This document shows, in pieces, positions 1 through 64,000 of a stretch of DNA of 64,000 bases. The DNA lies in IMG/VR virus record IMGVR_UViG_3300012347_000377, positions 1 to 64,000 of that record. The stretch is one strand, 5' to 3'. The position numbers and the translations under genes are program-made. The notes beneath the pieces were generated by a model. That model searched no databases. It was not told where the DNA came from and saw only the letters and a program-made list of their open reading frames with translations. Position 1 is the stretch's first letter; the number at the start of each line of letters is the position of its first letter. The DNA comes from a virus. Lineage: Duplodnaviria > Heunggongvirae > Uroviricota > Caudoviricetes.

Positions 1-66
1 AAAATAATTAGGATATATCAATTTTTTTTCGTATGTTTGTTATATGAAAGATTACTCACAATTTAA
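1..66 (+). repeat. 66-nt direct repeat, copy 1 (promoter-like -7 box TATGTTTG at 32-39 plus ATG and first 7 codons MKDYSQF)
   Basis: Exact match to 2716-2781; contains tttcgtatgtttg element and atgaaagattactcacaattt; copy may extend left of window. Confidence 0.8.
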
Positions 67-78
67 ACAATAAATGTT

Positions 79-273
79 ATGGAAAACTTAATTAAAATTA
101 AATCAGACATTGGAGCACAATTAACAGACAGTGAATTAGCAGTAAGATGGTGGGGTAGATTATCCGTTGAAGAAAAACGAGCAATCTTAAAAGAACATTT
201 ACCTTCATATGATATTGGTAATATGAATAATGAATACGTTTATTGGGTGTGGTTAAAACAACAAAAATTATAA
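79..273 (+). CDS. hypothetical protein (64 aa)
   Basis: ORF downstream of promoter-like repeat; no recognisable motif. Confidence 0.35.
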   Translation: MENLIKIKSDIGAQLTDSELAVRWWGRLSVEEKRAILKEHLPSYDIGNMNNEYVYWVWLKQQKL

Positions 274-277
274 AATA

Positions 278-721
278 TTGTCAAGAGGCGAGAGGAACAC
301 GTCCCGAAACATTGATACAAAACTTTCTGACAGAAGAGCAACGGAGTCTCTGCTTTATCAATGTGCTGATGGAGACTATCACTGGTTCGAATCCAGTATT
401 GACAACAATAACATAAAAACAAACAAAATGATACATTTTTTAAGGAATCAAAGAAATCAAACTATTGTAGAATGTGAAGTCTATGGTAACGATTTAAGTG
501 CAGGAACTGATATCGAAAATTATTCAGTGATGTTGATTGACTTACACAATAGGGATTTACATTATCCATTCATCAATGATATCTCACAATTAGACCAGAT
601 TAGAGGTTGGTGGTGGGAAATGGCCAAGGATAGTGGAAAATATAAATCAATAGACTACTTTGTTAAGGAGAAGTTTATAGAAGTTGCACAAAAACACAAT
701 TTGAATTACGTAACAGATTAA
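278..721 (+). CDS. hypothetical protein (147 aa)
   Basis: Long ORF in + orientation like all neighbours; no recognisable motif. Confidence 0.45.
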   Translation: MSRGERNTSRNIDTKLSDRRATESLLYQCADGDYHWFESSIDNNNIKTNKMIHFLRNQRNQTIVECEVYGNDLSAGTDIENYSVMLIDLHNRDLHYPFINDISQLDQIRGWWWEMAKDSGKYKSIDYFVKEKFIEVAQKHNLNYVTD

Positions 722-725
722 AAGA

Positions 726-838
726 TAGTCAGGTGGCGGAATTGGTTAGACGCTGCTCGTGGAGAGTTGATTGGTTCTGTTCGATTCAGACGTTGGAAAT
801 GGTGTTCCACAAATACAGGTTCGAATCCTGTCCTGACT
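726..838 (+). tRNA. tRNA-like gene with roughly 40-nt insertion between D- and T-arms (intron-containing or degenerate tRNA; paralogue of 25501-25627)
   Basis: Acceptor AGTCAGG/CCTGACT, D-arm GCGGAATTGGTTAGACGC, T-arm ACAGG-TTCGAAT-CCTGT; total 113 nt, too long for canonical tRNA. Confidence 0.4.
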
Positions 839-860
839 ACAAACTTTAAACAAAAAGAGA

Positions 861-1145
861 ATGAATAAACTAATAGTTAAACTAAACATACTATGGAAGA
901 TTATAACTAATCAGTATAAACACTTTGTTGTGCTTGATATTAGTCAAGAGCATATGATTAATTTATTTTCCGATGAAGATTTTGATGTTGAAGTAATGTA
1001 TTATGGACTTCAACCTTATGTTGTTCAGAGAATGATTAATCAATGTTCAACTGTCAAAGATGATGTTGATATGATATTAGATAAAGCACAATTTGAAGCA
1101 GAGGCCGAATTGCACTCACATAAACAACAAAACAATGGAAAATAA
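861..1145 (+). CDS. hypothetical protein (94 aa)
   Basis: ORF; 11-nt overlap with next gene. Confidence 0.35.
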   Translation: MNKLIVKLNILWKIITNQYKHFVVLDISQEHMINLFSDEDFDVEVMYYGLQPYVVQRMINQCSTVKDDVDMILDKAQFEAEAELHSHKQQNNGK

Positions 1146-1398
1146 ACAAATATGGAAATTTGAGATTAATGAAGGTCCTATCAGAATGCCCATTGGTGCA
1201 AAGATATTATCTGTGCAATCACAAAGAGAACGTGGAATGATCTGGGCATTGGTTGATCCTAATGCGGAAGATGAACCGAGACAATTTGTGGTAGTGGGAA
1301 CGGGAGAACCTTTTGATGAAACTAATATGACCTATATTGGCACATACCAAGAATCACCATTTGTTTGGCATTTATTTGAGTGGAAAGATAAACAATAA
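1135..1398 (+). CDS. hypothetical protein (87 aa; start chosen at MENKQIWKF)
   Basis: ORF 1093-1398 trimmed to internal ATG just after the upstream stop. Confidence 0.4.
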   Translation: MENKQIWKFEINEGPIRMPIGAKILSVQSQRERGMIWALVDPNAEDEPRQFVVVGTGEPFDETNMTYIGTYQESPFVWHLFEWKDKQ

Positions 1399-1402
1399 GA
1401 CA

Positions 1403-1807
1403 ATGAATAAGAATATCACATCATCACCAGAAGATGATATAGTATCTTTTGACCAAGCACTAGAACTATGTATCATAGGATACGATGAACCTACATTTTG
1501 TATGTATGAGATAGAGAACCGACAATTATGTTTATGTCATCTTGATGAAGATGGGTTGCATATACCTGATAAAGACTTACATGCTCCTACTAAGAGTCAA
1601 GTATTTAGATGGCTTAGAAATAACTATAATTTACATGCTGTAATTATACCAACAATAACAATGTATTGGACATTCAAAACAATGACAGTTGTAGAAGGTA
1701 TGGTTGAAGTTCCGCCATATAATCATGTTGATGCGATTGATTATCCTACCTACGAAGAAGCAGAGAATGCAGCAATAAATAAACTTATAGAGATAGTTAA
1801 CCAATAA
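1403..1807 (+). CDS. hypothetical protein, paralogue of 1812-2195
   Basis: Shares QVFRWLRNNYN... and C-terminal ...TYEEAENAAINKLIEIV motif with the next ORF (...TYEEAENACIDKLIELA). Confidence 0.5.
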   Translation: MNKNITSSPEDDIVSFDQALELCIIGYDEPTFCMYEIENRQLCLCHLDEDGLHIPDKDLHAPTKSQVFRWLRNNYNLHAVIIPTITMYWTFKTMTVVEGMVEVPPYNHVDAIDYPTYEEAENAAINKLIEIVNQ

Positions 1808-1811
1808 TGAT

Positions 1812-2195
1812 ATGGAAAAAGACGAGTTCGTAACTAGAAAGCAAGCATTAGCCCTAAAGGAATTGGGGTTTGATGAACATTGTTTAGCAACTTGGGAGAA
1901 AGACATTAAATATCCTCAGCGATGGGATTGGGATTTTGAACTACGAAATTCTACTAATCAAGAGGACGAAGTTGAATGTACTGCACCACTTAAACAACAA
2001 GTATTTAGGTTTTTTCGGGAAAAGTACAACATAATCGGAATAATTGAAGTAGGATACACAGAAGGTAAGAATGTATTTAGCTATGTTATTTGGCGAGAGT
2101 CGGATGATGATTGGACTGATGATATTTATGACACCTACGAAGAAGCAGAGAATGCTTGTATTGATAAATTAATTGAATTAGCTAAACAACAATAA
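1812..2195 (+). CDS. hypothetical protein, paralogue of 1403-1807
   Basis: Tandem paralogue; conserved C-terminal motif. Confidence 0.5.
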   Translation: MEKDEFVTRKQALALKELGFDEHCLATWEKDIKYPQRWDWDFELRNSTNQEDEVECTAPLKQQVFRFFREKYNIIGIIEVGYTEGKNVFSYVIWRESDDDWTDDIYDTYEEAENACIDKLIELAKQQ

Positions 2196-2196
2196 A

Positions 2197-2553
2197 ATGC
2201 TACCAATCCTAAATAAAACATATTACTCTTTTGATGATGGTAAGATTAGACCTAGTCGAAGAAGTATGGTTGTAATAAAAGAAATCATTCCATTTAACGA
2301 AATTGACAAAGAAACTCTAACTAAATGGGAGGAGGAAGTAAATCAGTGCGATTGGCTATATAGAGAAACAACCGACTACTTTATTAAAGCCGAAACATAC
2401 TATGAAACAATAATCTTTGTTAGAAGTAAGAACGATGGTTGGTTCAGTCTACTTGATTCTAGTTTTGGTGCTGGAAGATTAGACATTGATGGTAGACTTA
2501 ATGATATATGTAAGGAAATAATTAAACAACAAGACAATGGAACTTCCGATTAA
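2197..2553 (+). CDS. hypothetical protein (118 aa)
   Basis: ORF, ATG 1 nt after preceding stop. Confidence 0.45.
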   Translation: MLPILNKTYYSFDDGKIRPSRRSMVVIKEIIPFNEIDKETLTKWEEEVNQCDWLYRETTDYFIKAETYYETIIFVRSKNDGWFSLLDSSFGAGRLDIDGRLNDICKEIIKQQDNGTSD

Positions 2554-2715
2554 AGGTAAGGATATTGAGGGAATAACTTCCAATGGTGATAAGGTATGGT
2601 GTTTTAGATGTAATTGTCATAATCAAAGTTGTATTGAATGGAGAGATTCAATCACTGGCTATCACTTAAATGTGGATATAGTTAAATGGGAATACTTTAA
2701 AGATGAAAAATAATT

Positions 2716-2781
2716 AAAATAATTAGGATATATCAATTTTTTTTCGTATGTTTGTTATATGAAAGATTACTCACAATTTAT
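2716..2781 (+). repeat. 66-nt direct repeat, copy 2 (promoter plus start of gene 2759-2953)
   Basis: Identical to 1-66. Confidence 0.8.
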
Positions 2782-2953
2782 TGGTAAAAGAATTTCGGTA
2801 GTATCACCTCGTTGGCCGAAAGAAAGATTAGTTGGTAAATGCACTTTTGCTGGCATTGGATTTAGTGGTGATTTCCAAGTTACAATTGATAGAATGCCTA
2901 TCTGGCCAGTAGACCCAAACGATATTAGAATAATTAACGATAAAACAAATTAA
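2759..2953 (+). CDS. hypothetical protein (64 aa)
   Basis: ORF starting inside repeat copy 2 (MKDYSQF...). Confidence 0.4.
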   Translation: MKDYSQFIGKRISVVSPRWPKERLVGKCTFAGIGFSGDFQVTIDRMPIWPVDPNDIRIINDKTN

Positions 2954-3607
2954 ATGAAAATTACATTAAACAAAGGACAAAAGTTATGGTTCACAAGTGA
3001 TACTCACTATAACCATGCAAACATTTGTTCCGCCACAACAAAGTGGACAGACCCCGTAACTTGTAGAGAGTTTACATCGTTAGCACAAATGAACTCACAT
3101 CTTATAGCTAACATCAATTCAGTTGTGGAACAAGATGACATTTTATTTCATTTGGGTGATTGGAGTTTCGGTGGGTTTGAACAAATACAAATATTCAGAG
3201 ATAGTATTTTTTGTAAAAACGTTCACATTATTACTGGTAATCACGACCATCACATTGAAAACAATAAGGAAGATTGTCAATCACTTTTCAGTTCGGTAAA
3301 CAAATACCTAAACTTAAATGTAAAATGGAATGTAGGAACTCATTTCGCAGGTGAACAACGATTTGCTCTAATGCACTTTCCAATTGCAAGTTGGGATAAT
3401 ATGGCTAAGGGTGCAATTCACTTACATGGTCACGTTCACTTTTCACCTAAATTAAGAATCGGTAAAGGTAAGATGATGGATGTGGGCGTAGATGGTAATC
3501 GTTTATTCCCAATTGAAATGAGCGAGGTATTAAAGTTAATGAAACCACAGCCAATCAAAAGTTTGTTTGAGTTTGATCATCACGAGATTGTTGAAAATTA
3601 TAGATAA
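2954..3607 (+). CDS. calcineurin-like metallophosphoesterase
   Basis: Motifs SDTHYNH, HLGDW, GNHDHH typical of the metallophosphoesterase fold. Confidence 0.65.
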   Translation: MKITLNKGQKLWFTSDTHYNHANICSATTKWTDPVTCREFTSLAQMNSHLIANINSVVEQDDILFHLGDWSFGGFEQIQIFRDSIFCKNVHIITGNHDHHIENNKEDCQSLFSSVNKYLNLNVKWNVGTHFAGEQRFALMHFPIASWDNMAKGAIHLHGHVHFSPKLRIGKGKMMDVGVDGNRLFPIEMSEVLKLMKPQPIKSLFEFDHHEIVENYR

Positions 3608-3820
3608 ATGAAAAAAATTAAATTAGTAAAATATGATTATGATTCATTTCCAATAGAATGGAAAACAAATAATCATAATCCATTTGAAGGACAGGTATTT
3701 GCTTTAATTGGTGAAGTAGATCAAATGCCAGGTCATTCTTATTTACAGAATATAGAAACTGGTTTACCAATTATATTGGACACCGATAATTTAATCGAAT
3801 TAAACGAAGACGAACTATGA
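3608..3820 (+). CDS. hypothetical protein (70 aa)
   Basis: ORF, TAAATG junction with upstream gene. Confidence 0.4.
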   Translation: MKKIKLVKYDYDSFPIEWKTNNHNPFEGQVFALIGEVDQMPGHSYLQNIETGLPIILDTDNLIELNEDEL

Positions 3821-3992
3821 TAAAAGTATTTACATCAAGTGTAAGTCCGGACAATAATGAGGCCGGTATTGATTTTACTAAAATGATTGAATTGTGGATA
3901 AGCGGATTAGCAACTAAAATACAAATTAAAAACATACATACCAATTCAAATGAATATGGTTGGATGGTTATTATTCACTACGAATTATGGTA
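3816..3992 (+). CDS. hypothetical small protein (58 aa)
   Basis: ATGA overlap with upstream stop; not in supplied track (<60 aa). Confidence 0.3.
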
Positions 3993-4181
3993 AGAACTAA
4001 AGAATGGATTTGTAAAGTTATCGGTCACAAGTATTCCTATAACTTTGGATGGATGCCTAATAAGTGTGAGTGTAAACGCTGTGGCATGAAATGGAAAACT
4101 ATTAAGAACCCAGAATATATTCCTGGTAAGTCTAATCCAATTGAAACTGATTTATATAGTTGGATTGAAGATAATTCCTAA
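3986..4181 (+). CDS. small Cys-containing protein (CxC...CxxC, zinc-ribbon-like)
   Basis: ORF 3960-4181 trimmed to ATG overlapping upstream stop; KCECKRCG motif. Confidence 0.35.
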
Positions 4182-4185
4182 AACA

Positions 4186-4219
4186 TTTGGAAATATCAAA
4201 AATTATTTGTATATTTACA
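4186..4219 (+). promoter_or_regulatory. phage promoter, Bacteroidota sigma-A type (-33 TTTG / -7 TAtaTTTA)
   Basis: atttggaaatatcaaaaattatttgtatatttacat; member of family recurring about 23 times. Confidence 0.55.
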
Positions 4220-4241
4220 TATCGAATTAAAAAAACAGATT

Positions 4242-4451
4242 ATGGCAAGAAAAGAAATTTCATTTAGAATACCGGGAATCAATTGGATAATCGGATTGGT
4301 GATAGCAATGATTGGATATACCATTCACAATAGTATATTTTGGGCAATTATGGATTATATCTTTTGGCCTTTTGCAGTAGTTAAATGGTTAATCTGTCAT
4401 GAAGTTAATTTAACAATTATAAAACAGACCTTTGATTGGTTCTTAAAATAA
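4242..4451 (+). CDS. small membrane protein
   Basis: Hydrophobic 69-aa ORF. Confidence 0.4.
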   Translation: MARKEISFRIPGINWIIGLVIAMIGYTIHNSIFWAIMDYIFWPFAVVKWLICHEVNLTIIKQTFDWFLK

Positions 4452-4464
4452 AAAAAAGAAAATT

Positions 4465-4722
4465 ATGAAAAAAGTATTATTAGGATTATTGGGAATTATG
4501 ATGTTAGTATCTTGTACTGAAAACACGCGTGCAAGAGTATGGGGTGGAACACAAACTCTTCAGTTAGAAGAAGGAGTTAGATTAGTAAATGTAACTTGGA
4601 AAGAAGGTTCAGATTTATGGATTCTTACAAAAAAGGATACTACTAAAGCATCAACATATTCATTTAGTGAAAAATCAAATTTGGGTGTGATGGAAGGACA
4701 AGTAATCATTATAGAAAAATAA
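4465..4722 (+). CDS. putative lipoprotein (85 aa)
   Basis: Signal peptide with lipobox-like LVSCTEN. Confidence 0.45.
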   Translation: MKKVLLGLLGIMMLVSCTENTRARVWGGTQTLQLEEGVRLVNVTWKEGSDLWILTKKDTTKASTYSFSEKSNLGVMEGQVIIIEK

Positions 4723-4732
4723 AATAAAAGTT

Positions 4733-5380
4733 ATGGCTATTAAATTAAACGCAGAAAGTTGGCATTATAAGTTATTCAAAAAAGAATTACCATACACCGA
4801 ACCACCACGAACACTTTGTCCATATTTTTGGATATTAGTTGGGTTGTGTATTGCTACTCCATTTTTAGCAATTGGTAGAGGAATTGATTCAATAACTACA
4901 AAAGCAACATCATTAATTCCGAAAAAACCAAAGGTTGAAAAATCAGCCGAAGAATGGTTAAAAGAATGGGATGAGAAGGACAGACGGAGAGAAATTAAAC
5001 TAATTAGAATGGAAAAGATTGGTAAGTTTTTTGGTAAAGTGTTTATGTATGGAATCGTGCCAATATGTTTAATTTTATTATTATATGGTATGTTTACCGA
5101 GTTTCAAAAAATTGGTTGGTATAATTCGTTAATCGGAGTAGGTGTATGTATCTTAATTGCACTATTCATAGTTGGATTTTTTCACTTAATTGGATTCCTT
5201 TTTGAACGATATTCAACTAAAGTAGGAAATGCTATTGTTAAATTTTCAATATTCATTTTTACACCGATAAAATGGATTGGGTGGATGATTAAAGCAGGAT
5301 ATGAAAAAGCATGTCCTTTAGTAGAATGGGAAGGTGATGTGTATAAAGAACGTAAGAGAGAATACAATCAGTTTGATTAG
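4733..5380 (+). CDS. integral membrane protein (215 aa)
   Basis: Several hydrophobic helices. Confidence 0.5.
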   Translation: MAIKLNAESWHYKLFKKELPYTEPPRTLCPYFWILVGLCIATPFLAIGRGIDSITTKATSLIPKKPKVEKSAEEWLKEWDEKDRRREIKLIRMEKIGKFFGKVFMYGIVPICLILLLYGMFTEFQKIGWYNSLIGVGVCILIALFIVGFFHLIGFLFERYSTKVGNAIVKFSIFIFTPIKWIGWMIKAGYEKACPLVEWEGDVYKERKREYNQFD

Positions 5381-5392
5381 ATAATCAATATT

Positions 5393-5686
5393 ATGAGTAT
5401 AACATTTGGAGGTGAGCATTTAACAATAAAAGGTAGCACGAAAGCTACAATCAAACGTTCGATTGAAATAGTTGGAACTAATTCAGTATTACCAATTGAA
5501 ATAATTGGTGATTTCAAAGATATTCCACCACATTTACATCAAATGTATATAGAATCAATGATAGCATCGTATGGTAGTGTGGATGTGTATGATAATACTG
5601 AACCAGAACCTAAAACAATTGAAGAGCAAAAGAGTGAGTGGAGATGGAATAGAATAGTTGATATAATTGGTAAAGCAATAAGATGA
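5393..5686 (+). CDS. hypothetical protein (97 aa)
   Basis: ORF; ATGA overlap with next gene. Confidence 0.45.
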   Translation: MSITFGGEHLTIKGSTKATIKRSIEIVGTNSVLPIEIIGDFKDIPPHLHQMYIESMIASYGSVDVYDNTEPEPKTIEEQKSEWRWNRIVDIIGKAIR

Positions 5687-6066
5687 AAGAATTAATATTA
5701 GTTAGAGGATTGCCGGGAAGTGGTAAATCAACATTTGCATCAATCCTAAGTGGGTGGGTGTTAGAAGCAGATATGTATTTTATACAAGATGGAAAATACA
5801 AATTTGATGCATCTAAATTATCAGAAGCACATAAGTGGTGTAGAAATGAATGTTTGAATTATATGAAATCTGAAAAACCTAAGATTATCGTTTCAAACAC
5901 ATTTACCCAACAATGGGAAATGGATGCGTATATGGGTATGGCTAAAGAATATGGTTATAGAGTTCATACTGTCATTGTAGAAAACAGACACGATGGTGTA
6001 AATATCCACAATGTACCAGAAGATAAGTTAGAACAAATGGCTAATCGTTTTGAAATTCAATTATAG
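5683..6066 (+). CDS. P-loop kinase, polynucleotide-kinase-like (kinase domain only)
   Basis: N-terminal Walker A LVRGLPGSGKSTFA resembling T4 Pnk kinase domain. Confidence 0.55.
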   Translation: MKELILVRGLPGSGKSTFASILSGWVLEADMYFIQDGKYKFDASKLSEAHKWCRNECLNYMKSEKPKIIVSNTFTQQWEMDAYMGMAKEYGYRVHTVIVENRHDGVNIHNVPEDKLEQMANRFEIQL

Positions 6067-6195
6067 GATATGAAAGTAAATGAAATATTGGATGTAGTAA
6101 TTCCTGGACTAATAATATTACCTATGATAATTATGATTTCTGTAATATTCGTGAAGGCGATGTGGGTAGTTTTTAAGAGTATTAAATAATAAATT

Positions 6196-6630
6196 ATGAC
6201 AAACCATATAGATGAATTTTTCAATGATGATTTTGTTCCAAATTTTCCACCAAATCAATCATTTGAATACACAATGATTCCAACACAAAAATTGGAAGCA
6301 TATAAACGATTGTTAGCTGATACATTTCAACTACAATTAAATGCAGGTGATTTCTTTTATTATGCTTGTGCTCAAATGTTGAATGTAGTTTCGGAAGATG
6401 TTGAGTGGGTGGTAGAGCATATTCAACAATTTGGTGATGAAGGATTGTATTCAGCAATGGCATATATCCAAAACCAAGAACCAATCAAACCACATCTAAC
6501 TGATAAGTTCAATGAAGCAATGAAAGTATTAGTAGATAGAAAGCAGGAGGTATTTGGTGATATTGATTGGGATTATCATGGATATCAAGAAGAAGGTCCT
6601 TATAGAACAATAAACGAAGAATGGTTATGA
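6196..6630 (+). CDS. hypothetical protein (144 aa)
   Basis: ORF. Confidence 0.45.
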   Translation: MTNHIDEFFNDDFVPNFPPNQSFEYTMIPTQKLEAYKRLLADTFQLQLNAGDFFYYACAQMLNVVSEDVEWVVEHIQQFGDEGLYSAMAYIQNQEPIKPHLTDKFNEAMKVLVDRKQEVFGDIDWDYHGYQEEGPYRTINEEWL

Positions 6631-7028
6631 ACCCACAATTAGAAGCATTAAAGAAACATTTGGAATCCGATGAGGGAAAAGCATCTATGAAACGATTCGT
6701 TGAAAAGATGGTTAGAGAAGCTGAGGTTAGACAACGATGGGTTGAAAAGATTCATACCTACTATGGAAATGATATTGATTCACTAACTGAAAAACTAATG
6801 GGTAAATATTATTCAGATGTTTATAGAGATAGAGAATACGATAAATGTCATTGTGAGCCAAGAGAACCCCTATTATGGCTATTGATGGAATACGCTGAAA
6901 CATATGGTGAGGAATGCAACGATGAAAACTACTTTAATGATTTCACCGGAGATGCATACTACTTAGGTTCATATGTAATTCAAACAATGCACGGACAGGG
7001 TTCGGTAATTAGAATAGATAAAAAATAA
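6621..7028 (+). CDS. hypothetical protein (135 aa)
   Basis: ORF overlapping upstream stop. Confidence 0.45.
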   Translation: MVMNPQLEALKKHLESDEGKASMKRFVEKMVREAEVRQRWVEKIHTYYGNDIDSLTEKLMGKYYSDVYRDREYDKCHCEPREPLLWLLMEYAETYGEECNDENYFNDFTGDAYYLGSYVIQTMHGQGSVIRIDKK

Positions 7029-7172
7029 ATTATGGAAAATAGTAAATTATCAATAATTACAAATACCATCTTTAATGTTGCATTAGTTGCAGGTATTGTA
7101 TATCTAGCATCTAATAATTCGGATGGCTGGGGATGGTTGATATTAATATTACTTTTAAAAGAATGTTAAAAT

Positions 7173-7736
7173 ATGGGATTCACAATACCAACTCCACCTA
7201 TTAGTTTCAAGTCAAATAACGATAATAAAATGGAACACATTGAACAACATCACTTTGTAAAGAAAAGTGAGAAACAAGCAGTAAATAAACATCAACCCAA
7301 AGAAGAGCCAAGTCAAGTTCAATCTCAAAGTTCTGATGTTGAAACAATAACTTTTCATAACACCCAACCAACCAGTAGTTATAATCCATATACATTTCAA
7401 ACGGAAACATCATATACTGGTTTAGGGGAAGCAATTGCAAATGGAAAGGATTCCGATTTAGTAGCAGTATCAGTTGGAGAAATTAGAAAACTACATGAAC
7501 GGATTAGGGTGTTGGAAGAAGAAGTTATGAAATCAACTAGAATCACATCTTCAAACACATCTCACAAACAAAAGGTATTAGATGCGGAGAGGGCTAGAAT
7601 CGAAATGAACTACGAAACACATAAGAAACTAACAGAATTAAAAAAGGCTGAAATTATTAAACAGACCGAATTAAAAAGGTCTGAAGCTTTACAACGTATG
7701 CAATCTTCAAAGTTCGATGGGATATTTAATCGATAA
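7173..7736 (+). CDS. hypothetical coiled-coil protein (187 aa)
   Basis: ORF, charged heptad-like C-terminus. Confidence 0.45.
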   Translation: MGFTIPTPPISFKSNNDNKMEHIEQHHFVKKSEKQAVNKHQPKEEPSQVQSQSSDVETITFHNTQPTSSYNPYTFQTETSYTGLGEAIANGKDSDLVAVSVGEIRKLHERIRVLEEEVMKSTRITSSNTSHKQKVLDAERARIEMNYETHKKLTELKKAEIIKQTELKRSEALQRMQSSKFDGIFNR

Positions 7737-7766
7737 AAACATTTTACCTTTAACTAAATGATAATT

Positions 7767-7797
7767 AATGAGTTATGAAAATAACTCATTTTTTATT
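7767..7797 (+). terminator. rho-independent terminator
   Basis: AATGAGTTAT-gaaa-ATAACTCATT followed by TTTTT. Confidence 0.6.
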
Positions 7798-7827
7798 TGG
7801 AAATATCAAAAATAAGTTGTATATTAG
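7796..7827 (+). promoter_or_regulatory. phage promoter (TTTG ... TAtaTTAG variant)
   Basis: atttggaaatatcaaaaataagttgtatattagc. Confidence 0.5.
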
Positions 7828-7842
7828 CTTTATAAAAACAAT

Positions 7843-8700
7843 ATGAATATGACACGTTTATTATTAAATCTTACTGATGTTGAAAAATCAGACATCGCAT
7901 TTAAAATTTCTTATTTTCCAGATGGCCAGCAATCCATCTCAATTGAACCAGTCGGTTCTACTCCTACAATTCGAATTCAATCACGATTAAATTCATTCAG
8001 AGATGTTGAATTAATTATTTGTGCTAACCAATCTCTTAAAGAAATGGGTGCTAAAGATATTGAATTATATGTTCCATATTTTTTAGGTTCTAGAAGTGAT
8101 AGAAAATTTGGTGAAGGTCAAACTAACTATCTTAAAAATGTTATTTCTCCAATTATTAATTCACAAGGATTTTCAAAAGTTATTACATTAGACCCACATA
8201 GTGATGTATTGGAGGCATGTTTAAACAACTACGAGAAAGAAGATAATTTCAAATTAGTAGAATATGCAATCGAACAATTGGGTAAGAAAGAAAACTTAGT
8301 TTTAGTATCACCCGATGCAGGAGCATTTAAGAAAATATTTGAAGTTGGTAAAGAATTCCAAATTGAGAACATTATTACTGCAAGTAAAGTTCGTGATATA
8401 AAAACAGGTGATATTGTGAGTACGAGTATTCCAATGTTAAGTAGAAACAATCGTTTTAAGTATGTAATCATCGATGATATTTGTGATGGTGGCAGAACGT
8501 TTATCGAACTTGCAAAGGCTATTAAAGAACAACGTGAAGGTGTTGAAATTTATTTGGTTGTAACTCATGGAATATTCTCAGCAGGATTTACTGAATTAAC
8601 TAAATACTTTAATGGTATTTTCTGCACTAATAGTTATAGAAATGTTTTAGATGATGAGTATGGAGTTAAAACCAAAACAAAACAAATAAATGTATATTAA
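7843..8700 (+). CDS. prs: ribose-phosphate pyrophosphokinase family protein (Prs-like; possibly ADP-ribose pyrophosphokinase of an NAD+ reconstitution pathway)
   Basis: VPYFLGSRSDRK, VSPDAGAF, IIDDICDGGRTF (PRPP-binding), VTHGIFS align to Prs motifs. Confidence 0.8.
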   Translation: MNMTRLLLNLTDVEKSDIAFKISYFPDGQQSISIEPVGSTPTIRIQSRLNSFRDVELIICANQSLKEMGAKDIELYVPYFLGSRSDRKFGEGQTNYLKNVISPIINSQGFSKVITLDPHSDVLEACLNNYEKEDNFKLVEYAIEQLGKKENLVLVSPDAGAFKKIFEVGKEFQIENIITASKVRDIKTGDIVSTSIPMLSRNNRFKYVIIDDICDGGRTFIELAKAIKEQREGVEIYLVVTHGIFSAGFTELTKYFNGIFCTNSYRNVLDDEYGVKTKTKQINVY

Positions 8701-8701
8701 T

Positions 8702-9127
8702 ATGGAAAACGTAGATGAATATTTAGAAACTGGTAAATCATTACGAAGATTAATCGATGAATATACCAAGTATGGTTCATTATGTATTGGATATGATTTT
8801 GATGGAACGGTCTATGATTATCACCAAACCGGTGCAAAGTATGATCAAGTAATTGATTTACTACAAGACCTTAAGGTAATGAATTGTAAATTGATTTGTT
8901 GGACAGCACAAAATGATTTAGAATTTGTTGAGAAATTTTTAACGGAAAATAGCATACCATTTGATGGGATAAATACCGATGGTATTAACTTAGGTTGGGA
9001 AAGTAGAAAACCATTCTTCTCAGCACTTTTAGATGATAGAGCTGGATTGAAACAAGTCTATGAAGACCTTCGTATGTTAGTGACTTTATTTAAAATACCT
9101 ACCGATAAATTTGGAAATCCAAAATAA
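8702..9127 (+). CDS. small HAD-like protein (DFDGT motif)
   Basis: ORF 8690-9127 trimmed to ATG after Prs stop; YDFDGTVYDYH. Confidence 0.35.
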   Translation: MENVDEYLETGKSLRRLIDEYTKYGSLCIGYDFDGTVYDYHQTGAKYDQVIDLLQDLKVMNCKLICWTAQNDLEFVEKFLTENSIPFDGINTDGINLGWESRKPFFSALLDDRAGLKQVYEDLRMLVTLFKIPTDKFGNPK

Positions 9128-9141
9128 AAGTTGTATATTAG
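9110..9141 (+). promoter_or_regulatory. phage promoter overlapping end of upstream gene
   Basis: atttggaaatccaaaataaaagttgtatattagc. Confidence 0.45.
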
Positions 9142-9171
9142 CTTTATAATTAACAGATAAACAATAAAACT

Positions 9172-10650
9172 ATGAATCCATTATTATTAACCGATGGTTA
9201 TAAGACAGGTCATCACCAACAATACCCAGAGGGAACAACGTTGGTTTATTCAAATTTCACACCCCGCAGTAACAAATATGCACCAACGGGTTGTGATAAT
9301 GTAGTATCGTTTGGTCAACAAATGATTATGAAACAAATTCACGAGGCATTTCAAAATGAATTCTTCTCTAAACCAAAAGAAGAAGTTTGTGGTGAAATGA
9401 AACGTGAGTTAAGTTTGTATTTGGGAACTGATTATGATGTTTCTCATTTTGAAGCATTACATGATTTGGGTTATTTACCAATCATTGTAAAAGGTATTGA
9501 AGAAGGAACATTAGTTCCAATGAGAGTACCAGTATTAACAATCTATAATACATTACCGGAATTTTATTGGGTTACAAATTATTTAGAAACAATCATTTCT
9601 AACTTATTATGGAAACCAATGACATCTGCTACTATTGCTCATACCTATCGTAAGGTATTAACTAAATGGCAAGAAAAAACCGATGCTGAAAAAGGTTGGT
9701 TTGTTGATTGGCAAGGACATGACTTCTCAATGAGAGGAATGGATTCAGTTGAAGCTACAATCGCTAGTGGATTAGGACACTTAACATCATTTAGTGGAAC
9801 TGATAGTTTACCTGCTATTTACGGAGCAAGAAAGTTCTATGGTGAAGAAGGATTCGTTGGAGGTTCGGTAAACGCAACCGAACATAGTGTAATGTGTGCT
9901 GGTTCTAAAGATGATGAAGTTGGAACATTCCGCAGATTGTTAGAAACATATCCAAAAGGTATTTTATCAGTTGTAAGTGATACTTGGGATTTATGGAAAG
10001 TATGCACCGAACATATCGTTACTCTTAAAGAAGAAATCTTAGCAAGAGATGGTAAGTTGGTAATCAGACCTGATAGTGGTGACCCCGTAGATATTCTTTG
10101 TGGATTAGCAAACACCGACAGAGCGGCTAAAGGAGATTCTCATGATAATGCAAACGCAGCTTATAAAGGAGTTATTGAATTACTTTGGGACGTGTTTGGT
10201 GGAACAATCAACGAACAAGGTTACAAAGTATTAGATTCTCACATTGGAGCAATTTATGGTGATAGTATCACAATTGATAGAGCTGATGAGATTTGTAGAA
10301 GATTGGAAGCAAAAGGTTTCGCATCTACAAACGTTGTATTAGGTATTGGTTCATTCACATATCAGTATAACACGAGAGATACATTTGGATTCGCTATGAA
10401 AGCAACCTATGTTGAAGTAAATGGTGAAGGTAGAGAAATCTTCAAAGACCCTATTACTGATGATGGTGTTAAGAAATCAGCCAAAGGTTTATTAAGAGTT
10501 GCGGGAGATGAAACCCATATGTTATTAGAAGACCAATGTACGTGGGAACATGAAACAACTGGTAAATTACAAACCATTTATAAGAATGGTGAGTTTTATA
10601 ATGAAACTACTTTAACTAAAATCAAAGAGAAAATTAAAACAAATAAATAA
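9172..10650 (+). CDS. nadV: nicotinamide phosphoribosyltransferase family protein (NAMPT/NadV-like)
   Basis: N-terminus MNPLLLTDGYKTGHHQQYPEGT... matches NAMPT family start (..ATDSYKVTHYKQYPP..); 492 aa. Confidence 0.8.
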   Translation: MNPLLLTDGYKTGHHQQYPEGTTLVYSNFTPRSNKYAPTGCDNVVSFGQQMIMKQIHEAFQNEFFSKPKEEVCGEMKRELSLYLGTDYDVSHFEALHDLGYLPIIVKGIEEGTLVPMRVPVLTIYNTLPEFYWVTNYLETIISNLLWKPMTSATIAHTYRKVLTKWQEKTDAEKGWFVDWQGHDFSMRGMDSVEATIASGLGHLTSFSGTDSLPAIYGARKFYGEEGFVGGSVNATEHSVMCAGSKDDEVGTFRRLLETYPKGILSVVSDTWDLWKVCTEHIVTLKEEILARDGKLVIRPDSGDPVDILCGLANTDRAAKGDSHDNANAAYKGVIELLWDVFGGTINEQGYKVLDSHIGAIYGDSITIDRADEICRRLEAKGFASTNVVLGIGSFTYQYNTRDTFGFAMKATYVEVNGEGREIFKDPITDDGVKKSAKGLLRVAGDETHMLLEDQCTWEHETTGKLQTIYKNGEFYNETTLTKIKEKIKTNK

Positions 10651-10670
10651 TAATTAAAACACAAAAAAAA

Positions 10671-12545
10671 ATGTTACAAACAATTTTAGGTTACTCATGG
10701 ATATTAATTCCAGTATTAGCATTGGTATTTTACAAATTCATTCTAAGAGTGGTATTTGGTATGGTGATTATTCCAGAAAATAAAATCGGATTAATTACTA
10801 AGAAGTTCGTTTTATTCGGTGCAAACAAATCGTTACCCGATGGAAAGATTATCGCATTGAATGGTGAGCCGGGTTACCAAGCTCAAACTCTTGCTCCTGG
10901 TTTATATTGGGGATATTGGATTTGGCAGTATTCAATTGACCAAGCTAATTTAACGGTTATTGAAAAAGGTAGAATTGGTTTATTATCCGCAAAGGATGGT
11001 GCACAATTACCAACCGGGGCAATCTTAGCTCGTCATATCGAATGTGATAATTTCCAAGATACAAAAGCATTCTTATTAAATGGTGGACAAAGAGGTAAGC
11101 AAGTAAACTATTTGAACAACGGAGTTTATCGTATTAATCCATTCTTATTTGATGTTGCAACTGCTGATATTACAAACATTGAAGATGGGCAAGTTGGTAT
11201 TATTACTGCATTAGATGGAACACCATTGGATAGTGGGAATATTGCGGGAACAACTATTGAAGGACATAATAACTTTCAGGACTTTGATAAGTTCTTAGCA
11301 AATGGTGGACAGAGAGGTTTACAAACACAAGTAGTTCAAGCCGGTAACTATTCATTTAACCCGTGGGCTATTCAAGTGGAGAAAGTAGATATGACTCAAA
11401 TTCCTATTGGACACGTTGGTGTTATTATTTCATATGTTGGTAAAGAGGGTAAAGATACTTCGGGTACAACTTTCAAACATGGTAATATCGTAGGTAAAGG
11501 TGAGAAGGGTGTTTGTGGTGTTCCATTAGACCCAGGTAAATATGCAATCAATCCTTATACTCATAAGATTGAAGTTGTTCCAACTACTAACTTAGTATTG
11601 AATTGGGCAAACGCAAGAAGTGAATCACATAATTTAGATAAAGGATTGAGCACGATTACTGTCCGTTCAAAAGATGGTTTCCCATTCAACTTAGATGTAT
11701 CACAAATTATTCACATTCCTGCAACTGAAGCACCAAAGGTAATTGCACGATTCGGTTCAATGCAGAACTTAGTTTCACAAGTATTAGAACCAACGATTGG
11801 AAACTATTTCCGTAACTCGGCACAAGATAGTGATGTAATCGCGTTCTTATCAACTCGTCAGATGAGACAAGATGCAGCGAAAGTATCCATCTCTAAAGTG
11901 TTAGATGAATATAACGTTCACGCAGTAGATACATTGATTGGTGATATTAACCCACCAGAATCATTAATGAAAACTCTTACTGATAGAAAGATTGCACAAG
12001 AAGAAGAGGTTACATTTGAAACACAACGTAAAGCACAAGACCAACGTAAAACATTGGAATCTGCTAAGGCGTTAGCGGATATGCAAGGACAGATGGTAGC
12101 AGCACAACAATCGGTAGAAATTTCCGAAAGAGAAGCACAGGCATCGGTTAAACGTTCCGAAGGTGAGGCTAAAGCAATTGAGTTAAAAGCAACTGCACAA
12201 GCAAACGCGAAGAAAGTAACTGCTTCTGCAGATGCAGCACAAATCGAATTAGTAGGTGCCGCGGAAGCAACGAAGATTGAAGCAATTGGTAAATCAACCG
12301 CTGAGGCGTATAAGTTACAAGTTGATGCTATGGGTGGTGATAATTTCGCTAAGTTTAAAATTACCGAAGAGATTGGTAAGAACGGAATTAAAATTATTCC
12401 AGAAATCTTAATCAATGGTAATGGTAATGGTTCACCGATTGATGGATTATTAGGAATGGAATTGTTAAAACAAATTCAGGACAAAAAAGATATTCAATCA
12501 ATTGTAGAAACAACAACTGAACCTACATCCAAAAAAAGTAAATAA
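10671..12545 (+). CDS. flotillin/SPFH (band 7) family membrane protein, YqiK-like
   Basis: N-terminal TM helix, repeated NGGQRG...INPF segments, C-terminal Ala/Glu-rich flotillin-type region. Confidence 0.55.
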   Translation: MLQTILGYSWILIPVLALVFYKFILRVVFGMVIIPENKIGLITKKFVLFGANKSLPDGKIIALNGEPGYQAQTLAPGLYWGYWIWQYSIDQANLTVIEKGRIGLLSAKDGAQLPTGAILARHIECDNFQDTKAFLLNGGQRGKQVNYLNNGVYRINPFLFDVATADITNIEDGQVGIITALDGTPLDSGNIAGTTIEGHNNFQDFDKFLANGGQRGLQTQVVQAGNYSFNPWAIQVEKVDMTQIPIGHVGVIISYVGKEGKDTSGTTFKHGNIVGKGEKGVCGVPLDPGKYAINPYTHKIEVVPTTNLVLNWANARSESHNLDKGLSTITVRSKDGFPFNLDVSQIIHIPATEAPKVIARFGSMQNLVSQVLEPTIGNYFRNSAQDSDVIAFLSTRQMRQDAAKVSISKVLDEYNVHAVDTLIGDINPPESLMKTLTDRKIAQEEEVTFETQRKAQDQRKTLESAKALADMQGQMVAAQQSVEISEREAQASVKRSEGEAKAIELKATAQANAKKVTASADAAQIELVGAAEATKIEAIGKSTAEAYKLQVDAMGGDNFAKFKITEEIGKNGIKIIPEILINGNGNGSPIDGLLGMELLKQIQDKKDIQSIVETTTEPTSKKSK

Positions 12546-12548
12546 AAT

Positions 12549-13025
12549 ATGGCATTAGTATTAAAGCCAGGTATGGTAGGGACGGGAGCAATCTCGTCCC
12601 CATCTGTATTTTTAGCAGGTTCTATTGAAATGGGAGTTGCTGAAAATTGGCAAGAAAGAATTGAAAGAGAATTTTCAGATGAAGAACTAACATTCTTTAA
12701 TCCTCGCAGAGATGATTGGGATAGTAGTTGGTCACAAACTGGAGAACAATTTAACACACAAGTAAATTGGGAATTAAATGCATTAGATGATTCAGATATT
12801 ATCTTTATGTATTTTTCACCCGAAACTAAATCACCAATTTCTTTATTAGAATTGGGATTATATGCAGATTCACAAAAAATGATTGTAGTTTGTCCAGATG
12901 GATTTTGGAGAAAGGGTAATGTGAGTGTGGTGTGTACAAGAAATAATATACCAATGTTTAATACAATCGAAGAGGGTATATTTGCATTAAGAACATCTGT
13001 TAGAAAAAATCAAAAATTATATTAG
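12549..13025 (+). CDS. nucleoside 2-deoxyribosyltransferase-like Rossmann protein
   Basis: VFLAGS..., ...SLLELGLY... pattern reminiscent of the NDT-like family; weak. Confidence 0.3.
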   Translation: MALVLKPGMVGTGAISSPSVFLAGSIEMGVAENWQERIEREFSDEELTFFNPRRDDWDSSWSQTGEQFNTQVNWELNALDDSDIIFMYFSPETKSPISLLELGLYADSQKMIVVCPDGFWRKGNVSVVCTRNNIPMFNTIEEGIFALRTSVRKNQKLY

Positions 13026-13053
13026 GATATATCAAAAATATTTTGTATATTTG
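13021..13053 (+). promoter_or_regulatory. phage promoter (attagg variant of -33, -7 TATATTTG)
   Basis: attaggatatatcaaaaatattttgtatatttg. Confidence 0.45.
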
Positions 13054-13079
13054 TAATATAAATTAATAAGATATAAAAG

Positions 13080-13526
13080 ATGAATGATAAAATTGTAGGA
13101 TTTACGTGTAGCACATTTGATTTACTTCATACTGGTCATATTTTGATGTTAGAAGAAGCTAAATCTCAATGTGATTATTTAATTTGTGGATTACAGATAG
13201 ACCCAACGGTAGATAGACCTCAAAAGAATTCACCGGTTCAATCGTATTACGAACGTTTTATTCAATTGAGTGCAGTTAAATATGTGGATGCAATTATACC
13301 ATATACGACCGAAGAAGAATTGATGACAATATTACAAACAAACGATATTGATATTAGAATATTGGGTGATGAGTATGAAAGAAAACTATTCACTGGTTCT
13401 AATTTAGATATGGATTATTACTTTAATAAACGAACTCACAATTATAGCACAACCGAATTACGAAAACGAGTTGCATTAAAGGAATCTCAATTAGGAGGAA
13501 GTGAAACTGATAATACTAAACAATAA
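13080..13526 (+). CDS. cytidylyltransferase-like nucleotidyltransferase (HxGH); candidate NMN adenylyltransferase
   Basis: GFTCSTFDLLHTGHILMLEEAK is the (T/H)xGH nucleotidyltransferase signature. Confidence 0.5.
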   Translation: MNDKIVGFTCSTFDLLHTGHILMLEEAKSQCDYLICGLQIDPTVDRPQKNSPVQSYYERFIQLSAVKYVDAIIPYTTEEELMTILQTNDIDIRILGDEYERKLFTGSNLDMDYYFNKRTHNYSTTELRKRVALKESQLGGSETDNTKQ

Positions 13527-13532
13527 TAAGAA

Positions 13533-14672
13533 ATGGAAAACTTAAATTCAGTTTGCTACGTAGCAACGATTAATGAAATCAAACCAATCGAAGGTGCTGA
13601 CAACATCGAACTTGTAATAGCAGGTGGATGGAATGCAATCACAAAGAAAGGTGAATTTAAAGTAGGTGATACAACCATCATCGCAACTACTGATGCAGTT
13701 ATACCAGAATCACTTTCCGAAGAAATGGGAGTTACAAACTATCTTCGTAAAGGTAATAGAGTTAGGACTGTGAAGTTAAGAGGTGTATATTCAGAATGTT
13801 TGATTATACCAAAGCAGTATCTAATGGGTAATGTGACAATGGGTGATTATGATTTGGGTGAAGGTAGTGATTGTATGGAGTTCTTAGGGATTACTAAATT
13901 CGAACCACCAGTTAAGATGGTTCAATTAGCAAGTGGTAAAAAGATTCGTTATCAAGATAATCCAAACTTTCATGTCTATTATAAGTTTCCTAACTTAAAG
14001 AATGTACCTGATATGTTTACTAACAATGATTTAGTAGAAATCACTCGTAAGATACATGGAACTAATGCTCGATATGGTATTGTTAAAAAGAACAAATTAT
14101 CATTATTTGATAAGCTTAAGAAATTCTTTGGATTTGCCGATAAGTGGATTGATTACGAATTCGTAGTTGGTTCTCATAACGTAGAGAAAGGTTCAGACTC
14201 CAATGGGTTCTATGATACTAATGTTTGGTATGAAATTGAAAAGAAATACAACATCAAACAAAAATTATGGGATTACGTTAAAAATGAAAACGTTTATATT
14301 GGTGATGGTATTACCTTATATGGTGAGATTTACGGAGCGGGAATCCAAAAGGGATATGAGTATGGGTTAAAAGATATTGAGTTCGTAGGATTCGATGTAA
14401 AGGAGTGTGGTGAGTATTTAAGTACCTACAATGCTTGGAGGGTAATTAAAAATGAATTAGAATTACCTTATGTTGAAATTTTACACTTCGGTGATTGGTC
14501 ACAAGAAATACAAGATTCTTTTGTATTTAATAACTTTATCGAAGGAACAAAAGTTCCACATGAAGGAATTGTAATCAAATACCACACAGGTGAAAGACCA
14601 AAGATTGCTAAGGTAATCAACCCTGATTATTTAATCTTTGCAGAAAAACACAATGTGGGGGATTCCCATTAA
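13533..14672 (+). CDS. ATP-dependent RNA ligase, Rnl2-like, with extra N-terminal domain
   Basis: Motif I KIHGTN, motif IV EGIVIK, motif V IAKVIN in canonical order. Confidence 0.65.
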   Translation: MENLNSVCYVATINEIKPIEGADNIELVIAGGWNAITKKGEFKVGDTTIIATTDAVIPESLSEEMGVTNYLRKGNRVRTVKLRGVYSECLIIPKQYLMGNVTMGDYDLGEGSDCMEFLGITKFEPPVKMVQLASGKKIRYQDNPNFHVYYKFPNLKNVPDMFTNNDLVEITRKIHGTNARYGIVKKNKLSLFDKLKKFFGFADKWIDYEFVVGSHNVEKGSDSNGFYDTNVWYEIEKKYNIKQKLWDYVKNENVYIGDGITLYGEIYGAGIQKGYEYGLKDIEFVGFDVKECGEYLSTYNAWRVIKNELELPYVEILHFGDWSQEIQDSFVFNNFIEGTKVPHEGIVIKYHTGERPKIAKVINPDYLIFAEKHNVGDSH

Positions 14673-14686
14673 TAATTAAAACAATT

Positions 14687-15094
14687 ATGAAACAGAGAAT
14701 TTATTTAGATGATGTTAGAACTCCCGTTGGAGATGGATGGACAATAGTTAGAAACTATGACCAATTCATATCTACCATTCAATATATTGGATTAGAAAAT
14801 ATTGAACTAATATCATTAGACCACGATTTGGGAGATTCGGCAATGAAAGAATGGCATTATGGTGTGACTAAAAATTATGCTATTAACTATGACAACATTA
14901 CAGAAAAGACTGGAATGGATTGCACCAAATGGTTAGTTAATCAATGGTTAGATGGACAACCGGTAGTGGATGTAGTAGTCCATTCAGCAAACGCAATTGG
15001 TTCTGCTAATATGATGGGGTATATAAACAATTATAGACATTTGAATAGACTACCACAAAATTGTGTAAGAGTTCAAATAGAACATACCGTTTAA
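14687..15094 (+). CDS. hypothetical protein (135 aa)
   Basis: ORF. Confidence 0.45.
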   Translation: MKQRIYLDDVRTPVGDGWTIVRNYDQFISTIQYIGLENIELISLDHDLGDSAMKEWHYGVTKNYAINYDNITEKTGMDCTKWLVNQWLDGQPVVDVVVHSANAIGSANMMGYINNYRHLNRLPQNCVRVQIEHTV

Positions 15095-15102
15095 AAATTA
15101 CG

Positions 15103-15261
15103 ATGATGATGTTTATTACAATGTTAGTTATACTTTTTTTATGGCTTGCATATGCAGGATGGTCTGCACCTCTTATGAGAGAAAACAAAGATGGAAGTTG
15201 GACAACGATTCAACCACAAAAACGATTTAAAGATTTATTTAAAAAATCTAAAAAGAAATAA
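15103..15261 (+). CDS. small membrane protein (52 aa)
   Basis: ORF 15061-15261 trimmed to ATGATGATG start; hydrophobic. Confidence 0.3.
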   Translation: MMMFITMLVILFLWLAYAGWSAPLMRENKDGSWTTIQPQKRFKDLFKKSKKK

Positions 15262-15539
15262 TGAATAATCAATATAAAATATATAGACAATCTTATTTGG
15301 ATGAATATGGTGTAGAGAGTTCAATATCATATTATATCAGAGAACGTAAAAACTTTTTAGGTATTTCATATTGGAAATCTATAAAACATGAGGTATGTGG
15401 ATATGGTGATTGCTATAATGTGAGAACCCAATTTAAATCAGTAGAAGAAGCCGAAACCTTTGTTAAGGAAAAACTTTGCACAAAGATTGGTAAGGATAAG
15501 TGGGTAGAGAAAGAAGTAAAACAATTAAGTTGTAATTAA
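15261..15539 (+). CDS. hypothetical protein (92 aa)
   Basis: ORF. Confidence 0.45.
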   Translation: MNNQYKIYRQSYLDEYGVESSISYYIRERKNFLGISYWKSIKHEVCGYGDCYNVRTQFKSVEEAETFVKEKLCTKIGKDKWVEKEVKQLSCN

Positions 15540-15540
15540 A

Positions 15541-16122
15541 ATGAAAGTAATATTTTTAGACCACGATGGTGTTATATGTTTAGCAACTGAATGGGGTGGT
15601 AGATTTAAGAAACAAACTGAAGTGGGTAGAAAATTATCCCAATCAGTTACGTCTTTACCCACCGATGCACGTTTTGATAATTTCAATAAAAAAGCAATTG
15701 TAATATTAAATGAAATATTAGAAGAAACTAACGCTGAGATTGTTGTATCATCTGATTGGAAAAGATGGGCAAGTGTTGAGGAGATGGGTGAATATTATGA
15801 ATCACAAGGAATCAAAAAGAAACCAATAGCATTTACCAAAAATTTAAGTGAGTGTGATGTACCTGAAAATTTCGTATGGTCACGTAAATGGGATTTGGAA
15901 CAAACTCGCTCGTTAGAAATTAATCAATACCTTAGAGATAATCCAAGTATTACTCATTGGGTTGCAGTAGATGATTTGAATATGGGAATACCTCAAACAC
16001 ATGAATCGTGGGGTGATATGGAAATGGATTGGGGATTAACTAACTTTGTTCTAACACCGAGAAGTAGAGAAGGAATTAAACAAAGTGGTATTAAAGAAAA
16101 AATATTAGAATTTCTAAAATAA
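15541..16122 (+). CDS. HAD-superfamily phosphatase
   Basis: Motif I FLDHDGVI at N-terminus, VAVDD near C-terminus. Confidence 0.5.
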   Translation: MKVIFLDHDGVICLATEWGGRFKKQTEVGRKLSQSVTSLPTDARFDNFNKKAIVILNEILEETNAEIVVSSDWKRWASVEEMGEYYESQGIKKKPIAFTKNLSECDVPENFVWSRKWDLEQTRSLEINQYLRDNPSITHWVAVDDLNMGIPQTHESWGDMEMDWGLTNFVLTPRSREGIKQSGIKEKILEFLK

Positions 16123-16126
16123 TATT

Positions 16127-16897
16127 ATGCCGGAATTAGCAGAACTACGTCTTACCGCAGATTATATCAATCAAACTGCAAAGGGTAAAATTTTTCATAG
16201 TGTAAGAAAGAATCCAACTCACAAATGTCCTGAAATATCGGAAGAGTTGGATTTTCCTTTTACCATTAAAGCAGAAAGTAAAGGTAAAGAATTGATGCTT
16301 GAAATTACGCCACAACTAATGGATGGTGAAAAAAAATACTTAATGATGACAATGGGTATGAGTGGTCATTTCAAATGGTTAGTAGAAGGAACTACTCATA
16401 AACATGCACATTTAATATTTAATTCTGATGGAGGTTCTTTGGCTTTTGTAGATGTTAGAAGATTTGGTAAATGGAAATGGGGAAGTTGGGGTAATGATAG
16501 AGGACCAGACCCTACCACCGATTTTCAAAACTTTATTCGTAATATTAAAAATAACCTACATAAGAACGATTTTAATAAACCAATATGTGAAGTTCTGATG
16601 AATCAAAAATACTTCAATGGTATTGGTAATTATTTGAGAGCAGAAATATTATATAGAGTTAATGTAAATCCATTTATTCCAGCAAGAGAAGCATTAACAT
16701 CTCATTCTGAAATTTATGAATTATGTAGATGGGCACCATTACAAGCTTATAAATTAGGGGGTGGTGTAGTTGAATCATATAGACAAATGTTGAATAGTTG
16801 GGAAGAATTCATTCTATGTTATAATCGACCAAATATGAGTAAAGTGAAAGATAAAAATGGAAGAACATTTTGGTATGATAAAAAATGGGATATTTAA
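16127..16897 (+). CDS. nei: Fpg/Nei-family DNA glycosylase (endonuclease VIII-like)
   Basis: N-terminal MPELAEL (catalytic Pro2/Glu3); H2TH motif NGIGNYLRAEILYRV. Confidence 0.75.
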   Translation: MPELAELRLTADYINQTAKGKIFHSVRKNPTHKCPEISEELDFPFTIKAESKGKELMLEITPQLMDGEKKYLMMTMGMSGHFKWLVEGTTHKHAHLIFNSDGGSLAFVDVRRFGKWKWGSWGNDRGPDPTTDFQNFIRNIKNNLHKNDFNKPICEVLMNQKYFNGIGNYLRAEILYRVNVNPFIPAREALTSHSEIYELCRWAPLQAYKLGGGVVESYRQMLNSWEEFILCYNRPNMSKVKDKNGRTFWYDKKWDI

Positions 16898-16910
16898 TAA
16901 AAAAGGAATT

Positions 16911-17471
16911 ATGATAAAATTAAAAGATTTAATAACCGAAAAGAAAACTGGTTATGATTACGGATGTGTAATGTTATATTTTACACCAAACGAAGATGTA
17001 GTTAAATTTCAAAATCAAATATCACCATCTGATTTGTATATTGCAGAAGATAATGGTGGATATGGAATTGAAGATGAAGCACATTGCACCTTATTGTATG
17101 GATTACATGAAGAAGTTAAGTTAGAAACGATTTCACAAATATTGAATAGAATTCAATTTGGAGAATGTAAAATTCATAACCCATCTCTTTTTGAAAACGA
17201 AAAGTTTGATGTTCTTAAATTTGATGTAGGCTATCCATCCAAAGGTGGTGCGTTTTTACATAAAGCAAATACGGAATTGGTAAAACTACCAAACACTCAA
17301 ACATATCCAGATTACCACCCACATATGACAGTTGCATATTTAAAACCGGGAATGGGTAAAAAGTATGTTGATATGTTAAATGGTAAAGTAAATACGTTTA
17401 TACTTAATCCTACACACGCAGTGTATTCACAGCCGGATGGTAGTAAAACTGAAATCAAAATAAATAAGTAA
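16911..17471 (+). CDS. 2H phosphoesterase (LigT/CPDase-like)
   Basis: Two H-x-T-x motifs: HCTLL and HMTVA. Confidence 0.5.
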   Translation: MIKLKDLITEKKTGYDYGCVMLYFTPNEDVVKFQNQISPSDLYIAEDNGGYGIEDEAHCTLLYGLHEEVKLETISQILNRIQFGECKIHNPSLFENEKFDVLKFDVGYPSKGGAFLHKANTELVKLPNTQTYPDYHPHMTVAYLKPGMGKKYVDMLNGKVNTFILNPTHAVYSQPDGSKTEIKINK

Positions 17472-17741
17472 ATGAAAAAACAAATTATTATACAACTTAT
17501 TAGTTTTATTTTAACAACAATAGTTACATATGGTATTATAAAAATGTTAGAACCGAAACCTAATCAAGCAATCCAATCGAATGTATTAGAAACCGAAAGA
17601 AAAATCGATTCATTGGAAACTGAATTGTTTCAAGCACAATCTATAAATGGTAGATATGAATTATCAGTAGAACATTTATACGAAACTAATCCATCAGTTG
17701 CAAGAGAATTTGATGAATACTTTAATAATGAAACCGAATAA
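17472..17741 (+). CDS. small membrane/coiled-coil protein
   Basis: TAAATG junction; N-terminal TM helix. Confidence 0.45.
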   Translation: MKKQIIIQLISFILTTIVTYGIIKMLEPKPNQAIQSNVLETERKIDSLETELFQAQSINGRYELSVEHLYETNPSVAREFDEYFNNETE

Positions 17742-17743
17742 CT

Positions 17744-18079
17744 ATGGTCACTATATCTGATAAAGCATTAAATCACGTTCTTTCACTAATGAAAGATAGT
17801 GGATTATCAACTGAAACACACAACCTAAGAGTTGGTGTTAAAGGTGGAGGGTGTTCCGGTTTATCCTATACAATGGATTTTGATGAAGTAATTGATACTA
17901 CAACCGATGATGTGGTTGAAGTTAGTAATGGATTGAAGATTGTAATAGATAGAAAATCCCTTTTATACTTAATTGGAACTGAATTGAATTATTCAGATGG
18001 ACTGAATGGTAAGGGATTTGAATGGATTAACCCCAATGCATCACGAACTTGTGGATGTGGGGAATCCTTTTCTCTTTAA
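17744..18079 (+). CDS. iscA: IscA/HesB-type iron-sulfur cluster insertion protein
   Basis: GGGCSG and C-terminal CGCGESF signature. Confidence 0.8.
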   Translation: MVTISDKALNHVLSLMKDSGLSTETHNLRVGVKGGGCSGLSYTMDFDEVIDTTTDDVVEVSNGLKIVIDRKSLLYLIGTELNYSDGLNGKGFEWINPNASRTCGCGESFSL

Positions 18080-18419
18080 TCTAACTTCAAAGGTTCGGTG
18101 TGTTGACGATGTCCTTTACCGGAAACCTTACTATAAGTTTTAGATAATCCAGCACCTAAAGTTGTGCATACTAAAAATAATCCTATTAATAAATTTATCA
18201 TAATAATTGTGTTTTTTTAATATAAATATCAACAAGCAACACTAAAAACTAACAAAAACGTAATATTGTTAGTAAGTTGATGAAGATACTTTATATAATA
18301 CAATTTTATCATATTGGAATAGTTATACAAATAATTCACTATAAGTAAATTTATTTGTTTTTATTGAATTATTATATTTATAGTGGTAGAATTAACTAAA
18401 ACAAAAAAAGGATTATATT

Positions 18420-18629
18420 ATGGCACAAGGACAATATTGTATCGTGGATTTAACGATTGATGGTAATGTAGCATTAGAAGGATTGACTGGATTAACATCT
18501 GAAGCTGCTGAAGCTTGGTTAGCAGAAAATCAAGTAGAAGTACCTGAGTTTGATGTAGAAGCAGGTAAATCAACTTCAAAATTCGCTATGGCACCGGATA
18601 ACTGGGTAACTGATGAAGATTTAGCTTAA
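18420..18629 (+). CDS. hypothetical acidic protein (69 aa)
   Basis: ORF followed by terminator. Confidence 0.4.
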   Translation: MAQGQYCIVDLTIDGNVALEGLTGLTSEAAEAWLAENQVEVPEFDVEAGKSTSKFAMAPDNWVTDEDLA

Positions 18630-18655
18630 TTGTTAATATATCTTACACACATCAT

Positions 18656-18688
18656 AACCCATTGAATTTCAATGGGTTATTTTTTTAT
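18656..18688 (+). terminator. rho-independent terminator (AACCCATTGAA...TTCAATGGGTT family)
   Basis: Perfect hairpin plus T-run; near-identical hairpins at 33476 and 40875. Confidence 0.65.
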
Positions 18689-18696
18689 CTAAAATA

Positions 18697-18728
18697 TTTG
18701 GAAATATCAATTTTTATTCGTATCTTTG
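18697..18728 (+). promoter_or_regulatory. phage promoter (-33 TTTG / -7 TATCTTTG)
   Basis: atttggaaatatcaatttttattcgtatctttg. Confidence 0.55.
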
Positions 18729-18747
18729 ACTTATAATAATAAAAGAA

Positions 18748-18963
18748 ATGGAAGATAATACTAAAAAATACAATCCGTATCATAAGGAAGCAATTAGACT
18801 CTCTGAAGAATCTAAACTAACATTAACAATAGATGCTTCTATTATAACGAAGTATTCAAACGATATGGAATTGGGTGGTATTATTAGAGAAATGTATATC
18901 AAAAAATGTAAATCAGCAGATGAACAAATTGACCATATACAAACTTTAATGAAAAATATTTAA
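18748..18963 (+). CDS. hypothetical protein (71 aa)
   Basis: ORF. Confidence 0.4.
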   Translation: MEDNTKKYNPYHKEAIRLSEESKLTLTIDASIITKYSNDMELGGIIREMYIKKCKSADEQIDHIQTLMKNI

Positions 18964-19029
18964 TTATTTTTTACGTTTCATATATTTTTATATATGTATA
19001 TAAACAAAAAGAAAGTTCTTTAACATAAT

Positions 19030-19404
19030 GGGGATGCCCGGTATTGACAGATATGAAGTGTTGATATAATTGCAAGCAGGATTAGATGGAAATCCTTAAT
19101 CACCTATCGAACAATAAACGCAGAAGAAAAATCTTCATTCACCTTTGCAGATGCTATGGCATTTGTAGGTGCTGATTTAGCTGTAGCAGCATAATCATCC
19201 TCGCACACATCGTGAGCTAAAAAAGAATGTGAACTCAGGTGGAAAAGTGATTGAACCCGAAATCGAATCACTCATTGTTTATCGGTTGCCGATGGTGAAG
19301 AACCAACCGAATATTTTGTTAGTTAAGAAAAACTAACTAAGCTTGTGAATGAGGTTTATTAAACCATATTTTGGACGAGGGTTCGACTCCCTCCATCTCC
19401 ACCA
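19030..19404 (+). ncRNA. ssrA: tmRNA (SsrA)-like RNA, phage-encoded
   Basis: 5' GGGGATG pairs with 3' CATCTCC-ACCA (G3:U70); 3' end GGACGAGGGTTCGACTCCCTC...CCACCA is tmRNA-like; internal frame aataaacGCAGAAGAA...GCTGTAGCAGCATAA ends in ...ADLAVAA stop. Confidence 0.6.
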
Positions 19405-19423
19405 AAAAAAAATTACAAATATA

Positions 19424-19455
19424 TTTGGAATTGTAAAAATAATTTCGTATCTTTG
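19424..19455 (+). promoter_or_regulatory. phage promoter
   Basis: atttggaattgtaaaaataatttcgtatctttg. Confidence 0.55.
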
Positions 19456-19570
19456 TATTGTTATTAAAATAAAGGTTGAAGCCAATAGTAATAAAACCGA
19501 CTATGTGACCCCGTAAGGAAGAAAGCCGGATACCATTATTTTAATAATAAAAAAAATAAATGAAAAAAGA

Positions 19571-19602
19571 TTTGGAAATGTGAAAATATTTTCGTATCTT
19601 TA
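19571..19602 (+). promoter_or_regulatory. phage promoter
   Basis: tttggaaatgtgaaaatattttcgtatcttta. Confidence 0.5.
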
Positions 19603-19786
19603 CAAAGTAATCAGAATTCGTAAAAACGTACCTGAAGTAAGAGTGACGAAGTTTACTATACCAAATGGTTGATTCTGATTACAAAATCGTTCTTTGAGAA
19701 ATATAATAATTGTGGGAGAGTAGACTAATTGTAAATAAGACGCCCGTAAAATGTACAACATTTCAATTATTATTAAACATTATATC

Positions 19787-19857
19787 GCGAGGGGGAGGTA
19801 AGGTATTTCATTGGTCTCATAAGCCAACCTAAGTGGGTTCGATTCCCACCCTACGCA
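19787..19857 (+). tRNA. tRNA-like gene, anticodon CAT, degenerate D-arm
   Basis: Acceptor GCGAGGG/CCTACGC (1 mismatch), anticodon arm TTGGT-CTCATAA-GCCAA, T-arm GTGGG-TTCGATT-CCCAC. Confidence 0.3.
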
Positions 19858-19940
19858 ACTAAGAGTAAGTAAGAGAACCGGTTATCTAAACCTTTGAGTG
19901 AAGAGCCAAACGTCATACTTACTTACTCAAAAAAAAAACT

Positions 19941-19972
19941 TTAAAAAAGATTTGGAATTGTGAAATTAATTT
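19941..19972 (+). promoter_or_regulatory. phage promoter
   Basis: tttggaattgtgaaattaatttcgtatcttta. Confidence 0.5.
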
Positions 19973-20057
19973 CGTATCTTTACAAAGTAATAAGAAACTA
20001 ATCAACCAAACAACACAAAATTAAAAAGTATTGTTCAATTTAAAAAAAAAATAAATT

Positions 20058-20270
20058 ATGGTAAAGTTTCATAAAGTTCTTTTAATTGCTGGATGTGTGA
20101 CATCATTATTAAGTGGTGTGATAAGTGTAGTTCAAAATAAGTTTGATACATATGCATTTATATCAGCATTGTTATTCTTTAATTTATATCTTAGTTTAAT
20201 TACTAATACGAAATTAGAAAATGCAATTAATGATCACGTTAAATCAGTTAGAAAAATAATTAAAAAATAA
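20058..20270 (+). CDS. small membrane protein (70 aa)
   Basis: Two hydrophobic helices. Confidence 0.4.
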   Translation: MVKFHKVLLIAGCVTSLLSGVISVVQNKFDTYAFISALLFFNLYLSLITNTKLENAINDHVKSVRKIIKK

Positions 20271-20281
20271 TTGTAAAATTA

Positions 20282-20313
20282 TTTGGAAATACGAAAAAAG
20301 TTTCGTATCTTTG
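20282..20313 (+). promoter_or_regulatory. phage promoter
   Basis: tttggaaatacgaaaaaagtttcgtatctttg. Confidence 0.5.
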
Positions 20314-20384
20314 TAAAGTTGGTTCTGAACTCATAGGCAATGAAAGATACTCGGTATCAGAAACAAAAAAAAGTTTAAAAAATA

Positions 20385-20416
20385 TTTGGAATTGTAAAAT
20401 TAATTTCGTATCTTTG
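20385..20416 (+). promoter_or_regulatory. phage promoter driving ORF-free region
   Basis: tttggaattgtaaaattaatttcgtatctttg. Confidence 0.55.
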
Positions 20417-20424
20417 ATAAACAA

Positions 20425-21550
20425 AACGTTCTTTAAATTATTGAAAACATTGCACATAGTATTCTCGTAATACATAGTGCATATCCGCCGCATATGGTGG
20501 TTAAATAAACTTGGAAACAAGGATAAAGTGAATACATTGGTTAATGTGTTTGCGGTTTCAAACCGAAAGGAATGGAACTCGAGTATGCAAGTGGAATATC
20601 ATTAGACCTGATTAGTGAGGGTAACTCCGTAGTGAAATGGTTTGATGACTGGGCTATAGTAGAAGTTCAGTTGAAGTGGGAACACTAATAAGAATAATCC
20701 ATAGAGTTAATGCAAGAAGTGAGAACTTAATCTCTTCTCATCATTGCGTGATTCAATATTAAAGGTGACTTAAAACCGAAAGGTATGATAAAGTACGAGT
20801 GGTGTCGTTATTATCCTTACCTACCTCTCACCAAAGAGTGGGTATTGAAGTAATCTTAAAATATGGCGTTAGAGATAACGCATCGAGTAGTATAGTATTC
20901 TGTTCTTCAAAATGGAACGGAGCTAGTGGTAATCCACTACTTGAATTCTTCTACAAACCAAAACTCAATTTGCTATTTGAATGCAAACTCAAAAACAAAT
21001 AAGAGAAAGAGGTTACCAGTTACAATCGAAAGGTGTGTACTTAGTAGGGAGATGTTCCCTGCCACAAACACTCTCAAGGTGAATGTGATTCTTTCAAAAA
21101 ACTTCTAGCATTGCGAGATGTTAATCGGGTCGGCAGATTCGAAGAGGCGGAGTAAAAAGAGAGTAGGTTGTGACTTAAAGATTGGTAAATCTATAATTAC
21201 CCACATTGAATTGGTACTTCTCAAAAGGAAGTGGAAATTAAGGCAACCCATAACCCTTATAAAGCTGGTTCACAATATGGAGTATTCTCATCCTTATACA
21301 AGATGTAATAGTGTAATGGTAGCACGTTCCAATGGTGACTTTGGAAAGCAAGGTTCGATTCCTTAAACATCTCTTCGTAGTGGTTTACGGCAGATAGGTT
21401 AGGTGTATCTCTCTAACAACTGAAAGTCCACTTAAATAAAAATGACAAATAGTATGAAGATATGGTTTTCAGTAGGGGATTTTCGCCTTAAACAATCTCA
21501 ACCAATACGAATTAGTGTTGATGGTAAACAATGGATGTAGCTAGTCCTTT
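20425..21550 (+). ncRNA. candidate large structured non-coding RNA (about 1.1 kb, ORF-free)
   Basis: Bounded by consensus promoter and terminator; no ORF >82 aa in any frame; visibly G+C-richer than coding DNA; recurring ccgaaagg/tcgaaagg GNRA-like hairpins (20562, 20778, 21037). Confidence 0.35.
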
Positions 21551-21586
21551 GGAAAGAACCACCCTACGAAATCTTTCCTTTTTTAT
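21551..21586 (+). terminator. rho-independent terminator
   Basis: GGAAAG-16nt-CTTTCC followed by TTTTTT. Confidence 0.5.
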
Positions 21587-21661
21587 AACAATGGTTGTAG
21601 GTAGGTTCGATTCCTCCGTTATATCTAAATTAATTAAACACAAACAAAAAAAACAATTATT

Positions 21662-21841
21662 ATGAAAAAAGTATTAGCAATTTTCGCAGTGGCATCTTTA
21701 GTAGTATTAGCATCTTGCGGTGGTAAAGCAACAACTGAAGCAACAACAGATTCAACGGCAGTAGCAACAGATTCAGTATCGGTAGATTCAACCGCAACAC
21801 CAGCAGTAGATTCAACAGCAACAACAGCGGAAGTAAAATAA
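21662..21841 (+). CDS. small lipoprotein (59 aa) with DSTA repeats
   Basis: MKKVLAIFAVASLVVLASCGG lipobox; not in supplied track (<60 aa). Confidence 0.45.
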   Translation: MKKVLAIFAVASLVVLASCGGKATTEATTDSTAVATDSVSVDSTATPAVDSTATTAEVK

Positions 21842-21887
21842 TTTCGTAAAAAATAATTAAAAAATAAATTTTATATATTTATAAGCA

Positions 21888-22049
21888 ATGAAAACTCTAA
21901 CATTACATACAATCAACCAACTACCAACACAGAAATGTGCGTGGACAGGGAATCGTATGTTTAGTATGATAGAACTACCGCAAGCAAAATCGATTATTGG
22001 CAATGTGGATTATAATAGTTCTTCGTTAGGGGAGGCATCTGGATGGTAA
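21888..22049 (+). CDS. hypothetical small protein (53 aa)
   Basis: ORF followed immediately by terminator. Confidence 0.3.
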   Translation: MKTLTLHTINQLPTQKCAWTGNRMFSMIELPQAKSIIGNVDYNSSSLGEASGW

Positions 22050-22080
22050 TATAATAAAATTTATATTTATATTTTGGAAA

Positions 22081-22115
22081 CCCTAACTGATATTTAGTTA
22101 GGGTTTTTTGTTTTT
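22081..22115 (+). terminator. rho-independent terminator
   Basis: CCCTAACT-gatattt-AGTTAGGG plus TTTTTTGTTTTT. Confidence 0.6.
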
Positions 22116-22187
22116 GGGGATATAGCTCAATGGTAGAGCAACGGACTGTTAATCCGTAGGTTGTAGGTTCGAATCCTTCTATCCCCG
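22116..22187 (+). tRNA. tRNA-Asn (GTT)
   Basis: GGGGATA/TATCCCC acceptor, loop CTGTTAA, T-loop TTCGAAT. Confidence 0.85.
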
Positions 22188-22275
22188 CAATAAGAGTTCA
22201 TTGACATATTGGATATTAACTAATGGGCTTTAGTGGGAAGCCGCAAGAACGATAGATGTTGTTCATCCACTAAAT

Positions 22276-22347
22276 GCGAATATCGTATAATGGTTATTAC
22301 TCCTTCCTTCCAAGTAGGAGATGTAGGTTCGATTCCTACTATTCGCT
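22276..22347 (+). tRNA. tRNA-Gly (TCC)
   Basis: GCGAATA/TATTCGC acceptor, loop CTTCCAA, GTAGG-TTCGATT-CCTAC. Confidence 0.75.
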
Positions 22348-22451
22348 CAATAAACACATTGAAGGTTCGACCCTCTACCAAATATGATATATTCATAAAT
22401 GGATTCATGAGGGAGCTACCTATTGATAAGTGACCGCACAAGCGGTAAAAT

Positions 22452-22522
22452 TGCCTGATGGTGTAGCGGTAGCACAACTGTTTTTGGTGCAGTTAGGGTA
22501 GGTTCGAATCCTGCTCGGGTAA
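22452..22522 (+). tRNA. tRNA-Gln (TTG)
   Basis: TGCCTGA/TCGGGTA acceptor (2 G-U), anticodon arm ACTGT-TTTTGGT-GCAGT, T-loop TTCGAAT. Confidence 0.55.
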
Positions 22523-22528
22523 CAATTT

Positions 22529-22602
22529 AGAAGATTAGCTCAGTTGGTTAGAGCATTTGGTTTACATCCAAAGGGTCATAGGTTCGAATCCTATATCTTC
22601 TA
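22529..22602 (+). tRNA. tRNA-Val (TAC)
   Basis: AGAAGAT/ATCTTCT acceptor, GCTC-AGTTGGTTA-GAGC D-arm, loop TTTACAT. Confidence 0.85.
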
Positions 22603-22610
22603 CAATAATT

Positions 22611-22694
22611 GGGAGTGTTGAGCAACGGTTGCTTAGCGGACTGTAAATCCGTGGTCTTTCGGCATTGGGGGTTCGAATCCCTCCACTCCCACCA
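22611..22694 (+). tRNA. tRNA-Tyr (GTA), CCA encoded
   Basis: GGGAGTG/CACTCCC, loop CTGTAAA, long variable arm, ends ACCA. Confidence 0.85.
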
Positions 22695-22697
22695 ATC

Positions 22698-22770
22698 GGA
22701 GCTTTGGTATAGCTGGTGCGTACGCTAGTCTGAAGAACTAGAGGACAAGGTTCGATTCCTTGAGGCTCCA
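22698..22770 (+). tRNA. tRNA-Phe (GAA)
   Basis: GGAGCTT/AGGCTCC, loop CTGAAGA, CAAGG-TTCGATT-CCTTG. Confidence 0.8.
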
Positions 22771-22832
22771 CAATAAAGTGATATTTGAACAATAAATTGA
22801 TTATCTTTATTAGACAGAAATAAGTTTATTAT

Positions 22833-22906
22833 GACTCCGTAGCTCAGTTGGTTAGAGCACCTCACTTTTAATGAGGGAGTCAATGGTTCGAGTCCATTCG
22901 GGGTCA
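22833..22906 (+). tRNA. tRNA-Lys (TTT)
   Basis: GACTCCG/CGGGGTC, loop CTTTTAA, T-loop TTCGAGT. Confidence 0.85.
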
Positions 22907-22962
22907 CAATAGTAGTTTTGAGGTTGGCGAATTCTACTTTAAAAAAATAATCCATCCACCAT

Positions 22963-23035
22963 AGGGTAGTTGACTAATGGTTAAGTCACTTGCTTTGGGA
23001 GCAAGACGATGGAGGTTCGAGTCCTCTCTACCCTA
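22963..23035 (+). tRNA. tRNA-Pro (TGG)
   Basis: AGGGTAG/CTACCCT, arm CTTGC-TTTGGGA-GCAAG (G37). Confidence 0.8.
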
Positions 23036-23041
23036 CAACAC

Positions 23042-23115
23042 TGGTAATTAGCTCATTTGGTTAGAGCATCTCGCTGATACCGAGAAGGTGGCAGGTTCGA
23101 ATCCCGCATTACCAA
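23042..23115 (+). tRNA. tRNA-Ile (GAT)
   Basis: TGGTAAT/ATTACCA, loop CTGATAC. Confidence 0.8.
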
Positions 23116-23126
23116 CTATAAAATAC

Positions 23127-23197
23127 ACGGGTATGGTGCAATGGTAGCATACGGCTCTCCAAAAGCTTTGATGGAAGTTCGAATCTTTCTATCCGTG
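23127..23197 (+). tRNA. tRNA-Trp (CCA)
   Basis: ACGGGTA/TATCCGT, loop CTCCAAA, GGAAG-TTCGAAT-CTTTC; anticodon stem has one mismatch. Confidence 0.55.
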
Positions 23198-23258
23198 CTA
23201 AATGTAAAATTATGAAACAATTATTTGACAAACATTAGGTAACAAAACCTAATGTATA

Positions 23259-23462
23259 ATGAAAGAAGAAAGAGTAAAAAGAATGAGAATGGAATGGAAC
23301 TATTGTTTCATTTGTTCTAAAAGATGTGGTAGTTGGTATTATGATTGTGCACCTTCAAAGATTTGGGGTAGACATGGAAATGGTAAACCAATTTATTCAC
23401 ATAAGTTCAGAGAGTATAAAAGTTGGAAACACAACAGAAAGACACAATGGAAGATAATGTAA
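23259..23462 (+). CDS. small Cys/Trp-rich protein (67 aa)
   Basis: ORF between tRNA blocks. Confidence 0.35.
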   Translation: MKEERVKRMRMEWNYCFICSKRCGSWYYDCAPSKIWGRHGNGKPIYSHKFREYKSWKHNRKTQWKIM

Positions 23463-23689
23463 TAAATCGGTTAGTTCCGAGATTGAAAAAAATTGGTATT
23501 GAAGTGGAATTAGCTGGAAACTATCCTTGGATATATCTTGAAAAAGTAAATGGAAATAGGATAAAGAGAGAGGATTTCTTTAGAGGGAATCATGGATTCA
23601 CCATTGCTTTCTTACCAATCAGAAATGATCAAGTTATGGAATTGACTGATATTGGTAAAGTATTTGAAATGATACGAAAGTATAAATAA
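23423..23689 (+). CDS. hypothetical protein (88 aa; start may be internal ATG at 23447)
   Basis: ORF. Confidence 0.35.
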   Translation: METQQKDTMEDNVINRLVPRLKKIGIEVELAGNYPWIYLEKVNGNRIKREDFFRGNHGFTIAFLPIRNDQVMELTDIGKVFEMIRKYK

Positions 23690-23692
23690 AAT

Positions 23693-23764
23693 AGTTCCGT
23701 AGTTTAACGGATAGAACAATTGGCTACGAACCATTAAATGGGAGTTCGATTCTCTCCGGAACTA
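23693..23764 (+). tRNA. tRNA-Arg (ACG)
   Basis: AGTTCCG/CGGAACT, loop CTACGAA, GGGAG-TTCGATT-CTCTC. Confidence 0.65.
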
Positions 23765-23828
23765 CAAATGATATGGTACCTGAAACGTTAAATGGAGGGG
23801 GGTTCGCCTGAAATGCCATATCATTAAA

Positions 23829-23901
23829 TGTCAGGTTGACCGAGTTGGTTAGGTGGAGGTCTGCAAAACCTTTTACATTGGTTCGAATCCAATACTTGAC
23901 T
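23829..23901 (+). tRNA. tRNA-Cys (GCA)
   Basis: GTCAGGT/ACTTGAC, arm GAGGT-CTGCAAA-ACCTT, ATTGG-TTCGAAT-CCAAT. Confidence 0.65.
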
Positions 23902-23960
23902 CGATAAAGGATACTGGTCGTATCGCCTGACGAGGAGAGTGTGGTTCGATTCCACAAAAC

Positions 23961-24030
23961 TGCGTGACTTAGTGGAAAAGAACTTTCTCTCATAAGGAAG
24001 GTCAATTGAGTTCGAACCTCAAACACGCAA
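23961..24030 (+). tRNA. tRNA-like, anticodon CAT (Met/Ile2-type loop), weak D-arm
   Basis: TGCGTGA/ACACGCA (1 mismatch), TTTCT-CTCATAA-GGAAG, TTGAG-TTCGAAC-CTCAA. Confidence 0.3.
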
Positions 24031-24096
24031 CGATGAATAATATATTATACAAAAGCAGTATATTTAGGGGTAAATGAATAATATATTATACAACAT

Positions 24097-24182
24097 AGAG
24101 AGTTACCCAAGTCGGTGAAGGGGCCTGTTTGCTAAACAGGTAGGATGTTAAAGTCGCAAGGGTTCGAGCCCCTTACTCTCTA
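24097..24182 (+). tRNA. tRNA-Ser (GCT)
   Basis: AGAGAGT/ACTCTCT, CCTGT-TTGCTAA-ACAGG, long variable arm. Confidence 0.85.
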
Positions 24183-24199
24183 CGGAAAAATAATTAATT

Positions 24200-24274
24200 G
24201 CTCGTATGGCGGAATTGGAATACGCAACGGCCTTAGAACCCGTACAATTGAAAGTTCGAATCTTTCTATGAGCA
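24200..24274 (+). tRNA. tRNA with UAG anticodon (Leu-decoding) but short variable arm
   Basis: GCTCGTA/TATGAGC, loop CTTAGAA, GAAAG-TTCGAAT-CTTTC; class-I architecture is unusual for Leu. Confidence 0.45.
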
Positions 24275-24297
24275 CAAACACTTAAACAACGATAATT

Positions 24298-24756
24298 ATG
24301 GTTTACAGAAAACTGGGAGACAGAACCGAAGTTGATTTAGTAGAATACATTAAAACGTATTTAACTAATCACGATGATGTTGATATTCTAATTGGGTGTG
24401 ATTCACAAAATCACAGATTCCAAACAACCTATGCCATCGTAGTTGCGTTGTATCATAGGGGTAAAGGTGGTCATGTCTTATATAACAAATGGACAGTTCC
24501 AAGAGAAAGAGTAAGACAAACTCGTTTATTAAATGAAGTTTGGTATTCAGTTGAAACTGCTGAATTACTAAGAGAATCAGGAATACCAAAACCAAAATGG
24601 ATTGATGTGGATTTAAATCCAGATCCACGTTTCAAATCTAACGAAGTGTTTAGACAAGCAGTTGGTATGGTTGAAGGAATGGGTTATCAGGTTAGATATA
24701 AATCATTAGGTCCGATTGCAACATATTGTGCAGACCACTTAGTAAAAAATAATTAA
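24298..24756 (+). CDS. DUF458/YkuK-like RNase H-fold protein
   Basis: DILIGCDSQ...YAIVVALYHRGKGG resembles YkuK family core (viGTDSq). Confidence 0.4.
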   Translation: MVYRKLGDRTEVDLVEYIKTYLTNHDDVDILIGCDSQNHRFQTTYAIVVALYHRGKGGHVLYNKWTVPRERVRQTRLLNEVWYSVETAELLRESGIPKPKWIDVDLNPDPRFKSNEVFRQAVGMVEGMGYQVRYKSLGPIATYCADHLVKNN

Positions 24757-24763
24757 AAAAACA

Positions 24764-24795
24764 TTTGGATATATAAAATAATTTTCGTATCTTTG
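24764..24795 (+). promoter_or_regulatory. phage promoter
   Basis: tttggatatataaaataattttcgtatctttg. Confidence 0.55.
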
Positions 24796-24810
24796 TAATG
24801 TATTAAAAAA

Positions 24811-24929
24811 TAAAGAGGTAGTGAAGCTGTAATGATGAGCTTTGGGGTAAAGGTTGGAAAAAGGGTTAATAGTATGACTTAAAGCCTACACTCATCATCA
24901 GTAACCCTGAAAGACCCGAAACCTCTTTA
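24811..24929 (+). ncRNA. structured RNA element (nested perfect helices) in 5' leader of tRNA-Met
   Basis: Outer 9-bp helix TAAAGAGGT/ACCTCTTTA; inner CTG-ta-ATGATGAG/CTCATCAT-CAG helix. Confidence 0.35.
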
Positions 24930-24933
24930 ATTT

Positions 24934-25010
24934 GGACTTGTAGCTCAGTTGGTTAGAGCAACTGACTCATAATCAGTAGGTAATAGGTTCGATCCCTATC
25001 TGGTCCACCA
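24934..25010 (+). tRNA. tRNA-Met (CAT), CCA encoded
   Basis: GGACTTG/CTGGTCC (one U-U), GCTC-AGTTGGTTA-GAGC, ACTGA-CTCATAA-TCAGT, ends ACCA. Confidence 0.75.
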
Positions 25011-25021
25011 AATAAAAAAGT

Positions 25022-25264
25022 ATGATTCCAAAAAGTGAAATGTTAGAAGGTTGGTATAATGGATTTAGTAGAAACAACCATGTAGCATATTGGGATGGTG
25101 ATCAATTCCAATACATCAGATATTCATTCGGTTTCTATTTGGATACGATTGAACATTTTGAAGATGTTAAAGAAAGTGGGTTTGATGGATTTGTTCCAGT
25201 TGAAAGAATTGAACGAATTCCAAATGATACTCAATGGAAAATTAAAGACGAAATTGGGTATTAA
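25022..25264 (+). CDS. hypothetical protein (80 aa)
   Basis: ORF. Confidence 0.4.
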   Translation: MIPKSEMLEGWYNGFSRNNHVAYWDGDQFQYIRYSFGFYLDTIEHFEDVKESGFDGFVPVERIERIPNDTQWKIKDEIGY

Positions 25265-25281
25265 AAAAAAGTAAAAAAAGA

Positions 25282-25313
25282 TTAGGAAATGTAAAATATT
25301 TTTCGTATCTTTA
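25282..25313 (+). promoter_or_regulatory. phage promoter (attagg variant)
   Basis: attaggaaatgtaaaatatttttcgtatcttta. Confidence 0.45.
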
Positions 25314-25349
25314 TAATGTTCTTTGAAACGATGGTTAGTAAAGTAATAT

Positions 25350-25424
25350 GGTGGTTGTAGCTCAACTGGTTAGAGCATCCGATTGTGATTCGGAAGGTTA
25401 TGGGTTCGAAACCCATCATTCACC
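25350..25424 (+). tRNA. tRNA-His (GTG) with encoded G-1
   Basis: G-1 plus GTGGTTG/CATTCAC, C73, loop TTGTGAT. Confidence 0.7.
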
Positions 25425-25500
25425 CAAGGAGTTCCCAATCTCAAGTGCTGGTTAGTTGAAACACGCTGATCGAAGAGCCCATCAAAATTGGTGGAATAAT

Positions 25501-25627
25501 AGTCTTGTGGCGAAATGGTAAACGCAAATGTCACTCGGAGAAGAAGGAACTAAGCCAACATCTCCTTGCAAGTGATAGGGTATTCTAAAGAGTAAATCCC
25601 GTACAGGTTCGAATCCTGTCATGACTA
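25501..25627 (+). tRNA. tRNA-like gene with roughly 55-nt insertion (paralogue of 726-838)
   Basis: AGTCTTG/CATGACT acceptor, D-arm GGCGAAATGGTAAACGC, ACAGG-TTCGAAT-CCTGT; internal hairpins CACTCGGAGA...TCTCCTTGCAAGTG and AGGG...CCC. Confidence 0.4.
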
Positions 25628-25819
25628 CAATGTATCAAATGTGCAGTGAAAATAAATGTAGGCATACATATATGAGGTGGGTTCGACTCCCGTATAATAA
25701 TTCCAACTTAGGGGGGAAGCCAAGTAACTGAAAACACATTATAGCCGATTTGGGTTGTGCACCTCGTCCGAGAAACCCTAATAGTTCCTAATAGGTCGGT
25801 ATGGAACTGATACATAATT

Positions 25820-25892
25820 GCTTCCATAGCTCAACTGGTAGAGCCCTCGATTTGTAATCGAGAGGTTGTTGGTTCGATTCCGACTGGAAGCT
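25820..25892 (+). tRNA. tRNA-Thr (TGT)
   Basis: GCTTCCA/TGGAAGC, CTCGA-TTTGTAA-TCGAG. Confidence 0.8.
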
Positions 25893-26268
25893 CCGATTGA
25901 TGTTTCGTTTGATGGTATGTTTTTAAGTTGCCAAAGTGCCGAAAGGATTACTTGATAAGTAAAAAGGATAAACCATCGTAATTGGCTCTATAATTGTTGA
26001 GGTCGCACCAAAGACAATGAGTGGGTGAATGATGATTAAATGTAGGTGACACTCCTTAATACTAGGATTGGAGAGAAGAGTTGGTGCATTTAGTAAGTAG
26101 TTCATAAGATGGGTTCGATTCCCATTAGAGTCTCAATGATTACTGAAATTGAATGATACGAGCCCCGAAAGTTCGAAAAGAGTCAGGCAGTAATCATAGA
26201 GTGGATTCATCAGTTGATGAAAACCAATCGGGGGTTGTCCCACTAGAATGGAAACATCCCCTGCATTT

Positions 26269-26342
26269 GGGACGTTAGTAGAGATGGTTACAATGTCGCC
26301 CTGTCACGGCGAAGGTCACGGGTTCGAGTCCCGTACGTCCCG
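26269..26342 (+). tRNA. tRNA-Asp (GTC)
   Basis: GGGACGT/ACGTCCC, TCGCC-CTGTCAC-GGCGA, ACGGG-TTCGAGT-CCCGT. Confidence 0.8.
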
Positions 26343-26465
26343 CAAATCCCGTTGATTACCTAATCTCAACATAAGGAATCACGTATAGGGAGTTGAGCAG
26401 ATTGAGAAGCTGTTTTGGCGGTAACGCTGAGAATATCTTGACACTTTGGAAAGACAAAGATTTTT

Positions 26466-26537
26466 GGCCCTATAATTAAACGGATATAATGCTTCCCTTC
26501 TAAGGAAGACTTGGGAGTTCGATTCTCTCTGGGGCTA
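26466..26537 (+). tRNA. tRNA-Arg (TCT)
   Basis: GGCCCTA/TGGGGCT, CTTCC-CTTCTAA-GGAAG. Confidence 0.7.
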
Positions 26538-26584
26538 CATAAAAATTAAAACGTAAACCATAAAATAAACCAAAACAAAAAATT

Positions 26585-27013
26585 ATGCAAAATCTTTTTA
26601 TTAGTATTATTATGTTGTTGTCACCAATTGAATTGACATCGACAAATGTAGAAATTGAAGAAAGTAGTTTAGAAGAAATTGGAGTAGTAACGGTCACAAC
26701 ATATACATCAACAATTGGAGAATGTGATAGTTCACCCAACGTAACTGCGAGTGGATTTAAAATCAGTAAGAGGAATCCAAAAAAACACAGAATCATTGCC
26801 GTAAGTAGAGATTTAAAACGTAAATTGAAATTCGGTCAGAAAGTAAAAGTAACTGGTGCTGGAAAGTATAATGGTGAATATGTAGTAAGGGATGTAATGA
26901 ATAAAAGATATAGAAGACATATCGATATTCTAATCAATCCTAAAGATAAACAAACTAAATTTTCAAAAGTGAAAATTTATAAAATAAAAGATAAAAAAGA
27001 TTTGGAATTGTAA
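26585..27013 (+). CDS. 3D-domain (MltA/YocH-like) protein, secreted
   Basis: Signal peptide; TASGFKI...IIAVSRDL...KVKVTGAG...RHIDIL resembles 3D domain. Confidence 0.4.
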   Translation: MQNLFISIIMLLSPIELTSTNVEIEESSLEEIGVVTVTTYTSTIGECDSSPNVTASGFKISKRNPKKHRIIAVSRDLKRKLKFGQKVKVTGAGKYNGEYVVRDVMNKRYRRHIDILINPKDKQTKFSKVKIYKIKDKKDLEL

Positions 27014-27032
27014 AATAAATTTCGTATCTTTG
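27001..27032 (+). promoter_or_regulatory. phage promoter overlapping end of upstream gene
   Basis: tttggaattgtaaaataaatttcgtatctttg. Confidence 0.5.
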
Positions 27033-27094
27033 TATATATCATACACAATTGATTGATTTTCTAACATATCTTATATTTATATTAAAGAGTTGAT

Positions 27095-27535
27095 ATGAAA
27101 GTAAGTGATGAAAAGATAATTGAAATATGTAATAACTCAATATCAATGGCTAGAGCAGCAGTTGATTTAGGAATACATTTTAATACTCTAAAAAGTAGAG
27201 CAATTAAATTGGGGTGTTATAAAATAAACCCATCTGGTAAGGGGATAAAAAAACCTAAAAGAGATGGATTTGATAAGATAGCTCTTTCTAAAATACTGAA
27301 TGGTGATGAACCACAATATCAAACTAATAAATTACGAATTAGATTGATTAAAGAAGGTATTAAAGAAGAAAAATGTGAAGTATGTGGTATAACCGAATGG
27401 AATGGTAAATCAGTTTCATTTGAATTGGATCATATAGATGGTAATAGGACAAATCACAAATTAATTAATTTAAGAATAATTTGTCCAAATTGTCATTCAC
27501 AAACTGAAACATATAGAGCAAGAAATATTAAGTAA
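27095..27535 (+). CDS. HNH homing endonuclease
   Basis: ELDHIDGNRTNH...ICPNCH (HNH with zinc ligands). Confidence 0.7.
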   Translation: MKVSDEKIIEICNNSISMARAAVDLGIHFNTLKSRAIKLGCYKINPSGKGIKKPKRDGFDKIALSKILNGDEPQYQTNKLRIRLIKEGIKEEKCEVCGITEWNGKSVSFELDHIDGNRTNHKLINLRIICPNCHSQTETYRARNIK

Positions 27536-27536
27536 T

Positions 27537-27622
27537 GCCTCGGTGGAGAAATTGGTAGACTCGCAGCACTTAAAATGCTGTCCGCCGTAAGGAGGGTGCC
27601 GGTTCGACTCCGGCCCGAGGTA
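27537..27622 (+). tRNA. tRNA-Leu (TAA)
   Basis: GCCTCGG/CCGAGGT, CAGCA-CTTAAAA-TGCTG, long variable arm, GCCGG-TTCGACT-CCGGC. Confidence 0.8.
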
Positions 27623-27737
27623 CAATGTAATGATTCGAAAGAATAGCGGAACAGATGCTAAGAATGAAATGGAAACGTTTGAAACTCGTATAAAGGAGTG
27701 AATTCGAAACAAACCGCACAGACATTACATTATTTTT

Positions 27738-27811
27738 GGGGATGTAGCTCAGTTGGCTAGAGCATCTGCCTTGCACGCAGAGGGTCGCAGGTTCGATTCC
27801 TGTCATCTCCA
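27738..27811 (+). tRNA. tRNA-Ala (TGC)
   Basis: GGGGATG/CATCTCC with G3:U70, TCTGC-CTTGCAC-GCAGA. Confidence 0.85.
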
Positions 27812-27819
27812 CTTTATTT

Positions 27820-27891
27820 GCTCCGTTCGACAAGCGGTTAAGTCACGTCCCTTTCACGGATGAGTCACGGGTTCGATTCCCGTACGGAGTA
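27820..27891 (+). tRNA. tRNA-Glu (TTC)
   Basis: GCTCCGT/ACGGAGT, CGTCC-CTTTCAC-GGATG. Confidence 0.75.
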
Positions 27892-27921
27892 CAACTATCG
27901 TTCTTTGATAAAACTAAAATT

Positions 27922-28284
27922 ATGGAAATACTATACATTGGCTTAGGTATATTATCATCGGCTTTTATATTCCTTTTGGGGTATTCGGTGAATGGTGTAT
28001 TTAACACACAGAAAAGAATAGTTGAATTGCAAGAGCAAATTAAAACTATTGATGTCAATTTAGGACAGATTGAAGAACACATTCATATCAGAATTAATGT
28101 AGTTGAAAAAGAACTACAAACAAACATTGATAGGGTGGATAGGGAATCGACAGCATTGTTAGATTCTCGATTAGACAAATTGGAAGCACGAATTCGAAAG
28201 GATATTCCAATTACGAATGATGAATTATTAAAAGAAATGAACGAAATTAAAGATGCGTTCAGACAAATGAGATTAACTTTATAA
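27922..28284 (+). CDS. membrane-anchored coiled-coil protein (120 aa)
   Basis: N-terminal TM helix then heptad-rich segment. Confidence 0.45.
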   Translation: MEILYIGLGILSSAFIFLLGYSVNGVFNTQKRIVELQEQIKTIDVNLGQIEEHIHIRINVVEKELQTNIDRVDRESTALLDSRLDKLEARIRKDIPITNDELLKEMNEIKDAFRQMRLTL

Positions 28285-28310
28285 ACTAATATAAAGAACG
28301 ATAGTTAAAC

Positions 28311-28398
28311 GGAGAGTTGTCAGAGTGGTCGATTGAGGTAGTCTTGAAAACTACTGCTTGTAACAGGGCCGGGGGTTCGAATCCCTCACTCTCCTCCA
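28311..28398 (+). tRNA. tRNA-Ser (TGA), CCA encoded
   Basis: GGAGAGT/ACTCTCC, GTAGT-CTTGAAA-ACTAC, long variable arm, ends TCCA. Confidence 0.8.
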
Positions 28399-28423
28399 AT
28401 TTTTAAATTTAAAACTAAATAGA

Positions 28424-28852
28424 ATGAATGTAAAACAAGCGTTAAAACTAAAAAATAAATTAGTTGGCGAAATCAAAGAGCAATACGAAATTGCAAAAAA
28501 GTATAATTCAATCGAAGAAGGTAATCCTCGTAGATACCAGATTGAAGGAGCATTACAACGTTCCGCAACTTTAACCAAAGAGTTGGTTGAATTGAAAACC
28601 AAATTACACAAAGCAAATATGCCGGTGTATCATTTAATCTTCGAATTAGCTGAAGCTAAGGGTAGAATTAAAGAATTGAAAAAAATCCCAACGGATGAAG
28701 GTAAACAAGAATCTCGTTATGGTAGTGTCATTTCAGTTAAAGAAGTAGAATTATCAGTAGTTGAAATCGCTGGTAAAATTAGATCAATGGAAGAAACTAT
28801 TGAAAGAATTCAGAATGAGTTGGATATTCATAATTCGAATACCCAAATCTAA
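28424..28852 (+). CDS. coiled-coil protein (142 aa)
   Basis: ORF. Confidence 0.45.
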   Translation: MNVKQALKLKNKLVGEIKEQYEIAKKYNSIEEGNPRRYQIEGALQRSATLTKELVELKTKLHKANMPVYHLIFELAEAKGRIKELKKIPTDEGKQESRYGSVISVKEVELSVVEIAGKIRSMEETIERIQNELDIHNSNTQI

Positions 28853-29073
28853 AAATATTGAGTAGAAGGGGGAGATGATATTTTTCTAATACATTCTTAC
28901 AATTCAACTATCTGGCACATAGCGGATGAACGATTAAGATATAGAACGATACACAACCTTCAACCCTTTTAGAGTCAACAATCGACCACTTTCAATGAAC
29001 TCAAACCTCGCTGAAACCTGGATGTCTTTTAAATTTTGATTCGAACCCTGAAACTCATTTATAAAAAACACAT

Positions 29074-30150
29074 ATGGATATTAATCAAATATTTGGAAAT
29101 TCTAAACAATTTAGTAATATTACACAGATAAACGAATTATTAAATGATGATGAAATCTATATCATAGATGGGTATATGATTAAACAAATGTCTTATCGTA
29201 TTGATGATGAAACTCCATATAAAGTTTCCATTGATCGTAAAGCCATCATTAGAAATAATCTAAAAAAAATAACAGATACATATAAAAAAATTATGTATTT
29301 TGAATCCGAAGAACTAGCATATGATTATGAGTCGGTTTCATATTTTATCGATTTATGTATGGAATTCGATGTTAAATTATTCATTTATTCATTTAATTGT
29401 AATATTAACGATTTCTTAAAAGTAAAATATCCAAATAAATATCCTACTCAAATATTAGCAAATACTGCAACTACTCTAATACAAAATTGTAATGGGCTTC
29501 CATCTAATTTGACTAGAACTAAAAATAAAAAATTACTTTTTTTAAATTATAATAGAAAAATAAATAGAGATTTAATAATAACATATCTTAAAAATTGGAA
29601 TGAATTACATAATCCAGAAAACATAATTTCATATCATAACAATTATACATTTAATTCAAATGTATATAAAACTATGTATAAAGATTATGCTGAAAAAAAT
29701 GGTATAGATTTTAATTATTTAGATTCATTGGTTTTAAAACCTGAAGAAGTTGATGTTCATAATCAAAGTGATGCACAGCAAAAAGCACAATTACTGCATT
29801 ATGAATCTAAATTTAATATAATTTGTGAACCATTTTTTGGATTAAGTGATAATCCAAATGAATATGAATATTACAACCATACACTAAGTAGAAAGGTAGT
29901 ATATCCTATATTATATAACAATGTTATATTTGTTCACGAACATAGTCCAATCTTATCTAAGACATTGAAAAATTTAGGATTTGAATTATTTTTTGATAAT
30001 ATTGAGGATTTTAAAAATAATATGACAGATAAGTTTTACTATTCAGACGAAACTCAAAGAAAACTCATACATAATAATACGTTATTGGAAAAACTTGGCT
30101 CAAGTTATAAAAAAACTTTAACGGATGAAATAAATAATTTTTTTAATTAA
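29074..30150 (+). CDS. hypothetical protein (358 aa), very A+T-rich (N/Y/I/K-rich)
   Basis: Long ORF inside tRNA region; composition differs from neighbours. Confidence 0.45.
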   Translation: MDINQIFGNSKQFSNITQINELLNDDEIYIIDGYMIKQMSYRIDDETPYKVSIDRKAIIRNNLKKITDTYKKIMYFESEELAYDYESVSYFIDLCMEFDVKLFIYSFNCNINDFLKVKYPNKYPTQILANTATTLIQNCNGLPSNLTRTKNKKLLFLNYNRKINRDLIITYLKNWNELHNPENIISYHNNYTFNSNVYKTMYKDYAEKNGIDFNYLDSLVLKPEEVDVHNQSDAQQKAQLLHYESKFNIICEPFFGLSDNPNEYEYYNHTLSRKVVYPILYNNVIFVHEHSPILSKTLKNLGFELFFDNIEDFKNNMTDKFYYSDETQRKLIHNNTLLEKLGSSYKKTLTDEINNFFN

Positions 30151-30186
30151 AAATTAAAAATAGTATATATATAAGTATATACAAAC

Positions 30187-30271
30187 GGAGGCGTGGCAGA
30201 GTGGTCGAACGCGGCGGTCTTGAAAACCGTTATACTGCAAGGTATCGTAGGTTCGAATCCTACCGCCTCCG
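30187..30271 (+). tRNA. tRNA-Ser (TGA), second copy
   Basis: GGAGGCG/CGCCTCC, GCGGT-CTTGAAA-ACCGT, long variable arm. Confidence 0.75.
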
Positions 30272-30515
30272 CAACCTTATTCTCATGTTGGGCTCAGGTG
30301 AGTGAAAAGCGTACGAGGTTACTGAGTCCTTTATTGTAGTGTGACGAAATTGGCAGACGTGCCCTCCTGTCTCGGGGGTGTGGAATAAAGAAATAGATTG
30401 ACAATATGGGGTAGACCACCAGCATGCATGCGAACGATGTTGTCAATTGAATCTCCATTTGAGTGGTTCGAATCCCTTCACTACAGCATTATTAATTTAA
30501 TATCCAGTATCGATA

Positions 30516-30725
30516 ATGGCAACATTAGAAACCCAATTTAAACAATACCAATATGATAATCCAACTTCTAAATTAAGTTTTGAGGAATGGAAAACATCGG
30601 TATTATCAGTTCAATCACAAAGTATTATTGAACAAATTATTGAATTAAAAAAACTTCCCACAACTCAAACTACTAAATTGTTGATACAAAAACTTCAACA
30701 ACAAATGGATGAGTCATATGAATAA
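30516..30725 (+). CDS. hypothetical protein (69 aa)
   Basis: ORF. Confidence 0.4.
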   Translation: MATLETQFKQYQYDNPTSKLSFEEWKTSVLSVQSQSIIEQIIELKKLPTTQTTKLLIQKLQQQMDESYE

Positions 30726-30727
30726 CA

Positions 30728-30988
30728 ATGAGTCAGATAATTAACATACTTGAAGGTTGGGGTAATGTAGTTAGAAATCATTTCGATATGCTCGATAAAG
30801 ATACTAAATCATTATCCATAACTCGATTAGTGCATTGTGATAATTGTGATTTAAGAACTTCAAATTCATGTGATACTGATAAATACGGATACCATGTTAA
30901 AACTGGTAAACGAACTTATGGTTGTGGTTGTAATATTGCAGCTAAAACTTTATCCAGAAATTCTGAATGTCCATTAGGTAAATGGTGA
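30728..30988 (+). CDS. Cys-rich small protein (86 aa, at least 9 Cys)
   Basis: CDNCD...SCD...GCGCN...ECPLGKW. Confidence 0.4.
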   Translation: MSQIINILEGWGNVVRNHFDMLDKDTKSLSITRLVHCDNCDLRTSNSCDTDKYGYHVKTGKRTYGCGCNIAAKTLSRNSECPLGKW

Positions 30989-31004
30989 TTACCTATATAA
31001 TAAA

Positions 31005-31274
31005 ATGAAACTAATCAAAAACCAAAAAACGATTGAATTATTAGAAGGTGTTGGTGTAGTAATGCGAATTATAGCTTTCGGAACACTTTCCATTATGGGT
31101 AAAGATACTCCCTTTCTTTGGATGTGGATATGGAATACCATCGATGCAGTTATATTAACTTATGCTGCATGGGCCCGTGATAATAAATCGTATATTCTTT
31201 TAAACTTCTTTTGGTTAATAGTGGGAGTTGTTGGTATTTACACCTCAATATATGGAAATGGTATTTCTCACTAA
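31005..31274 (+). CDS. small membrane protein
   Basis: 3 hydrophobic helices. Confidence 0.4.
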   Translation: MKLIKNQKTIELLEGVGVVMRIIAFGTLSIMGKDTPFLWMWIWNTIDAVILTYAAWARDNKSYILLNFFWLIVGVVGIYTSIYGNGISH

Positions 31275-31295
31275 TCTTGCCCGCTTAAAATTAAT

Positions 31296-31544
31296 ATGAA
31301 AGGTAATGTAATTAACATCGATAAACAACAAATTGAGTTAATCAATTTAATAGATGAATGGTTGCGAGATGAAATGGTGGAAACAACTACTACCAAAGCT
31401 CAATTAAATGTAATTTATAACGCTAGAGAATTTCTAACAAAGATTTTAGAAAAAGGATGGTATAGAGATGGTGGTGATGATCAATTACTACTTATCGAAT
31501 TAAGAAGTGAATGGATTAGAAATGGTGGCAAGTGGAGAAGCTAA
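31296..31544 (+). CDS. hypothetical protein (82 aa)
   Basis: ORF. Confidence 0.4.
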   Translation: MKGNVINIDKQQIELINLIDEWLRDEMVETTTTKAQLNVIYNAREFLTKILEKGWYRDGGDDQLLLIELRSEWIRNGGKWRS

Positions 31545-31642
31545 TTAGCTTATCAGTTAAAGGTTATTAAGTTTTCTTTTTACTTTTCCCCCCTCCCCCA
31601 TATATAGCTTATATAACTATAGCGATTTAAAAAAAATAATAA

Positions 31643-33472
31643 ATGGAAGATATTTCAAAAGTAGAAAAACGAATTCTTGAACAAATAGAAAGTAATGTTC
31701 CGTTGGTTGATGTGAAAATTGATTTAAGTAATTATCTGAAACATGCGTTTGTTAATGACCACATCGATAAATCTAAACAAGAAATAACTCACACTTTTCA
31801 ATATGAAACATTAGGAGAACAAGATTGTTTATTAATGCAAGCTCCTAATATCAATGAATCTGGTTATTATGCCGGTATTGTTGCGTTAAAATCCTACATA
31901 GATAAATTTCATTCAGATTTGAATGTTGCAATTATAGACCCCGTAATTGATTATTTTTATCTATATCCACCAAATAAAGAATCTGAATTTTTTAATATGT
32001 TCAACACCTATGCAATGCAAGGTCAATATGAACGTTTATATGAATTCACCGAAATGAATGATATGGTTGAAGGATTTGTCTTCAAATATATCGAAAAAAC
32101 CAATCCTGCATTTTTTGGATTAAGTATTATCGATGGTAATATCGATGCATCGATTGCAATTGCAAGAAGAGTTAAAGAACAATATCCACATATTAAAATT
32201 TTGATGGGTGGTAATGGAATTGAGGTTTTAGACTTCGGTGTTCTACCGAATCCTACTTACACAACTGAAAAATATGATTTCATTGATATTTTTGTAAGGG
32301 GCGATGGTGAAATTACTTTTGTGGAAATTTTGAAATCGGACATGTCTGAAGAATATCTAAAAACTATAAATGGAATTATTTGGAGAAATTCGGAAGGTAA
32401 GTTAGTTCATAATCATACTCGTGAAAATGTTGATATGGATATTTTACCATTTCCAGATTATGCTTCATTAGAGGAAAATTATTATTACAAATCTACCTAC
32501 CAATACAATGTTCCACTTGTTATGAGTAGAGGATGTCCTTACAGATGCACATTTTGTTCAGTACCTGAATTTATTCCGGTCTTCCGCTATCGTAAATTAG
32601 AATCGGTAATTGAAGAAATGGAACATTGGATTAACAAAGGACGTTATCACTTTTTCTGCCACGATTCAATTATTAATGGTGATCCAAGATGGTTGAAAAA
32701 ATTCTGCGAGGCAGTTATTGAAAAAGATTGGTATGCAAAATATGGTGTATCATTTGGTGGTAATATGAGATTACAAACTCCAATGCGTGATTTAGAAACA
32801 ATGCGATTATATCGTAAAGCCGGATTATTAAAAATGATTACAGGGTTTGAATCTGCATCAGAGCCAGTTTTAAAACATATGAAAAAATATCCTAATATGG
32901 ATGGGGTTAGGGAAATTTTTGAAAATGTTCGAATTATCAATAGTGAAAATGAACCTCCAATGATGTTTGCAATGCAACTTATTATTGGATACTTAAATGA
33001 GAGTGAGGAAGATTTTCAGAAAACAATTGATTTTGTGAAAGAGTATAAAGATTGTATGTCTGAAATCTTAACTTGTTCTGGGTTTCTTATCCACGAAACT
33101 TTACGAAAGAAATGGGTAGAAGATGGTAATTTTTTACAATATCATAATACGGTTAATTTTAATACCAATTATAATACTGCAGAAGAACGTTTGGATAGAC
33201 TTAACAGAATCGATGAAGTATTTAAAGAAATAGGAATACCACATTCGGTCTATAATAGAGGTTTATATTATGATTTAAAAGATAAAACTGATACGGAAAT
33301 CGGTGATATTTACAATATCGATGATTGTAAAAATCCGGACAAGATATTAGAAATAAATCAGTATTATAAAAATACTGAAGAAGAAATAATGGTTGAAACT
33401 GAATCGGAGATAATTGAAGAATATATTCAAATGTCAAATGAAGAACCTCCAAAAATTACTAAATTAATTTAA
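31643..33472 (+). CDS. B12-binding-domain radical SAM enzyme
   Basis: CPYRCTFCSV (CxxxCxxC) preceded by Rossmann-like ILMGGNGIE region typical of cobalamin-binding rSAM proteins. Confidence 0.75.
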   Translation: MEDISKVEKRILEQIESNVPLVDVKIDLSNYLKHAFVNDHIDKSKQEITHTFQYETLGEQDCLLMQAPNINESGYYAGIVALKSYIDKFHSDLNVAIIDPVIDYFYLYPPNKESEFFNMFNTYAMQGQYERLYEFTEMNDMVEGFVFKYIEKTNPAFFGLSIIDGNIDASIAIARRVKEQYPHIKILMGGNGIEVLDFGVLPNPTYTTEKYDFIDIFVRGDGEITFVEILKSDMSEEYLKTINGIIWRNSEGKLVHNHTRENVDMDILPFPDYASLEENYYYKSTYQYNVPLVMSRGCPYRCTFCSVPEFIPVFRYRKLESVIEEMEHWINKGRYHFFCHDSIINGDPRWLKKFCEAVIEKDWYAKYGVSFGGNMRLQTPMRDLETMRLYRKAGLLKMITGFESASEPVLKHMKKYPNMDGVREIFENVRIINSENEPPMMFAMQLIIGYLNESEEDFQKTIDFVKEYKDCMSEILTCSGFLIHETLRKKWVEDGNFLQYHNTVNFNTNYNTAEERLDRLNRIDEVFKEIGIPHSVYNRGLYYDLKDKTDTEIGDIYNIDDCKNPDKILEINQYYKNTEEEIMVETESEIIEEYIQMSNEEPPKITKLI

Positions 33473-33475
33473 TAT

Positions 33476-33509
33476 ATAACCCATTGAAATTCAATGGGTT
33501 TATTTTTTA
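33476..33509 (+). terminator. rho-independent terminator (conserved hairpin family)
   Basis: AACCCATTGAAATTCAATGGGTT plus T-run. Confidence 0.65.
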
Positions 33510-33530
33510 TTAAAAATAATTGAAAAAACA

Positions 33531-33562
33531 TTTGGAAAATTGAAAAAAAGGTTGTATATTAG
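33531..33562 (+). promoter_or_regulatory. phage promoter
   Basis: tttggaaaattgaaaaaaaggttgtatattag. Confidence 0.5.
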
Positions 33563-33598
33563 CTAAGTAATAAGAGATAAACAATAAAACTTAAACAT

Positions 33599-33889
33599 AT
33601 GAAAACTCAATTTGAAATTTGGTTAGAAAAGGTTAATAGTGAATTTGAAGGTGTGGTATATAGTTGGTCACCTTTAACTGCTAAGAAAGGTTCTAAGTTT
33701 ATAAAAATACAAAACGGAAGTACGGTTTGGGGATTCGTTTCAATGTATGATGGTGAGTTTCAAGGATTTCCTGTTAAGAAAGGTGATTTAATGAAACCAG
33801 CAAGTTGGAGAGCCCCAGCCAAACATAGTAGAGGAAATATATTCGATGGAACTGCTCGTTATAAATGGACAGGACCAGAATACTTATAA
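33599..33889 (+). CDS. hypothetical protein (96 aa)
   Basis: ORF. Confidence 0.45.
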   Translation: MKTQFEIWLEKVNSEFEGVVYSWSPLTAKKGSKFIKIQNGSTVWGFVSMYDGEFQGFPVKKGDLMKPASWRAPAKHSRGNIFDGTARYKWTGPEYL

Positions 33890-34032
33890 AATTAAATTAT
33901 GGAAACATTAGCAGTAATAGTAGGATTGTTATGTGTGGTATTTATATACCTATCGTTCAAACATGTTCAGATACATGAAAAAAAAGATATTAAAGTTTTT
34001 AAAAAAATGACAAAAAATAAAAAACCAAAAAA

Positions 34033-34293
34033 ATGATTGTAAAGGATTTTAGAAAATGGATTAATTCATTACCAGTTGAATTCGATGAGTATGAATTAAC
34101 TCATAGAGAATATTATGATGTAGATGGTGAAAATCTCTTTGCAAATGAAGTTCCGTTAGTATCAGTTCATATTGATGATTCTGAAAACAAAGCTTGTTTA
34201 ATGCACGAACAATCATATTTAGTATTTAAAGGTGATGAATCTATAACTAAATTAAAAGTTCCAAGTAAAAAAGTAGAGGTAGATGGATTATGA
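34033..34293 (+). CDS. hypothetical protein
   Basis: ORF. Confidence 0.4.
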   Translation: MIVKDFRKWINSLPVEFDEYELTHREYYDVDGENLFANEVPLVSVHIDDSENKACLMHEQSYLVFKGDESITKLKVPSKKVEVDGL

Positions 34294-34516
34294 TGATCCA
34301 TATGAATTAGAGGCTGATTTATATTATAAAAATTCCAAAGCTCCATTTGAAATAATGGTAGATACGTTTCATGGAATTTATAATAGAAATTGGAAACTAT
34401 ATTTACAATCAATCGAATGGGATAGTGAGTGGTTAAGACACGATACTATGGCTGAAATGATTGAACGATTTGAGAGAAAACAAAAAGAATTGCACCCTTT
34501 TAAACAATTTATATGA
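34283..34516 (+). CDS. hypothetical protein
   Basis: ORF overlapping neighbours by ATGA-type junctions. Confidence 0.4.
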   Translation: MDYDDPYELEADLYYKNSKAPFEIMVDTFHGIYNRNWKLYLQSIEWDSEWLRHDTMAEMIERFERKQKELHPFKQFI

Positions 34517-34758
34517 TGTATGATTTTGAATATGAAAATATAATTCAGCATTGGGCTGATAAATTAGATATGGAAGTTGATGAAGTTCAACGTGCAATTT
34601 TAATTGAATCCTATAAAGTAATAACGGAACAATTTGGGGTAACCACTATGAGTTTCGATGAATTAATTCAGAATACTCTTTTAGATTTAAAGTGGGAAGC
34701 TAAATATCCCGGTCTAAATCTACACGAAAGAGTAACTGCTTATTATAACCTAAATTAA
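34513..34758 (+). CDS. hypothetical protein
   Basis: ORF. Confidence 0.4.
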   Translation: MMYDFEYENIIQHWADKLDMEVDEVQRAILIESYKVITEQFGVTTMSFDELIQNTLLDLKWEAKYPGLNLHERVTAYYNLN

Positions 34759-35099
34759 TGAATAACCTAATAACAGGTATCCTCTATGGAATAGTGGGAC
34801 AAATAATAACTTTTTTACAATTACAAGGAAATGTAAAATATGGTTGGTATGAAAAATATCCAATCATAATTTTACTTAGTTCAATCCCATCCACATGGTT
34901 TTATGTTAAATCCGTAGATAATTTTGTTCAAGCATTTGATGGTCAGATTTGGCCATCGAGAATGATTGGGTTTGGTATTGGTATTATTATATTCGTAACA
35001 TTGAGTATGATTTTATTCAAAGAACCAATTACCATTAAAACCTTAATTTGTTTAATCCTTGCAGTTGCTATTCTTTGTATTCAAATTTTTTGGAAATAA
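34758..35099 (+). CDS. membrane protein (113 aa)
   Basis: Hydrophobic. Confidence 0.45.
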   Translation: MNNLITGILYGIVGQIITFLQLQGNVKYGWYEKYPIIILLSSIPSTWFYVKSVDNFVQAFDGQIWPSRMIGFGIGIIIFVTLSMILFKEPITIKTLICLILAVAILCIQIFWK

Positions 35100-35100
35100 A

Positions 35101-35132
35101 TTTGGATATGTAAAATATTATTCGTATATTTG
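35101..35132 (+). promoter_or_regulatory. phage promoter
   Basis: tttggatatgtaaaatattattcgtatatttg. Confidence 0.5.
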
Positions 35133-35160
35133 TAATATAAACATTAAACCATAAACGAAT

Positions 35161-35343
35161 ATGACTTGGAAATATAGAGAAATGGGTTCTCGTGATAAAA
35201 AAACTGGTAAGTTAAAATATTACGATGTGACCGTTACGGATTGGAAAATTACCAATTGCACATGTGAGGCTAGAAGTTTTCGTAGATTCTCTCCTTGCAA
35301 ACATATGGTTTCAATAAATAAAAAATTAGGACATACTTTATAA
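35161..35343 (+). CDS. SWIM-type zinc-finger small protein
   Basis: CTCEARSFRRFSPCKH fits CxC...CxH. Confidence 0.4.
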   Translation: MTWKYREMGSRDKKTGKLKYYDVTVTDWKITNCTCEARSFRRFSPCKHMVSINKKLGHTL

Positions 35344-35346
35344 AAA

Positions 35347-35916
35347 ATGGCAAATCACATGACAACGTATGTTAAGGTTGATAATCTTAACGAAGAATCT
35401 TTTGATAAATTAATTCAATTGATATACCCATCAAAAGGACAATATAATATTCAATCGGTTGAAATCGTAAATCGTTTATTTGAAACAGATTATTCGGTAG
35501 AAGAAAAACGATTCCCCGATAATGGTTGGATGTTGGATAATATTGGTGCTAAGTGGATTGAGATTGAGTGTGATGATACACCCGAATTCGACACCACATA
35601 TTCATTCAGAGTAACATCGGCATGGCACGTACCTGAAGAATATTTACTAACTCTAACACAAACACTGGTCGATATAAAATCAGATGTTGTATTATATGGG
35701 ACTTATGAAGATGAATCATATGATCCAATTGGAGCATTTGTGTATGCAGATGATTATGATGATGCTGAAGATTTGGATATAGAAATTGATTTTGATCAAA
35801 TATGGGAAGATGATAATTATCGAATTTCAATCTTTGATGAACTCCATTTATTAAAGGAAAATCTATATGATTCTTACTTAGAATATATTGCAGATAAATT
35901 AAATGACGAAAATTAA
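35347..35916 (+). CDS. acidic hypothetical protein (189 aa)
   Basis: ORF. Confidence 0.45.
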   Translation: MANHMTTYVKVDNLNEESFDKLIQLIYPSKGQYNIQSVEIVNRLFETDYSVEEKRFPDNGWMLDNIGAKWIEIECDDTPEFDTTYSFRVTSAWHVPEEYLLTLTQTLVDIKSDVVLYGTYEDESYDPIGAFVYADDYDDAEDLDIEIDFDQIWEDDNYRISIFDELHLLKENLYDSYLEYIADKLNDEN

Positions 35917-35927
35917 AATATAAAAAT

Positions 35928-36122
35928 ATGAAACAAGAAATGTTTAATTGGTTGGTTGGTGTTGGATTATTTGCAGGAATTGCAACTATTATTTACATAA
36001 TTGGTGCACAAATCAATCCGTATGCACATTTTAGTTGGTTAGAAAGTTGGGGATTAGTTATGTTAGGTATAACTATGAAATCTGGTTTAGATACTTATAA
36101 TGAAGATAATGAATCTGAATAA
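35928..36122 (+). CDS. small membrane protein
   Basis: ORF. Confidence 0.35.
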   Translation: MKQEMFNWLVGVGLFAGIATIIYIIGAQINPYAHFSWLESWGLVMLGITMKSGLDTYNEDNESE

Positions 36123-36334
36123 TGAGATACCCGTTTAATAGAAGACCCCTTAGAGAAATCAATGGTAGTTTATATGAGGTTATTGCAGATTACCCAATTG
36201 ATAGAGTTTCAAACGTAACACAAATCAAAGAATGGTTAAATTGTGATACTGCGTTCAAAGTTGGACATGAGGGAATTTATATGTTTTGCGTAAAGATTGA
36301 AGAGGCACAAATAATAGAAGAATATGACAAGTAG
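36122..36334 (+). CDS. hypothetical protein
   Basis: ORF. Confidence 0.35.
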   Translation: MRYPFNRRPLREINGSLYEVIADYPIDRVSNVTQIKEWLNCDTAFKVGHEGIYMFCVKIEEAQIIEEYDK

Positions 36335-36656
36335 CGAGGCTAAAAATAAATACAAACATTTTCTAAGAGTAGGTGATTTAAAAAAAGAACTTGAAAATTA
36401 CCCCGATGATGCATTAGTAGTAGCACAAAGAGTGGAGGATAGATACTACGAAGGTGTAGATATAAGTGGAATAACGGGAAAATTATCAGATGGAACTTGG
36501 GGAATATTACCATCTGGTAGTAAAGCAACGGGTTGGGAAACTATAAAAAAACCAGATCCAATATATCCGGAGTTCAACCAAGAATATACACCTGTTTGGG
36601 GTATTTGTCAATATAAAGACGATACTAATTGTTTATTTTTAGATTTACATTATTAA
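36324..36656 (+). CDS. hypothetical protein
   Basis: ORF. Confidence 0.4.
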   Translation: MTSSEAKNKYKHFLRVGDLKKELENYPDDALVVAQRVEDRYYEGVDISGITGKLSDGTWGILPSGSKATGWETIKKPDPIYPEFNQEYTPVWGICQYKDDTNCLFLDLHY

Positions 36657-36657
36657 T

Positions 36658-37113
36658 ATGAATTGGATAGAATACTTTAGAAATCTTGCTAATAACGTTA
36701 AACTAAAATCAAAAGATTCAAAAACACAGATTGGTGCAATTATAGTTGGAAATGATAATGAAATTGTTTCTACTGGTTACAATTCATTTCCAAGAGGAAT
36801 CGATGATACGAATCTATTAAGACAAGAAAGACCAGAAAAGTATTTTTGGTTTGAGCATGCCGAACGTAATGCTATTTATAATGCAGCAAGAATTGGAGTT
36901 TCCACCAAAGGAACTACTATGTATTTAAGTCATTGGTTTCCATGTGCAGATTGTGCAAGAGGAATTATTAATGCAGGAATAACTACTATTTATTGTGATA
37001 AGATTGATACGGAAGATAAATCTACATCTTATTTAGAATCGTTCAAACGAAGTAAAGAAATGTTATTAGAAGCAGATGTTAAGATTTGTTTTTATGATGA
37101 TATAAAAAATTAA
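36658..37113 (+). CDS. dCMP/cytidine deaminase
   Basis: Zinc motifs HAERNA ... PCADCA. Confidence 0.8.
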   Translation: MNWIEYFRNLANNVKLKSKDSKTQIGAIIVGNDNEIVSTGYNSFPRGIDDTNLLRQERPEKYFWFEHAERNAIYNAARIGVSTKGTTMYLSHWFPCADCARGIINAGITTIYCDKIDTEDKSTSYLESFKRSKEMLLEADVKICFYDDIKN

Positions 37114-37290
37114 AATATGGTATTTTCATTACAAGAGTATATTGAAATCGAACTGATACTAACTGAAGCAAATGCAGTAGGATTGAAAGGTGAGGTTGAA
37201 GAGTATGCTAAAAAATTCTTAGAAGAAGGATGCGACCCAATCGAAGCATACCAACTTGCCTATAATGAGTGGGTTAAATAAATATAATCG

Positions 37291-37316
37291 TGGATTCCAA
37301 AATCCACTTTTTTTAT
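37291..37316 (+). terminator. rho-independent terminator
   Basis: GTGGATT-ccaaa-AATCCAC plus TTTTTTT. Confidence 0.55.
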
Positions 37317-37326
37317 ATTTATAGGT

Positions 37327-38589
37327 ATGGAATATAAGTCATTAGATAGAATAACAAATCGATATCCGGCAGATGAGTTGGGTATGAAAAAATCTGCATT
37401 GACTGAAAAAACTCAAACCTCATTTAGATTGTTGGGTAAGTATTCTGAAAACTTTGCAGATTATCCAATTACCGATTATACAAATATTACTCCAGTCACA
37501 GGAACTTCGTTTGAATTTGTATTAGAATTAAACCCAGGTCGTTATTATACATCACAACCATTTTACGATACGTTAAAAACTGCATACGAAGAGAGTAATC
37601 CTTTCTTCAATATGAAGACAGTTCCATTGGTTAAATTGGATTATAATTTCTTACAGAATTATAAAAATAAAAATAAATTCAAAATCACCGAAGCATATTG
37701 TGAAGTTGAAGTTTTGGAATCAATTGATACTGAAGAAAGAATATGTAAACATATTGATTGGTTAGTATCCAAAGATGCAAATGATATTGAATTAAGACCC
37801 GTTTCTGATTTAGGTAGATGGAGAATCTTTCACAACCCAAACGGAGATTATGCATTGGGTGCTAAGGATGAATATGATGCAATGACTAATGGTAATCCAG
37901 ATCCAGAAGGGTATGGTGCAAACATTACATTAGAACAATATGATTTAACTTTACCAAAAGAAGTAGTGGTTAGTATAAATCAACCATCTCAAACTCAATT
38001 AAACCCAGTAGAAGAATTAGTTCGTATAATGGCAAATATACCAACACCTCCCGGTCATACCTTATACAAACCATTTGGTGGAACATTAGGATTGGTATTA
38101 GGTGGTATTGCAGGAGTTGCATTATCAGTATTGACAGGTGGTATTGCAGCGTTAGGAGTTGGTGCGTTATTGACAGGTGGTGCGATTGCAGGAGCAGCAG
38201 TTGCGGGTTCATATATCGGAAAAACATTAGGAGATGTTTTAGGTAAAAATTATACTGCAGATGGAAAGTATTGGGCTATTATATTACAAAGAGAAAACGA
38301 TAGGTCACTAGGTGAAAGTATAAATAAGGTATTTAATAGAGAAAAGAATTCAGATGAAGCTGAATGGAAGGAATTGATGATTGCAACTGGTAAACAAATG
38401 AAGTGTACATATACAGCTTCAGATGTTAATCAAGCACTTAAAATACTTCTTTCAATGGCAGTAGGTGAAGGTGATTCAAACGGAACTGTCCGAAAATCAG
38501 ATTATGGTTACGCAGTTAATGTAGGGAATGGAACTCGTTGGTTTAGAACTAACGCAGTAGACAAATTTAATATTAAAATAACTTATTAA
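37327..38589 (+). CDS. hypothetical protein with glycine-zipper hydrophobic segment (420 aa)
   Basis: GGTLGLVLGGIAGVALSVLTGGIAALGVGALLTGGAIAGAAVAG segment. Confidence 0.5.
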   Translation: MEYKSLDRITNRYPADELGMKKSALTEKTQTSFRLLGKYSENFADYPITDYTNITPVTGTSFEFVLELNPGRYYTSQPFYDTLKTAYEESNPFFNMKTVPLVKLDYNFLQNYKNKNKFKITEAYCEVEVLESIDTEERICKHIDWLVSKDANDIELRPVSDLGRWRIFHNPNGDYALGAKDEYDAMTNGNPDPEGYGANITLEQYDLTLPKEVVVSINQPSQTQLNPVEELVRIMANIPTPPGHTLYKPFGGTLGLVLGGIAGVALSVLTGGIAALGVGALLTGGAIAGAAVAGSYIGKTLGDVLGKNYTADGKYWAIILQRENDRSLGESINKVFNREKNSDEAEWKELMIATGKQMKCTYTASDVNQALKILLSMAVGEGDSNGTVRKSDYGYAVNVGNGTRWFRTNAVDKFNIKITY

Positions 38590-38607
38590 CCAAAATAGGA
38601 GAATACT

Positions 38608-38967
38608 ATGAGAGCTAGAACATTTACAACCGTTGGTTGGGAAAAATATCTAAATCCAATCGACAATCCTTTTGTTCAAAAATTTTTAGATAAAAATGGA
38701 AATGAGGTATTTGACCAAATTGCATTGAACATAAATACAGCAATCCTTCAGAAAAAAGAATCAATAGCATTTGTAGTTCATACCAACGCATCTTCGATAG
38801 TTGTAATCGAAAGAAAAGATTATGAAGTTGTGTTAAATCATTGCTTAGATTGGTTTATTAAAAAAGAAAATTATGAATTCTGTGCTAGAATTGATGAATT
38901 CAAACAAAATTTAGCAAAATCAAAAGAACCTGTTAGTAGATTTAAGAGTAAAAAAACTTTAATTTAA
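38608..38967 (+). CDS. hypothetical protein
   Basis: ORF. Confidence 0.45.
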   Translation: MRARTFTTVGWEKYLNPIDNPFVQKFLDKNGNEVFDQIALNINTAILQKKESIAFVVHTNASSIVVIERKDYEVVLNHCLDWFIKKENYEFCARIDEFKQNLAKSKEPVSRFKSKKTLI

Positions 38968-39021
38968 TATGTATGGTTAGAAGGGGTATTCCTTTTAAAT
39001 AATTTTATACAAATTTAGTTT

Positions 39022-39747
39022 ATGGCAGATAATCAATCAGCAAAGCACAAAGAGTTGACTCAACAAATTAAAGATGACAAAACTCAAAGACCTAAGGCTC
39101 CAATTAAATTTCAAATACAATTAAATGAGGAGCAGAAATTAGCAAAAGAAAAGATTTTAAATAACGCCATAACAATTCTAAGTGGTAAAGCTGGAAGTGG
39201 TAAAACACTTTTAGCATGTCAGGTAGCATTAGATATGTTATTTAAAAAAACTGTCAATAAAATAATTATCACCCGTCCAACGGTTAGTAAAGAAGAAATC
39301 GGATTCTTACCCGGTGATTTAAGAGAAAAGATGGAGCCATGGATGCAACCTGTCTATTCTAACTTCTACCAATTATACAATAAAGAAAAAATCGATAAGA
39401 TTTTAGAAAGTGGACAAGTTGAAATTGTTCCTCTTGCATTTATGAGAGGTAGAACTTTCTTAGATTCATTTATTATTGTGGATGAGGCACAGAACTGCAC
39501 TAATGACCAAATGGAAATGATTACATCTCGTTTAGGTTTGAGAAGTAAGATGGTAGTGTGTGGTGATTCACAACAAGTGGATTTAAAATATAAAGGAGAT
39601 AGTGGATTTAAATTTCTAGTAACTGCCGCAAAGAAGATTAAAGATATGGATTCACAGACTCTTTTAATGAATCACAGACACCCAGTGGTAGATGCACTTT
39701 TAGATGCATATTTAGAATATAACGAAACCACCAATGCAAAAAAATAA
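39022..39747 (+). CDS. phoH: PhoH-family ATPase
   Basis: Walker A GKAGSGKT, IITRP, VDEAQN (Walker B). Confidence 0.85.
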   Translation: MADNQSAKHKELTQQIKDDKTQRPKAPIKFQIQLNEEQKLAKEKILNNAITILSGKAGSGKTLLACQVALDMLFKKTVNKIIITRPTVSKEEIGFLPGDLREKMEPWMQPVYSNFYQLYNKEKIDKILESGQVEIVPLAFMRGRTFLDSFIIVDEAQNCTNDQMEMITSRLGLRSKMVVCGDSQQVDLKYKGDSGFKFLVTAAKKIKDMDSQTLLMNHRHPVVDALLDAYLEYNETTNAKK

Positions 39748-40876
39748 TATACAATTCTGGTATCACCCTATAATGGGTGGTACGGGATTGCAATCATTAT
39801 TAGAATCACTTTATCCAAATTCATTTAAGTTATATACCGATGATTCTGATATAGATTCATCAATTCAAAATATAATTACATTTTTTTGGGAAACTCATTC
39901 TGCTATTAACTTAGAAGCCAAAACCAACAAACCCGAATTCTTTGAGTTGGTTTCTAAATTAAATAATAAAGGATTTTATTTTTTAGCAGATTATACAACC
40001 GAAGCAAATAATAATGTTGATTTAGATAGAGTTGAGTTTTTATCTAAATTATTAGATTGTGGTGTTGGATTGACTAGAAACTTTGCACTTACTACAAATG
40101 ATTCAACTCATTTAAATCTAGTACAACATCAATATGGAATTCACACCATAAACAAAATTCATTTCCCACATTTTTTAATTAGCACTCCATTGGAAATGGG
40201 TAAGTATATTATTGATGTATCCGATAGAGAAACTATTACACCAACCAAAGATTTTCTTTGTTTGAATCGAAGAATGCAATCTCATAAATTCAATATGGTT
40301 AAACATATTTGGGAAAATGACGAGTTGGAAAATACACATCTAAGTTGGGTTTGTAATAAGATGGATATTGAATCAATTAAGGATGAACCAATCATTTCAG
40401 CGTTAGGAATCGATTTAAATAATTTTCAATCAATACAATTGGAAGATGATATAATGTATGGTAGTGAATTAGATACTGCCGATGAATATCTTTACACTAT
40501 AAATCCAGAATGGTATTATAAAAGTAAAGTAAATATAATAATCGAAACTAACGCATATAATTCACCAACTCACATAACCGAAAAGACATTAAAATCTATA
40601 TTTTTAGAAACTCCATTTGTAATATTTGCAACGGATTTACATTTAGATGTATTACAGAAATATGGATTTGTAGTATTTGATGAATTTACAAAATATCAAC
40701 CATCCAATGAAAAATCAGTATTGGATTCTGCTAGAGAACTTGCAAAAATATATGATTATGATTCCATTCGTAATGTATGTAGATTTAATCGAAACGTATT
40801 ATTGGATACTCATAATCAACGGAGAATATTAGAAACGTATTTCATATCATCTATAAAAACTTTAAATAATACATAA
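39734..40876 (+). CDS. hypothetical protein (380 aa)
   Basis: ORF. Confidence 0.5.
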   Translation: MQKNNIQFWYHPIMGGTGLQSLLESLYPNSFKLYTDDSDIDSSIQNIITFFWETHSAINLEAKTNKPEFFELVSKLNNKGFYFLADYTTEANNNVDLDRVEFLSKLLDCGVGLTRNFALTTNDSTHLNLVQHQYGIHTINKIHFPHFLISTPLEMGKYIIDVSDRETITPTKDFLCLNRRMQSHKFNMVKHIWENDELENTHLSWVCNKMDIESIKDEPIISALGIDLNNFQSIQLEDDIMYGSELDTADEYLYTINPEWYYKSKVNIIIETNAYNSPTHITEKTLKSIFLETPFVIFATDLHLDVLQKYGFVVFDEFTKYQPSNEKSVLDSARELAKIYDYDSIRNVCRFNRNVLLDTHNQRRILETYFISSIKTLNNT

Positions 40877-40906
40877 CTCATTGATTTCCAATGGGTTATT
40901 TTTTTA
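40875..40906 (+). terminator. rho-independent terminator (conserved hairpin family)
   Basis: AACTCATTGATTTCCAATGGGTT plus T-run. Confidence 0.6.
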
Positions 40907-40928
40907 TCAAAAATAAATGATAAAATAT

Positions 40929-40960
40929 TTGGATATGTCAAAAAAATGTTGTAGATTAGC
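40929..40960 (+). promoter_or_regulatory. phage promoter
   Basis: tttggatatgtcaaaaaaatgttgtagattag. Confidence 0.45.
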
Positions 40961-40984
40961 TTTATAACATTAAGAGATAAACAT

Positions 40985-41125
40985 ATGAAATCTAAAACTA
41001 AATTACCAAAACACAGACAATTATTAATCGAATCAATGGAATTACTTTTTAGTGGTAATAAATCCAAATCTAAGAAAGTTTTGAAAAAAGCAGAATTGGA
41101 AATTGACAAATTTTATCAAAAATAA
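40985..41125 (+). CDS. hypothetical small basic protein (46 aa)
   Basis: ORF between two consensus promoters; below track cutoff. Confidence 0.25.
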   Translation: MKSKTKLPKHRQLLIESMELLFSGNKSKSKKVLKKAELEIDKFYQK

Positions 41126-41136
41126 TCGATAAAATA

Positions 41137-41168
41137 TTTGGAAATATCAAACTATTTTCGTATATTTA
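41137..41168 (+). promoter_or_regulatory. phage promoter
   Basis: tttggaaatatcaaactattttcgtatattta. Confidence 0.5.
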
Positions 41169-41212
41169 CTAAGTAATAAGAGATAAACAATTAAACTTTA
41201 AAATATAAAATT

Positions 41213-41479
41213 ATGAATTATTCAGAATTATCAAAAATGTCAGTTGAGGAGTTGCGTGACATCAATCAGATGGTAGTTGCACTTATCAAATCAAAACGTA
41301 ACATGGAATCGTTACAAAACAAAATTGGGTTACGAGTAGGTATGTTGGTGAAAGTTAATCACCCTAAATTACAAGGTAGAGAGTTAGAGGTTACTAAAAT
41401 TAACCGAACTAAGGCTAACCTGCGAGTGGTAGGTGGATTTGCTTCTTATAATGTACCAGTTTCTTTAATCCAATACTAA
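41213..41479 (+). CDS. hypothetical protein (88 aa)
   Basis: ORF. Confidence 0.45.
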   Translation: MNYSELSKMSVEELRDINQMVVALIKSKRNMESLQNKIGLRVGMLVKVNHPKLQGRELEVTKINRTKANLRVVGGFASYNVPVSLIQY

Positions 41480-41490
41480 ACCTAAACAAA

Positions 41491-42789
41491 ATGAAAAAGA
41501 TATTATTTTTAATTTCAAGTGTTGTTCTTTTTACTGCGTGTAGTAAAGAAGATATTCCAGAACCAATTGTAATCAAAAAAGATAGTGTAATTGTAACCCC
41601 ACCATCACCCTCGTTTCAATCTAAAACGATTGGGGATACTACATATATTCTAAAAATTATACCTACTAAATACAATTTATATAAGGAATCTGTAAAAAAC
41701 CAACGTAGTGGTATATTTTTCCAATGGCAAGAAAATTATAGTGTGAATCCACTATATCTACCCCAAACAGATGAAATGTCTAAAGCTTGGTTCGGTGGTG
41801 GTCAGAATTATGGTGATGTAAATAATGATGGATTTGTTGATTTCATAACTGCAGTTCATACTCCAGATGCCGGTGTTGAATTAAAATGGTTTATTAATGA
41901 AGGTGATAATTACCACTTTAAAAAGAATACATCTATGTTTAATCAAAGCACCAAAGGACTAGACGCACATAAGATAGTTAAAACCGATGTGAATAATGAT
42001 GCAATTGCAGATTATATAGCGTTTGGAGTAGATGAACGAGTTCCTGGCGATTATAGTGGTAATTTTTCCGTATTGATTGGTAAATCTAATGGAACGTTTG
42101 ATGTGAATATGATTCCAAATCCAACTAAGTATTGGTTTCATAATGGAGCAGCGGGAGATTTGAACAAAGATGGATTTGTAGATGTTATTTCGGCAACATT
42201 TATATGGTTTGGTGATGGTAAGGGTAATTTCACAAAAGTTTCCGATTTGAATGATTATTGTCGGTCAATATTAATATATGAAATATTAGATATGAATAGT
42301 GATGGGTTAAATGATATTATTTTATCAGGCCCGAATGATGTTACTACGATAGTATATAACAACAATGGTGTATTTAACAATTCGAATAGAGTTGTAAAAT
42401 TGGAAAAAGTTGAATATGGTGGTATTAACGATGTTGAACTATATGATATTGATTCCGATGGTGATTTTGATATTATTGAAAATAGACAAATGGAACCTGA
42501 ACCAAAAACTAAATTGTTTGTTCATCTTAATAATGGAAATACATTTAATTATGTTTCCAATTATATCCAAAACTCAAATGATGGTGCTTGGTTAAACGGA
42601 AATAAAAATGTTGGAGTTGGTTATCAAGATAAATATGGTTGGAGCACTTTTAAATTTGATGATATTGATGGTGATGGGATTGATGATATTATACCTGAAA
42701 ATTACCATGATGGTAAATTTAATGGGTTGAAAAAAATAAACGGAGTTTGGACACCTCATATTTTTTCTTTCCAAAAATGTAAAAAATAA
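41491..42789 (+). CDS. lipoprotein with FG-GAP-like calcium-binding repeats
   Basis: Lipobox LFTACSKED; repeats DVNNDGFVDFI, DLNKDGFVDVI, DIDSDGDFDII, DIDGDGIDDII. Confidence 0.55.
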   Translation: MKKILFLISSVVLFTACSKEDIPEPIVIKKDSVIVTPPSPSFQSKTIGDTTYILKIIPTKYNLYKESVKNQRSGIFFQWQENYSVNPLYLPQTDEMSKAWFGGGQNYGDVNNDGFVDFITAVHTPDAGVELKWFINEGDNYHFKKNTSMFNQSTKGLDAHKIVKTDVNNDAIADYIAFGVDERVPGDYSGNFSVLIGKSNGTFDVNMIPNPTKYWFHNGAAGDLNKDGFVDVISATFIWFGDGKGNFTKVSDLNDYCRSILIYEILDMNSDGLNDIILSGPNDVTTIVYNNNGVFNNSNRVVKLEKVEYGGINDVELYDIDSDGDFDIIENRQMEPEPKTKLFVHLNNGNTFNYVSNYIQNSNDGAWLNGNKNVGVGYQDKYGWSTFKFDDIDGDGIDDIIPENYHDGKFNGLKKINGVWTPHIFSFQKCKK

Positions 42790-42800
42790 GTAAAGAAATA

Positions 42801-42832
42801 TTTGGAAAATACGAAAAAAAGTTGTATATTTG
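42801..42832 (+). promoter_or_regulatory. phage promoter
   Basis: tttggaaaatacgaaaaaaagttgtatatttg. Confidence 0.5.
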
Positions 42833-42867
42833 TTATATAAGAAAGAGAGATAATAAAAGATAAAGTT

Positions 42868-43353
42868 ATGAGTGAAAAGAAAAAGATTATTTATATTGAT
42901 ATGGATGGGGTTTTAGTTGATTTGAGTAAAGAGTTTGATAGATTCTTTACTAACAATCCTCATTTAAAAGAAAGATATAAAAAGAACCCAGATCATATAC
43001 AAGGAATCTTCAGAAATGCTCCGGCTATCGAAGGAGCAATTGAGGCTGTTAAGAAATTGGCAGAATGTGGTAAGTATGAATTATTCATCGCTACCGCAGC
43101 TCCGTGGGGAAACCCAATGTCTGCATCGGATAAAAGATTTTGGATTGAAGACCACTTTGGAAATCTGTTCCACAAAAAGATGTTCGTTACTCACAGAAAA
43201 GACCTTTTGATGGGTGATTACCTAATTGATGACCGATTGAAGAATGGTGCTGAAGATTTCAGAGGTGAGTTGTTACGATTCGGTTGGGCGTATGAAACCG
43301 AAACTTGGAATGAATATCCGACTTGGGAATCAATCTTAAATAAGTTATTATGA
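42868..43353 (+). CDS. 5'(3')-deoxyribonucleotidase (HAD, NT5C family)
   Basis: N-terminal IYIDMDGVLVDL. Confidence 0.65.
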   Translation: MSEKKKIIYIDMDGVLVDLSKEFDRFFTNNPHLKERYKKNPDHIQGIFRNAPAIEGAIEAVKKLAECGKYELFIATAAPWGNPMSASDKRFWIEDHFGNLFHKKMFVTHRKDLLMGDYLIDDRLKNGAEDFRGELLRFGWAYETETWNEYPTWESILNKLL

Positions 43354-43910
43354 GAATAAGTTGGTTATTAGTTTGGGGTTTACTATTTACGGCATGTAGT
43401 AAAGATGAAATTTACGAACCACAATGGGGCCCAACCATTCAAACTCCAAATACAAATACATCTACCAAACCTCAGCCAAATATAACAATTGAATTGGATG
43501 GTAGATTACCAAAAGATGGTAATGGATATTATCACTTAATCTTAAATAAATCTACAAATCAAACTATACATCGAGTTGAGGGTAAAGTATTGAACGTAGT
43601 CGAACCAACTAAGGTTGATTGGGAGAGTAACTTATTTTGGTGGTTAAAACCCGGAGAAGTGGTTGCTAACACAACTAAAACCTATATAAACCAATTCACT
43701 GGTGAACTTACTTATGTTAATCTACCACCTATAACAAATTGGAAAGAACAATTAGTTCCAACTACAAATTGTTGTTCGTATGTTGATAGTAAAAACCAAA
43801 TTAACACAATCATCGCACCCATATATAAAATGGCAGGAGATACGTTAGTATTAACCGCATCGATTAAAGAAAAGAAAATAACAAAATCAATTAAGATAAT
43901 TTTAGAATGA
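43350..43910 (+). CDS. lipoprotein (186 aa)
   Basis: Lipobox LLFTACSKDE. Confidence 0.5.
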   Translation: MRISWLLVWGLLFTACSKDEIYEPQWGPTIQTPNTNTSTKPQPNITIELDGRLPKDGNGYYHLILNKSTNQTIHRVEGKVLNVVEPTKVDWESNLFWWLKPGEVVANTTKTYINQFTGELTYVNLPPITNWKEQLVPTTNCCSYVDSKNQINTIIAPIYKMAGDTLVLTASIKEKKITKSIKIILE

Positions 43911-44287
43911 TAACCGAAGACCATATTGAATTTCCAGAAACACCAATTACCGAACGAACATTTGAAACACAAGGTTGGTTACGAGTTGATGAAACTGAAG
44001 GAGGATTTTCCGATTCGGAAGATGATGATGATTTAGATGATGAAGATTCGGATAATGATGGTGTTTCATATTATTATTTCATTTTACCCCTACCAAAAGA
44101 TAATCCAGATTCTGAATGTAAGATGTTAATCTCAAATTGTAATGATGAATATCAAGACATCGGATTACCCAAAGGACAATATTATGTTGAGTTGGAAAAT
44201 ATGAATGGATTGGGATTGTGTCAGAGTGAAGAACAAATTGAAATTTTATATCGGTCATTAACCGGCAGAGATATTTACGAAGATTAA
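43907..44287 (+). CDS. acidic hypothetical protein
   Basis: ORF, DDDDLDDEDSDND tract. Confidence 0.45.
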   Translation: MITEDHIEFPETPITERTFETQGWLRVDETEGGFSDSEDDDDLDDEDSDNDGVSYYYFILPLPKDNPDSECKMLISNCNDEYQDIGLPKGQYYVELENMNGLGLCQSEEQIEILYRSLTGRDIYED

Positions 44288-44584
44288 TAAACTAACTAAA
44301 AATGAAAGAAATCAAAACACCCCTATTACTTTTTATAGTCGGATTTACATTATGCCTATTGGTATTGAAATGTGGAACAATGTAATTTAACAATCAAATA
44401 AAATAAAAATGAAAAACTTTAAGACATCAGAAATTCTGATATTAGTAATGACAATCGCAGTAATCTTCATTAGTGAATACCACTACATAGTTGAAAATGA
44501 CGTAACCAAAGCAATCTTTATTGGATTATGGCCACCAACCATTTTAGGATTGCTGAATTATATAAACTCTAAAACAAATAAATA

Positions 44585-44935
44585 ATGGAAGTAATTTTTT
44601 TAACAACAATCGTAGTTACGCTATTCATTGTATTTGGAATAGCAACATATCGAGAATTTGCTCGAATGGAAGTAGAAGGTTATAAATCAGACCCTAATGC
44701 TAAAAAATATGGTAGAGATGCTTTATTTGTTATGATGCAGAGATTATTTGATGGGGAAATCATTCCTAAAAAAGAACAAAAAGCAATCTATAAAGCAATG
44801 TTTAGAACAATTGCGGATATGGAATCTGATGGTGTATATTTTGATGATGACATCAAACGAATGATAATTGAAAAGAAGGAAGAATTATATTGTGAATATA
44901 GTGGATTACCATCCGTAAAAGCATACGAAAAATAA
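44585..44935 (+). CDS. membrane-anchored hypothetical protein
   Basis: ORF. Confidence 0.45.
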   Translation: MEVIFLTTIVVTLFIVFGIATYREFARMEVEGYKSDPNAKKYGRDALFVMMQRLFDGEIIPKKEQKAIYKAMFRTIADMESDGVYFDDDIKRMIIEKKEELYCEYSGLPSVKAYEK

Positions 44936-44938
44936 ATT

Positions 44939-45598
44939 ATGAAAAACTATTCAGCAGAAGACCTACAAAAGAATTATGATAAATTCATTGAGGCATTGGG
45001 TAAGGTATTTAGTGGAGAACGTTTAGAGAAATTAAAGTTCATGTATTCACAAGAGGAATTGGGGACCGAATTGGTTCTTGCTCCTGCAAGTGGTAAAGAA
45101 CATTATCATTCGGCATATGTTGGTGGGTATTTAGACCACGTTATGAACGTTGCACGTAATGCGTATAAGATGAAGAAGATATACGAGGAAGGTGGAATCA
45201 AGGTTGATTTTACCGATGAAGAATTATTCTTTGCAGCGTTCCATCACGATTTGGGTAAATTAGGAACTAAGGGAAATCCACATTATGTAGAGGAAGAATC
45301 TGATTGGCACAAAAAGAATCAGGGTTCAATGTTTAAGATAAATGGTGAGAACCATTATATGGATGTAACCCATCGAGCATTGTGGCTACTTAATCAGTAT
45401 GGAATTACCTATACCGAAAAGGAAATGATTGGGATTATGTTAGCAGATGGATTATACAACGAAGGAACTAAACCTTACTTTATTAGTTTCCGTCCCGAGA
45501 TGAGGTTAAAAACTGATTTACCATACATTCTACATTGGGCAGACCATATGAGTTGTAGACAAGAAAATAAACAATGGGAAGATTCAAAACCTTTCTAA
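44939..45598 (+). CDS. HD-domain phosphohydrolase
   Basis: AAFHHDLGK HD motif. Confidence 0.55.
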   Translation: MKNYSAEDLQKNYDKFIEALGKVFSGERLEKLKFMYSQEELGTELVLAPASGKEHYHSAYVGGYLDHVMNVARNAYKMKKIYEEGGIKVDFTDEELFFAAFHHDLGKLGTKGNPHYVEEESDWHKKNQGSMFKINGENHYMDVTHRALWLLNQYGITYTEKEMIGIMLADGLYNEGTKPYFISFRPEMRLKTDLPYILHWADHMSCRQENKQWEDSKPF

Positions 45599-45698
45599 TG
45601 ACAAGTTGTCAAACTAATACTGACAATGTGTCATTAAAATAATATTGGTATGTAAATTGTAATATATAAGACATTGTTAAACTAAAAAAATAAAAACC

Positions 45699-46088
45699 AT
45701 GTACACAGCAAATTTAGGACACCTATTAGATTTATTTGAAAAGGATTTACCAACTTGGAAATCTACGTCTACATTAAAAAACAATTCAATTGGATATGTT
45801 AAACAGAATGATAATTCATATGAGTTAGCGTTCGATGTAACCGGTCATCCAAAAGAAAATATCTCAATTGAAAATGAAGGTAATACTTTAACTATTAAAG
45901 GAGAAACCTCACATACTGAAGGTTCAATTCTAGCAAGTTTAGTTTCTGATGTTAATCATACAATTCGAATTCCAAACGATTATGATGCATCTCAAGCAAC
46001 TGCAGATGTTGATTTGGGAATTCTATTAATTACAATTCCTAAAAAAGAAGAGGCAAAGAAAAAGAAAATTTTGATTAAAGTGAAATAA
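45699..46088 (+). CDS. hypothetical protein (129 aa)
   Basis: ORF, followed by terminator. Confidence 0.45.
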   Translation: MYTANLGHLLDLFEKDLPTWKSTSTLKNNSIGYVKQNDNSYELAFDVTGHPKENISIENEGNTLTIKGETSHTEGSILASLVSDVNHTIRIPNDYDASQATADVDLGILLITIPKKEEAKKKKILIKVK

Positions 46089-46114
46089 GTTATAATACCT
46101 CTATTGTGATTTGG

Positions 46115-46144
46115 AAAAGGGAGTTTTCGAACTCCCTTTTTTTA
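46115..46144 (+). terminator. rho-independent terminator
   Basis: GGGAGTT-ttcg-AACTCCC plus TTTTTTT. Confidence 0.6.
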
Positions 46145-46192
46145 TAATAATATATTTATATATAATGAATAATATGATAAACTACTTACGCA

Positions 46193-46762
46193 ATGTTTAC
46201 ACTTTTTATAGATAATTTTTTAACAAATGAAGAGTGTGAATCACTCATACAACTTGGAAAAGAAAGTGGATTACAGAAAATGTCATCATCTAAATTTGTA
46301 AATGGTGTTCATGTTGAAACCGCTATAAATGAAGATACTAATAAACGAATGGGATGTTATTTGGTAGATACTTCATTACAACTCCCAATCATACAAACTA
46401 TTTCATCCAAAGTTATTCATACATTAAATGAATTAAAAATATTTAATGGTTTAAATTATTCACATATACCAAAATATTCGTTCAATCAATATTCTAAAAA
46501 TGATTTTTTGGATTGGCATTCAGATTTGCATGAAATTCAATATGGTGCAACCATTACCACTATATTTCAATTAAACGATTCATATGATGGCGGTGATATA
46601 AAATATATAATAGATAATATTGAATATTCCGTTCCTAAAAAGACTGGTAGTATTTTTATTTTTGATTCCAATATCTCACATTCAGTTGATAAATTAACTG
46701 ATGGTATTAGATACTCATTAAATGTTTGGCCAGGAAGTGTTATGAAAAAATCAATAATTTAA
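46193..46762 (+). CDS. 2OG-Fe(II) oxygenase, prolyl-4-hydroxylase-like
   Basis: WHSDLHE (HxD) ... ISHSVD distal His; paralogue of 53186-53752. Confidence 0.55.
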   Translation: MFTLFIDNFLTNEECESLIQLGKESGLQKMSSSKFVNGVHVETAINEDTNKRMGCYLVDTSLQLPIIQTISSKVIHTLNELKIFNGLNYSHIPKYSFNQYSKNDFLDWHSDLHEIQYGATITTIFQLNDSYDGGDIKYIIDNIEYSVPKKTGSIFIFDSNISHSVDKLTDGIRYSLNVWPGSVMKKSII

Positions 46763-46774
46763 TAAATTACTCAT

Positions 46775-47110
46775 ATGAAATTTATAATAATATTTACCAT
46801 ATTTATATTAACATTATACATTAGTATAGGTTGGAACAAAATATGGGATAGATATAAAATGTATTTATCCAACGAATATTGGACAGATTACAATATAATA
46901 GAATTAGCAGCATGGTTGACTAAGGCAATAATCATAATTCCTGGACTAATATTTGGTATTGAATTGTGGTATATGCATTTTTTAACATTAGCAACTTCTT
47001 CTGCTTTAATTTGGGCATCAATGAGAAAATCATTACCAACATTAATATTATTCAATACCATATGGATTTGTATATCACTAACAATAATAATAAGACATTT
47101 AATACCATAA
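46775..47110 (+). CDS. membrane protein (111 aa)
   Basis: Hydrophobic. Confidence 0.45.
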   Translation: MKFIIIFTIFILTLYISIGWNKIWDRYKMYLSNEYWTDYNIIELAAWLTKAIIIIPGLIFGIELWYMHFLTLATSSALIWASMRKSLPTLILFNTIWICISLTIIIRHLIP

Positions 47111-47111
47111 T

Positions 47112-48353
47112 ATGAAAGTAGTAATAATTGGTGGAGGAACTGCCGGATGGTTAACGGCTTTGGTAGTTAATAAATTTTGGAAAAACGCAGACGTTACCTT
47201 AATTGAAAGTTCTAAGATAGGAATATTAGGAGCAGGAGAAGGTGGAACTCCCAATTTCGGAAGAATGCTAAGTTTATTGGATATTAATCATGAAGATTTT
47301 TTTGAAAAAACTAAATCAACTATAAAAAGTGGAGTACATTTAGTTAATTGGACAGGTAATGGGGAATTATCAAAACATTTATTTACTGGAGCAGAACCCG
47401 ATTCATTTAATAAACATCATGCATATCACTTCGATGCTCGAGCAGTTGCTGAATATTTTAAAGGTATTTCCATATCAAGAGGAGTTAATTGGATTGATGG
47501 TGAAGTTGATACAATTGAAAATAATGGTGATGAAATTAAATCTGTTTCATTGAAAGATAATACTAAAATAGATTTAGATTTTGTATTTGATTGTAGTGGG
47601 TTCAAGCGTATTATCATAGATGGCATTCATTCGGAAGAATGGATTGATTATGATAAATATTTAATGATGAATAAGGCGTTTACATTTTTCCTACCACAAT
47701 CTACGGAAGATGTAGGGTATTCCAAAACATATACTCGTATGGTTTCTATGAATTCCGGTTGGATGTTTCAAATACCATTACAACATAGATGGGGATGTGG
47801 GTATGTCCACAACGATAAATATATTTCAATAGATGAAGCTAAGAAAGAAATCGAAGATTATTTAGGACATGAGGTAAATATACAAAAGATATTTGATTTT
47901 AAACCCGGAACACATAAACGTAGTTGGATAGGAAATTCAATATCAATTGGATTATCATATGGGTTTATTGAACCATTGGAAGCAACATCGTTAATGTCTA
48001 CTATCATGCAATTAAAAAGATTGATTGATACCGAGTTCGATGCGGGATATCGAGATAGATATAATACATGGTGCTATCAAATAAACGAACAAAATTTAAA
48101 CTTCATACGATTCCATTATCTATGTGAACGAGAAGATACTGAATTTTGGAAAGATTGCACATCATTACCATTACCTACTAAATTAAAAAATATATTAGAT
48201 AAAAATAATTCATTAATACCAACGAATGATTTCCAATTACTTAATATGCTAGAATTACAAGAATCGTCTGTAAATGAATTAACATTTTATGTAAATAATT
48301 ATTCTACTATTTTTGTAAAAAATAAAAACAAAGGAAAAAGACAATTGTTATAA
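47112..48353 (+). CDS. flavin-dependent halogenase (tryptophan-halogenase family)
   Basis: N-terminal VIIGGGTAGW FAD motif and GWMFQIP matching the WxWxIP halogenase signature. Confidence 0.65.
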   Translation: MKVVIIGGGTAGWLTALVVNKFWKNADVTLIESSKIGILGAGEGGTPNFGRMLSLLDINHEDFFEKTKSTIKSGVHLVNWTGNGELSKHLFTGAEPDSFNKHHAYHFDARAVAEYFKGISISRGVNWIDGEVDTIENNGDEIKSVSLKDNTKIDLDFVFDCSGFKRIIIDGIHSEEWIDYDKYLMMNKAFTFFLPQSTEDVGYSKTYTRMVSMNSGWMFQIPLQHRWGCGYVHNDKYISIDEAKKEIEDYLGHEVNIQKIFDFKPGTHKRSWIGNSISIGLSYGFIEPLEATSLMSTIMQLKRLIDTEFDAGYRDRYNTWCYQINEQNLNFIRFHYLCEREDTEFWKDCTSLPLPTKLKNILDKNNSLIPTNDFQLLNMLELQESSVNELTFYVNNYSTIFVKNKNKGKRQLL

Positions 48354-48354
48354 T

Positions 48355-48996
48355 ATGGAAAAGATAATATTTGATAATGATATTTGTATTTGGAAAACGA
48401 AATTAAATTTGTCTGAATATAAGAATCAAATTTTAGAGTTATGTGAAGACGTAGTCAAAAATAATACAGAGGGTGTAAATTTTGATGCATATTCATATTC
48501 CAAAATAAAAGATGATGTAAATTTCTTAGGTAATATTGTTATTAAAAATAAATTAGATGAGATTGGTCAAATATCTATAAACAATTGTAAAAAAATACAC
48601 AACGATAGGGGTATAGATTTTAATATGGTAGAAACCGATGCTTGGGTTAATATTGTAAGAAGTGATAATCCAGTTCAATTAAATTTTAAGGAAGGTCATG
48701 AAAAATATCACATACATACCGAATTAAATAAAACAAATAATTCATTCGTTCCATCTTATACCTATGTGTATTATATACAAATGCCCGATAGGATAGAGGG
48801 TGAAGATGCTGTTTTATATTTTAAAAGTAAAAGTGGTAAAGAGTATTCTATATTACCAGAAGAAGATGATTTACTAATTATGGAAGCAGATGTCCCACAT
48901 GCACCAAATAATGCACCCAACTCTACGATAGACAGAATTGTGTTTGCAGGTAATGTTGGGTTAAGTTATGTTAAAAAGGAGAAGTCTTTAATATAA
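48355..48996 (+). CDS. hypothetical protein, possible cupin/2OG-oxygenase-like
   Basis: KYHIHTE ... VPHAP could form an HxE...H facial triad; weak. Confidence 0.35.
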   Translation: MEKIIFDNDICIWKTKLNLSEYKNQILELCEDVVKNNTEGVNFDAYSYSKIKDDVNFLGNIVIKNKLDEIGQISINNCKKIHNDRGIDFNMVETDAWVNIVRSDNPVQLNFKEGHEKYHIHTELNKTNNSFVPSYTYVYYIQMPDRIEGEDAVLYFKSKSGKEYSILPEEDDLLIMEADVPHAPNNAPNSTIDRIVFAGNVGLSYVKKEKSLI

Positions 48997-49721
48997 TGCT
49001 AGTAGATAATAAATTTATATATCTAAGTTTACCGAGATGTGCATCAACAGCTTTTTTTATTTCATGTATTAGAAATGGTATAAAAATTGAACATGCTCAA
49101 AATACCGATGATAATATGTATCGTAATATTGATTTGAAATCGATGGGTAATATGGAGTTAGTTTATAATATTAATCATTTTCACGAAACAATCCAATCCT
49201 TAAAAACTAAATTCGGAAATGAGTATGAAATCATATCAGTAAAACGAAATCGTCACCAAAGATTTATTTCATATTTTAACCACATAATCGGTGAATTATA
49301 CCGAAATGGGTATATGGAATTATATCATAAAGTTTTGGAGTTGAATGTAAATGATATATTATTTTATAATAGTATTGATTTGATTAACATTGAAAGTAGA
49401 ACAAAATTAGTTAATACGTTTTTAACTAATATGGGATTTGCTGAATATGATAATAATATACAATCATTATTCTTGCCATTGTTTTCACCATTGTGCACAT
49501 ATCATAACAATGATTCATCAATAAAATGGTTTGATTTTAATAATTTATCTGAATTAGAAAAATGGGTAAGTGTTAAATTAAATAAACCATTTAAATTGGA
49601 AAACTTTGGTTCTAGTTATAACTACAAATCTAAGTTGATAGTAGATGACGAGTTTATACAAAAATATAACAACATTTACGATTATTATGATTTACCAAAA
49701 TCAATAAAAACTTTAATATAA
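48996..49721 (+). CDS. sulfotransferase-like protein, tandem paralogue A
   Basis: MLVDNKFIYLSLPRCASTAF (PAPS 5'PSB-like) ; first 60 nt nearly identical to next gene. Confidence 0.4.
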   Translation: MLVDNKFIYLSLPRCASTAFFISCIRNGIKIEHAQNTDDNMYRNIDLKSMGNMELVYNINHFHETIQSLKTKFGNEYEIISVKRNRHQRFISYFNHIIGELYRNGYMELYHKVLELNVNDILFYNSIDLINIESRTKLVNTFLTNMGFAEYDNNIQSLFLPLFSPLCTYHNNDSSIKWFDFNNLSELEKWVSVKLNKPFKLENFGSSYNYKSKLIVDDEFIQKYNNIYDYYDLPKSIKTLI

Positions 49722-50479
49722 TGTTAGTAGATAATAAATTTATATATCTAAGTTTACCGAGATGTGCATCAACAGCATTTCACTATTCATGTCTTATATC
49801 CGATTTAAAAGTTGAAACTTATACCAATACTTTAATACCATTAAATGATAATGTTGATTTTAAATCAATTGATAAGTCTAATTTAATGAATCACATATAT
49901 CATGCTCACGAATCAATTGGTGATTTACAATCTAAATTTGGAACATCATATCCAGTTGTTGCAGTTAAACGAAACCGACATGAAAGATTTTATTCATTAT
50001 ATAAACACATTTTGTTTGATTTGAAACGAAGTGGTTATCCTAAAATTTATGAAGCTTTTTCTAAACTTACATTAGATGAATTATTTTTTTTTACTAAAAA
50101 TGATTTAATTAATAAAAAACAAAGATGGGATGTAATATCTCAATATTTAATTGACTTAAAACTATTAGATAAAAAAGTTGATATTATCAATTGGGAAAAT
50201 ACTATATTTGGTTATGCTGTAAATATGATTGATATATTACTAACACCCATTTCATATTGGACAAATAACGATTCTAATATTATTTGGTTTGATTTTGATA
50301 AAATAAATGAGTTGGAAAGTTGGGTTTCTGAAAAAGTAGATAAACCCTTTAAATTAGAATCAGCAAATTCTAGTAAACACATTGAATGCAATATTGTATT
50401 AGATGATAGGTTTATAAACAAATATAATGATATTTATGATTACTACGATTTACCAAAATCTACCATTACCTTAATATAA
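49721..50479 (+). CDS. sulfotransferase-like protein, tandem paralogue B
   Basis: Same N-terminus and C-terminal IYDYYDLPKS motif as paralogue A. Confidence 0.4.
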   Translation: MLVDNKFIYLSLPRCASTAFHYSCLISDLKVETYTNTLIPLNDNVDFKSIDKSNLMNHIYHAHESIGDLQSKFGTSYPVVAVKRNRHERFYSLYKHILFDLKRSGYPKIYEAFSKLTLDELFFFTKNDLINKKQRWDVISQYLIDLKLLDKKVDIINWENTIFGYAVNMIDILLTPISYWTNNDSNIIWFDFDKINELESWVSEKVDKPFKLESANSSKHIECNIVLDDRFINKYNDIYDYYDLPKSTITLI

Positions 50480-50483
50480 TAAT

Positions 50484-50771
50484 ATGATTGATTACAAAGA
50501 AATATTTGAAGCATGGAAAATATCGTTTAATCCAAATCATTCACAAGAATTATTGGCAAAGGAACGATTGGATGTATGTTTGGGATGTGATTTTAGAAAA
50601 GAAGTTTTAAAAGGAGTGAAGTGGTCTGCATATTGTGGTGATTGTGGATGTCCGTTAAATAAAAAAGTATTTTCAACTATGTTTAATCCCTGCACTCAAA
50701 AAAAATGGGAAAATGTTGATTCTAAGTATTTAGATGTAATTAAAACTAAAAATAAAAATTCTATAATTTAA
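50484..50771 (+). CDS. Cys-rich small protein (95 aa)
   Basis: CLGCDF ... CGDCGCP ... C. Confidence 0.4.
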   Translation: MIDYKEIFEAWKISFNPNHSQELLAKERLDVCLGCDFRKEVLKGVKWSAYCGDCGCPLNKKVFSTMFNPCTQKKWENVDSKYLDVIKTKNKNSII

Positions 50772-50817
50772 ATAATCATATATTTATAGAAGAATATTAA
50801 ACAAATATAAGGATTTT

Positions 50818-52305
50818 ATGAAAGCAACTATCATAGGTAGCGATTTATTGGAAAAAAATGGAAGTGTTAAGTTTTTAGAAATAAACACAAATACAACCAT
50901 TTATAACACAGGTGCCGATTTATTAGATTATACCGCATTATTTGATGTCTTAACAACTAACAACATAACTGAATTTCATTTTATATGGACAGAAGTGGAT
51001 TCATATACTCCACTTGTAGAACCATTTAGATTTAAAGAAATTTTACAAGAAAAATGTGCGGAAAATAACATATCATTCACAGAATATGTAGTTCCTGTTA
51101 ATTCAGTAACCGTTCCATACATTGAAGATGCACCTAACAAATTTATATTAAGACAATCATATGATACTACTGCATTAGTAGATGAAACATATTGTGCTAA
51201 TAAATTTGAGTTCTTTAACTTAATGAGTGGGTCTGAATATATTCCTGCTACATATTTTAGTGGTAGTGCATTACAAATGGATGAATTTTCTACATTGGAT
51301 ACGTCATTAGATGCACCAAATGTTTTAGTTAAAGCAAACTCTCCTTCATATGATTTAAATTTATATCCAGCATTATACAAATTAGATGATATTTCTGAAT
51401 TGAATAGTTTAAAAACCGAATTAGGTTCTGATTACTTAGTTCAAGAATTTGTTTATTCGGATGATAATATTGTTGATGGTAGATATTCTATCATTCGTAG
51501 TATTGATATTATATATGGTTCTAACTTAGATGTAATCAACTTAGGTGGATATAAACAAAGCACATTAATACCGATGAGTTTTACTACTGATGAATTTGTT
51601 TCAGATACAAAACGTTTGAATCAAAAAAGTAGAATAAAATATATTTCAAAACCTATTACAAGAGAATATGCTAATGAATACCATACCGATTCTGATTCTG
51701 TTATTTTAGATTATACCGGTTCATTGGTCGATGTAGATAATTTGAAATTAGGTGATTATATAAAATCTATAAATTTCCAAGATATACATGGTAATAATGC
51801 AGCTGGATTTGATCAAACTCTTTTAGAAACCTATGGTTGGGAAACTACAATACCGCAAGCAAATGAAACCCTAACTGCCGAATCATCTAGTTTAGCAAAC
51901 GTATATTCTTCATCGGTTGATACTATCTATGTAAGAATTACATTAGAAGATGGGAAAACGTGGGTAGATGCACCTTCTTGTACATATTTCATTGAAGAAA
52001 CTGATTCAGATAAAACTAGATTTGAAAAAGTAAATAATATGGTAGTAGGTGATAAATTGGTTGTAACTGATACATCTACAAACGAATTAACTACGATAGC
52101 AATTACATCATTAGAAATGGAACATGCTCAAACAATTATTTATAGTTTAGACTTTGAACCATCTGATTTATTCTTAGTAGATGTAGGTGATGGTTTGTTT
52201 AGCGTGATGCACAATACTTGTTGGTGTCCTTGGGTCTATTGTGGATACTATTGTAACTCTAACTACTGCCCTGGCTGTGGTGGTGGTGGTTTTGAAAAAG
52301 CATAA
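50818..52305 (+). CDS. hypothetical protein with Cys/Trp/Tyr/Pro-rich C-terminal tail
   Basis: C-terminus HNTCWCPWVYCGYYCNSNYCPGCGGGGFEKA. Confidence 0.5.
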   Translation: MKATIIGSDLLEKNGSVKFLEINTNTTIYNTGADLLDYTALFDVLTTNNITEFHFIWTEVDSYTPLVEPFRFKEILQEKCAENNISFTEYVVPVNSVTVPYIEDAPNKFILRQSYDTTALVDETYCANKFEFFNLMSGSEYIPATYFSGSALQMDEFSTLDTSLDAPNVLVKANSPSYDLNLYPALYKLDDISELNSLKTELGSDYLVQEFVYSDDNIVDGRYSIIRSIDIIYGSNLDVINLGGYKQSTLIPMSFTTDEFVSDTKRLNQKSRIKYISKPITREYANEYHTDSDSVILDYTGSLVDVDNLKLGDYIKSINFQDIHGNNAAGFDQTLLETYGWETTIPQANETLTAESSSLANVYSSSVDTIYVRITLEDGKTWVDAPSCTYFIEETDSDKTRFEKVNNMVVGDKLVVTDTSTNELTTIAITSLEMEHAQTIIYSLDFEPSDLFLVDVGDGLFSVMHNTCWCPWVYCGYYCNSNYCPGCGGGGFEKA

Positions 52306-52475
52306 TATTACTAATTAAAAAAAATATAAAATAAAATGGCAACTATAAATAAAACACACAGACCGGCTTCAGTAATTAAAGCTAACATCACTCCACTATC
52401 AAGTGAATTAAAAGTGAAACTTGCAAATGCAGTTAGTGAAGTTGTAAATAAAATCAAAGAAACCCATTTAAATTA

Positions 52476-53171
52476 ATGGCTTCATCCAGATTACATCAAT
52501 TAAAAATAGTTGATAGTATTGTGGGTGCTGAGATTGGAAACACATTATTATCAAAAATCGAAATAGATTATGGTAATGATATCAGAAAACATAGTGATTT
52601 TACATTACGAAATATTGTCCACGATGTTTCCAATTACATCGAAATGGGATTCAATTCCGATTGGAATATTTTAAATAAAAATACCATACAAGAAATACAA
52701 AAGTTATGGGGTGAATATATTACAAACTATCGTAATAATTATTCACCCCATAATTATATCGAAACTAATGCAATTTTATTAGATAATAGAGTTGATGGTA
52801 TTGGATACTATTGGGTTGATTTAAATACTCGTTATTCAATTGAAATGATTGCCAGAATGGGAAATTGTGGTAGATGTAATTATGGTAATACTTTAATAGA
52901 ATTACGAGAAACTACAAAAGATTCAAGTAAATCCCACGTTGTTATTGTATATAATATAGCATCTGGTCTTATAAGACAAATCAAAGGTAAAGGTGATATA
53001 ATACCATCCGAAGAATATTGGGATGAAATATTTAATTTTTATATTAACACCCCATATCACATTTCAGGTCATAATTATACACAGAAAGAAGGTATAGATT
53101 TTAAACCAGAAATGTTTAGTAAAGAAAAATATGAATTAGTCAAATCTAAAATTATAAATAAAATATTTTAA
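52476..53171 (+). CDS. hypothetical protein (231 aa)
   Basis: ORF. Confidence 0.45.
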   Translation: MASSRLHQLKIVDSIVGAEIGNTLLSKIEIDYGNDIRKHSDFTLRNIVHDVSNYIEMGFNSDWNILNKNTIQEIQKLWGEYITNYRNNYSPHNYIETNAILLDNRVDGIGYYWVDLNTRYSIEMIARMGNCGRCNYGNTLIELRETTKDSSKSHVVIVYNIASGLIRQIKGKGDIIPSEEYWDEIFNFYINTPYHISGHNYTQKEGIDFKPEMFSKEKYELVKSKIINKIF

Positions 53172-53185
53172 ATAATTAACTTATT

Positions 53186-53752
53186 ATGAATTATACTATA
53201 AACCATAATTTTTGTGATAAAACTGAAGCTAATTCTATAATTGATTTTTGTATCAAATATGGAGAACCCTTTTCATATCAACCAACCGAAGTTTGGGATT
53301 GTAGACGAATATATGATGAATCATTTAAAACAAAAATATTAAATAAATTAATCAATTATTACAAAAATGGTGAATTCAAATTATGGTTTGATTATAATAA
53401 TTTTAATGTAAAAAATTTTAATATTAGTTTAACTTCGTATTATGATGGTAGATTTTTAAACTTACATAAAGATAAAGTAAGTGAACTAACAACAGTAATA
53501 GTATTATCCGATGGATTTGAAGGTGGTGAGTTTGCATTATGCGAGGATACAAATCCACCAATATATTTTGAAACATTAGACGAGGTTTCAACTTTCAATC
53601 TTAACTTAGGAGATTCCATCTCTTTTAATGGTTCTAAAACATATCATGGAGTATTACCCGTAACCAATGGTATTAGATATGCATTGAATATTTGGATGAC
53701 AGAATCCAATTATACATACCCACTAACTAAAGTTAATACTACATTATTATGA
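53186..53752 (+). CDS. 2OG-Fe(II) oxygenase, prolyl-4-hydroxylase-like (second copy)
   Basis: LHKDKVSE ... GGEF ... YHGVLPV ... RYALNIW parallels 46193-46762. Confidence 0.5.
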   Translation: MNYTINHNFCDKTEANSIIDFCIKYGEPFSYQPTEVWDCRRIYDESFKTKILNKLINYYKNGEFKLWFDYNNFNVKNFNISLTSYYDGRFLNLHKDKVSELTTVIVLSDGFEGGEFALCEDTNPPIYFETLDEVSTFNLNLGDSISFNGSKTYHGVLPVTNGIRYALNIWMTESNYTYPLTKVNTTLL

Positions 53753-54396
53753 GAGTTGCAATACTAACGAGTGCACGAAGTGGTTCTACGAGTTTATATC
53801 ATTTAATCGAAGCCCATTTAAATAAAAAAAATCATATTTGTATATCAGAACCATTTAATAATTATTGGCGAGAGAAGATAGGTAAACAAACATATGATGT
53901 GAATTTTTTTGAAAATAAAAAAAACATTTTTATAAAAACATTTGTCAGTAAAACTCAAAAACCAAAAAGTTTATTAGAAAACGAAGAGGGGTATTGGGAG
54001 TGGTTTTTTAATTATTTTGAAAAAATAATTCTGTTAGATAGAATAGATAAAGATTTACAAAGTGAAAGTTTAACATATCACATAAAAGTAGATGATATTC
54101 ATAGTTGGCAAAAAAGACAAGTATATGATTTATCAATAACTACACCTGAAGAGATTCTTAATAGTAAAAATGTATTATTAAATGAATCCAATATGATACA
54201 CAATTTTTCTAAAAAAGGTTACCCCTTATATTATTTTGAAGATATTTTTATCAAAAAAGATAAAAGTAAAATCATTGATATTTTTAAATATTTGGATATA
54301 GATTTGAACGAATCAATGTATAATGATTATGTGTATTCAGATGCGTGTAAAATACGAATTGGCGAAGATGAATCTAAATTCAAAAGTATAATATAA
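53749..54396 (+). CDS. sulfotransferase (Stf0/Sulfotransfer_3-like)
   Basis: N-terminal ILTSARSGSTSLYHLI PAPS-binding motif. Confidence 0.5.
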   Translation: MRVAILTSARSGSTSLYHLIEAHLNKKNHICISEPFNNYWREKIGKQTYDVNFFENKKNIFIKTFVSKTQKPKSLLENEEGYWEWFFNYFEKIILLDRIDKDLQSESLTYHIKVDDIHSWQKRQVYDLSITTPEEILNSKNVLLNESNMIHNFSKKGYPLYYFEDIFIKKDKSKIIDIFKYLDIDLNESMYNDYVYSDACKIRIGEDESKFKSII

Positions 54397-54413
54397 AAAT
54401 CTAACATACTATA

Positions 54414-54445
54414 TTTGGTATTATCATAAATTTTTAGTATATTTG
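54414..54445 (+). promoter_or_regulatory. phage promoter
   Basis: tttggtattatcataaatttttagtatatttg. Confidence 0.45.
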
Positions 54446-54513
54446 TGACTACGATATATAAGTCCCTTTTTTTATATCCTAATATTTATTACTATACACT
54501 AAAATATATAATT

Positions 54514-54693
54514 ATGAAAGATGTTTACAAGCAAAGAATTGATAATAGTATGATTTCAATTCAGCAAAGAGTTAAGATTGTTCAAGAAATGCTAACGGGT
54601 CAAAGACCTGCAGATGCTCAAATGGCTGAACAATACTTAAAAGAAGTTCAAAAGAGTTTAGAAACTATACAAGAAATTGTAGATTTATCGTAA
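54514..54693 (+). CDS. small hypothetical protein (59 aa; ORF 54445 trimmed to ATG downstream of promoter)
   Basis: Upstream part of the track ORF overlaps the promoter. Confidence 0.35.
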   Translation: MKDVYKQRIDNSMISIQQRVKIVQEMLTGQRPADAQMAEQYLKEVQKSLETIQEIVDLS

Positions 54694-54694
54694 T

Positions 54695-55891
54695 ATGAAT
54701 TCGTTAAAGTATTTAGTAGGATTATCAGCATTAATTATTGCTGGATGTGCTGCGTATTTTTCAGTAACGGGATTGGGTGTTCTTTTTGCAGGAGCATCTA
54801 TACCTGTAATGATAATGGCAAGTTCATTGGAATTTGCTAAATTAGTAGCAGCAACTTATCTAAAACAAACTTGGGGTGAAATTAAAGGTTTTAACAAATG
54901 GTATTTAACTATATCAGTTGGAATTTTGATGTTAATCACATCTGCAGGTATTTTTGGCTATCTTTCTAATGCTTTTCAAACACAATCTCTTCAATTACAG
55001 CAAGTTGATAGGGAAGTATTGGTTTTTTCAACCAAAATTGACCAAAATACATCACAAATAGAGCAGTTAAACACTCAATTAGGACAATTATCTTCAACTC
55101 AATCTCAAATTTTAGAAAAAGGTAAGGTAAATTCACGTTTATTACGTTCAATTGACAATAAAGACAAGCAAGTTTCCCAAATTAATAAGAAAATAGCAGA
55201 TTTACAAGAAGAAAACGCCAAAAATAACGAAAAAATCAACGAAATTAAGGTAAAAAACTTAGGATTAGAGAAAGAAGTGGGTGGTTTTCGATTTATTGCC
55301 GAAGTTTTTGGTATGGAATTGAAAAATGTTGTAAAATTCTTCATATTTTTGATTGTAATTGTGTTTGACCCCCTTGCAATTGCCTTAATTATCGCATTTA
55401 ATGGTTTAATTGGTGATAAAAAAACCAAACAACGTAAAATTCTTACCGAAATGATGGAAAATGACCAAAAATTAGGTTTGTATGAAGTATATGGTGATAA
55501 AAAAGAAGATTTAGTGGAAAATAATTCACAAAATAAAGAAGAAACACCCATTATAGTGGAAAATCCACCAATAACACCCAATGATGAGTTAATCGAAGCA
55601 TTTGAAACTTATAATTCCAATTTAGATTTAGATAAGGATGGAATTGTGTCAGAGGAAGAACAATCTGCTGATTCAGATGGTGATGGTGTGGTCTCTGAAG
55701 AAGAACAACGAAAATGGTATGAGGAAGGTGGATGGAAATCACCATATGAAGGAAAAGCTTTCTATCACCATCCCTGGTTTGATTGGAGTAAGAGAGAACG
55801 TTGGATTAATGATAGAAAAGCAATAGATTATTGGTTAAGTTATCAAGGTGGAACTCAAGCTGCGTTAGAAGAATACAAAAAAAGTAAATAA
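54695..55891 (+). CDS. membrane protein with coiled coil and EF-hand-like DxDxDG motifs
   Basis: N-terminal TM helices; DLDKDGIVSEEE and DSDGDGVVSEEE. Confidence 0.45.
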   Translation: MNSLKYLVGLSALIIAGCAAYFSVTGLGVLFAGASIPVMIMASSLEFAKLVAATYLKQTWGEIKGFNKWYLTISVGILMLITSAGIFGYLSNAFQTQSLQLQQVDREVLVFSTKIDQNTSQIEQLNTQLGQLSSTQSQILEKGKVNSRLLRSIDNKDKQVSQINKKIADLQEENAKNNEKINEIKVKNLGLEKEVGGFRFIAEVFGMELKNVVKFFIFLIVIVFDPLAIALIIAFNGLIGDKKTKQRKILTEMMENDQKLGLYEVYGDKKEDLVENNSQNKEETPIIVENPPITPNDELIEAFETYNSNLDLDKDGIVSEEEQSADSDGDGVVSEEEQRKWYEEGGWKSPYEGKAFYHHPWFDWSKRERWINDRKAIDYWLSYQGGTQAALEEYKKSK

Positions 55892-55894
55892 TTA

Positions 55895-55926
55895 TTTGGT
55901 ATTTTGAAATATTATTCGTATATTAG
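55895..55926 (+). promoter_or_regulatory. phage promoter
   Basis: tttggtattttgaaatattattcgtatattag. Confidence 0.5.
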
Positions 55927-55952
55927 CTTTATAAAATGTAAAACTATATAAT

Positions 55953-56852
55953 ATGAATTTAGGTTACGCATGTATCAATATGACATTAGGAGAACAAACT
56001 CCTAAGATTACTACCAATCGTAGTATGGTTAAGAAAACGTTTCATCAGAAAGGTATTTCTTACGCATCCGAATTAGCACTACAAAACTCTCGTGATTTAT
56101 TTGAGATTATCAAATGGAATGTTGCCAACAACATTAAAGTGTTTCGTATCTCTTCAGATATGATGCCGTGGGCATCCGAATATAATGTAGAAGATATGCC
56201 GGATTATACCAAAATATCAAACATCCTCAAAGGTTGTGGAACTTATGCTAGAGAAAATGGTTTACGTCTTACCTCACATCCCGGTCCATTTAATGTATTG
56301 GTGTCACCTAATCCAAAAGTAGTTGAGAACACTATTAAAGATTTGGAATTACATGGTAAAATATTTGATTTATTAGGATTAGATTTAACTCCTTATAATA
56401 AGATTAATATCCATTGTAATGGTGTGTATGGAGATAAAATATCAGCAATGGATAGATTCTGTTCTAACTTTGAGAAACTCTCTGATAGTGTAAAGAAACG
56501 ATTGACAGTTGAGAATGATGATAAATCATCTATGTATTCTGTTTCCGATTTGATGTATATTCACAAAAAGATTGGTATTCCAATTGTATTCGATTATCAT
56601 CATCACCAATTTTGTACGGGTGATTTATCAGAACAACAAGCTTTAGAATTAGCATTAACAACTTGGCCAAAAGGTATTAAACCAATTGTTCATTATTCAG
56701 AATCAAAAGCATTACACGAAGAAAATAGTAAACTTAAACCACAGGCCCATTCAGATTATATCAAACAACTCCCTAACACATATGGTTTGGCCGTAGATAT
56801 TATGGTTGAGGCTAAGGCTAAAGAATTAGCAATTTTACCTTTTATTAAATAA
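55953..56852 (+). CDS. uvdE: UV DNA damage endonuclease (UvdE/UvsE)
   Basis: MNLGYACI start and KRLTVENDDKS...IPIVFDYHHH matching Bacillus UvsE. Confidence 0.8.
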   Translation: MNLGYACINMTLGEQTPKITTNRSMVKKTFHQKGISYASELALQNSRDLFEIIKWNVANNIKVFRISSDMMPWASEYNVEDMPDYTKISNILKGCGTYARENGLRLTSHPGPFNVLVSPNPKVVENTIKDLELHGKIFDLLGLDLTPYNKINIHCNGVYGDKISAMDRFCSNFEKLSDSVKKRLTVENDDKSSMYSVSDLMYIHKKIGIPIVFDYHHHQFCTGDLSEQQALELALTTWPKGIKPIVHYSESKALHEENSKLKPQAHSDYIKQLPNTYGLAVDIMVEAKAKELAILPFIK

Positions 56853-56956
56853 CATGAAACCACAAGGAAAAAGACCCGAACAAATTAAATACTCTGAAGA
56901 TGTATCATTTTATGCATGTATCGGATTGGTAGTTATGTTAATTATTATTTCACTAT

Positions 56957-57187
56957 TTGAATAATAATATGGGAATGATACATGAAGTTAATCAAGTATT
57001 AATAGTTAATACCGAATTTGGTGAAGCACAAGTTTTATTCATAATTGATTATGGTATTCATATGAATTCAATTTGGGTATGTGCATCATTTGAAGATGGA
57101 AAAATACGACACTATGATACTAATCAAATAACCATAGCAAAAAACTGCACTATGGATTTTAATATTAAAAAAGTAAATGGAAAATAA
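56957..57187 (+). CDS. hypothetical protein (76 aa)
   Basis: ORF. Confidence 0.4.
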   Translation: MNNNMGMIHEVNQVLIVNTEFGEAQVLFIIDYGIHMNSIWVCASFEDGKIRHYDTNQITIAKNCTMDFNIKKVNGK

Positions 57188-57410
57188 TAAAATAAATTCA
57201 GGTCATTATTTGGAATTGATGGATAGATTGCATATATTAGCATCTACATTGAATGACCATTGTTTAGAACACCCATTGGCTGAATTCGATGAAGAAATCT
57301 GTAAAGCAATAGAAATTGCTACTGAAGCAACATATGAAGCATATCAAATAGTTGGTCATAAAAGTTACGAATACGATGAAGCGAATAACACACATATCGG
57401 ACACTCATAA
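57177..57410 (+). CDS. hypothetical protein (77 aa)
   Basis: ORF. Confidence 0.4.
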   Translation: MENNKINSGHYLELMDRLHILASTLNDHCLEHPLAEFDEEICKAIEIATEATYEAYQIVGHKSYEYDEANNTHIGHS

Positions 57411-58152
57411 TAAACACAAACAACTTAATGGTAAGTTGCCAGGTGGTGATATTCTCATTCATAGTGGGGATATTTCTTCATTGGGTAGACAGAAAGAAGT
57501 TGAAGGGTTTATCAAATGGTTTAATGAAGTAGATAATTATACTCATAAAATTTTCATTGCAGGTAATCATGATATGTCCTTCGATTCAGAAATATTAATG
57601 CAGGATAAAATTGATTACTTTGATGGTAAACGTTCAGTATGGGAAACCGAAGGTAATACACATTTTCCATCGGTGGGTAAACCACAATGGTTAGATATAT
57701 TATTAAATTCTGATTTGAATTCAAATGTATTTTATTTAGAAAATTCTGATATTACAATTGATGGATTAAAAATATGGGGTTCACCAATCACACCATCATT
57801 TGGATATGGTTGGGCATTTAACGCAGATAGAGGTTATGAAATTAATCAAATTTGGAATACTATACCAGATGATACTGATATTGTTATTACTCACGGTCCG
57901 ATACATGGTTATTGTGATAGAACTGATAGAGGTGGATTGAATGTAGGGTGTGAACAATTATATCACCGATTAAACGAAATAAAACCCCAATTACATTTTT
58001 CAGGTCATATTCATGAGGCATATGGTTATAGACATACCGATTGGGGATATGCATTTAACGGATGTAATTGTGATTTGAGTTATGAGGTAAATAACGAACC
58101 ATTAACGTTTGATTATGATTTTGAAAAAAAAGAAATAATAGATTTTATATAA
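57376..58152 (+). CDS. calcineurin-like metallophosphoesterase (second)
   Basis: HISDTH, GDI, GNHD motifs; start trimmed to MKRITHISDTH. Confidence 0.65.
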   Translation: MKRITHISDTHNKHKQLNGKLPGGDILIHSGDISSLGRQKEVEGFIKWFNEVDNYTHKIFIAGNHDMSFDSEILMQDKIDYFDGKRSVWETEGNTHFPSVGKPQWLDILLNSDLNSNVFYLENSDITIDGLKIWGSPITPSFGYGWAFNADRGYEINQIWNTIPDDTDIVITHGPIHGYCDRTDRGGLNVGCEQLYHRLNEIKPQLHFSGHIHEAYGYRHTDWGYAFNGCNCDLSYEVNNEPLTFDYDFEKKEIIDFI

Positions 58153-58153
58153 T

Positions 58154-58786
58154 ATGAAAGTAGAGTTTAAGGATACATTTTTTGAAAGTGTAGAAAAATT
58201 AGTTTGGTATGATACTAAACTATGGAAGGCGTGGGAATTTATTAGAAGAGGTATTCCAACATTCTTTGGAAATATATGGCGGTTTCGTAAAGAGTTATAT
58301 TCACATCAATGGTGGGATTATCGTTATACATTAGATATGTTACATCGTTCTCTAACTATTATGGTTGAAAAATTGGAAACTAATGGAATGGAAGTGGATT
58401 CAAGTAGAAATAAAAAAACCACTAAAATTCGTAGAGCAATTGAAATACTAAAATCTAAAATTGATGATGATTATGTTGATAGAGCAGAATTGGAATTGGG
58501 TAAAGTTGATTGGCCGGAGATTGAATTTGAAAAAATAGAAAATAGTGATTCATATCGATTGATAGATAATGATACTGATGCTCAGAAAAAACATATACGA
58601 AAAGTATTTGCACTGGCACATAAAATTGAAGAAAGAGAGTGGAAGGAACTTTGGAAAATATTTGAAGGACAAAACATAAACGAATATAAAAAATTATCAA
58701 AATCACTAACACCCGAAGAACATAAAACTAGAGATATATGGAATGAATGGTTTGATGGTTCTGATATGAGAGGTTGGTGGGATTAG
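58154..58786 (+). CDS. hypothetical protein (210 aa)
   Basis: ORF. Confidence 0.5.
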   Translation: MKVEFKDTFFESVEKLVWYDTKLWKAWEFIRRGIPTFFGNIWRFRKELYSHQWWDYRYTLDMLHRSLTIMVEKLETNGMEVDSSRNKKTTKIRRAIEILKSKIDDDYVDRAELELGKVDWPEIEFEKIENSDSYRLIDNDTDAQKKHIRKVFALAHKIEEREWKELWKIFEGQNINEYKKLSKSLTPEEHKTRDIWNEWFDGSDMRGWWD

Positions 58787-58792
58787 TAAATT

Positions 58793-59005
58793 ATGGGAAA
58801 TATAAATAGCATATCTGATATTTGGGTAGTTCATAAAGGCCCGAGAAAAAACTCAAAAATTCAAATTGAAGTATTTAAGAATATGCGGGTCGATGATATA
58901 TTGGATGCAAAAAAGAGAAAACCACCAATACCGCATGAAAATGAGATATTGGAAATAGGAGTTGGAAACTTCGAAGAGAAATACAAAAAGAAATACAATT
59001 TATGA
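58793..59005 (+). CDS. hypothetical protein
   Basis: ORF. Confidence 0.4.
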   Translation: MGNINSISDIWVVHKGPRKNSKIQIEVFKNMRVDDILDAKKRKPPIPHENEILEIGVGNFEEKYKKKYNL

Positions 59006-59286
59006 TTATAAGAAAAAAGATAGGAAAACTAAAAGTAAATATAGTTTTCAGATATCAAGGTGATAAAGTAGGAACGGACGATTCCTATGAAAAAACAAAG
59101 TGGCAAGAAAAGAAATTAGGTGTGTGGTGGAAAACTTACAAAGCAGTTGGAACTAAATACAAAGGTAAACAAATGTTTAAAAGTGATAATCACAGACCAG
59201 GAATTATGTTAGGGTTAAATTTAATATGGGCAAATCTATGGATTGATGTTTCATATGGAGTTTTAACTTTTAGTATGAAAAAATAA
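59002..59286 (+). CDS. hypothetical protein
   Basis: ORF. Confidence 0.4.
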   Translation: MIIRKKIGKLKVNIVFRYQGDKVGTDDSYEKTKWQEKKLGVWWKTYKAVGTKYKGKQMFKSDNHRPGIMLGLNLIWANLWIDVSYGVLTFSMKK

Positions 59287-59293
59287 AGATGTT

Positions 59294-60679
59294 TTGGAAT
59301 TAAGACAAAATCAAATAGACCCCGTTACGATTGGTATTGAATTTTTTAAAATACCTAAAATGGCACCTTCAATTATCGTTGCACCTACTGCATTCGGTAA
59401 ATCAATTGTTATTGCCCATATCGCAAAGGGTATTGAAGAGAAAGTGTTAGTTCTACAACCATCTAAGGAATTATTAGAACAGAATTATAATAAGTTTGTT
59501 TATTTTGGTGGAAAGGCTGCAATCTACTCTGCTTCAATGGGAAGTAAAGAGTTGGGTGATGTGACATATGCAACCATCGGTTCTATCGTATCAATTGGAT
59601 ATAAATTCAGAGAATTGGGTATTACTAAGGTAATCATCGATGAGTGTGATCGATATCCAAGAGATAAAGGTGGAATGTTGAGAAGGTTTTTAGATTCAAT
59701 GAAAGCAACTCACGTTTTGGGATTAACCGCAACTCCACTTAAATTGCAATCCAATATGAGTGAAACTGGTCCTTACTCAAAGTTAGTAATGTTGACCAAT
59801 AAATCAAAACATGGAGTATTCTTCAAACATATTCTTCATGTTGCTCAAATTCAAGATATTGTTAAGTTGGGATTTTGGACACCATTGGTATATCAATCAT
59901 ATGATTTCGATACAGGTGCATTGATGTTTAATTCATCTGGTGCTGAATATACTAATGATTCTATCGCACGTGCATATGAGAATCAAAATTTGGAAACAAA
60001 GATTGTTAAGAAGATATACGAAATGCATGATAGAAAATCTATTCTGATTGCAGTTCCTACAATCGAACAGGCAACACAACTTGCTAGAAAGATTCCATCT
60101 GCTGCAGTAGTTCATGGTGAAACTCCAACTGCAGAACGAAATCGAATTATTGAAGAATTCCGTAATCAACAAATCAGAGTTATTGTTCAGGTCAATGTAT
60201 TGACGGTTGGATTTGATTATCCAGAATTAGATTGTTTGATTACTGCTAGACCAACTGCATCTATCTCATGGTGGTATCAGTTTGTAGGAAGGGGAACTCG
60301 TATTCACAACAACAAAAAGGATTGTTTAGTTGTGGATTTTGTGGGGTCTCTTGAACGCTTTGGTAAGGTTGAGGATTTATACTACAAAGAGGATGAAGAG
60401 GGGACTTGGGAACTCTATGGGGAAAATAAGAAGAAGATTACTGGAATACCGATTCATGAGATTGGATTACATCTTGAAGGTGGGGTAAATCTTGCGGAAC
60501 AAAGAAATGATGAAGGTGAAATTCAAAAGGTTTATATGACCTTTGGTAAATACAAAAATAAACCGGTGGCATCAATACCACCTTATTATAGAAAATGGTT
60601 ATTGGATAATATAACGTGGAATCCGTATAATCAGAAAATTAAAGAAGAAATTCTACGTTTAGAACAAATAAAAAAATAA
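59294..60679 (+). CDS. SF2 helicase (DEAD/DEAH-like)
   Basis: Motif I APTAFGKS, motif II IIDECD, motif III LGLTATP, C-terminal helicase domain. Confidence 0.7.
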   Translation: MELRQNQIDPVTIGIEFFKIPKMAPSIIVAPTAFGKSIVIAHIAKGIEEKVLVLQPSKELLEQNYNKFVYFGGKAAIYSASMGSKELGDVTYATIGSIVSIGYKFRELGITKVIIDECDRYPRDKGGMLRRFLDSMKATHVLGLTATPLKLQSNMSETGPYSKLVMLTNKSKHGVFFKHILHVAQIQDIVKLGFWTPLVYQSYDFDTGALMFNSSGAEYTNDSIARAYENQNLETKIVKKIYEMHDRKSILIAVPTIEQATQLARKIPSAAVVHGETPTAERNRIIEEFRNQQIRVIVQVNVLTVGFDYPELDCLITARPTASISWWYQFVGRGTRIHNNKKDCLVVDFVGSLERFGKVEDLYYKEDEEGTWELYGENKKKITGIPIHEIGLHLEGGVNLAEQRNDEGEIQKVYMTFGKYKNKPVASIPPYYRKWLLDNITWNPYNQKIKEEILRLEQIKK

Positions 60680-60683
60680 AATT

Positions 60684-60884
60684 ATGAACATTCAACAAAT
60701 TGCAGCAAAGTACAAGATTTCGGAAAACTTTTTAAATTCTAGAGATGATGGTTTTAATATTTCAATCGAATCAGTTAATGATATTATATTGGAATTAAAA
60801 AAAGGAATGGAAGCCGAAATGACTATAAAAAAATTAGAAAAAGTTAGAGATTTCATGTTTGATGTTAGAAACTCCACATTTTAA
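60684..60884 (+). CDS. hypothetical protein
   Basis: ORF. Confidence 0.4.
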   Translation: MNIQQIAAKYKISENFLNSRDDGFNISIESVNDIILELKKGMEAEMTIKKLEKVRDFMFDVRNSTF

Positions 60885-60896
60885 TAAGTTATACCG

Positions 60897-61673
60897 ATGA
60901 TAAAAAAAGCAGTATATAGTTACAAACTAATTGATGATTATTGGAAAGGTCAATCTGAAACGTTTTATAAACTTGCTAGATTGTCTTTAAAGTTAGCAAA
61001 AAGACATTACAAAACTATCTTATATTGTGATAGAAGAACTGATAGAAATTTCAAAGAAAACGATTTGTATTTCGATGAAGTTGTTATTCTAAATTCACTA
61101 AGAGATGTAAACGAACATACTTACGGATTAGCAAAAATTTATGCTATGATGGAACAGAATGAACCTTACATTATGTTGGATTTGGATACTCTTATATTCG
61201 AACCAATAATTACACCTCATACAATTACTTATGGGTATAAAGAAGGTGAACCCGAAAATATAGCAGGAACTCATTATATCAACAATTATTATTTGAATTC
61301 ATATGAAGAATTCAAAGATAGAATTGATATTCAATTGAATTGGTTGACGTTTCCAAATAATAGTTTAGTTGCGGTAAACAATCCATTTATTGTTAAAAAA
61401 ATGTATGAAAAGATTTTAAGAATAATGAATGGTGATTGGACTAAATCAAGTGTTCAATTCTACGAACAATTTTTATTATACAATTATCTTGCATATTACA
61501 AAACTGATATTGGATTTTTGTATGAATACTCTCCATTTTCGGAACAATTGGAATCTTATGATATAAACAATGCATTAGCAAAAAAGTTTGTTCATTTAGA
61601 TTTTTATTTCAGACAACCGAAATCTCATATATTAATTGATGAAATCGAAGAACATACGAAAATAATTGTTTAA
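60897..61673 (+). CDS. hypothetical protein (258 aa)
   Basis: ORF. Confidence 0.5.
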   Translation: MIKKAVYSYKLIDDYWKGQSETFYKLARLSLKLAKRHYKTILYCDRRTDRNFKENDLYFDEVVILNSLRDVNEHTYGLAKIYAMMEQNEPYIMLDLDTLIFEPIITPHTITYGYKEGEPENIAGTHYINNYYLNSYEEFKDRIDIQLNWLTFPNNSLVAVNNPFIVKKMYEKILRIMNGDWTKSSVQFYEQFLLYNYLAYYKTDIGFLYEYSPFSEQLESYDINNALAKKFVHLDFYFRQPKSHILIDEIEEHTKIIV

Positions 61674-61677
61674 TATT

Positions 61678-61709
61678 TTTGGAAATATCATAAATAATTT
61701 GTATATTTG
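61678..61709 (+). promoter_or_regulatory. phage promoter
   Basis: tttggaaatatcataaataatttgtatatttg. Confidence 0.5.
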
Positions 61710-61714
61710 ATATA

Positions 61715-61999
61715 ATGAAAAAAATACTATTAATACTAATGTTGTTGGGAGTGATGACATTAGAAGCTAAACCAAAATATCGTATTGAGACTTGGGTAGA
61801 TAATGGGGTAAAATACTATCTCCCACAGAAAAAAGTGTGGTATAGAACGAATTATTTTTATTTACCATTTAAAGTATGGAATTCGGGTGCATACCCATTT
61901 CAACATCAATCACAGGCTGAAGAAATTATTCAAAATTGGAAAATGGATTATCAAGCAAAGATTGATTACAGACGTTCAGAATTTATAATTGTAGAATAA
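61715..61999 (+). CDS. secreted small protein
   Basis: N-terminal signal peptide MKKILLILMLLGVMTLEA. Confidence 0.45.
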   Translation: MKKILLILMLLGVMTLEAKPKYRIETWVDNGVKYYLPQKKVWYRTNYFYLPFKVWNSGAYPFQHQSQAEEIIQNWKMDYQAKIDYRRSEFIIVE

Positions 62000-62002
62000 T
62001 AT

Positions 62003-62368
62003 ATGAAAAAATCATCGTTTATTGCTTTTGGTCTTATATTACTCTTTTTAGGTGTTGTTGCACTTATAACTAAATATGAAATTGATTCAACACCTACAAT
62101 TATAAAATCAGATATTACCAAAGTTGATTCATTACAAAATGTAATTGATAGTTTACAATCTGATATAAAGATATTGGAAGATGGATTTGATATTCGAGAA
62201 ACCCGATATGAAGATGTTATTTTTAGATATGAAATGTCATTGGATTATTTGAAACATAATCATTCTAATGCATATAGAGATTTTATTCGTATTTCTCAAA
62301 TGAAAGAAAAGTATGATAGAAAAACTGAAGCAGAATTTAAAAAAGAAATGCAATTAAATAATTTATGA
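62003..62368 (+). CDS. membrane-anchored coiled-coil protein
   Basis: TM helix then charged helix. Confidence 0.45.
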   Translation: MKKSSFIAFGLILLFLGVVALITKYEIDSTPTIIKSDITKVDSLQNVIDSLQSDIKILEDGFDIRETRYEDVIFRYEMSLDYLKHNHSNAYRDFIRISQMKEKYDRKTEAEFKKEMQLNNL

Positions 62369-62438
62369 AAATTATAAAAGGAATAATATTCGTAATTAAT
62401 TTAGTTATTAATAAAATTAAAAGAAAAAGAAAATCAAT

Positions 62439-63581
62439 TTGGGATTTATGAATACAATAGATAAAAAATATCAGGACTTACTACAAGATATATTAGATAA
62501 CGGGATTGTTAAATCGGATAGAACTGGCACTGGTACAATATCTGTATTTGGAAGACAAATTAGACATAGAATGTCCCAAGGGTTTCCATTGCTAACCACA
62601 AAGAAAATGGCATGGAATGTTATGGTGACAGAGCTCTTATGGTTTCTAAGAGGTGATACTAACATCAAATTCTTATTGGATTATGATTGTCATATTTGGG
62701 ATGGTGATGCTTATAAGAACTACACTAAACAAGTCAATGATATTATTGATGGATATGAATGTGGAGATATAATGGGAATACAACCACATATTGAGGAGAT
62801 GTTCAGTAATTCAGATAAACTTATTCCTTTAACCCAATTCGAGTTTATCAACAAAATCAAAACAGATGATAAGTTTGCTAAACAATGGGGTGAATTAGGA
62901 CCAATCTATGGAAGAATGTGGAGAAAGTTTGATGAGGATAGTTATGGTGGCATTGATCAAATTCAAAACTTAATTGAGGATTTAAAAACAAATCCCGATA
63001 GTAGAAGATTAATGGTTACTGCTTGGCACCCTGGTTATAATGAACATTCGGTTCTCCCACCTTGTCATTATGGATTTCAAGTTTATACGAGAGAGTTGAG
63101 TGAGGATGAACGATTAGAATATTGGACAAAATCATTGGATAAGAGTATTCATTACGCAGATGATTTCAGTCATTCAAAATTAGATACATTAAGAATACCA
63201 AGAAGAACAATCTCCTTAATGTGGAATCAACGTTCAGTAGATACATTCTTAGGTTTACCATTCAATATTGCATCATATGGTTTGTTATTAGAAATCATAG
63301 CAAAGGAAGTGAATATGATACCCGATGAATTGATTGGTAATTTAGGTGATGTTCATTTATATTCAAACCACATTGAACAAGCAAAAGAACAAATTCAAAG
63401 AACTTCATATGATTTACCAAAAATTCAAATTACCGAACGTAATTGGTATCAGCATGAAAAAGTAAAAGAACATTTAGGTGAAAAAACTTTTAGTGAAAAG
63501 ATATTATCATACAGACCGGAATGTTTTGAATTAGTAGATTATCAATCACACCCAAAAATTAAAGCACCATTATCAAACTAA
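62439..63581 (+). CDS. thyA: thymidylate synthase ThyA (with insertion)
   Basis: DRTGTGT, RRLMVTAWHPG, LPPCH active-site Cys, DVHLY. Confidence 0.9.
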   Translation: MGFMNTIDKKYQDLLQDILDNGIVKSDRTGTGTISVFGRQIRHRMSQGFPLLTTKKMAWNVMVTELLWFLRGDTNIKFLLDYDCHIWDGDAYKNYTKQVNDIIDGYECGDIMGIQPHIEEMFSNSDKLIPLTQFEFINKIKTDDKFAKQWGELGPIYGRMWRKFDEDSYGGIDQIQNLIEDLKTNPDSRRLMVTAWHPGYNEHSVLPPCHYGFQVYTRELSEDERLEYWTKSLDKSIHYADDFSHSKLDTLRIPRRTISLMWNQRSVDTFLGLPFNIASYGLLLEIIAKEVNMIPDELIGNLGDVHLYSNHIEQAKEQIQRTSYDLPKIQITERNWYQHEKVKEHLGEKTFSEKILSYRPECFELVDYQSHPKIKAPLSN

Positions 63582-63593
63582 ACTTAAAATAAA

Positions 63594-63755
63594 ATGATAG
63601 AATTATTAATATTTTTCCTGGCTATTTTAATATTTGCATCAATAATTGGCATCTCTATGGTGGCATTTACCATTGCATTTAAATCTCTAATTAAAGTAAA
63701 AGTATTGGAGACTGAATTAATTGAGTTGAAGCAAAAAATTAAAAAAGTAAAATGA
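63594..63755 (+). CDS. small membrane protein (53 aa)
   Basis: Hydrophobic N-terminus then charged tail; below track cutoff. Confidence 0.3.
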   Translation: MIELLIFFLAILIFASIIGISMVAFTIAFKSLIKVKVLETELIELKQKIKKVK

Positions 63756-63947
63756 AACAATGGAAACATCAAAAATATTGATTAAAGTAAAAGATAGGAA
63801 TGGTAATGAATATACTAAATTAGTAGAGTATAGTTCTTTAATTGATGCTAACAACAAACGAAAAATTGTAAAGAAAGAATTGAATAAATTAATTAAATCT
63901 AACAATTTGAAAAAATAAATATGAGTGATTATTTACAAGGAAATAAA

Positions 63948-63979
63948 TTTGGAATTGTAAAATAATTTTCGTATCTTTA
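63948..63979 (+). promoter_or_regulatory. phage promoter at window end
   Basis: tttggaattgtaaaataattttcgtatcttta. Confidence 0.5.
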
Positions 63980-64000
63980 CATTATGAAAAAAGAACTATT

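Follow-up and report, generated by a model that had tools for sequence, protein, structure and literature searches.

Two tRNA-like elements in the window, a 64,000-nucleotide stretch of a caudoviricete phage genome, are genes of anticodon-less RNAs built on a tRNA-Leu frame, and both belong to a large and apparently undescribed family of phage RNAs. Their architecture, the size of the family, selection at the RNA level on frame and insert alike, the absence of an anticodon loop and the tRNA-like flanks are established. As to their role, the best reading, which we consider probable though far from certain and which is based on comparative sequence evidence, is that they are tRNA-processed scaffold RNAs carrying diverse functional inserts, possibly leucylated.

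Element 1 occupies positions 727-839 (A73 at 839, C74 at 840) and Element 2 positions 25501-25627 (C74 at 25628), both on the plus strand, like the three further tRNA-like elements described below. The original prediction had placed two tRNA-like elements near 726-838 and 25501-25627 that share acceptor, D arm and T arm; this is confirmed, both elements (727-840 and 25501-25628) having the acceptor stem of a tRNA, a D arm of the tRNA-Leu type and the same T arm. In Element 1, U(-1) at position 726 precedes the acceptor 5′ strand AGTCAGG (727-733), all seven bases of which pair with 832-838. It is followed by U8, G9 and the tRNA-Leu-type D arm GCGG-AATTGGTTAG-ACGC (734-753), which has one extra U in its loop. 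The place of anticodon arm and variable region is taken by an insert of 61 nt (754-814) that comprises hairpin A (756-766), a single-stranded conserved stretch, a hairpin resembling a T arm (TCTG-TTCGATT-CAGA, 776-790) and hairpin C (TGGAA-ATGGTG-TTCCA, 794-809), and that ends with U48 at 814. The T-arm-like hairpin adjoins a strand that contains GG. The T arm ACAGG-TTCGAAT-CCTGT (815-831) and the acceptor 3′ strand CCTGACT with discriminator A73 and C74 (832-840) complete the element; CCA is not encoded, and an A-rich trailer follows.

Element 2 is located in a tRNA island with tRNA-His and tRNA-Thr on either side. Its 5′ half (25501-25525) consists of the acceptor strand AGTCTTG, U8, G9 and the D arm GCGA-AATGGTAA-ACGC. 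The acceptor stem AGTCTTG/CATGACT contains a U-U mismatch at 5:68 and a compensated replacement of G-C by U-A at 6:67; in the AGTCATG/CATGACT acceptor variants of contigs L159 and L161 all pairs are formed. According to the minimum-free-energy fold, the insert of 77 nt (25526-25602) is predicted to form an extended arm, in which 25529-25535 pair with 25571-25577 and 25537-25541 pair with 25561-25565 around a 19-nt loop, and a second hairpin at the position of a long variable arm (25578-25600). The T arm and the acceptor 3′ strand CATGACT with A73 and C74 span 25603-25628. The original prediction had put the sequence at the place of a 17-nt anticodon arm and short variable loop at about 60-76 nt.

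A 7-bp acceptor stem, a D arm and a T arm with a TTCRANY loop, as in tRNAs, are present in both elements. Within the window, their common 26-nt 3′ half has exactly two occurrences (0.00 expected from shuffles) and their 5′ half likewise two (0.14 expected). The Rfam tRNA model (RF00005) yielded 37.3 bits for Element 1 and 38.2 bits for Element 2 at a gathering score of 29, a threshold that is reached only because the alignment skips the anticodon arm, leaving 56 nt and 52 + 18 nt, respectively, unaligned. ARAGORN, when run on the window, called neither element. No RNA family other than tRNA was recognized within the two elements at E-values up to 10, and Rfam searches of 18 family loci at the gathering threshold returned only tRNA, tmRNA and GOLLD. 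The extra hairpins named in the original prediction are present in the minimum-free-energy folds, but taken in full, these folds do not differ significantly in stability from those of shuffled sequences (z = -1.2 and -1.1). The term "paralogous" used there is appropriate for the frames but not for the inserts, the sequences of which are unrelated in the two elements.

The family frame, AGTCAGGTGGCGGAAT(T)GGTAGACGC ... U-ACAGGTTCGAATCCTGT-CCTGACT-A-C, was found in more than 119 IMG/VR contigs (a lower bound, from a scan with the 3′-half pattern), with up to 7-8 copies per contig. In total, 170 distinct copies display a constant frame; since the loci were retrieved by the exact 3′-half pattern, this invariance is inflated. 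Searches of 50,697 GenBank phage records yielded no match to the frame, and 185,579 species genomes contained 14 matches, all of them in MAGs and none in isolate genomes. A family model (R1), built for the RNAs with the AGTCAGG frame, assigned 88.7 bits to Element 1 and 69.6 bits to Element 2 (genuine tRNAs: at most 41.8 bits). It also gave several matches in relatives of the window phage, whereas unrelated loci of viruses and metagenomes, about 150 kb in all, contained no match. Element 1 agrees exactly with the definition of this frame (AGTCAGG-UG-Leu-type D arm ... U48-ACAGG TTCGAAU CCUGU-CCUGACU-A73-C74, with a non-anticodon insert), and Element 2 agrees with it apart from two acceptor changes. 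The length of the D loop varies within the family (AATGG or AATTGG), and the unpaired positions with a role in tRNA (U8, A14, A15, G18G19, U48, the T loop and A73) are conserved.

T(-1) is present in 85% and C74 in 98% of the members, followed by an A-rich trailer. All 19 genuine tRNAs found by a scan of the window have C74 as well, with AA following in 12 of them. The flanks of the elements (U-1, A73, C74 and the A-rich trailer) match those of the phage's genuine tRNAs. Promoter and terminator scans gave no signals for the elements above the level of shuffles. All-against-all clustering of the open reading frames at 120 loci did not reveal a conserved neighbor as candidate partner protein: the best cluster covered 15 loci, and the top clusters (DUF932, terminase and T5orf172) are unrelated. 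The reading frames adjoining Elements 1 and 2 and Element 3, a further tRNA-like element described below, contain no informative domains. A full-text literature search, with subscription journals outside its coverage, did not retrieve a description of the family or its frame sequence; the closest report is a survey of viral structured RNAs with unspecified tRNA-like candidates (PMC10690425).

The inserts range from about 20 to 130 nt in length across the family, and those of 133 of the 170 distinct copies have no detectable relative. For Element 1, however, orthologues were found in five contigs (L142, L143, L138, L140, and L144). A 48-nt core of the insert is identical in five contigs in which the T stems vary and the flanks no longer align. 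In the orthologue alignment, 27 pairs are 99.3% paired, compared with 31-44% in slid controls, and seven pairs have changed on both sides, a number reached by none of 500 shuffles; double-sided changes include pairs of hairpins A and C. The acceptor of L138 differs from that of Element 1 by a change from A-U to U-A at 1:72 and to G-U at 7:66, and the T stems of the orthologues covary (GCGGG/TTCGC, ACTCG/CGGGT, ATAGG/CCTGT). Because the core is unchanged while the stems covary, the insert of Element 1 is, as judged from this comparison, a selected and structured RNA.

Further observations on the family are in line with this. Alternative acceptors stay paired (AGCCAAG/CTTGGCT, ACCAAAG/CTTTGGT, GGTCGGT/ACCGACT), as do many T stems, and compensatory changes are also found in other insert families. 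The folding energies of the inserts lie below those of dinucleotide shuffles (mean z = -0.51, p = 1e-8), and GNRA hairpins are enriched twofold (37 versus 17.9 expected); apart from these hairpins, no motif common to the inserts was detected. A covariation trial in which, as a safeguard against circularity, elements were defined by D-loop and T-loop motifs alone was too noisy. The longest antisense match of the inserts of Elements 1 and 2 to the rest of the window was 12 nt, which is near chance. Searches with the insert of Element 2 in IMG/VR and the JGI metagenomes gave no homologue, the matches being coincidences in coding sequences; as this insert has no homologue, its structure is a prediction only.

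The frame points to leucine identity. In E. coli tRNA-Leu(CAG) leuV, positions 8-25 read exactly as the family consensus TGGCGGAATTGGTAGACGC, and when the tRNAs of the window were ranked with R1, its two tRNA-Leu genes came out above all others. E. coli LeuRS requires A73, A15-U48, G18G19, A20a and D/T-loop contacts, and LeuRS-active tRNA-Leu variants without anticodon arm and long variable arm exist (PMC9976931). The corresponding features (A73, U8:A14, A15-U48, G18G19, and A20a) are present in Element 1 and in the family consensus, so that the frame has the identity set known for bacterial LeuRS. In Element 2, A20a is present and the D loop is shorter. Since LeuRS reads only A73 and the elbow, the elements may be leucylated; as about 15% of the members do not have the Leu-type D arm, leucylation would not be general. 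The variation in D-loop length, including the extra U of Element 1, counts against leucylation when set against the sensitivity of E. coli LeuRS to the placement of G18G19.

The members keep the "top half and elbow" of a bacterial tRNA-Leu, namely a 7-bp acceptor, a Leu-type D arm (A14, A15, G18G19, A20a), a T arm, and the single positions U8, U48, A73 and C74, and a lineage-specific structured insert substitutes for anticodon arm and variable arm. According to the scaffold reading, the elements would be co-transcribed with adjacent genes and tRNAs, cleaved by RNase P between U(-1) and +1, and trimmed at the 3′ side after A73/C74, with the CCA-adding enzyme completing the end as for the CCA-less tRNAs of the phage. 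The frame would then adopt the L-shaped corner of a tRNA and thereby confer stability and access to tRNA-handling enzymes, while the insert would project at the position of the anticodon stem and carry the specific function, such as binding of RNA, protein or ligand. Lacking an anticodon, the elements are unable to decode.

A possible but unlikely alternative is that the frame itself is the working part. The elements would then be decoys or sponges for proteins that read the top half of tRNA-Leu (host LeuRS, EF-Tu, an enzyme that modifies tRNAs, or an antiphage toxin or tRNA nuclease directed at acceptor or elbow), and the insert would mainly block entry into the ribosome. Many copies retain the acceptor sequence CCTGACT-A-C despite a freely changed T stem, which would indicate a sequence-specific reader of the acceptor stem, and the LeuRS identity set is retained in full. 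Furthermore, the phage encodes an RNA ligase and a tRNA set covering all 20 amino acids, as expected for a conflict over tRNAs. However, a decoy has no need for an elaborate insert, yet the insert core of Element 1 is better conserved than its T stem, and inserts of up to 130 nt with covariation and GNRA enrichment differ among the copies of one genome. Regarding the earlier suggestion of tRNA-derived regulatory RNAs or decoys, assignment to a non-decoding class is borne out by the large conserved family, the covariation and the selected insert, and the regulatory or decoy role itself is a candidate.

It is rather improbable that the elements serve as processing punctuation, in which long phage transcripts would be cleaved by RNase P and RNase Z at tRNA-like folds between genes, setting free functionless RNA. 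Such punctuation is known from mitochondrial tRNAs and from the tRNA-like element of MALAT1/mascRNA. It would suit the arrangement in which Elements 3 and 1 stand on both sides of a small gene (428-721), as well as the conserved RNase P-type flanks of elements without promoters or terminators of their own. For this purpose, though, a minihelix of acceptor and T arm would suffice, so that the Leu-type D arm, U48 as Levitt partner and the invariant insert cores would be left unexplained, and many copies lie in tandem arrays without genes between them (L140, L010).

The mosaic arrangements of related contigs, with breakpoints that fall inside the frames, show that the frames also behave as recombination joints. 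The order is Element 3, gene, Element 1 in the window and Element 1, Element 3 in L138, and in L135 the small gene is positioned between two identical collapsed frames of 30 nt. That the elements are in essence DNA-level recombination or insertion sites, which shuffle cassettes of genes and RNAs between phages and look like tRNAs by ancestry, is nevertheless very improbable. Compensatory changes hold the helices of acceptor, T arm and insert paired, which speaks for selection on a folded RNA, and the unpaired positions with a role in tRNA are conserved too. Collapsed frames are rare (two contigs), and where phages have diverged, recombination at the sole sequence conserved between them is an expected by-product.

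Still less credence can be given to the view that the elements are genuine decoding tRNAs, either with a small unconventional intron or of class II with elaborate arms, as had been considered in the original prediction. The Rfam tRNA score above the gathering score, the hairpin of Element 2 at the long-variable-arm position and a few frames with normal anticodon arms (L034 with a tRNA-Lys(UUU), L031 with a possible tRNA-Leu(CAA)) would be compatible with it. However, an anticodon arm with a 5-bp stem and a 7-nt loop at positions 26-44 is absent from both elements. Conservation within the family ends at position 25/26 and restarts at U48, so that the two exon halves which an interrupted anticodon stem-loop would leave are missing. 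Six of 169 members have a stem of 5 bp and a loop of 7 nt with U33 and R37, compared with 7.6 expected from shuffles, and because anticodon-like hairpins are no more common than that, readings as intron-containing or decoding tRNAs are rejected. To the family members that it does call, ARAGORN assigns anticodons that are arbitrary (four-base ones and those for Cys, Pro, Glu, Ile and Val), and all 20 amino acids are already served by other tRNAs of the window. A consistent cloverleaf with a 7-nt anticodon loop was thus found in neither element, which refutes the intron and class II proposals.

The individual candidates fail accordingly. Group I introns, such as that of tRNA-Leu(UAA), have a minimum size of about 200 nt with a P1-P9 core and reside in a conserved anticodon loop; the inserts of 61 and 77 nt are far below this size and matched no intron family at E-values up to 10. 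Bulge-helix-bulge introns of archaea and eukaryotes are located at 37/38 and leave the anticodon stem intact, and neither element has such a stem. As for class II tRNAs, the "anticodon" branch of Element 2 is an arm of 7 + 5 bp with a 19-nt loop, and Element 1 has neither variable-arm nor anticodon features. Finally, decaying tRNA-Leu pseudogenes with junk insertions are the least probable of all readings: the unrelated inserts of the two elements, the acceptor mismatch of Element 2 and its insert found nowhere else in IMG/VR or the JGI metagenomes would fit, but an intact frame with compensatory substitutions in more than 119 contigs and purifying selection on insert cores do not, and for Element 1 the reading is already contradicted.

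Scaffold RNAs of the proposed kind would follow the same working principle as the engineered tRNA scaffold, a laboratory tool based on tRNA-Lys or tRNA-Met. In 2007, Ponchon and Dardel reportedly swapped the anticodon arm of a tRNA for an RNA of interest, with the product said to be processed by RNase P and at its 3′ end and to be stable in vivo. We know of no natural counterpart, and none was found in the literature searched. A tentative extension, which we regard as doubtful on the sequence evidence at hand, is a natural "tRNA scaffold" system in phages of uncultured, probably freshwater lineages, with dozens to hundreds of aptamer-, decoy- or guide-like modules in one leucine-identity frame to which host tRNA enzymes would give processing, a CCA tail, stability and perhaps leucylation. 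If true, viral non-coding RNAs would gain a new functional class with this system, and its members would be the first tRNA mimics in nature, other than tmRNA, that lack an anticodon and can be aminoacylated. The scaffold reading, if true, would provide a natural precedent of the engineered scaffold and a new route to functional RNA modules in viral dark matter. It would also allow LeuRS charging to be tested on natural anticodon-less substrates and offer a cheap experiment on the old question of the function of RNAs of the T4 "species 1 and 2" type.

These T4 RNAs (rnaC and rnaD) resemble the elements in being small stable non-coding RNAs (139 and 119 nt) encoded in a phage tRNA cluster on the tRNA strand, and they are processed together with tRNAs. 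In addition, the 3′ end of rnaC forms a perfect T arm and an acceptor-like helix. In contrast to Elements 1 and 2, they fail the Rfam tRNA model (best match tRNA-Sec with 17.5 bits, E = 0.7), have no Leu-type D arm and are single genes instead of a multi-copy family with exchangeable inserts; rnaC moreover has a 5′ extension outside the tRNA-like fold. Sequence similarity between Elements 1 and 2 and rnaC or rnaD was not detected, and they are alike only in kind and genomic context. In tmRNA, too, the ends form an anticodon-less, in this case aminoacylatable, tRNA-like domain with a large domain at the position of the anticodon arm. However, tmRNA depends on SmpB, its identity is that for alanine (G3:U70), its D arm is reduced, and it contains pseudoknots and a tag reading frame, whereas in the elements the pair is U3-A70, the Leu-type D arm is complete, a conserved reading frame is absent and the inserts are mutually non-homologous. 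The tmRNA model (RF00023) gave no match in Elements 1 and 2, and the tmRNA of the window is a separate gene (19030-19404).

Non-decoding tRNA-like folds that recruit RNase P and RNase Z and define RNA ends are likewise known from MALAT1 mascRNA and the tRNA-miRNA transcripts of MHV68. These are eukaryotic or herpesviral, and their tRNA-like fold is flanked by the linked RNA, whereas in the elements the fold encloses the insert. The minimalist E. coli tRNA-Leu (Larkin et al. 2002, via PMC9976931), a LeuRS substrate, shares the acceptor/D/T architecture, A73 and the contacts between D and T loop; it was obtained by artificial deletions, whereas the elements have natural structured inserts and are candidates for charging only. 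YrlA and the mycobacteriophage Y RNAs, some of them phage-encoded, combine a tRNA-like module (T arm, D arm, and acceptor-like stem) with a second module (PMC4201824). YrlA has its tRNA-like part in the interior and its Ro-binding helix at the termini, and its genes lie beside rsr, whereas the termini of the elements form the acceptor stem; neither a Ro gene nor a Ro-binding helix was seen, and Rfam returned no Y RNA match.

Besides Elements 1 and 2, the window contains at least three expanded tRNA-like RNAs (279-406, 25984-26134, and 30335-30488), which the original prediction had overlooked. Element 3 (279-406; R1 31.3 bits, E = 5e-5) has the diverged frame TGTCAAG ... ACTGG-TTCGAAT-CCAGT ATTGACA A C without a Leu-type D arm. 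It carries a conserved, pseudoknotted insert that recurs within an AGTCAGG-type frame in L074, where the helix AGTCTC/GAGACT covaries to AGTTTC/GAAACT. Known RNA families gave no convincing match in Element 3; a hammerhead, suggested by eye from the core-like motifs CUGAUGG and CGAAAC, was rejected for the wrong order of its elements, and a sarcin-ricin loop (CGAGAGGAAC, likewise by eye) because GAGA is not conserved in L074. Element 4 (25984-26134) is a 150-nt RNA with the frame GGCTCTA ... ATGGG-TTCGATT-CCCAT TAGAGTC U73 C74 and a 118-nt insert, and is kept, with substitutions, in four contigs (L170, L172, L173, and L174). The 153-nt Element 5 (30335-30488; R1 26.3 bits, E = 7e-4) reads TGTAGTG TG ACGA-AATTGGCAG-ACGT ... 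AGTGG-TTCGAAT-CCCTT CACTACA G73 C74; its D loop is of the Leu type, and its insert measures about 96 nt.

The usual view of tRNA islands in phages is that they are tRNA sets for codon supply or anti-defence, and odd tRNA-like calls are discarded as pseudogenes or mis-annotated, with ARAGORN labeling family members as Cys, Pro, Glu or "???". As the present family shows, such islands also contain many non-decoding RNAs on a tRNA frame, with both frame and insert under selection, and the tRNA counts of huge phages are inflated or deflated by these elements. In the window itself, the open reading frame at 278-721 is in part a tRNA-like RNA.

The two tRNA-like elements put forward in the original prediction were located at 727–839 (EL1) and 25501–25627 (EL2), where the sequences read agree with it at both places, and they are followed by C74 at 840 and 25628, respectively. 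EL1 consists, from 5′ to 3′, of the acceptor strand AGTCAGG followed by UG, a D arm (GCGG-AATTGGTTAG-ACGC), an insert of 61 nt, a T arm (ACAGG-TTCGAAT-CCTGT), the acceptor strand CCTGACT and A73. EL2 combines the acceptor AGTCTTG/CATGACT with the D arm GCGA-AATGGTAA-ACGC, an insert of 77 nt and a T arm identical to that of EL1. Within the window there are two occurrences each of the shared 26-nt 3′ half (0.00 expected) and of the shared 5′ half (0.14 expected). Both elements score above the threshold of 29 with the Rfam tRNA model (37.3 bits for EL1, 38.2 bits for EL2), which is reached via a local jump across the anticodon arm. ARAGORN, reporting for the window 25 tRNAs for all 20 amino acids, one tRNA-like gene without amino-acid assignment and one tmRNA, called neither of them. 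Comparison of the two inserts revealed no relationship. The hairpins proposed for the extra sequence can be formed in both elements, but their stability is not significantly above that of shuffled sequences.

IMG/VR was searched for the exact shared 3′ half and the upstream sequence was then read at each match. This 3′ half was present in at least 119 contigs, a single locus having as many as five exact copies, and it places EL1 and EL2 in a large family. Among the matches listed, the constant frame reads AGTCAGG-TG-GCGGAAT(T)GGTAGACGC on the 5′ side and (C/T)(A/T)T-ACAGGTTCGAATCCTGT-CCTGACT-A-C on the 3′ side, enclosing a stretch of about 20–130 nt that differs in each copy. Fuzzy matching yielded at least 170 distinct full elements (median length, 106 nt); blastn-short found no relative within the set for the inserts of 133 of 170 elements among the matches listed. 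Neither did 50,697 GenBank phage records contain any family match, distant mode included, nor did the full-text literature yield a paper describing the family. A search covering 185,579 species, each represented by a single genome, gave 14 matches only, all in MAG contigs, several of which were binned as Bacteroidota or Chitinophagaceae. R1, the covariance model built for the family, detected several members in each relative of the window phage and none across unrelated viral and metagenomic loci totalling about 150 kb. Members from four loci (L035, L044, L059, and L088) have, besides the insert at the anticodon position, a further hairpin in the D loop that separates A15/16 from G18G19.

Selection at the RNA level acts on the frame. 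Alternative acceptors at the same loci are still paired (AGCCAAG/CTTGGCT, ACCAAAG/CTTTGGT, GGTCGGT/ACCGACT, AGTCATG/CATGACT), and many copies have alternative T stems (GCAAG/CTTGC, GAAGG/CCTTC, AGAGG/CCTCT, GCGGG/CCCGC). At positions outside the search pattern, U8 is found in 99% of members, U48 in 84%, C74 in 98% and T at −1 in 85%; the values for A14-A15 (88%) and G18G19 (92%) were counted after a filter on the 5′ half, requiring similarity to AGTCAGGTGGCGGAAT, and are partly biased. Since the acceptor sequence is retained in many copies with an altered T stem, a retrieval-biased observation, its constancy hints at a sequence-specific reader or frequent gene conversion.

Over positions 8–25 the family consensus matches E. 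coli tRNA-Leu(CAG) exactly, and R1 ranks the two tRNA-Leu genes of the window above all its other tRNAs. [quoted passage not shown] Because the frame retains exactly these elements and has dropped exactly the dispensable parts, leucylation appears plausible. About 15% of the members, EL3 (279–406) included, are without the Leu-type D arm. Bacterial tRNA-Leu normally belongs to class II and has a long variable arm; the phage tRNA-Leu(UAG) at 24200–24275 has 76 nt, a Leu-type D arm and a variable region of only 5 nt, with no long variable arm.

The flanks of family members are the same as those of the genuine tRNAs of the window, where the scan found C74 in 19/19 cases, followed by AA in 12/19; encoded CCA is absent from all but a few tRNA genes, and T precedes most of them. 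No promoter or terminator signals of their own were found at the family elements. U(−1) is a preference of bacterial RNase P, and the maturation of phage tRNA precursors that lack CCA relies on RNase Z/BN together with the CCA-adding enzyme. By analogy, we infer that the elements may be excised and CCA-tailed in the manner of tRNAs.

The elements are not decoding tRNAs. The best-supported reading is a tRNA-Leu-derived scaffold with lineage-specific functional inserts, on which host tRNA enzymes would act in processing and perhaps also in charging. The main rival takes the frame itself to be a decoy. The nearest known counterparts are the T4 species 1 and 2 RNAs, tmRNA, minimal tRNA-Leu constructs made in the laboratory and engineered tRNA scaffolds, but the elements belong to none of these groups. 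The original prediction was sound in its observation and, with tRNA-derived RNAs as one of its readings, right in kind; its two other readings failed. Class-II-like tRNAs are contradicted by the count of 5-bp stems closing a 7-nt loop with U33 and R37, found in 6 of 169 members vs. 7.6 in shuffled inserts. Small-intron tRNAs are dismissed by this same lack of excess and by the absence of exon halves of an anticodon arm, the inserts also being far below group I intron length. Family conservation stops at position 25/26 and restarts at U48, and the anticodons that ARAGORN assigns to the members it calls are arbitrary.

Some copies of the family acceptor/T frame do bear ordinary anticodon arms. 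A normal 71-nt tRNA-Lys(UUU) on the minus strand of L034 (1217–1287, reverse-complement coordinates) has the family acceptor AGTCAGG/CCTGACT and T stem ACAGG/CCTGT and adjoins four anticodon-less members, and L031 contains a possible tRNA-Leu(CAA) (49.8 bits). These few copies suggest that the family originated from genuine phage tRNA genes.

Orthologues of EL1 were found in L142, L143, L138/L141, and L140/L144. A 48-nt core of the insert (TTGATTGG-TTCTGTTCGATTCAGACG-TTGGAAATGGTGTTCCAC-AAAT) is the same in all five aligned copies except for a single compensated pair. In these orthologues T stems are altered to GCGGG/TTCGC and ACTCG/CGGGT, the L140 copy has gained a 34-nt hairpin, and the flanking DNA no longer aligns between contigs. 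Based on a hand-written structure of 27 pairs, 99.3% of the pairs in the alignment are paired (31–44% in a slid-partner control), and 7 pairs changed on both sides, which was equalled in 0 of 500 shuffles. Further insert families show compensatory changes as well (GTTGAA/TTCAAC vs. GAGCAA/TTGCTC; GTGTG/CACA vs. GCGTG/CGCA). Folding energies of 143 inserts were low relative to dinucleotide shuffles (mean z = −0.51, p = 1e-8). There is a twofold enrichment of GNRA hairpins, and 5 T-arm-like hairpins were counted vs. 0.7 expected. Together, these results show that the inserts are diverse structured RNAs under within-lineage selection and not junk. Searches for a motif shared across inserts, a known RNA family within them, a conserved protein neighbor (120 loci) and complementarity of the EL1 and EL2 inserts to the phage genome gave no result. 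The EL2 insert had no homolog in the IMG/VR and JGI metagenomes searched, and its structure is a prediction only.

Additional elements are present in the window. In EL3 the frame has diverged, and the insert is conserved and pseudoknotted, its helix ATTGAT/ATCAAT being interleaved with AGTCTC/GAGACT; the latter covaries in L074, where the insert resides within an AGTCAGG-type frame. Since EL3 overlaps the supposed N-terminus of ORF 278–721, the first ~43 codons of this ORF are spurious, and the true start is probably ATG 428. A 150-nt tRNA-like RNA at 25984–26134 (frame GGCTCTA/TAGAGTC, U73) is kept, with substitutions, in four contigs (L170, L172, L173, and L174) and shares its acceptor/T frame with a 74-nt tRNA with CUA anticodon in L169/L171, a candidate amber suppressor. 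The 153-nt element at 30335–30488 has a Leu-type D loop (AATTGGCAG), G73 and a single mismatch in the T stem; its insert measures about 96 nt and includes a long hairpin (ATTGACAA ... TTGTCAAT).

Related contigs are mosaics whose joints fall within frames, and the frames therefore double as recombination joints, probably incidentally. In L135, the same contig as L167, identical collapsed 30-nt frames (AGTCAGGTGGCGGAAT joined to CCTGTCCTGACTA) at 2994–3022 and 3344–3372 form direct repeats flanking the orthologue of gene 428–721. The deletion extends from the D-loop GAAT to the T-loop GAAT, and collapsed frames were seen in two contigs only (this one and L166).

The window, with a G+C content of about 31% and every gene on the plus strand, originates from a large uncultured phage with no close relative among GenBank phages. 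It encodes thymidylate synthase, UvdE, an RNA ligase (13533–14672; PF09414, phrog_968), a PRPP-synthetase-like protein with NAMPT for NAD salvage (7843–10650) and, inside the tRNA island, an HNH endonuclease (27095–27535). Upstream of this island lies the tmRNA (19030–19404; 102 bits; tag peptide AEEKSSFTFADAMAFVGADLAVAA), and a GOLLD RNA is located at 20883–21294 (260 bits). GOLLD (4476–4887), a tmRNA and a family element are likewise grouped in L032. Two isolated T-arm remnants (23936–23964 and 25677–25700) are without a matching 5′ acceptor strand, and a 70-nt tRNA-like sequence at 23961–24030, called by neither tool, has an anticodon-like stem closing an 8-nt loop (TCTCATAA). An odd 73-nt tRNA-like gene (21301–21373), read by ARAGORN with a four-base anticodon (gtga), begins 6 nt past the GOLLD RNA, and its loop includes AUGGUG, the hexamer also found in the loop of the EL1 hairpin at 794–809.

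Follow-up and report, generated by a model that had tools for sequence, protein, structure and literature searches.

Does the locus described here, in which a kinase, several phosphoesterases and an RNA ligase are encoded far apart from each other, hold one system for repairing broken RNA? The window, by which we mean the whole 64,000-nt stretch of DNA analyzed, comes from a jumbo phage whose hosts are Bacteroidota-type bacteria of fresh water. The original prediction had described these genes as a dispersed toolkit for healing and sealing RNA ends. All the ORFs that it named were found in place on the + strand, and the ORFs for both metallophosphoesterases (MPE1 and MPE2), the kinase (KIN), the ligase (LIG), the HAD phosphatase and the 2H phosphoesterase had catalytic motifs (Table 1). 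Three further elements, which that prediction had not mentioned, were the cREC gene at 14687, the Nei gene inside the cluster and a cassette (7843-13526) between the kinase and the ligase.

Table 1. Features of the window considered in this study
Feature	Coordinates	Strand	Basis
MPE1, calcineurin-like metallophosphoesterase	2954..3607	+	Pfam, PHROG, motifs
KIN, 127-aa stand-alone P-loop kinase, candidate 5'-OH polynucleotide kinase	5683..6066	+	Pfam, PHROG, PDB profile
NAD+-salvage and accessory cassette between KIN and LIG	7843..13526	+	family matches
Cassette gene, PRPP-synthetase-like (PRS)	7843	+	
Cassette gene, NAMPT	9172	+	
Cassette gene, SPFH	10671	+	
Cassette gene, NDT-like	12549	+	
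Cassette gene, cytidylyltransferase-like	13080	+	
LIG, ATP-dependent RNA ligase, Rnl5 (DraRnl/NgrRnl) architecture	13533..14672	+	Pfam, NCBIfam, PDB match
cREC, cyclic-phosphate-processing receiver-like protein	14687..15094	+	Pfam cREC_REC 3.8e-22
HAD phosphatase, 'Swiss-army-knife' RNA-repair type	15541..16122	+	Pfam HAD_SAK_2 1.2e-19
Nei, Fpg/Nei-family DNA glycosylase / AP lyase	16127..16897	+	Pfam Fapy_DNA_glyco, H2TH, Neil1-DNA_bind
2H phosphoesterase	16911..17471	+	two HxT motifs, AF2 fold match
tmRNA, GOLLD RNA and array of 26 tRNA genes	19030..30272	+	ARAGORN; Rfam tmRNA 102 bits, GOLLD 260 bits
MPE2, second metallophosphoesterase, usual cREC neighbour in relatives	57376..58152	+	Pfam

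Results

Ligase and kinase

The ligase was found to consist of an N-terminal OB domain followed by a nucleotidyltransferase domain (Pfam PHA02142 OB domain and RNA_ligase), with no C-terminal domain, the protein ending 19 aa past motif V. It matched the NCBIfam model TIGR02306 (RNA_lig_DRB0094, 2.7e-29), and its only strong PDB relative was NgrRnl (1e-15 with the single sequence and 1e-20 with a profile), in a match that was colinear across both domains. Motifs I, III, IV and V were invariant, and KIHGTN, GEIYG, EGIVIK and KIAKV were kept in all 27 orthologues. A failing motif alignment had been named as one result that would speak against the prediction; since the motifs are intact, the ligase withstands that test. 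The ligase had been described as of the Rnl2 type, with these motifs and an extra N-terminal domain. Both of these features were borne out, the extra domain being the OB domain, but we rejected the Rnl2 type given this domain, the missing C-terminal domain and the match to NgrRnl/DraRnl. Unlike T4 Rnl2, the protein has the Rnl5 architecture, as do DraRnl and NgrRnl.

The predicted kinase-like domain was confirmed by Pfam (AAA_33, 6e-13), by PHROG 505 ('polynucleotide kinase', 2.7e-9) and by the P-loop GLPGSGKST; residues K15, D30, R102 and R122 were invariant. A profile search of the PDB returned PSTK, T4 Pnk, Pnkp1 and the CthPnkp kinase domain with E-values of 3e-4 to 0.02, and the likeness to proven polynucleotide kinases is weak. 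The kinase also matched the kinase module of phrog_8238 (1.6e-7), a 737-aa 'RNA ligase' profile of which the N-terminal part matches KIN and positions 193-260 match MPE1; the match to both proteins hints at a possible fusion.

Phosphoesterases

The two predicted metallophosphoesterases both matched Pfam Metallophos, MPE1 with 22.6 bits (cutoff 21.5) and MPE2 at 6.4e-14. MPE1 further matched PHROG 547 (1.4e-41), and its motifs DxH, GD, GNHD, H and GHxH were invariant across 29 orthologues. MPE1 had no close characterised relative, the nearest solved one being aq_1665 (1XM7, 4.5e-7), and its predicted structure had a pLDDT of 36. We regard it as a candidate 2',3'-cyclic-phosphodiesterase / 3'-phosphatase for 3'-end healing. 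MPE2 matched PADLOC PDC-S10 (9.5e-72) and lay 42 kb away from the rest of the operon genes, with a UvdE gene directly upstream.

The motifs YLDDVR, SLDHDLG and HSAN were invariant in cREC, which was 76% identical to gp37 of the Flavobacterium phage immuto. It is predicted to be a metal-independent opener of 2',3'-cyclic phosphates, a function that in the literature is a prediction (PMC7824862, PMC9503650) made, as for SAK-HAD, from context (PMC9503650). The HAD phosphatase, foreseen at 15541, had the conserved motifs DxDG, SSDW and DD and is a candidate 2'/3'-phosphomonoesterase. Nei, which starts 4 nt past the HAD stop codon and lies between HAD and 2H, had the catalytic N-terminus MPELAEL; its membership in the toolkit is uncertain.

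The start of 2H was placed at 16911 and not 16857 with the support of an orthologue alignment, and its two predicted HxT motifs (HCTL and HMTV) proved invariant. Its AF2 model (pLDDT 84) was matched by Foldseek to Usb1, phage Acb1-like phosphodiesterases, LigT and poxvirus cGAMP phosphodiesterase at TM 0.45-0.6, values that did not separate the subfamilies. Pfam 2_5_RNA_ligase2 and Acb1 both scored under their cutoffs, and the sole sequence-level PDB matches were Acb1 anti-CBASS nucleases (profile search, 0.016). The role of 2H is ambiguous: it may act on RNA 2',3'-cyclic phosphates, as a phosphodiesterase, or break down cyclic-nucleotide signals, as a nuclease.

Gene order in related phages

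We examined 80 related IMG/VR loci with ligases 64-85% identical, of which 70 had enough flanking sequence for tests of gene order. These loci belong to related phages and the synteny therefore does not amount to 80 independent observations. KIN was present in 65 of the 80 loci and MPE1 in 62 (median position -1559 nt from the ligase start), both usually immediately upstream of the ligase. Of the 70 testable loci, 40 had KIN directly upstream of LIG and 38 showed the order MPE1-KIN-LIG. At least one of cREC, HAD, MPE2 and 2H was found in 55/80 loci. cREC and MPE2 occurred in 28 and 29 of the 80, respectively, and were less than 2 kb apart in 19 of the 22 loci with both; 2H was found in 15/80 at about +3 kb from the ligase and Nei in 10/80 at about -5 kb. 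HAD-MPE1-KIN-LIG was contiguous in three loci (L004, L020 and L027), and a six-gene operon, cREC-HAD-MPE2-MPE1-KIN-LIG, occupied 3.1 kb in L024/L025. Phage immuto, a close relative, has its MPE1 orthologue 1 kb and its MPE2 orthologue 0.9 kb from cREC, and the stretch from MPE1 through cREC to MPE2 directly follows tRNA genes. The KIN family also adjoins Rnl1-type ligases in Aeromonas phiA009, Escherichia phage nomo and Pseudomonas PaP1, three cultured, unrelated phages that represent independent lineages for the kinase-ligase adjacency.

The predicted tRNA array and tmRNA were recovered, in an island with GOLLD RNA immediately downstream of the gene cluster. tRNA arrays lay less than 10 kb from the ligase module in 60/80 loci, with at least 10 tRNAs in 36, on a side of the module that varied by lineage; in 7 loci the operon started less than 150 nt past the last tRNA. 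In the window the operon is split by insertions between kinase and ligase, namely small ORFs and the NAD+ salvage/SPFH cassette. This layout was common to L008 and L009 while most relatives are without the cassette, and PaP1 has the same ligase-KIN-PRS-NAMPT juxtaposition.

Since the same genes physically adjoin in related phages, their grouping exceeds chance. The description of the toolkit as dispersed thus holds for the window, where the genes are up to 42 kb apart, but not for the relatives, where they are contiguous. Because of this contiguity, we regard the set in the window as a split operon, whose most likely task is to heal and seal RNA breaks. Synteny and tRNA arrays bear out the predicted set of linked enzymes, though not with an Rnl2-type ligase, and support a functional link between end healing and sealing.

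Discussion

A kit for the repair of tRNA or other RNA breaks is the most likely reading of the kinase, the phosphoesterases and the ligase, because in relatives the genes form one operon beside tRNA genes. We put at roughly 0.6 the probability that the gene set is left over from a single phage operon, since scattered, that heals and seals broken RNA, most probably tRNA. The domain identities, the intact catalytic motifs, the MPE1-kinase-ligase operon, the proximity to tRNA arrays and the kinase-ligase adjacency are direct observations, while we infer the substrates, the order of steps, the assignment of phosphoesterases to them and the anti-defence purpose. In the proposed mechanism, a metal-independent host or toxin RNase would cut so that one end bears a 2',3'-cyclic phosphate and the other a 5'-OH. 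The cyclic phosphate would then be opened and the leftover phosphate removed, with MPE1 as the core partner in a proposed role like that of the metallophosphoesterase domain of bacterial Pnkp, and cREC, 2H, HAD-SAK and MPE2 as alternative or extra 3'-end cleaners. The small P-loop kinase would phosphorylate the 5'-OH, and the Rnl5-type ligase, adenylylated on Lys173, would join the 3'-OH/5'-PO4 break while the RNA's own helices keep the ends together. Tpt1/KptA, sirtuin, RtcB and CCA-adding enzyme were not detected in the 64,000-nt window, which counts against RNA repair, as do the weak likeness of KIN to proven polynucleotide kinases, the lack of a close characterised relative of MPE1 and the Acb1 resemblance of 2H.

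The DNA-repair nucleases beside phosphoesterases (Nei by HAD and 2H, UvdE by MPE2) also weigh against it. They raise the alternative that the module processes DNA ends for a 'ribo-patch' repair, likened to mammalian NEIL-PNKP base excision repair: Nei, with its Pro2-Glu3 N-terminus intact, and UvdE would cut phage DNA at damaged positions, HAD, the metallophosphoesterases and the kinase would clean the 3'-phosphate and 5'-OH ends left by Nei (a beta,delta-lyase) or UvdE, and the ligase would seal nicks with ribonucleotides at the 3' end. End-healing enzymes of the T4 type accept both DNA and RNA as substrates. Rnl5 ligases require nicks in duplexes, and DNA repair after irradiation is the sole process in which the family has a known physiological phenotype, DraRnl deletion slowing genome reassembly (PMC5397189); both points weigh against the RNA-repair reading. 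On the other hand, Nei occurs in just 10 of the 80 loci and never next to the ligase, the conserved core sits beside tRNA arrays and not DNA-metabolism genes, the literature places HAD_SAK and cREC only in RNA-repair or ADP-ribose contexts, and in other phages the KIN family has Rnl1-type tRNA ligases as its partners. We consider DNA repair quite unlikely. A division of labour, in which MPE1, kinase and ligase alone repair RNA while 2H, cREC, MPE2 and possibly HAD destroy host immune signals (cyclic oligonucleotides and cyclic ADP-ribose derivatives), appears unlikely as well; with the NAD+ salvage cassette these would make an anti-CBASS, anti-Thoeris or anti-type-III-CRISPR set. The Acb1 matches of 2H include the DYPDYHPHMTVAY / DYPDYRPHITLSY block, many homologues have a precomputed Pfam Acb1 domain, and Acb1-like and poxvirus enzymes are among the fold matches. 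The link of 2H to the ligase is loose, cREC is also predicted to process cyclic ADP-ribose (PMC7824862), and NAMPT, PRS and the NDT-like gene adjoin the ligase. However, every Acb1 score was under the curated cutoffs and a LigT/ThpR-type model scored alike, T4-type Acb1 was not detectable among phage homologues, and the six-gene and HAD-containing operons join cREC, HAD and MPE2 to MPE1-KIN-LIG.

A role of the enzymes in maturing or recycling RNAs made by the phage itself, such as long tRNA-array/tmRNA/GOLLD transcripts or anticodon-less tRNA-like RNAs, seems very improbable. The seven operons that begin so close to the last tRNA could be co-transcribed with the array, and unusual tRNA-like elements share one island with GOLLD RNA, but the ligase occurred in only 4 of 119 stretches with tRNA-like elements and a search for intron-like structure found none. 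Bacterial tRNA maturation is not known to need ligation. We likewise disfavour as very improbable the view that there is no system, and that unrelated nucleotide-metabolism enzymes met by chance in one hyperplastic early-gene region. Unrelated ORFs are interleaved among the distant genes of the window, and the relatives share ancestry, so the synteny could be inherited; yet the MPE1-KIN-LIG order outlasts many rearrangements of nearby genes and of the tRNA-array position, and the kinase-ligase adjacency recurs in unrelated phages with a different ligase family.

Under the RNA-repair reading, the set may serve to counter anticodon nucleases. Similar phage gene sets, in which cREC, SAK-HAD, 2H, calcineurin-like proteins and a kinase accompany an ATP-dependent RNA ligase, have been published as predicted RNA-repair sets (PMC7824862, PMC9503650), and the set in the window therefore belongs to a kind already known in large phages.

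Genes of the predicted repair set and their source

An earlier reading of the sequence alone had proposed an RNA end-healing and sealing toolkit in the window. All the ORFs named in this original prediction were present, and their families were upheld by Pfam, PHROG and motif comparisons. A cREC gene, an Fpg/Nei glycosylase and the 7843-13526 block had been overlooked. The window has a GC content of ~31% and its + strand carries every long ORF. The closest annotated relative, Flavobacterium phage vB_FspM_immuto, was found via the cREC protein only (76% identical) and is without the ligase, while a megablast search of positions 9000-18000 against cultured phages gave no match. The source is an uncultivated jumbo phage, probably with a Bacteroidota host. 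An exact-protein look-up found no protein on record identical to the ligase (LIG); for the first metallophosphoesterase (MPE1), it returned an identical protein in near-identical strains with the same layout as the window, and metagenomic contigs of 287-289 kb also encode a protein identical to MPE1. MPE1 had 5,514 homologues, and the phage clade carrying this family is abundant.

Several genes of the auxiliary metabolic type were also noted. A tryptophan-halogenase-like flavoenzyme (2.8e-88), a B12-binding radical-SAM enzyme and two 2OG-Fe(II) oxygenases lie among 31643-33472 and 46193-54396, and PhoH, dCMP deaminase, NT5C and Hsp20 are encoded elsewhere in the window. In immuto (MW353176, record coordinates 18607-36971), DpdA, QueC/D/E/F and FolE make up a set for 7-deazaguanine DNA modification; genes of this kind did not turn up in the 64-kb window.

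Features of the window discussed in the text
Feature	Position	Strand	Matches and remarks
tRNA-like element	727-839	+	No recognisable anticodon loop
MPE1, calcineurin-type metallophosphoesterase	2954-3607	+	Pfam Metallophos, barely over cutoff; PHROG 547, 1.4e-41
KIN, P-loop kinase	5683-6066	+	127 aa; AAA_33, 6e-13; PHROG 505 'polynucleotide kinase', 2.7e-9
NAD+ salvage-type block	7843-13526	+	PRPP-synthetase-like (PRS), NAMPT, SPFH, nucleoside-2-deoxyribosyltransferase-like (NDT) and cytidylyltransferase-like genes; between KIN and LIG
NDT-like gene	12549-13025		PF15891
LIG, RNA ligase	13533-14672	+	KIHGTN (K173), GEIYG (E265), EGIVIK (E344, K349), KIAKV (K357, K360); Pfam PHA02142 OB, 1.3e-14 (N-terminal); RNA_ligase, 2.4e-14 (nucleotidyltransferase domain)
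cREC	14687-15094	+	Pfam cREC_REC (PF20274), 3.8e-22, 79.2 bits (cutoff 27)
HAD	15541-16122	+	HAD_SAK_2 (PF18143), 1.2e-19, 71.5 bits (cutoff 27.5); DxDG
Fpg/Nei glycosylase	16127-16897	+	Between HAD and 2H; Pro2-Glu3 N-terminus intact
2H phosphoesterase	16911-17471	+	Two HxT motifs; start backed by orthologue alignment
IscA-like Fe-S assembly protein	17744-18079		Straight after the repair cluster
Terminator-like hairpin	18654-18680		Just before the tmRNA
tmRNA and 26 tRNA genes	19030-30272	+	ARAGORN; tmRNA Rfam, 102 bits
tmRNA	19030-19404	+	Tag ends ...FVGADLAVAA
GOLLD RNA	20883-21294	+	Rfam RF02032, 260.5 bits, model positions 1-416, full-length; between tmRNA and tRNA array
Aberrant tRNA-like gene	21301-21373		ARAGORN 'tRNA-???', 4-nt anticodon; Rfam tRNA, 30 bits
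PF04308 'RNaseH_like' ORF	24298-24756	+	2.4e-20; inside the tRNA array
tRNA-like element	25501-25627	+	No recognisable anticodon loop
UvdE UV-damage endonuclease	55953-56852	+	1.5e-65; MPE2 directly downstream
MPE2, second metallophosphoesterase	57376-58152	+	Pfam Metallophos, 6.4e-14

The ligase has the architecture of the Rnl5 family

The LIG motifs, including a catalytic lysine (K173) in a KxHG context, were invariant in 27 orthologues. The only solved relative of LIG found by sequence was NgrRnl of Naegleria (1e-15 with the single sequence, 1e-20 with the profile). Residues 7-129 of NgrRnl aligned strongly with the OB domain of LIG, and the alignment over motifs III-IV was weak but colinear. 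The NCBIfam model TIGR02306 (RNA_lig_DRB0094, the DraRnl family) matched LIG at 2.7e-29, with 102 bits against an equivalog cutoff of 151. On the other hand, T4 Rnl2 matched the LIG profile at positions 258-296 only (39 residues, E=0.016), and the nucleotidyltransferase domain matched the generic Rnl2-like family phrog_548 (2.6e-15). LIG ends 19 residues past motif V and has no further domain. The domain layout is not that of a T4 Rnl2-type ligase, as the N-terminal OB domain is present and the C-terminal domain is absent. The OB domain, the family matches to NgrRnl and DraRnl, the end so soon after motif V and the short T4 Rnl2 match indicate that, as judged from its sequence, LIG has the architecture of Rnl5 (DraRnl/NgrRnl) and not of Rnl2. 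The original prediction of an Rnl2-type ligase with an extra N-terminal domain thus described the protein correctly, the extra domain being the OB domain, but gave it the wrong family name.

LIG has in common with DraRnl and NgrRnl the two-domain architecture, a significant OB similarity and motifs I-V, whereas its nucleotidyltransferase domain is divergent. The genetic context also differs, since the DraRnl gene is partnered by a DEDDh-like exonuclease gene (PMC5397189) while LIG is accompanied by end-healing enzymes and tRNA arrays. Around the Rnl5-type ligases of four unrelated cultured phages (S-CREM1, Bambus, vB_PseuGesM_254 and Zaria), most neighbours are hypothetical proteins, and the operon was not seen again.

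The kinase and the phosphoesterases

A polynucleotide-kinase-like P-loop domain had been predicted at 5683, and the AAA_33 and PHROG 505 matches bore this out. KIN contains a GLPGSGKST sequence, and D30, R102 and R122 are invariant. The matches of its family profile to solved structures were all weak (PSTK, 3e-4; T4 Pnk, 5e-4; Capnocytophaga Pnkp1; the CthPnkp kinase domain, 0.02), and D30/R102/R122 could be set against D35/R38/R126 of T4 Pnk on weak alignments only. The KIN family occurred in 623 cultured-phage records and abuts an Rnl1-type ligase in three unrelated cultured phage lineages. Aeromonas phiA009 has the order ligase-kinase, and in Pseudomonas PaP1 the order is phosphohydrolase-x-phosphoesterase...ligase-kinase-PRPP synthetase-x-NAMPT-x-phosphatase. 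In the rV5-like Escherichia phage nomo the ligase faces a kinase-phosphoesterase pair with two Sir2-like genes close by; Iyer et al. 2022 (PMC9503650) list the rV5-type arrangement among their phage RNA-repair neighbourhoods. The PHROG profile phrog_8238 has 737 aa and the annotation 'RNA ligase'; its N-terminal part matched KIN and its positions 193-260 matched MPE1, which hints at a fused Pnkp-like relative.

Both predicted metallophosphoesterases were confirmed by Pfam Metallophos. The metal-binding motifs of MPE1 (DxH, GD, GNH(D/E), H and GHxH, with D16, H18, D69, N96, H97, H141, H160 and H162) were invariant in 29 orthologues. Its structure prediction reached a pLDDT of only 36 because the alignment was confined to homologues of at least 81% identity. 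MPE2 matched the PADLOC candidate defence gene PDC-S10 (9.5e-72). The cREC gene starts 14 nt past LIG, and its residues D8, D9, D45 and D47 are invariant; its neighbours are the ligase and phosphoesterases, with no histidine-kinase partner, and its role is predicted, as in the literature. The HAD phosphatase that had been proposed at 15541 proved to be of the 'Swiss-army-knife' RNA-repair type by its HAD_SAK_2 match, with D7, D9, S70/S71 and D144/D145 invariant. PDB searches with cREC and with HAD gave no meaningful match.

The 2H phosphoesterase also stood as predicted, with H58-x-T60 and H138-x-T140 invariant among orthologues. Its AF2 model (pLDDT 84) matched 2H structures with a probability of 1.0, and from sequence and model together its membership of the 2H superfamily is secure. 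Within the superfamily, the model was about equally near to Usb1, LigT of E. coli, phage Acb1-like phosphodiesterases and a cGAMP phosphodiesterase from a poxvirus, with TM scores of 0.45-0.6. The scores against LigT were 0.40-0.49 by query length and 0.44-0.51 by target length, and those against Acb1 (0.46-0.59) were no better than those against Usb1 or the poxvirus enzyme. The sequence scored 17.6 bits against Acb1 PF23474 (cutoff 27), 22.7 bits against LigT/ThpR TIGR02258 (cutoff 65.7) and 19 bits against PF13563 (cutoff 27). A profile search of the PDB returned Acb1 anti-CBASS nucleases alone; the match was weak (E=0.016) and included a block of resemblance at the second HxT. The 778 homologues were variously annotated 2_5_RNA_ligase2 or Acb1 by Pfam. 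Those in cultured phages come from actinophages, huge phages and Maribacter phages; in the last of these a SAK-type HAD gene is 4 kb distant. Neither T4-like phages nor T4-type Acb1 were among the BLAST-detectable phage homologues.

Gene order in related loci

We scanned IMG/VR with the ligase of the window and obtained 80 loci, many on contigs of 100-290 kb, with ligases 64-85% identical; the ORFs of the window were then searched against these loci, and the 70 with enough upstream flank were used to count the upstream order. Since the loci come from related phages, they are not independent observations. KIN was present in 65 of the 80 loci (median -642 nt from the LIG start) and MPE1 in 62 (median -1559 nt). 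KIN lay directly upstream of LIG in 40/70 loci, and MPE1-KIN-LIG occurred in this order in 38/70, with all gaps at most 400 nt in 22. HAD was found directly upstream of MPE1-KIN-LIG in three related loci (L004, L020, L027), and two others (L024, L025) carry cREC-HAD-MPE2-MPE1-KIN-LIG inside 3.1 kb. cREC and MPE2 were at most 2 kb apart in 19 of the 22 loci with both, and at least one of cREC, HAD, MPE2 and 2H lay within 10 kb in 55/80. In immuto, cREC stands between the orthologues of MPE1 and MPE2, all within a 3.6-kb stretch that directly follows four tRNA genes.

The window layout, MPE1..KIN..PRS-NAMPT-SPFH-NDT-LIG, was shared by loci L008 and L009, while a number of other relatives have a contiguous MPE1-KIN-LIG; from this we infer that the window represents a lineage in which the ancestral operon was interrupted by insertion of the NAD+/SPFH cassette and of small ORFs. 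Genes are closely spaced in the block 12549-18079, where 0-14 nt separate the repair genes, and a terminator scan found one strong terminator-like hairpin only (18654-18680).

A sigma-70 promoter scan was uninformative for this kind of host (94 hits against 94.4 in shuffles). A promoter-like motif, TTTGGAAAT-N(14-18)-TTGTATATT, occurred 7 times against 0.22 expected (4187, 7797, 9111, 33532, 41138, 42802 and 61679, all on the + strand). Each site precedes an ORF start by 20-60 nt; PRS and NAMPT are among these ORFs, and none of them is a repair gene.

The NAD+ salvage-type cassette

NAMPT was identified by NF006629 (2.9e-167), the SPFH/Band-7 protein has 624 aa, and the cytidylyltransferase-like protein is possibly an NMNAT. 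The kinase-ligase pair lies beside PRS and NAMPT in the window and in L007, L008, L009, L059 and L071-74. The unrelated Pseudomonas phage PaP1 has the ligase-kinase-PRS-NAMPT juxtaposition independently, with an Rnl1 ligase. L002, L008 and L009 have the NDT-like gene immediately before the ligase.

tRNA genes and unusual RNAs

The tmRNA and tRNA array of the original prediction were recovered by ARAGORN. tRNA genes lay at most 10 kb from the ligase in 60/80 loci, and 36 loci had at least 10 tRNAs. The array is upstream or downstream of the module depending on the lineage, and in seven loci the operon starts at most 150 nt from the last tRNA.

Related tags, which end in ...FVGADYAVAA and ...FVGMDYAVAA, are conserved in the tmRNAs that relatives carry beside the tRNA array (1838-2205 in L003/L006, 2274-2644 in L018). 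The GOLLD RNA of the window directly abuts the aberrant tRNA-like gene; GOLLD RNAs form 14-mer RNA nanocages and are often near phage tRNA islands (PMC12286853). The PF04308 ORF also occurs near arrays in 7 ligase loci.

The two tRNA-like elements of the window belong to a large family which is apparently undescribed, and we found no description of it in the literature searched. Copies also occur in the loci L033-35, L059 (three copies), L071-74, L078, L080 and L086-L204; IMG/VR yielded more than 130 distinct copies in all, and a 5-kb stretch may contain as many as 6. Every copy was found by searching for an exact 24-nt T-arm/3'-acceptor, CAGGUUCGAAUCCUGUCCUGACUA, and only those with the 5' acceptor half AGUCAGG (DNA AGTCAGG) were kept, so the constancy of these parts follows from the search criteria. 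A tRNA-Leu-like D arm, which was not a criterion, is conserved in large part. In contrast to it the centre is hypervariable, with arbitrary sequence and an arbitrary length of 18-130 nt, which makes the whole element 70-182 nt long; short copies have a simple hairpin there, closed by a loop of 3-4 nt. The inspected copies showed no recognisable anticodon loop, and just 4 copies encode CCA. ARAGORN did not call the elements, and Rfam scored them as weak tRNA (37-38 bits). They are not specifically tied to the ligase, which was held by 4 of 119 element-bearing stretches. The idea that they are intron-bearing tRNAs spliced by the toolkit was rejected for want of support, because 3-4-nt loops replace the anticodon loops in short copies, complementarity between centres and the window is at chance level, and so few of the stretches hold the ligase.

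Discussion

We consider it probable (about 0.6) that MPE1, KIN and LIG, with their accessories, constitute a healing-and-sealing pathway for RNA, probably tRNA. MPE1 would be the core 3'-end healer, in the manner of the metallophosphoesterase domain in bacterial Pnkp; KIN would act as the 5'-kinase and the Rnl5 ligase as the sealer, and cREC, HAD-SAK, MPE2 and 2H may serve as accessory or alternative phosphoesterases.

Assignment of LIG to Rnl5 rather than Rnl2 matters for this interpretation, because Rnl5 ligases seal 3'-OH/5'-PO4 duplex nicks and require ribonucleotides at the 3'-OH end, and because DraRnl has a DNA-repair phenotype; the physiology of the family has been called uncharted, an open question (PMC5397189). 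The DraRnl phenotype, the Fpg/Nei gene adjoining HAD and the UvdE gene adjoining MPE2 would all fit a DNA 'ribo-patch' or base-excision-repair role for the module, which we nevertheless regard as improbable. The peripheral phosphoesterases might instead degrade signal nucleotides, together with the NAD+ salvage genes, and this seems unlikely, if slightly less so than DNA repair; the 2H protein is like Acb1 of phages T4 and FBB1 in fold, in its similar size and in the block at the second HxT, whereas all its scores fall under the family thresholds and it is ~40 aa longer. That the enzymes mature the RNAs of the phage itself appears very unlikely. Least credible of all is that the genes stand together by coincidence and form no system; the MPE1-KIN-LIG order persists although its surroundings are reshuffled.

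The set resembles T4 Pnkp/Rnl and bacterial Pnkp in its working and belongs to neither. Like the T4 Pnkp and Rnl1/Rnl2 system, which acts on PrrC-cleaved tRNA-Lys, it joins a putative 5'-kinase and 3'-phosphoesterase to an ATP-dependent RNA ligase in a large phage with tRNA genes; a further likeness is that KIHGTN, motif I of LIG, belongs to the Rnl2/Rnl5 (PF09414) type. However, T4 Pnkp is one kinase-HAD polypeptide while the kinase and phosphatases of the window are separate proteins, the core phosphatase is a metallophosphoesterase, and LIG has an N-terminal OB and no C-terminal domain, unlike T4 Rnl1 and Rnl2. The bacterial Pnkp/Hen1 systems (CthPnkp; Capnocytophaga Pnkp1-Rnl-Hen1) likewise have a P-loop kinase, a calcineurin-type phosphoesterase and a ligase, and the weak matches of KIN to the Pnkp1 and CthPnkp kinase domains and of KIN and MPE1 to parts of phrog_8238 point the same way. 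In CthPnkp the kinase, metallophosphoesterase and ligase are fused, whereas in the window MPE, kinase and ligase are separate genes that follow one another in this order, and its ligase clade (Rnl5) differs from that of Pnkp/Hen1. No Hen1 or methyltransferase match was obtained with any scanned ORF of the window, nor was Tpt1/KptA, sirtuin, RtcB, RlaP or a CCA-adding enzyme detected in them.

Burroughs & Aravind 2016 is reportedly, with Iyer et al. 2021 and 2022, a source for phage RNA-repair neighbourhoods such as those of rV5-like coliphages. Sets located by tRNA genes with cREC, SAK-type HAD, 2H, calcineurin-like and nucleotide kinase genes have been published (PMC7824862, PMC9503650), and their domain families and predicted role are common to the window; the rV5-like phage nomo also has the same kinase family by its ligase. 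The published sets are centred on Rnl1/Rnl2 or RtcB, often with a sirtuin or KptA, whereas that of the window has an Rnl5-type ligase and neither of these was detected; its interruption by an NAD+ salvage cassette is a further difference. Specific to the window are therefore the Rnl5-type sealer and the three-gene MPE-kinase-ligase operon, in an abundant clade and split by the NAD+ cassette.

RNA healing and sealing kits by tRNA genes are already established in the literature as a counter-defence of large phages, and the gain here is therefore incremental. A conserved operon beside tRNA arrays in an uncultivated jumbo-phage clade, in which an Rnl5 ligase is accompanied by a metallophosphoesterase and a putative miniature polynucleotide kinase, yields a testable hypothesis, the repair of tRNA or duplex-RNA breaks, and the loci offer natural combinations of cREC and SAK-HAD enzymes with predicted functions. 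A more speculative and improbable idea is that RNA repair in these phages is coupled to NAD+: the PRS/NAMPT juxtaposition would then reflect a functional dependency, and an NAD+-consuming substitute for Tpt1/KptA, for which the NDT-like protein is a candidate, would strip the 2'-phosphate left by 2H or cREC. If true, this would be the first physiological pathway for the Rnl5 family. The main value of the finding is that it gives Rnl5 ligases a testable physiological context.

Follow-up and report, generated by a model that had tools for sequence, protein, structure and literature searches.

A probable NARP1-type NAD+ reconstitution operon with candidate accessory genes in a large tRNA-rich phage

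The NARP1 pathway (NAD+ reconstitution pathway 1) is represented by the operons of Bas63, SPbetaL1 and Fado (bioRxiv 10.1101/2024.02.11.579819), and operons homologous to the locus described here make NAD+ from ADPR and defeat NADase defences in experiments (Osterman et al. 2024, bioRxiv 10.1101/2024.02.11.579819). Both core genes of these operons, encoding Adps (ADP-ribose pyrophosphokinase) and Namat (nicotinamide ADP-ribose transferase), occur in the same order in the window, the 64,000-nucleotide stretch of phage DNA that was analysed. With the Namat of NARP1 operons (structures 9W5X/9W5W, PMC12774641) the window protein shares the NAMPT fold, the catalytic core, the clamp helix, here GSFTYQYNTRD, and a Lys-Tyr clamp loop. 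The window differs from described NARP1 operons in the HAD phosphatase gene lying between the core genes, in the SPFH and NDT-like genes downstream, the latter linked to Namat in relatives, and in a copy of a promoter-like repeat before each core gene.

Accessory feeder enzymes have precedents in NARP1 operons, namely Adpp and RyDEP. NARP1-AP (Adps-Adpp-Namat, Vibrio phage Gary; Osterman et al. 2026, bioRxiv 10.64898/2026.01.28.702374) has the same three-gene architecture as the window, with a small phosphatase-type gene in the middle. Close relatives of the window locus carry a Macro gene after Adps, which in one of them (L108) lies directly between the core genes (Adps 2860-3738, Macro 3741-4256, Namat 4269-5708). 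However, the middle gene of the window encodes a HAD fold and not a Macro domain, and its product is therefore not homologous to Adpp. NARP2 (the Nampt NadV and the NMNAT/Nudix protein NatV of vibriophage KVP40) also rebuilds NAD+ with a NAMPT-fold enzyme, whereas in the window Adps is paired with an enzyme of Namat type.

The core of the window locus is very probably a NARP1 operon, since an Adps-type Prs homologue is accompanied by a Namat with the clamp motif. It is likely, with somewhat less assurance, that the locus as a whole represents a NARP1 operon extended by accessory genes. The two-enzyme core is already known; new at this locus are an undescribed HAD-type phosphatase between the NARP1 enzymes and an NDT-like gene tied to Namat. 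The family assignments of the genes, made from sequence, lie well past chance level. All open reading frames of the original prediction were recovered on the plus strand with unchanged coordinates (Table 1). It had correctly placed a small HAD-like gene between the Prs-like and NAMPT-like genes, but the former is not two genes upstream of the latter, as a single gene separates them; Adps lies one gene from Namat in 97% of the Adps clade (Osterman et al.). The locus is set among nucleotide- and RNA-handling genes, and the phage carrying it is large and tRNA-rich.

Table 1. Genes and putative regulatory elements of the locus
Feature	Position	Strand	Size or remark
AT-rich hairpin GAGTTAT-gaaa-ATAACTC followed by a T-run	7770..7798	+	read from sequence
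Promoter-like repeat, copy 1, TTTGGAAAT ... GTTGTATATTAGCTTTATAA	7796..7835	+	ends 8 nt before Adps ATG
Prs-like (Adps) gene	7843-8700	+	285 aa
HAD gene	8690-9127	+	145 aa
Promoter-like repeat, copy 2	9110..9149	+	overlaps HAD 3' end; ends 22 nt before Namat ATG
NAMPT-like (Namat) gene	9172-10650	+	492 aa
SPFH/Band-7 gene	10671-12545	+	624 aa
NDT-like gene	12549-13025	+	158 aa
Cytidylyltransferase-like nucleotidyltransferase gene	13080-13526	+	148 aa

Judging from its sequence, the product of the first gene is an Adps-type Prs homologue, a Prs-fold protein of the NARP1 clade. It matched phrog_619 (9.5e-64), and TIGR01251 with 2.8e-26 and 92 bits (cut-off 113); it fell under every curated NCBIfam Prs cut-off, far below for the Prs equivalog models, and matched the best solved Prs structure at just 6.5e-13. 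The identity was 35% to Bas61 Adps (152 bits) and 26% to E. coli Prs (62 bits), while a Bacillus-type Adps scored no better (58 bits) than E. coli Prs. The operon validated in Bas63 has been reported from four BASEL phages, Bas61 being one of them. The catalytic residues R84/D86, H119, K182/R184 and D211-D212 are kept. The phosphate loop reads DDICDGGRT, like that of Bas61, whereas Prs has DDMIDTGGT; the N- and C-terminal segments of Prs and its DT-x-GT loop are missing. The assignment to the Adps clade is based on the Bas61-type branch, the small neighbour-joining tree in which the protein clusters with Adps proteins, and the gene context.

The NAMPT-like protein matched PF04095 (1.4e-41), phrog_448 (1.2e-196) and NF006629 (2.9e-167). 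Its closest solved structures are PDB 9W5X/9W5W (3.4e-165), named SPbetaL1 Namat by the depositors, a protein with 56% identity to it, versus 2.5e-66 to about 1e-62 for true Nampt structures (Xcc, human). The selectivity-clamp helix motif (published Namat signature GSX-phi-X-phi-X-phi-TRD; PMC12774641) occupies residues 393-403, where F395 and Y399 are the aromatics that stack on adenine. Residues K35-Y36 of the clamp loop correspond to the Lys-Tyr variant described for Bas63, and the catalytic core is conserved throughout. The NARP2-type Nampt proteins of phi-pp2 (species KVP40) and PMBT1, at 31% identity, have GGGLLQ..RD in place of the Namat clamp, and alignment did not reveal the GGGLLQ motif of KVP40-type NadV, 31% identical, in the window protein. 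On the neighbour-joining tree the protein groups with validated Namat, apart from KVP40-type NadV. A tblastn search against phage records returned two identity groups, one of 36-57% that includes known NARP1 carriers, and one of about 26-32% of nadV type. By these sequence characters the enzyme is a NAMPT-fold Namat, not Nampt. The placements of both proteins thus favour NARP1 as the form of the NAD+ reconstitution anti-defence module, built of Adps and Namat, that had been proposed for this locus.

By homology to validated enzymes, Adps would convert ADP-ribose and ATP into ADPR-PP, and Namat would join ADPR-PP with nicotinamide to yield NAD+. The anti-defence phenotype expected of such a locus would consist in restoring the NAD+ pool after its destruction by Thoeris, DSR, SIR2-HerA, SEFIR and similar NADase effectors.

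The gene between them encodes, according to its sequence and predicted HAD-fold structure, a capless (C0) HAD-superfamily phosphatase, with all four catalytic motifs (DFDGT, T72, K107 and DD115-116) invariant. Its sequence identity to small capless HAD phosphatases, namely the BT_0820 family, V. cholerae 1XPJ, the T4 and Clostridium Pnkp 3'-phosphatase domains and the phage AfhF D-arabinose-1,5-diphosphate phosphatase 9IQW, is 12-20%. No curated model reached its threshold with this protein, and no match was found to Pfam or PADLOC models. We know of no role in NAD+ or ADPR metabolism for any of the phosphatases compared.

The HAD gene had been regarded as a bystander, but comparative evidence links it to the pathway. 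If the HAD gene starts at the ATG at 8690, it overlaps the stop codon of Adps (8698-8700); if it starts at the ATG at 8702, it abuts it. Pattern-seeded scans, each covering the best 80 loci, revealed Namat within 6 kb of the HAD gene in 62 of 80 viral loci and Adps in 61 (51 and 50, respectively, of 66 clusters after de-replication). The linkage holds over three gene orders and 32 to 84% identity: Adps-HAD-Namat in 22 de-replicated clusters, Adps-Namat-HAD in six, including Bacillus phage Megatron gp67-66-65, and Namat-HAD-Adps in five. In locus L026 a HAD gene with 58% identity is start/stop-coupled to a NARP2-type pair, a NadM-type NMNAT+Nudix gene followed by Nampt, which ties the HAD family to NAD+ rebuilding generally. 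The slot after Adps, filled here by HAD, holds a Macro gene in close relatives, and the two were never found together in one NARP1 locus: among NDT-seeded clusters, 9 have HAD, 20 Macro, 13 neither and none both (Fisher p=0.0015).

Thus, the HAD enzyme probably acts in or for NAD+ reconstitution, most likely as an accessory "feeder" that would dephosphorylate a breakdown product of NAD+ and let it enter the pathway. The favoured substrate would be ADPR-1''-phosphate, which RES-type phosphorolysis of NAD+ yields, a specific assignment that we make only tentatively; 2'-phospho-ADPR or NADP-derived species, or ribose-1,5-bisphosphate, are the alternatives.

One could also suppose that the HAD protein is a general (deoxy)nucleotide phosphatase travelling with the nucleotide-metabolism region, or an independent anti-defence enzyme destroying a nucleotide trigger, and that it adjoins NARP1 through clustering in an anti-defence island. 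Such a trigger could be m6dAMP, which activates the NAD+-cleaving Metis system and is removed by the documented host HAD phosphatase MisB; however, MisB is a PF13419 HAD with a cap, and the window protein is capless. For roughly one in four HAD loci, no NARP1 lies within 6 kb. In some of these (L013 and L020) the HAD homologues lie beside thymidylate synthase or dUTPase/RuvC genes, and the family may therefore be one of broader nucleotide phosphatases. In another two (L028 and L030) a Macro gene immediately follows HAD, so HAD and Macro are not strictly redundant. Relatives' loci also gather NADAR, ADP-ribosylglycohydrolase and DUF1937 genes in an island-like manner. Against these observations stand the exact Adps-HAD-Namat position with stop/start overlap in the 22 clusters, its persistence across gene orders, the mutual exclusion with Macro after Adps and the coupling to a NARP2-type pair, which together make a role outside the pathway rather unlikely.

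Ordinary auxiliary metabolism, in which phage Prs and Nampt raise the supply of PRPP and NMN for making nucleotides and NAD+ during replication without relation to immunity, was the standard annotation before 2024. It agrees with the database names of homologues ("ribose-phosphate pyrophosphokinase" and "nicotinamide phosphoribosyl transferase") and with the nucleotide- and RNA-handling genes around the locus. However, the sub-threshold Prs scores, the missing Prs segments and loop, the Namat-specific adenine clamp and the experiments on homologous operons make it very improbable.

The original prediction considered the locus compatible with both NARP1 and NARP2, and the downstream nucleotidyltransferase a possible NMN adenylyltransferase. 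Under a NARP2 or hybrid scheme, the Prs-like protein would supply PRPP, the NAMPT-like protein would make NMN, and the nucleotidyltransferase would adenylate NMN to NAD+. The last protein does share the HxGH nucleotidyltransferase fold with NMNATs (PF01467, 8.2e-15), its gene follows the NAMPT-like gene at a distance of 2.4 kb downstream, and Namat enzymes keep some PRPP activity in vitro. However, it scored only 17.5 bits with NadD (cut-off 112) and 15.9 bits with NadR (cut-off 201), compared with 70.9 bits for TagD and 62.6 bits for RfaE-II; its PDB matches were ethanolamine-phosphate cytidylyltransferase (ECT, 9.4e-20), glycerol-3-phosphate cytidylyltransferase TagD (4.1e-17) and CCT, with no NMNAT at E<0.01. 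It has neither a Nudix domain nor a GRFQPxHxGH motif, L026 providing a real NadM-type example. The gene was found in 0 of 80 and 0 of 79 related loci (159 in total), and its phage homologues do not lie beside NAD genes. By sequence the protein is placed in the TagD/ECT cytidylyltransferase group, not among NMN adenylyltransferases. No NMNAT/Nudix protein was found among the ORFs scanned in the 64 kb, where this protein was the sole HxGH nucleotidyltransferase examined. With the Namat clamp present in the NAMPT-like protein, GGGLLQ absent from it, and no phage carrying both pathways found by Osterman et al., a NARP2 or hybrid scheme is extremely unlikely.

The NDT-like gene downstream of the NARP1 core encodes a putative NDT/DNPH1-like nucleotide N-glycosidase. 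It matched PF15891 with 3.2e-34 and 117.9 bits (cut-off 30) and PDB 4MCJ with 1.6e-24, and its AF2 model (pLDDT 87.5) gave Foldseek matches to 4MCJ, YtoQ, the hmCMP N-glycosidase MilB and NDTs. The fold, the catalytic Glu in an ELG motif (Glu101 in LLELG, invariant) and the N-terminal G-S-I loop are common to the NDT/DNPH1/MilB superfamily, whose solved member closest to the window protein, 4MCJ, is uncharacterised. This gene, too, had been taken for a bystander, but Namat is its neighbour in most relatives: it lies within 6 kb in 42 of 50 de-replicated loci, and the two genes are less than 700 nt apart in 36 of 51 clusters containing both, with the SPFH gene alone between them in nine more. 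Many NDT-seeded loci are relatives 54-86% identical, so that shared synteny inflates this association, and the distant NDT-like genes of Caulobacter, Xanthomonas and Alishewanella phages do not adjoin NARP1. A literature search found no published link of the family to NARP1 or Namat. We give even chances to a functional coupling with Namat, in which the NDT-like enzyme might serve as a second accessory, probably an N-glycosidase with a nucleotide or a compound derived from NAD as its substrate.

The SPFH gene encodes a membrane-anchored SPFH/Band-7 protein (PF01145, 3e-27). Nine de-replicated relatives have it inserted at the same place, after Namat and before the NDT-like gene, and it is present in 11 of 50 NDT-seeded clusters; its membership of the NARP1 module is uncertain.

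The hairpin upstream of the locus has only two G-C pairs, for which reason it falls short of the terminator-scan criteria, and, being weak, is tentatively assigned as a terminator closing the upstream gene. A 20-mer of the promoter-like repeat occurs six times on the plus strand, with 0.05 occurrences expected. Two of these copies, at 7816 and 9130, immediately precede the start codons of Adps and Namat, suggesting a promoter role and shared regulation of the two genes; the remaining four are located at 33551, 40948, 42821 and 55915.

All six open reading frames of the original prediction, which had proposed a NAD+ reconstitution module at 7843-13526, are present on the + strand at the positions listed in the table, and profile scans upheld their labels as Prs-like, NAMPT-like, SPFH, NDT-like and cytidylyltransferase-like genes. 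By gene identity, motifs and context, the core of the locus is a clear member of the known system NARP1, in which Adps and Namat rebuild NAD+ from ADPR via ADPR-PP; its enzyme activity and rescue from NAD+-depleting defence are predictions from sequence.

Positions of the genes and repeats in the window and of related-phage loci (L numbers denote related viral loci)
Feature	Sequence	Position	Remarks
Adps (Prs-like)	window	7843-8700	+ strand
HAD	window	8690-9127	+ strand
Namat (NAMPT-like)	window	9172-10650	+ strand
SPFH/Band-7 (flotillin-like) protein, 624 aa	window	10671-12545	+ strand; PF01145 3e-27; hydrophobic N-terminal stretch
NDT-like protein	window	12549-13025	+ strand
Nucleotidyltransferase	window	13080-13526	+ strand
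RNA-repair-type gene set	window	5683-6066, 13533-14672, 14687-15094, 15541-16122, 16857-17471	
Fpg/Nei-like DNA glycosylase	window	16127-16897	Fapy_DNA_glyco, H2TH and Neil1 DNA-binding domains
Copies of GTTGTATATTAGCTTTATAA	window	7816, 9130, 33551, 40948, 42821, 55915	+ strand
26 tRNA genes and a tmRNA gene	window	19030-30272	dense array
tmRNA gene	window	19030-19404	tag peptide AEEKSSFTFADAMAFVGADLAVAA
B12-binding radical SAM protein, 609 aa	window	31643-33472	
Tryptophan-halogenase-like flavoprotein, 413 aa	window	47112-48353	PF04820 2.8e-88
Adps, Macro, Namat	L108	2860-3738, 3741-4256, 4269-5708	Poa1p-like Macro directly between core genes
NADAR gene	L146	3933-4406	
DUF1937 gene	L144	5636-5989	
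ADP-ribosylglycohydrolase gene	L025	5241-6008	
Thg1-like gene	L128	2261-3202	
Namat, two proteins of ~250 aa, Adps	L001	4811-9020	the two proteins are paralogous and have no Pfam match

Placement of the Prs-like protein assigned it to Adps and not to housekeeping Prs. It matched phrog_619 (9.5e-64) in the profile scan and scored below all NCBIfam cut-offs for Prs (92 bits versus 113 for TIGR01251, and 78 versus 297 for PRK01259), and the closest solved Prs structure was found at 6.5e-13. Sequence identity was 35% (152 bits) to the Adps of the BASEL phage EmilieFrey (Bas61), versus 26% (62 bits) to E. coli Prs; four BASEL phages are reported to share the two-gene operon that was validated in Bas63 (Osterman et al., bioRxiv 10.1101/2024.02.11.579819). 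Catalytic residues of pyrophosphokinases (RxDR, DxH, the K-x-R loop and DD) are retained in the alignment, the N- and C-terminal segments of Prs are absent, and where Prs has the 5-phosphate loop DDM-x-DT-x-GT the protein reads DDICDGGRT, as does Bas61. On a small, distance-based neighbour-joining tree, the protein fell with phage Adps, apart from E. coli Prs and human Prs, the human sequence used showing the expected 48% identity to E. coli Prs. Its score against the Bacillus-type Adps branch was no higher than against E. coli Prs, and the Adps clade is a deep one. Namat occurs within ten genes of adps in 97% of this clade (Osterman et al., bioRxiv 10.1101/2024.02.11.579819); in the window it lies one gene away, starting 472 nt past the Adps stop codon.

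The NAMPT-like protein (PF04095, 1.4e-41; phrog_448, 1.2e-196) was likewise placed with Namat by its best structural matches, its clamp motif and the neighbour-joining tree. Its closest solved structures are 9W5X and 9W5W (E 3.4e-165, 554 bits), deposited as SPbetaL1 Namat with nicotinamide and with NAD+ bound, versus 2.5e-66 to about 1e-60 for the structures of true Nampt (Xanthomonas, human, mouse and rat). Two clamp elements distinguish Namat from Nampt (PMC12774641). One is a selectivity-clamp helix, GSX-phi-X-phi-X-phi-TRD, in which aromatic side chains pack against the ADPR-PP adenine; the other is a clamp loop with Arg, or else with Lys/Tyr ahead of a stacking residue. The window protein has the helix GSFTYQYNTRD at residues 393-403, the same as in SPbetaL1, and a clamp loop that is longer than that of Nampt and carries K35-Y36, as in Bas61 and Megatron. 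When aligned to SPbetaL1, all mapped residues of the catalytic core are kept: D13, Y15, F189, R192, D215, the catalytic His region, R306, D308 and G360-D361 correspond to D8, Y10, F185, R188, D211, A235 (with the adjoining ATEH retained), R299, D301 and G363-D364. At the clamp-motif position, the KVP40-type NadV, taken from phage phi-pp2 (species Schizotequatrovirus KVP40), has GGGLLQQLDRD and the Nampt of Klebsiella phage PMBT1 has GGGLLQEVTRD; each shares 31% identity with the window protein, and the tree places both outside the Namat group. Among 2025 phage records, the identities of NAMPT-like proteins to the window Namat form two groups, one of 36-57%, including the known NARP1 carriers ICP1 and Bas63 relatives, and one of about 26-32%, corresponding to the nadV type.

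The locus had also been considered compatible with NARP2, the pathway of NadV and NMNAT; the NARP1 part of that proposal holds, while the NARP2 part fails on the low identity to KVP40-type NadV, the Namat-type clamp and the failure of the nearby nucleotidyltransferase to match NMNAT. The nucleotidyltransferase, which had been thought a possible NMN adenylyltransferase (PF01467, 8.2e-15), scored 70.9 bits with TagD and 62.6 with RfaE domain II, versus 17.5 with NadD (cut-off 112) and 15.9 with NadR. Among solved structures it matched the cytidylyltransferases for ethanolamine-phosphate, glycerol-3-phosphate and choline-phosphate, and no NMNAT was among the PDB matches at E<0.01. It carries neither a Nudix domain nor the NadM-type GRFQPxHxGH motif found in a real phage NMNAT+Nudix protein of a related locus, L026. 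It is the only HxGH nucleotidyltransferase examined in the 64-kb window, and it does not qualify as a NatV-like NMNAT (NadM-type with Nudix). The gene is predicted to encode a TagD/ECT/RfaE-II-type cytidylyl- or adenylyltransferase specific to this phage among the related loci, with homologues in 0 of 159. Phage homologues were found in Vibrio phages pv27 and phiKT1024 (54%), cyanophages (as 'TagD') and Streptomyces phages, the best one, in pv27, not being near NAD genes. A partnership with the adjoining RNA ligase was rejected, since no homologue of any window neighbour lies near the pv27 gene. According to Osterman et al. (bioRxiv 10.1101/2024.02.11.579819), NARP1 and NARP2 were not encountered together in any phage. 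NARP3 (PnuC and a NadR-like protein), which involves no Prs- or NAMPT-like genes (PMC13464706), was dismissed as no PnuC or NadR-like match was obtained among the window proteins scanned.

Against a known NARP1 core, the novelty lies in the phosphatase-type gene embedded between Adps and Namat and, less so, in the NDT-like gene linked to Namat. The start of the former overlaps or abuts the Adps stop codon. Its product has the four HAD motifs (DxDxT/V; S/T; K/R; DD or DxxxD) and a predicted Rossmannoid fold, which together settle the HAD fold of the modelled protein, not its substrate. Pfam gave no match for it, and NCBIfam only weak ones to BT0820 and HAD-IIIC. A contig scan with the HAD alignment returned no bacterial relative, a weak negative, as the two back-translated patterns were narrow.

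The association of this family with NARP1 is frequent. Among the best 80 IMG/VR loci with a HAD homologue (32-84% identity), Namat was found within 6 kb in 62 and Adps in 61; after de-replication at 90% DNA identity, the corresponding figures were 51 and 50 of 66 clusters. The frequency of NARP1 across phages is about 4% (Osterman et al., bioRxiv 10.1101/2024.02.11.579819). The linkage outlasts rearrangement: the order Adps-HAD-Namat was observed in 22 clusters and the same order with an NDT-like gene in 13 more, along with Adps-Namat-HAD (6 clusters) and Namat-HAD-Adps (5). All three genes are present in the cultured Bacillus phages Megatron, W.Ph., BPS13 and other Wphvirus, as consecutive gp67 (Adps), gp66 (Namat) and gp65 (HAD) in Megatron. 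The family accompanies NARP2 too, as indicated by locus L026 (5998-8677), where the stop codon of a HAD gene (58% identity) overlaps the start of the gene for a NadM-type NMNAT+Nudix protein (GRFQSPYIHHGY), which forms a NARP2-type pair with the Nampt that follows. Certain other homologues adjoin thymidylate synthase or dUTPase. Our interpretation is that the HAD family is linked to the rebuilding of NAD+ as such, with a substrate that may differ from that of Adpp.

Adpp is the Macro-domain ADPR-1''P phosphatase that lies between Adps and Namat in NARP1-AP and acts against the RES-type defence aRES, which yields ADPR-1''P, a product unusable by plain NARP1 (bioRxiv 10.64898/2026.01.28.702374). 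The window resembles NARP1-AP in having a third, phosphatase-type gene inside the Adps-Namat operon but differs from it in the nature of that gene, which is a HAD rather than a Macro (PF14519, PF01661 or PF20016; Poa1p-like). No Macro profile matched the HAD protein, tblastn with Macro queries over the window was empty, and no homologues of Macro, NADAR, DUF1937 or ARH were identified in the window. Close relatives of the window carry a Macro gene after Adps, as in L108; the encoded Macro protein is assigned to the 'macro domain/phosphatase' family of phages. The two architectures run in parallel, Adps-[HAD or Macro]-(NADAR)-(NDT)-Namat-(SPFH)-(NDT), and no NARP1-bearing cluster contains both HAD and Macro. 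Clusters gathered around the NDT-like gene, and hence selected on neither, comprised 9 with HAD, 20 with Macro, 13 with neither and 0 with both (Fisher p=0.0015). Its position after Adps, as for Macro, and this mutual exclusivity suggest that the HAD may act as an ADPR-1''P phosphatase. However, in two related loci, L028 (5989-8754) and L030, Macro comes directly after HAD and NADAR and DUF1937 come further on, neither Adps nor Namat occurring within 6 kb; this looks like an ADPR-processing cluster independent of NARP1. This adjacency and the NARP2 coupling in L026 complicate a simple replacement of Macro by HAD.

The NARP1 loci of related phages collect various ADP-ribose-handling genes, namely those for Poa1p-like Macro, NADAR (1.5e-48), DUF1937, which we take to belong to the NDT-like superfamily, an ADP-ribosylglycohydrolase, located between Adps and HAD, and a Thg1-like protein. 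A ~166-aa protein with no Pfam match (L120, 1825-2328) recurs in 14 loci. The cultured phage with the closest Adps relative (43% identity) is Leptolyngbya phage Lbo-JY46 (L001), whose two paralogues may represent another accessory pair.

The NDT-like protein matched PF15891 (3.2e-34; 117.9 bits versus a cut-off of 30), and among solved structures the uncharacterised 4MCJ is the closest to it (1.6e-24). Foldseek with the predicted model (pLDDT 87.5) returned 4MCJ (8e-15), followed by YtoQ, the hmCMP N-glycosidase MilB and nucleoside deoxyribosyltransferases. Glu101 of the LLELG motif is invariant in alignments of 14 and of 35 sequences, as is the N-terminal FLAGSIEMG loop; by analogy with DNPH1, we presume these to be the catalytic Glu and the phosphate-binding loop. 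Both sequence and model thus point to a member of the NDT/DNPH1-like N-glycosidases. Namat was present within 6 kb in 66 of the best 79 viral loci with this gene (54-86% identity), and in 42 of 50 clusters after de-replication. In 36 of the 51 clusters with both genes, they lie less than 700 nt apart, the NDT-like gene being on either side, and in 9 more, as in the window, only SPFH separates them, with SPFH matches of 76-94% identity. More remote members, from phages of Caulobacter, Xanthomonas and Alishewanella, lack NARP1 in their vicinity. As the set of close homologues may be phylogenetically narrow, we consider the chances for and against a functional coupling to Namat to be about equal. 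The family has at least 8000 matches, of which the top 120 are all single-domain proteins of about 155-165 aa and gave no domain fusion as a clue to function; no literature on PF15891 was found.

One could hypothesise, tentatively and with the balance somewhat against it, that the small capless HADs are a hitherto unrecognised, non-homologous counterpart of Adpp, recruited to NARP1 and to at least one NARP2 operon, and that the NDT-like enzyme is a further feeder of the pathway. The HAD would convert a phosphorylated product of NAD+ breakdown into a usable substrate. Candidates, which fit NARP1 and NARP2 contexts alike, are ADPR-1''P from RES-type phosphorolysis, ribose-1,5-bisphosphate formed from ADPR-1''P through Nudix cleavage, 2'-phospho-ADPR from NADP+ or other NADP-derived species, and pyrophosphate. 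HADs of the Pnkp type remove 2'/3'-phosphates. The NDT-like enzyme would act on an N-glycosidic compound derived from NAD, for instance NMN or an ADPR signal in cyclic or conjugated form, and release ADPR or nicotinamide. Alternatively, the phage HAD might, by analogy, act like MisB, a host HAD phosphatase that, according to the Metis paper, strips m6dAMP, the trigger of a NAD+-cleaving effector; the phage enzyme would then destroy the nucleotide trigger. The proposal that the HAD feeds NAD+ reconstitution is directly testable, since cultured Bacillus phages have Adps, Namat and HAD.

NAD+ depletion is among the commonest antiviral strategies of bacteria, which phages are known to answer chiefly through NARP1. 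Recent work reveals an arms race over which breakdown products of NAD+ are recyclable, with ADPR-1''P made by aRES opposed by the Macro protein Adpp and cyclic ADPR signals by RyDEP. NARP1 operons are known to carry further genes, Macro being among the commonest (bioRxiv 10.64898/2026.01.28.702374); within an incomplete library, we found no literature linking NARP1 or Namat with a HAD phosphatase or an NDT-like enzyme. The HAD phosphatase and the putative NDT-like N-glycosidase emerge as two more candidate accessory families, recurring in these operons. If the feeder proposal is true, NAD+ reconstitution reaches defences beyond those countered by plain NARP1. Were the HAD a functional analogue of the Macro protein with which it alternates after Adps, this would be a case of convergent recruitment and would improve the prediction of which phages escape given NAD+-targeting defences; a different substrate would be a sign of an undescribed NAD+ cleavage chemistry in bacterial immunity.

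A ~40-nt repeat (TTTGGAAAT...GTTGTATATTAGCTTTATAA) is located upstream of both Adps and Namat, with exact copies of its 20-nt core, GTTGTATATTAGCTTTATAA, just before the two start codons. The window contains six copies of the core versus 0.05 expected, and the repeat is probably a phage-specific class of promoter. The first copy is immediately preceded by a weak hairpin with a T-run. The longer gapped version had no matches, because the spacing varies among copies, and a scan of 7000-17600 for sigma-70 promoters and terminators gave fewer sites than shuffled controls.

An RNA-repair-type gene set surrounds the operon, and the same genes recur near NARP1 in relatives. It includes an AAA_33 kinase, an RNA ligase with a PHA02142 OB domain, proteins with a cREC_REC 'cyclic-phosphate processing' domain and a HAD_SAK_2 domain, and a 204-aa protein with no Pfam match, whose two HxT motifs (HCTLL and HMTVA) suggest a 2H phosphoesterase. 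Since ADPR-PP decays to ADPR-cyclic-phosphate, a link of cyclic-phosphate enzymes to the NARP1 pathway is conceivable. The nearby Fpg/Nei-like DNA glycosylase is, to our knowledge, an unusual phage gene.

PADLOC gave nothing useful for the six proteins. A megablast search with a 5.7-kb region found no match among 50,697 phage records, which thus contain no close sequenced relative of this phage. The window is AT-rich (G+C ~31%) and coding is almost wholly on the + strand. As an identical HAD protein occurs on a metagenomic contig of 288,673 bp and the nearest viral contigs measure 98-287 kb, the source is very probably a jumbo phage. The G+C content rises to 0.35-0.39 over 22-28 kb, and a tRNA-like gene at 21301-21373 was called with a four-base anticodon.
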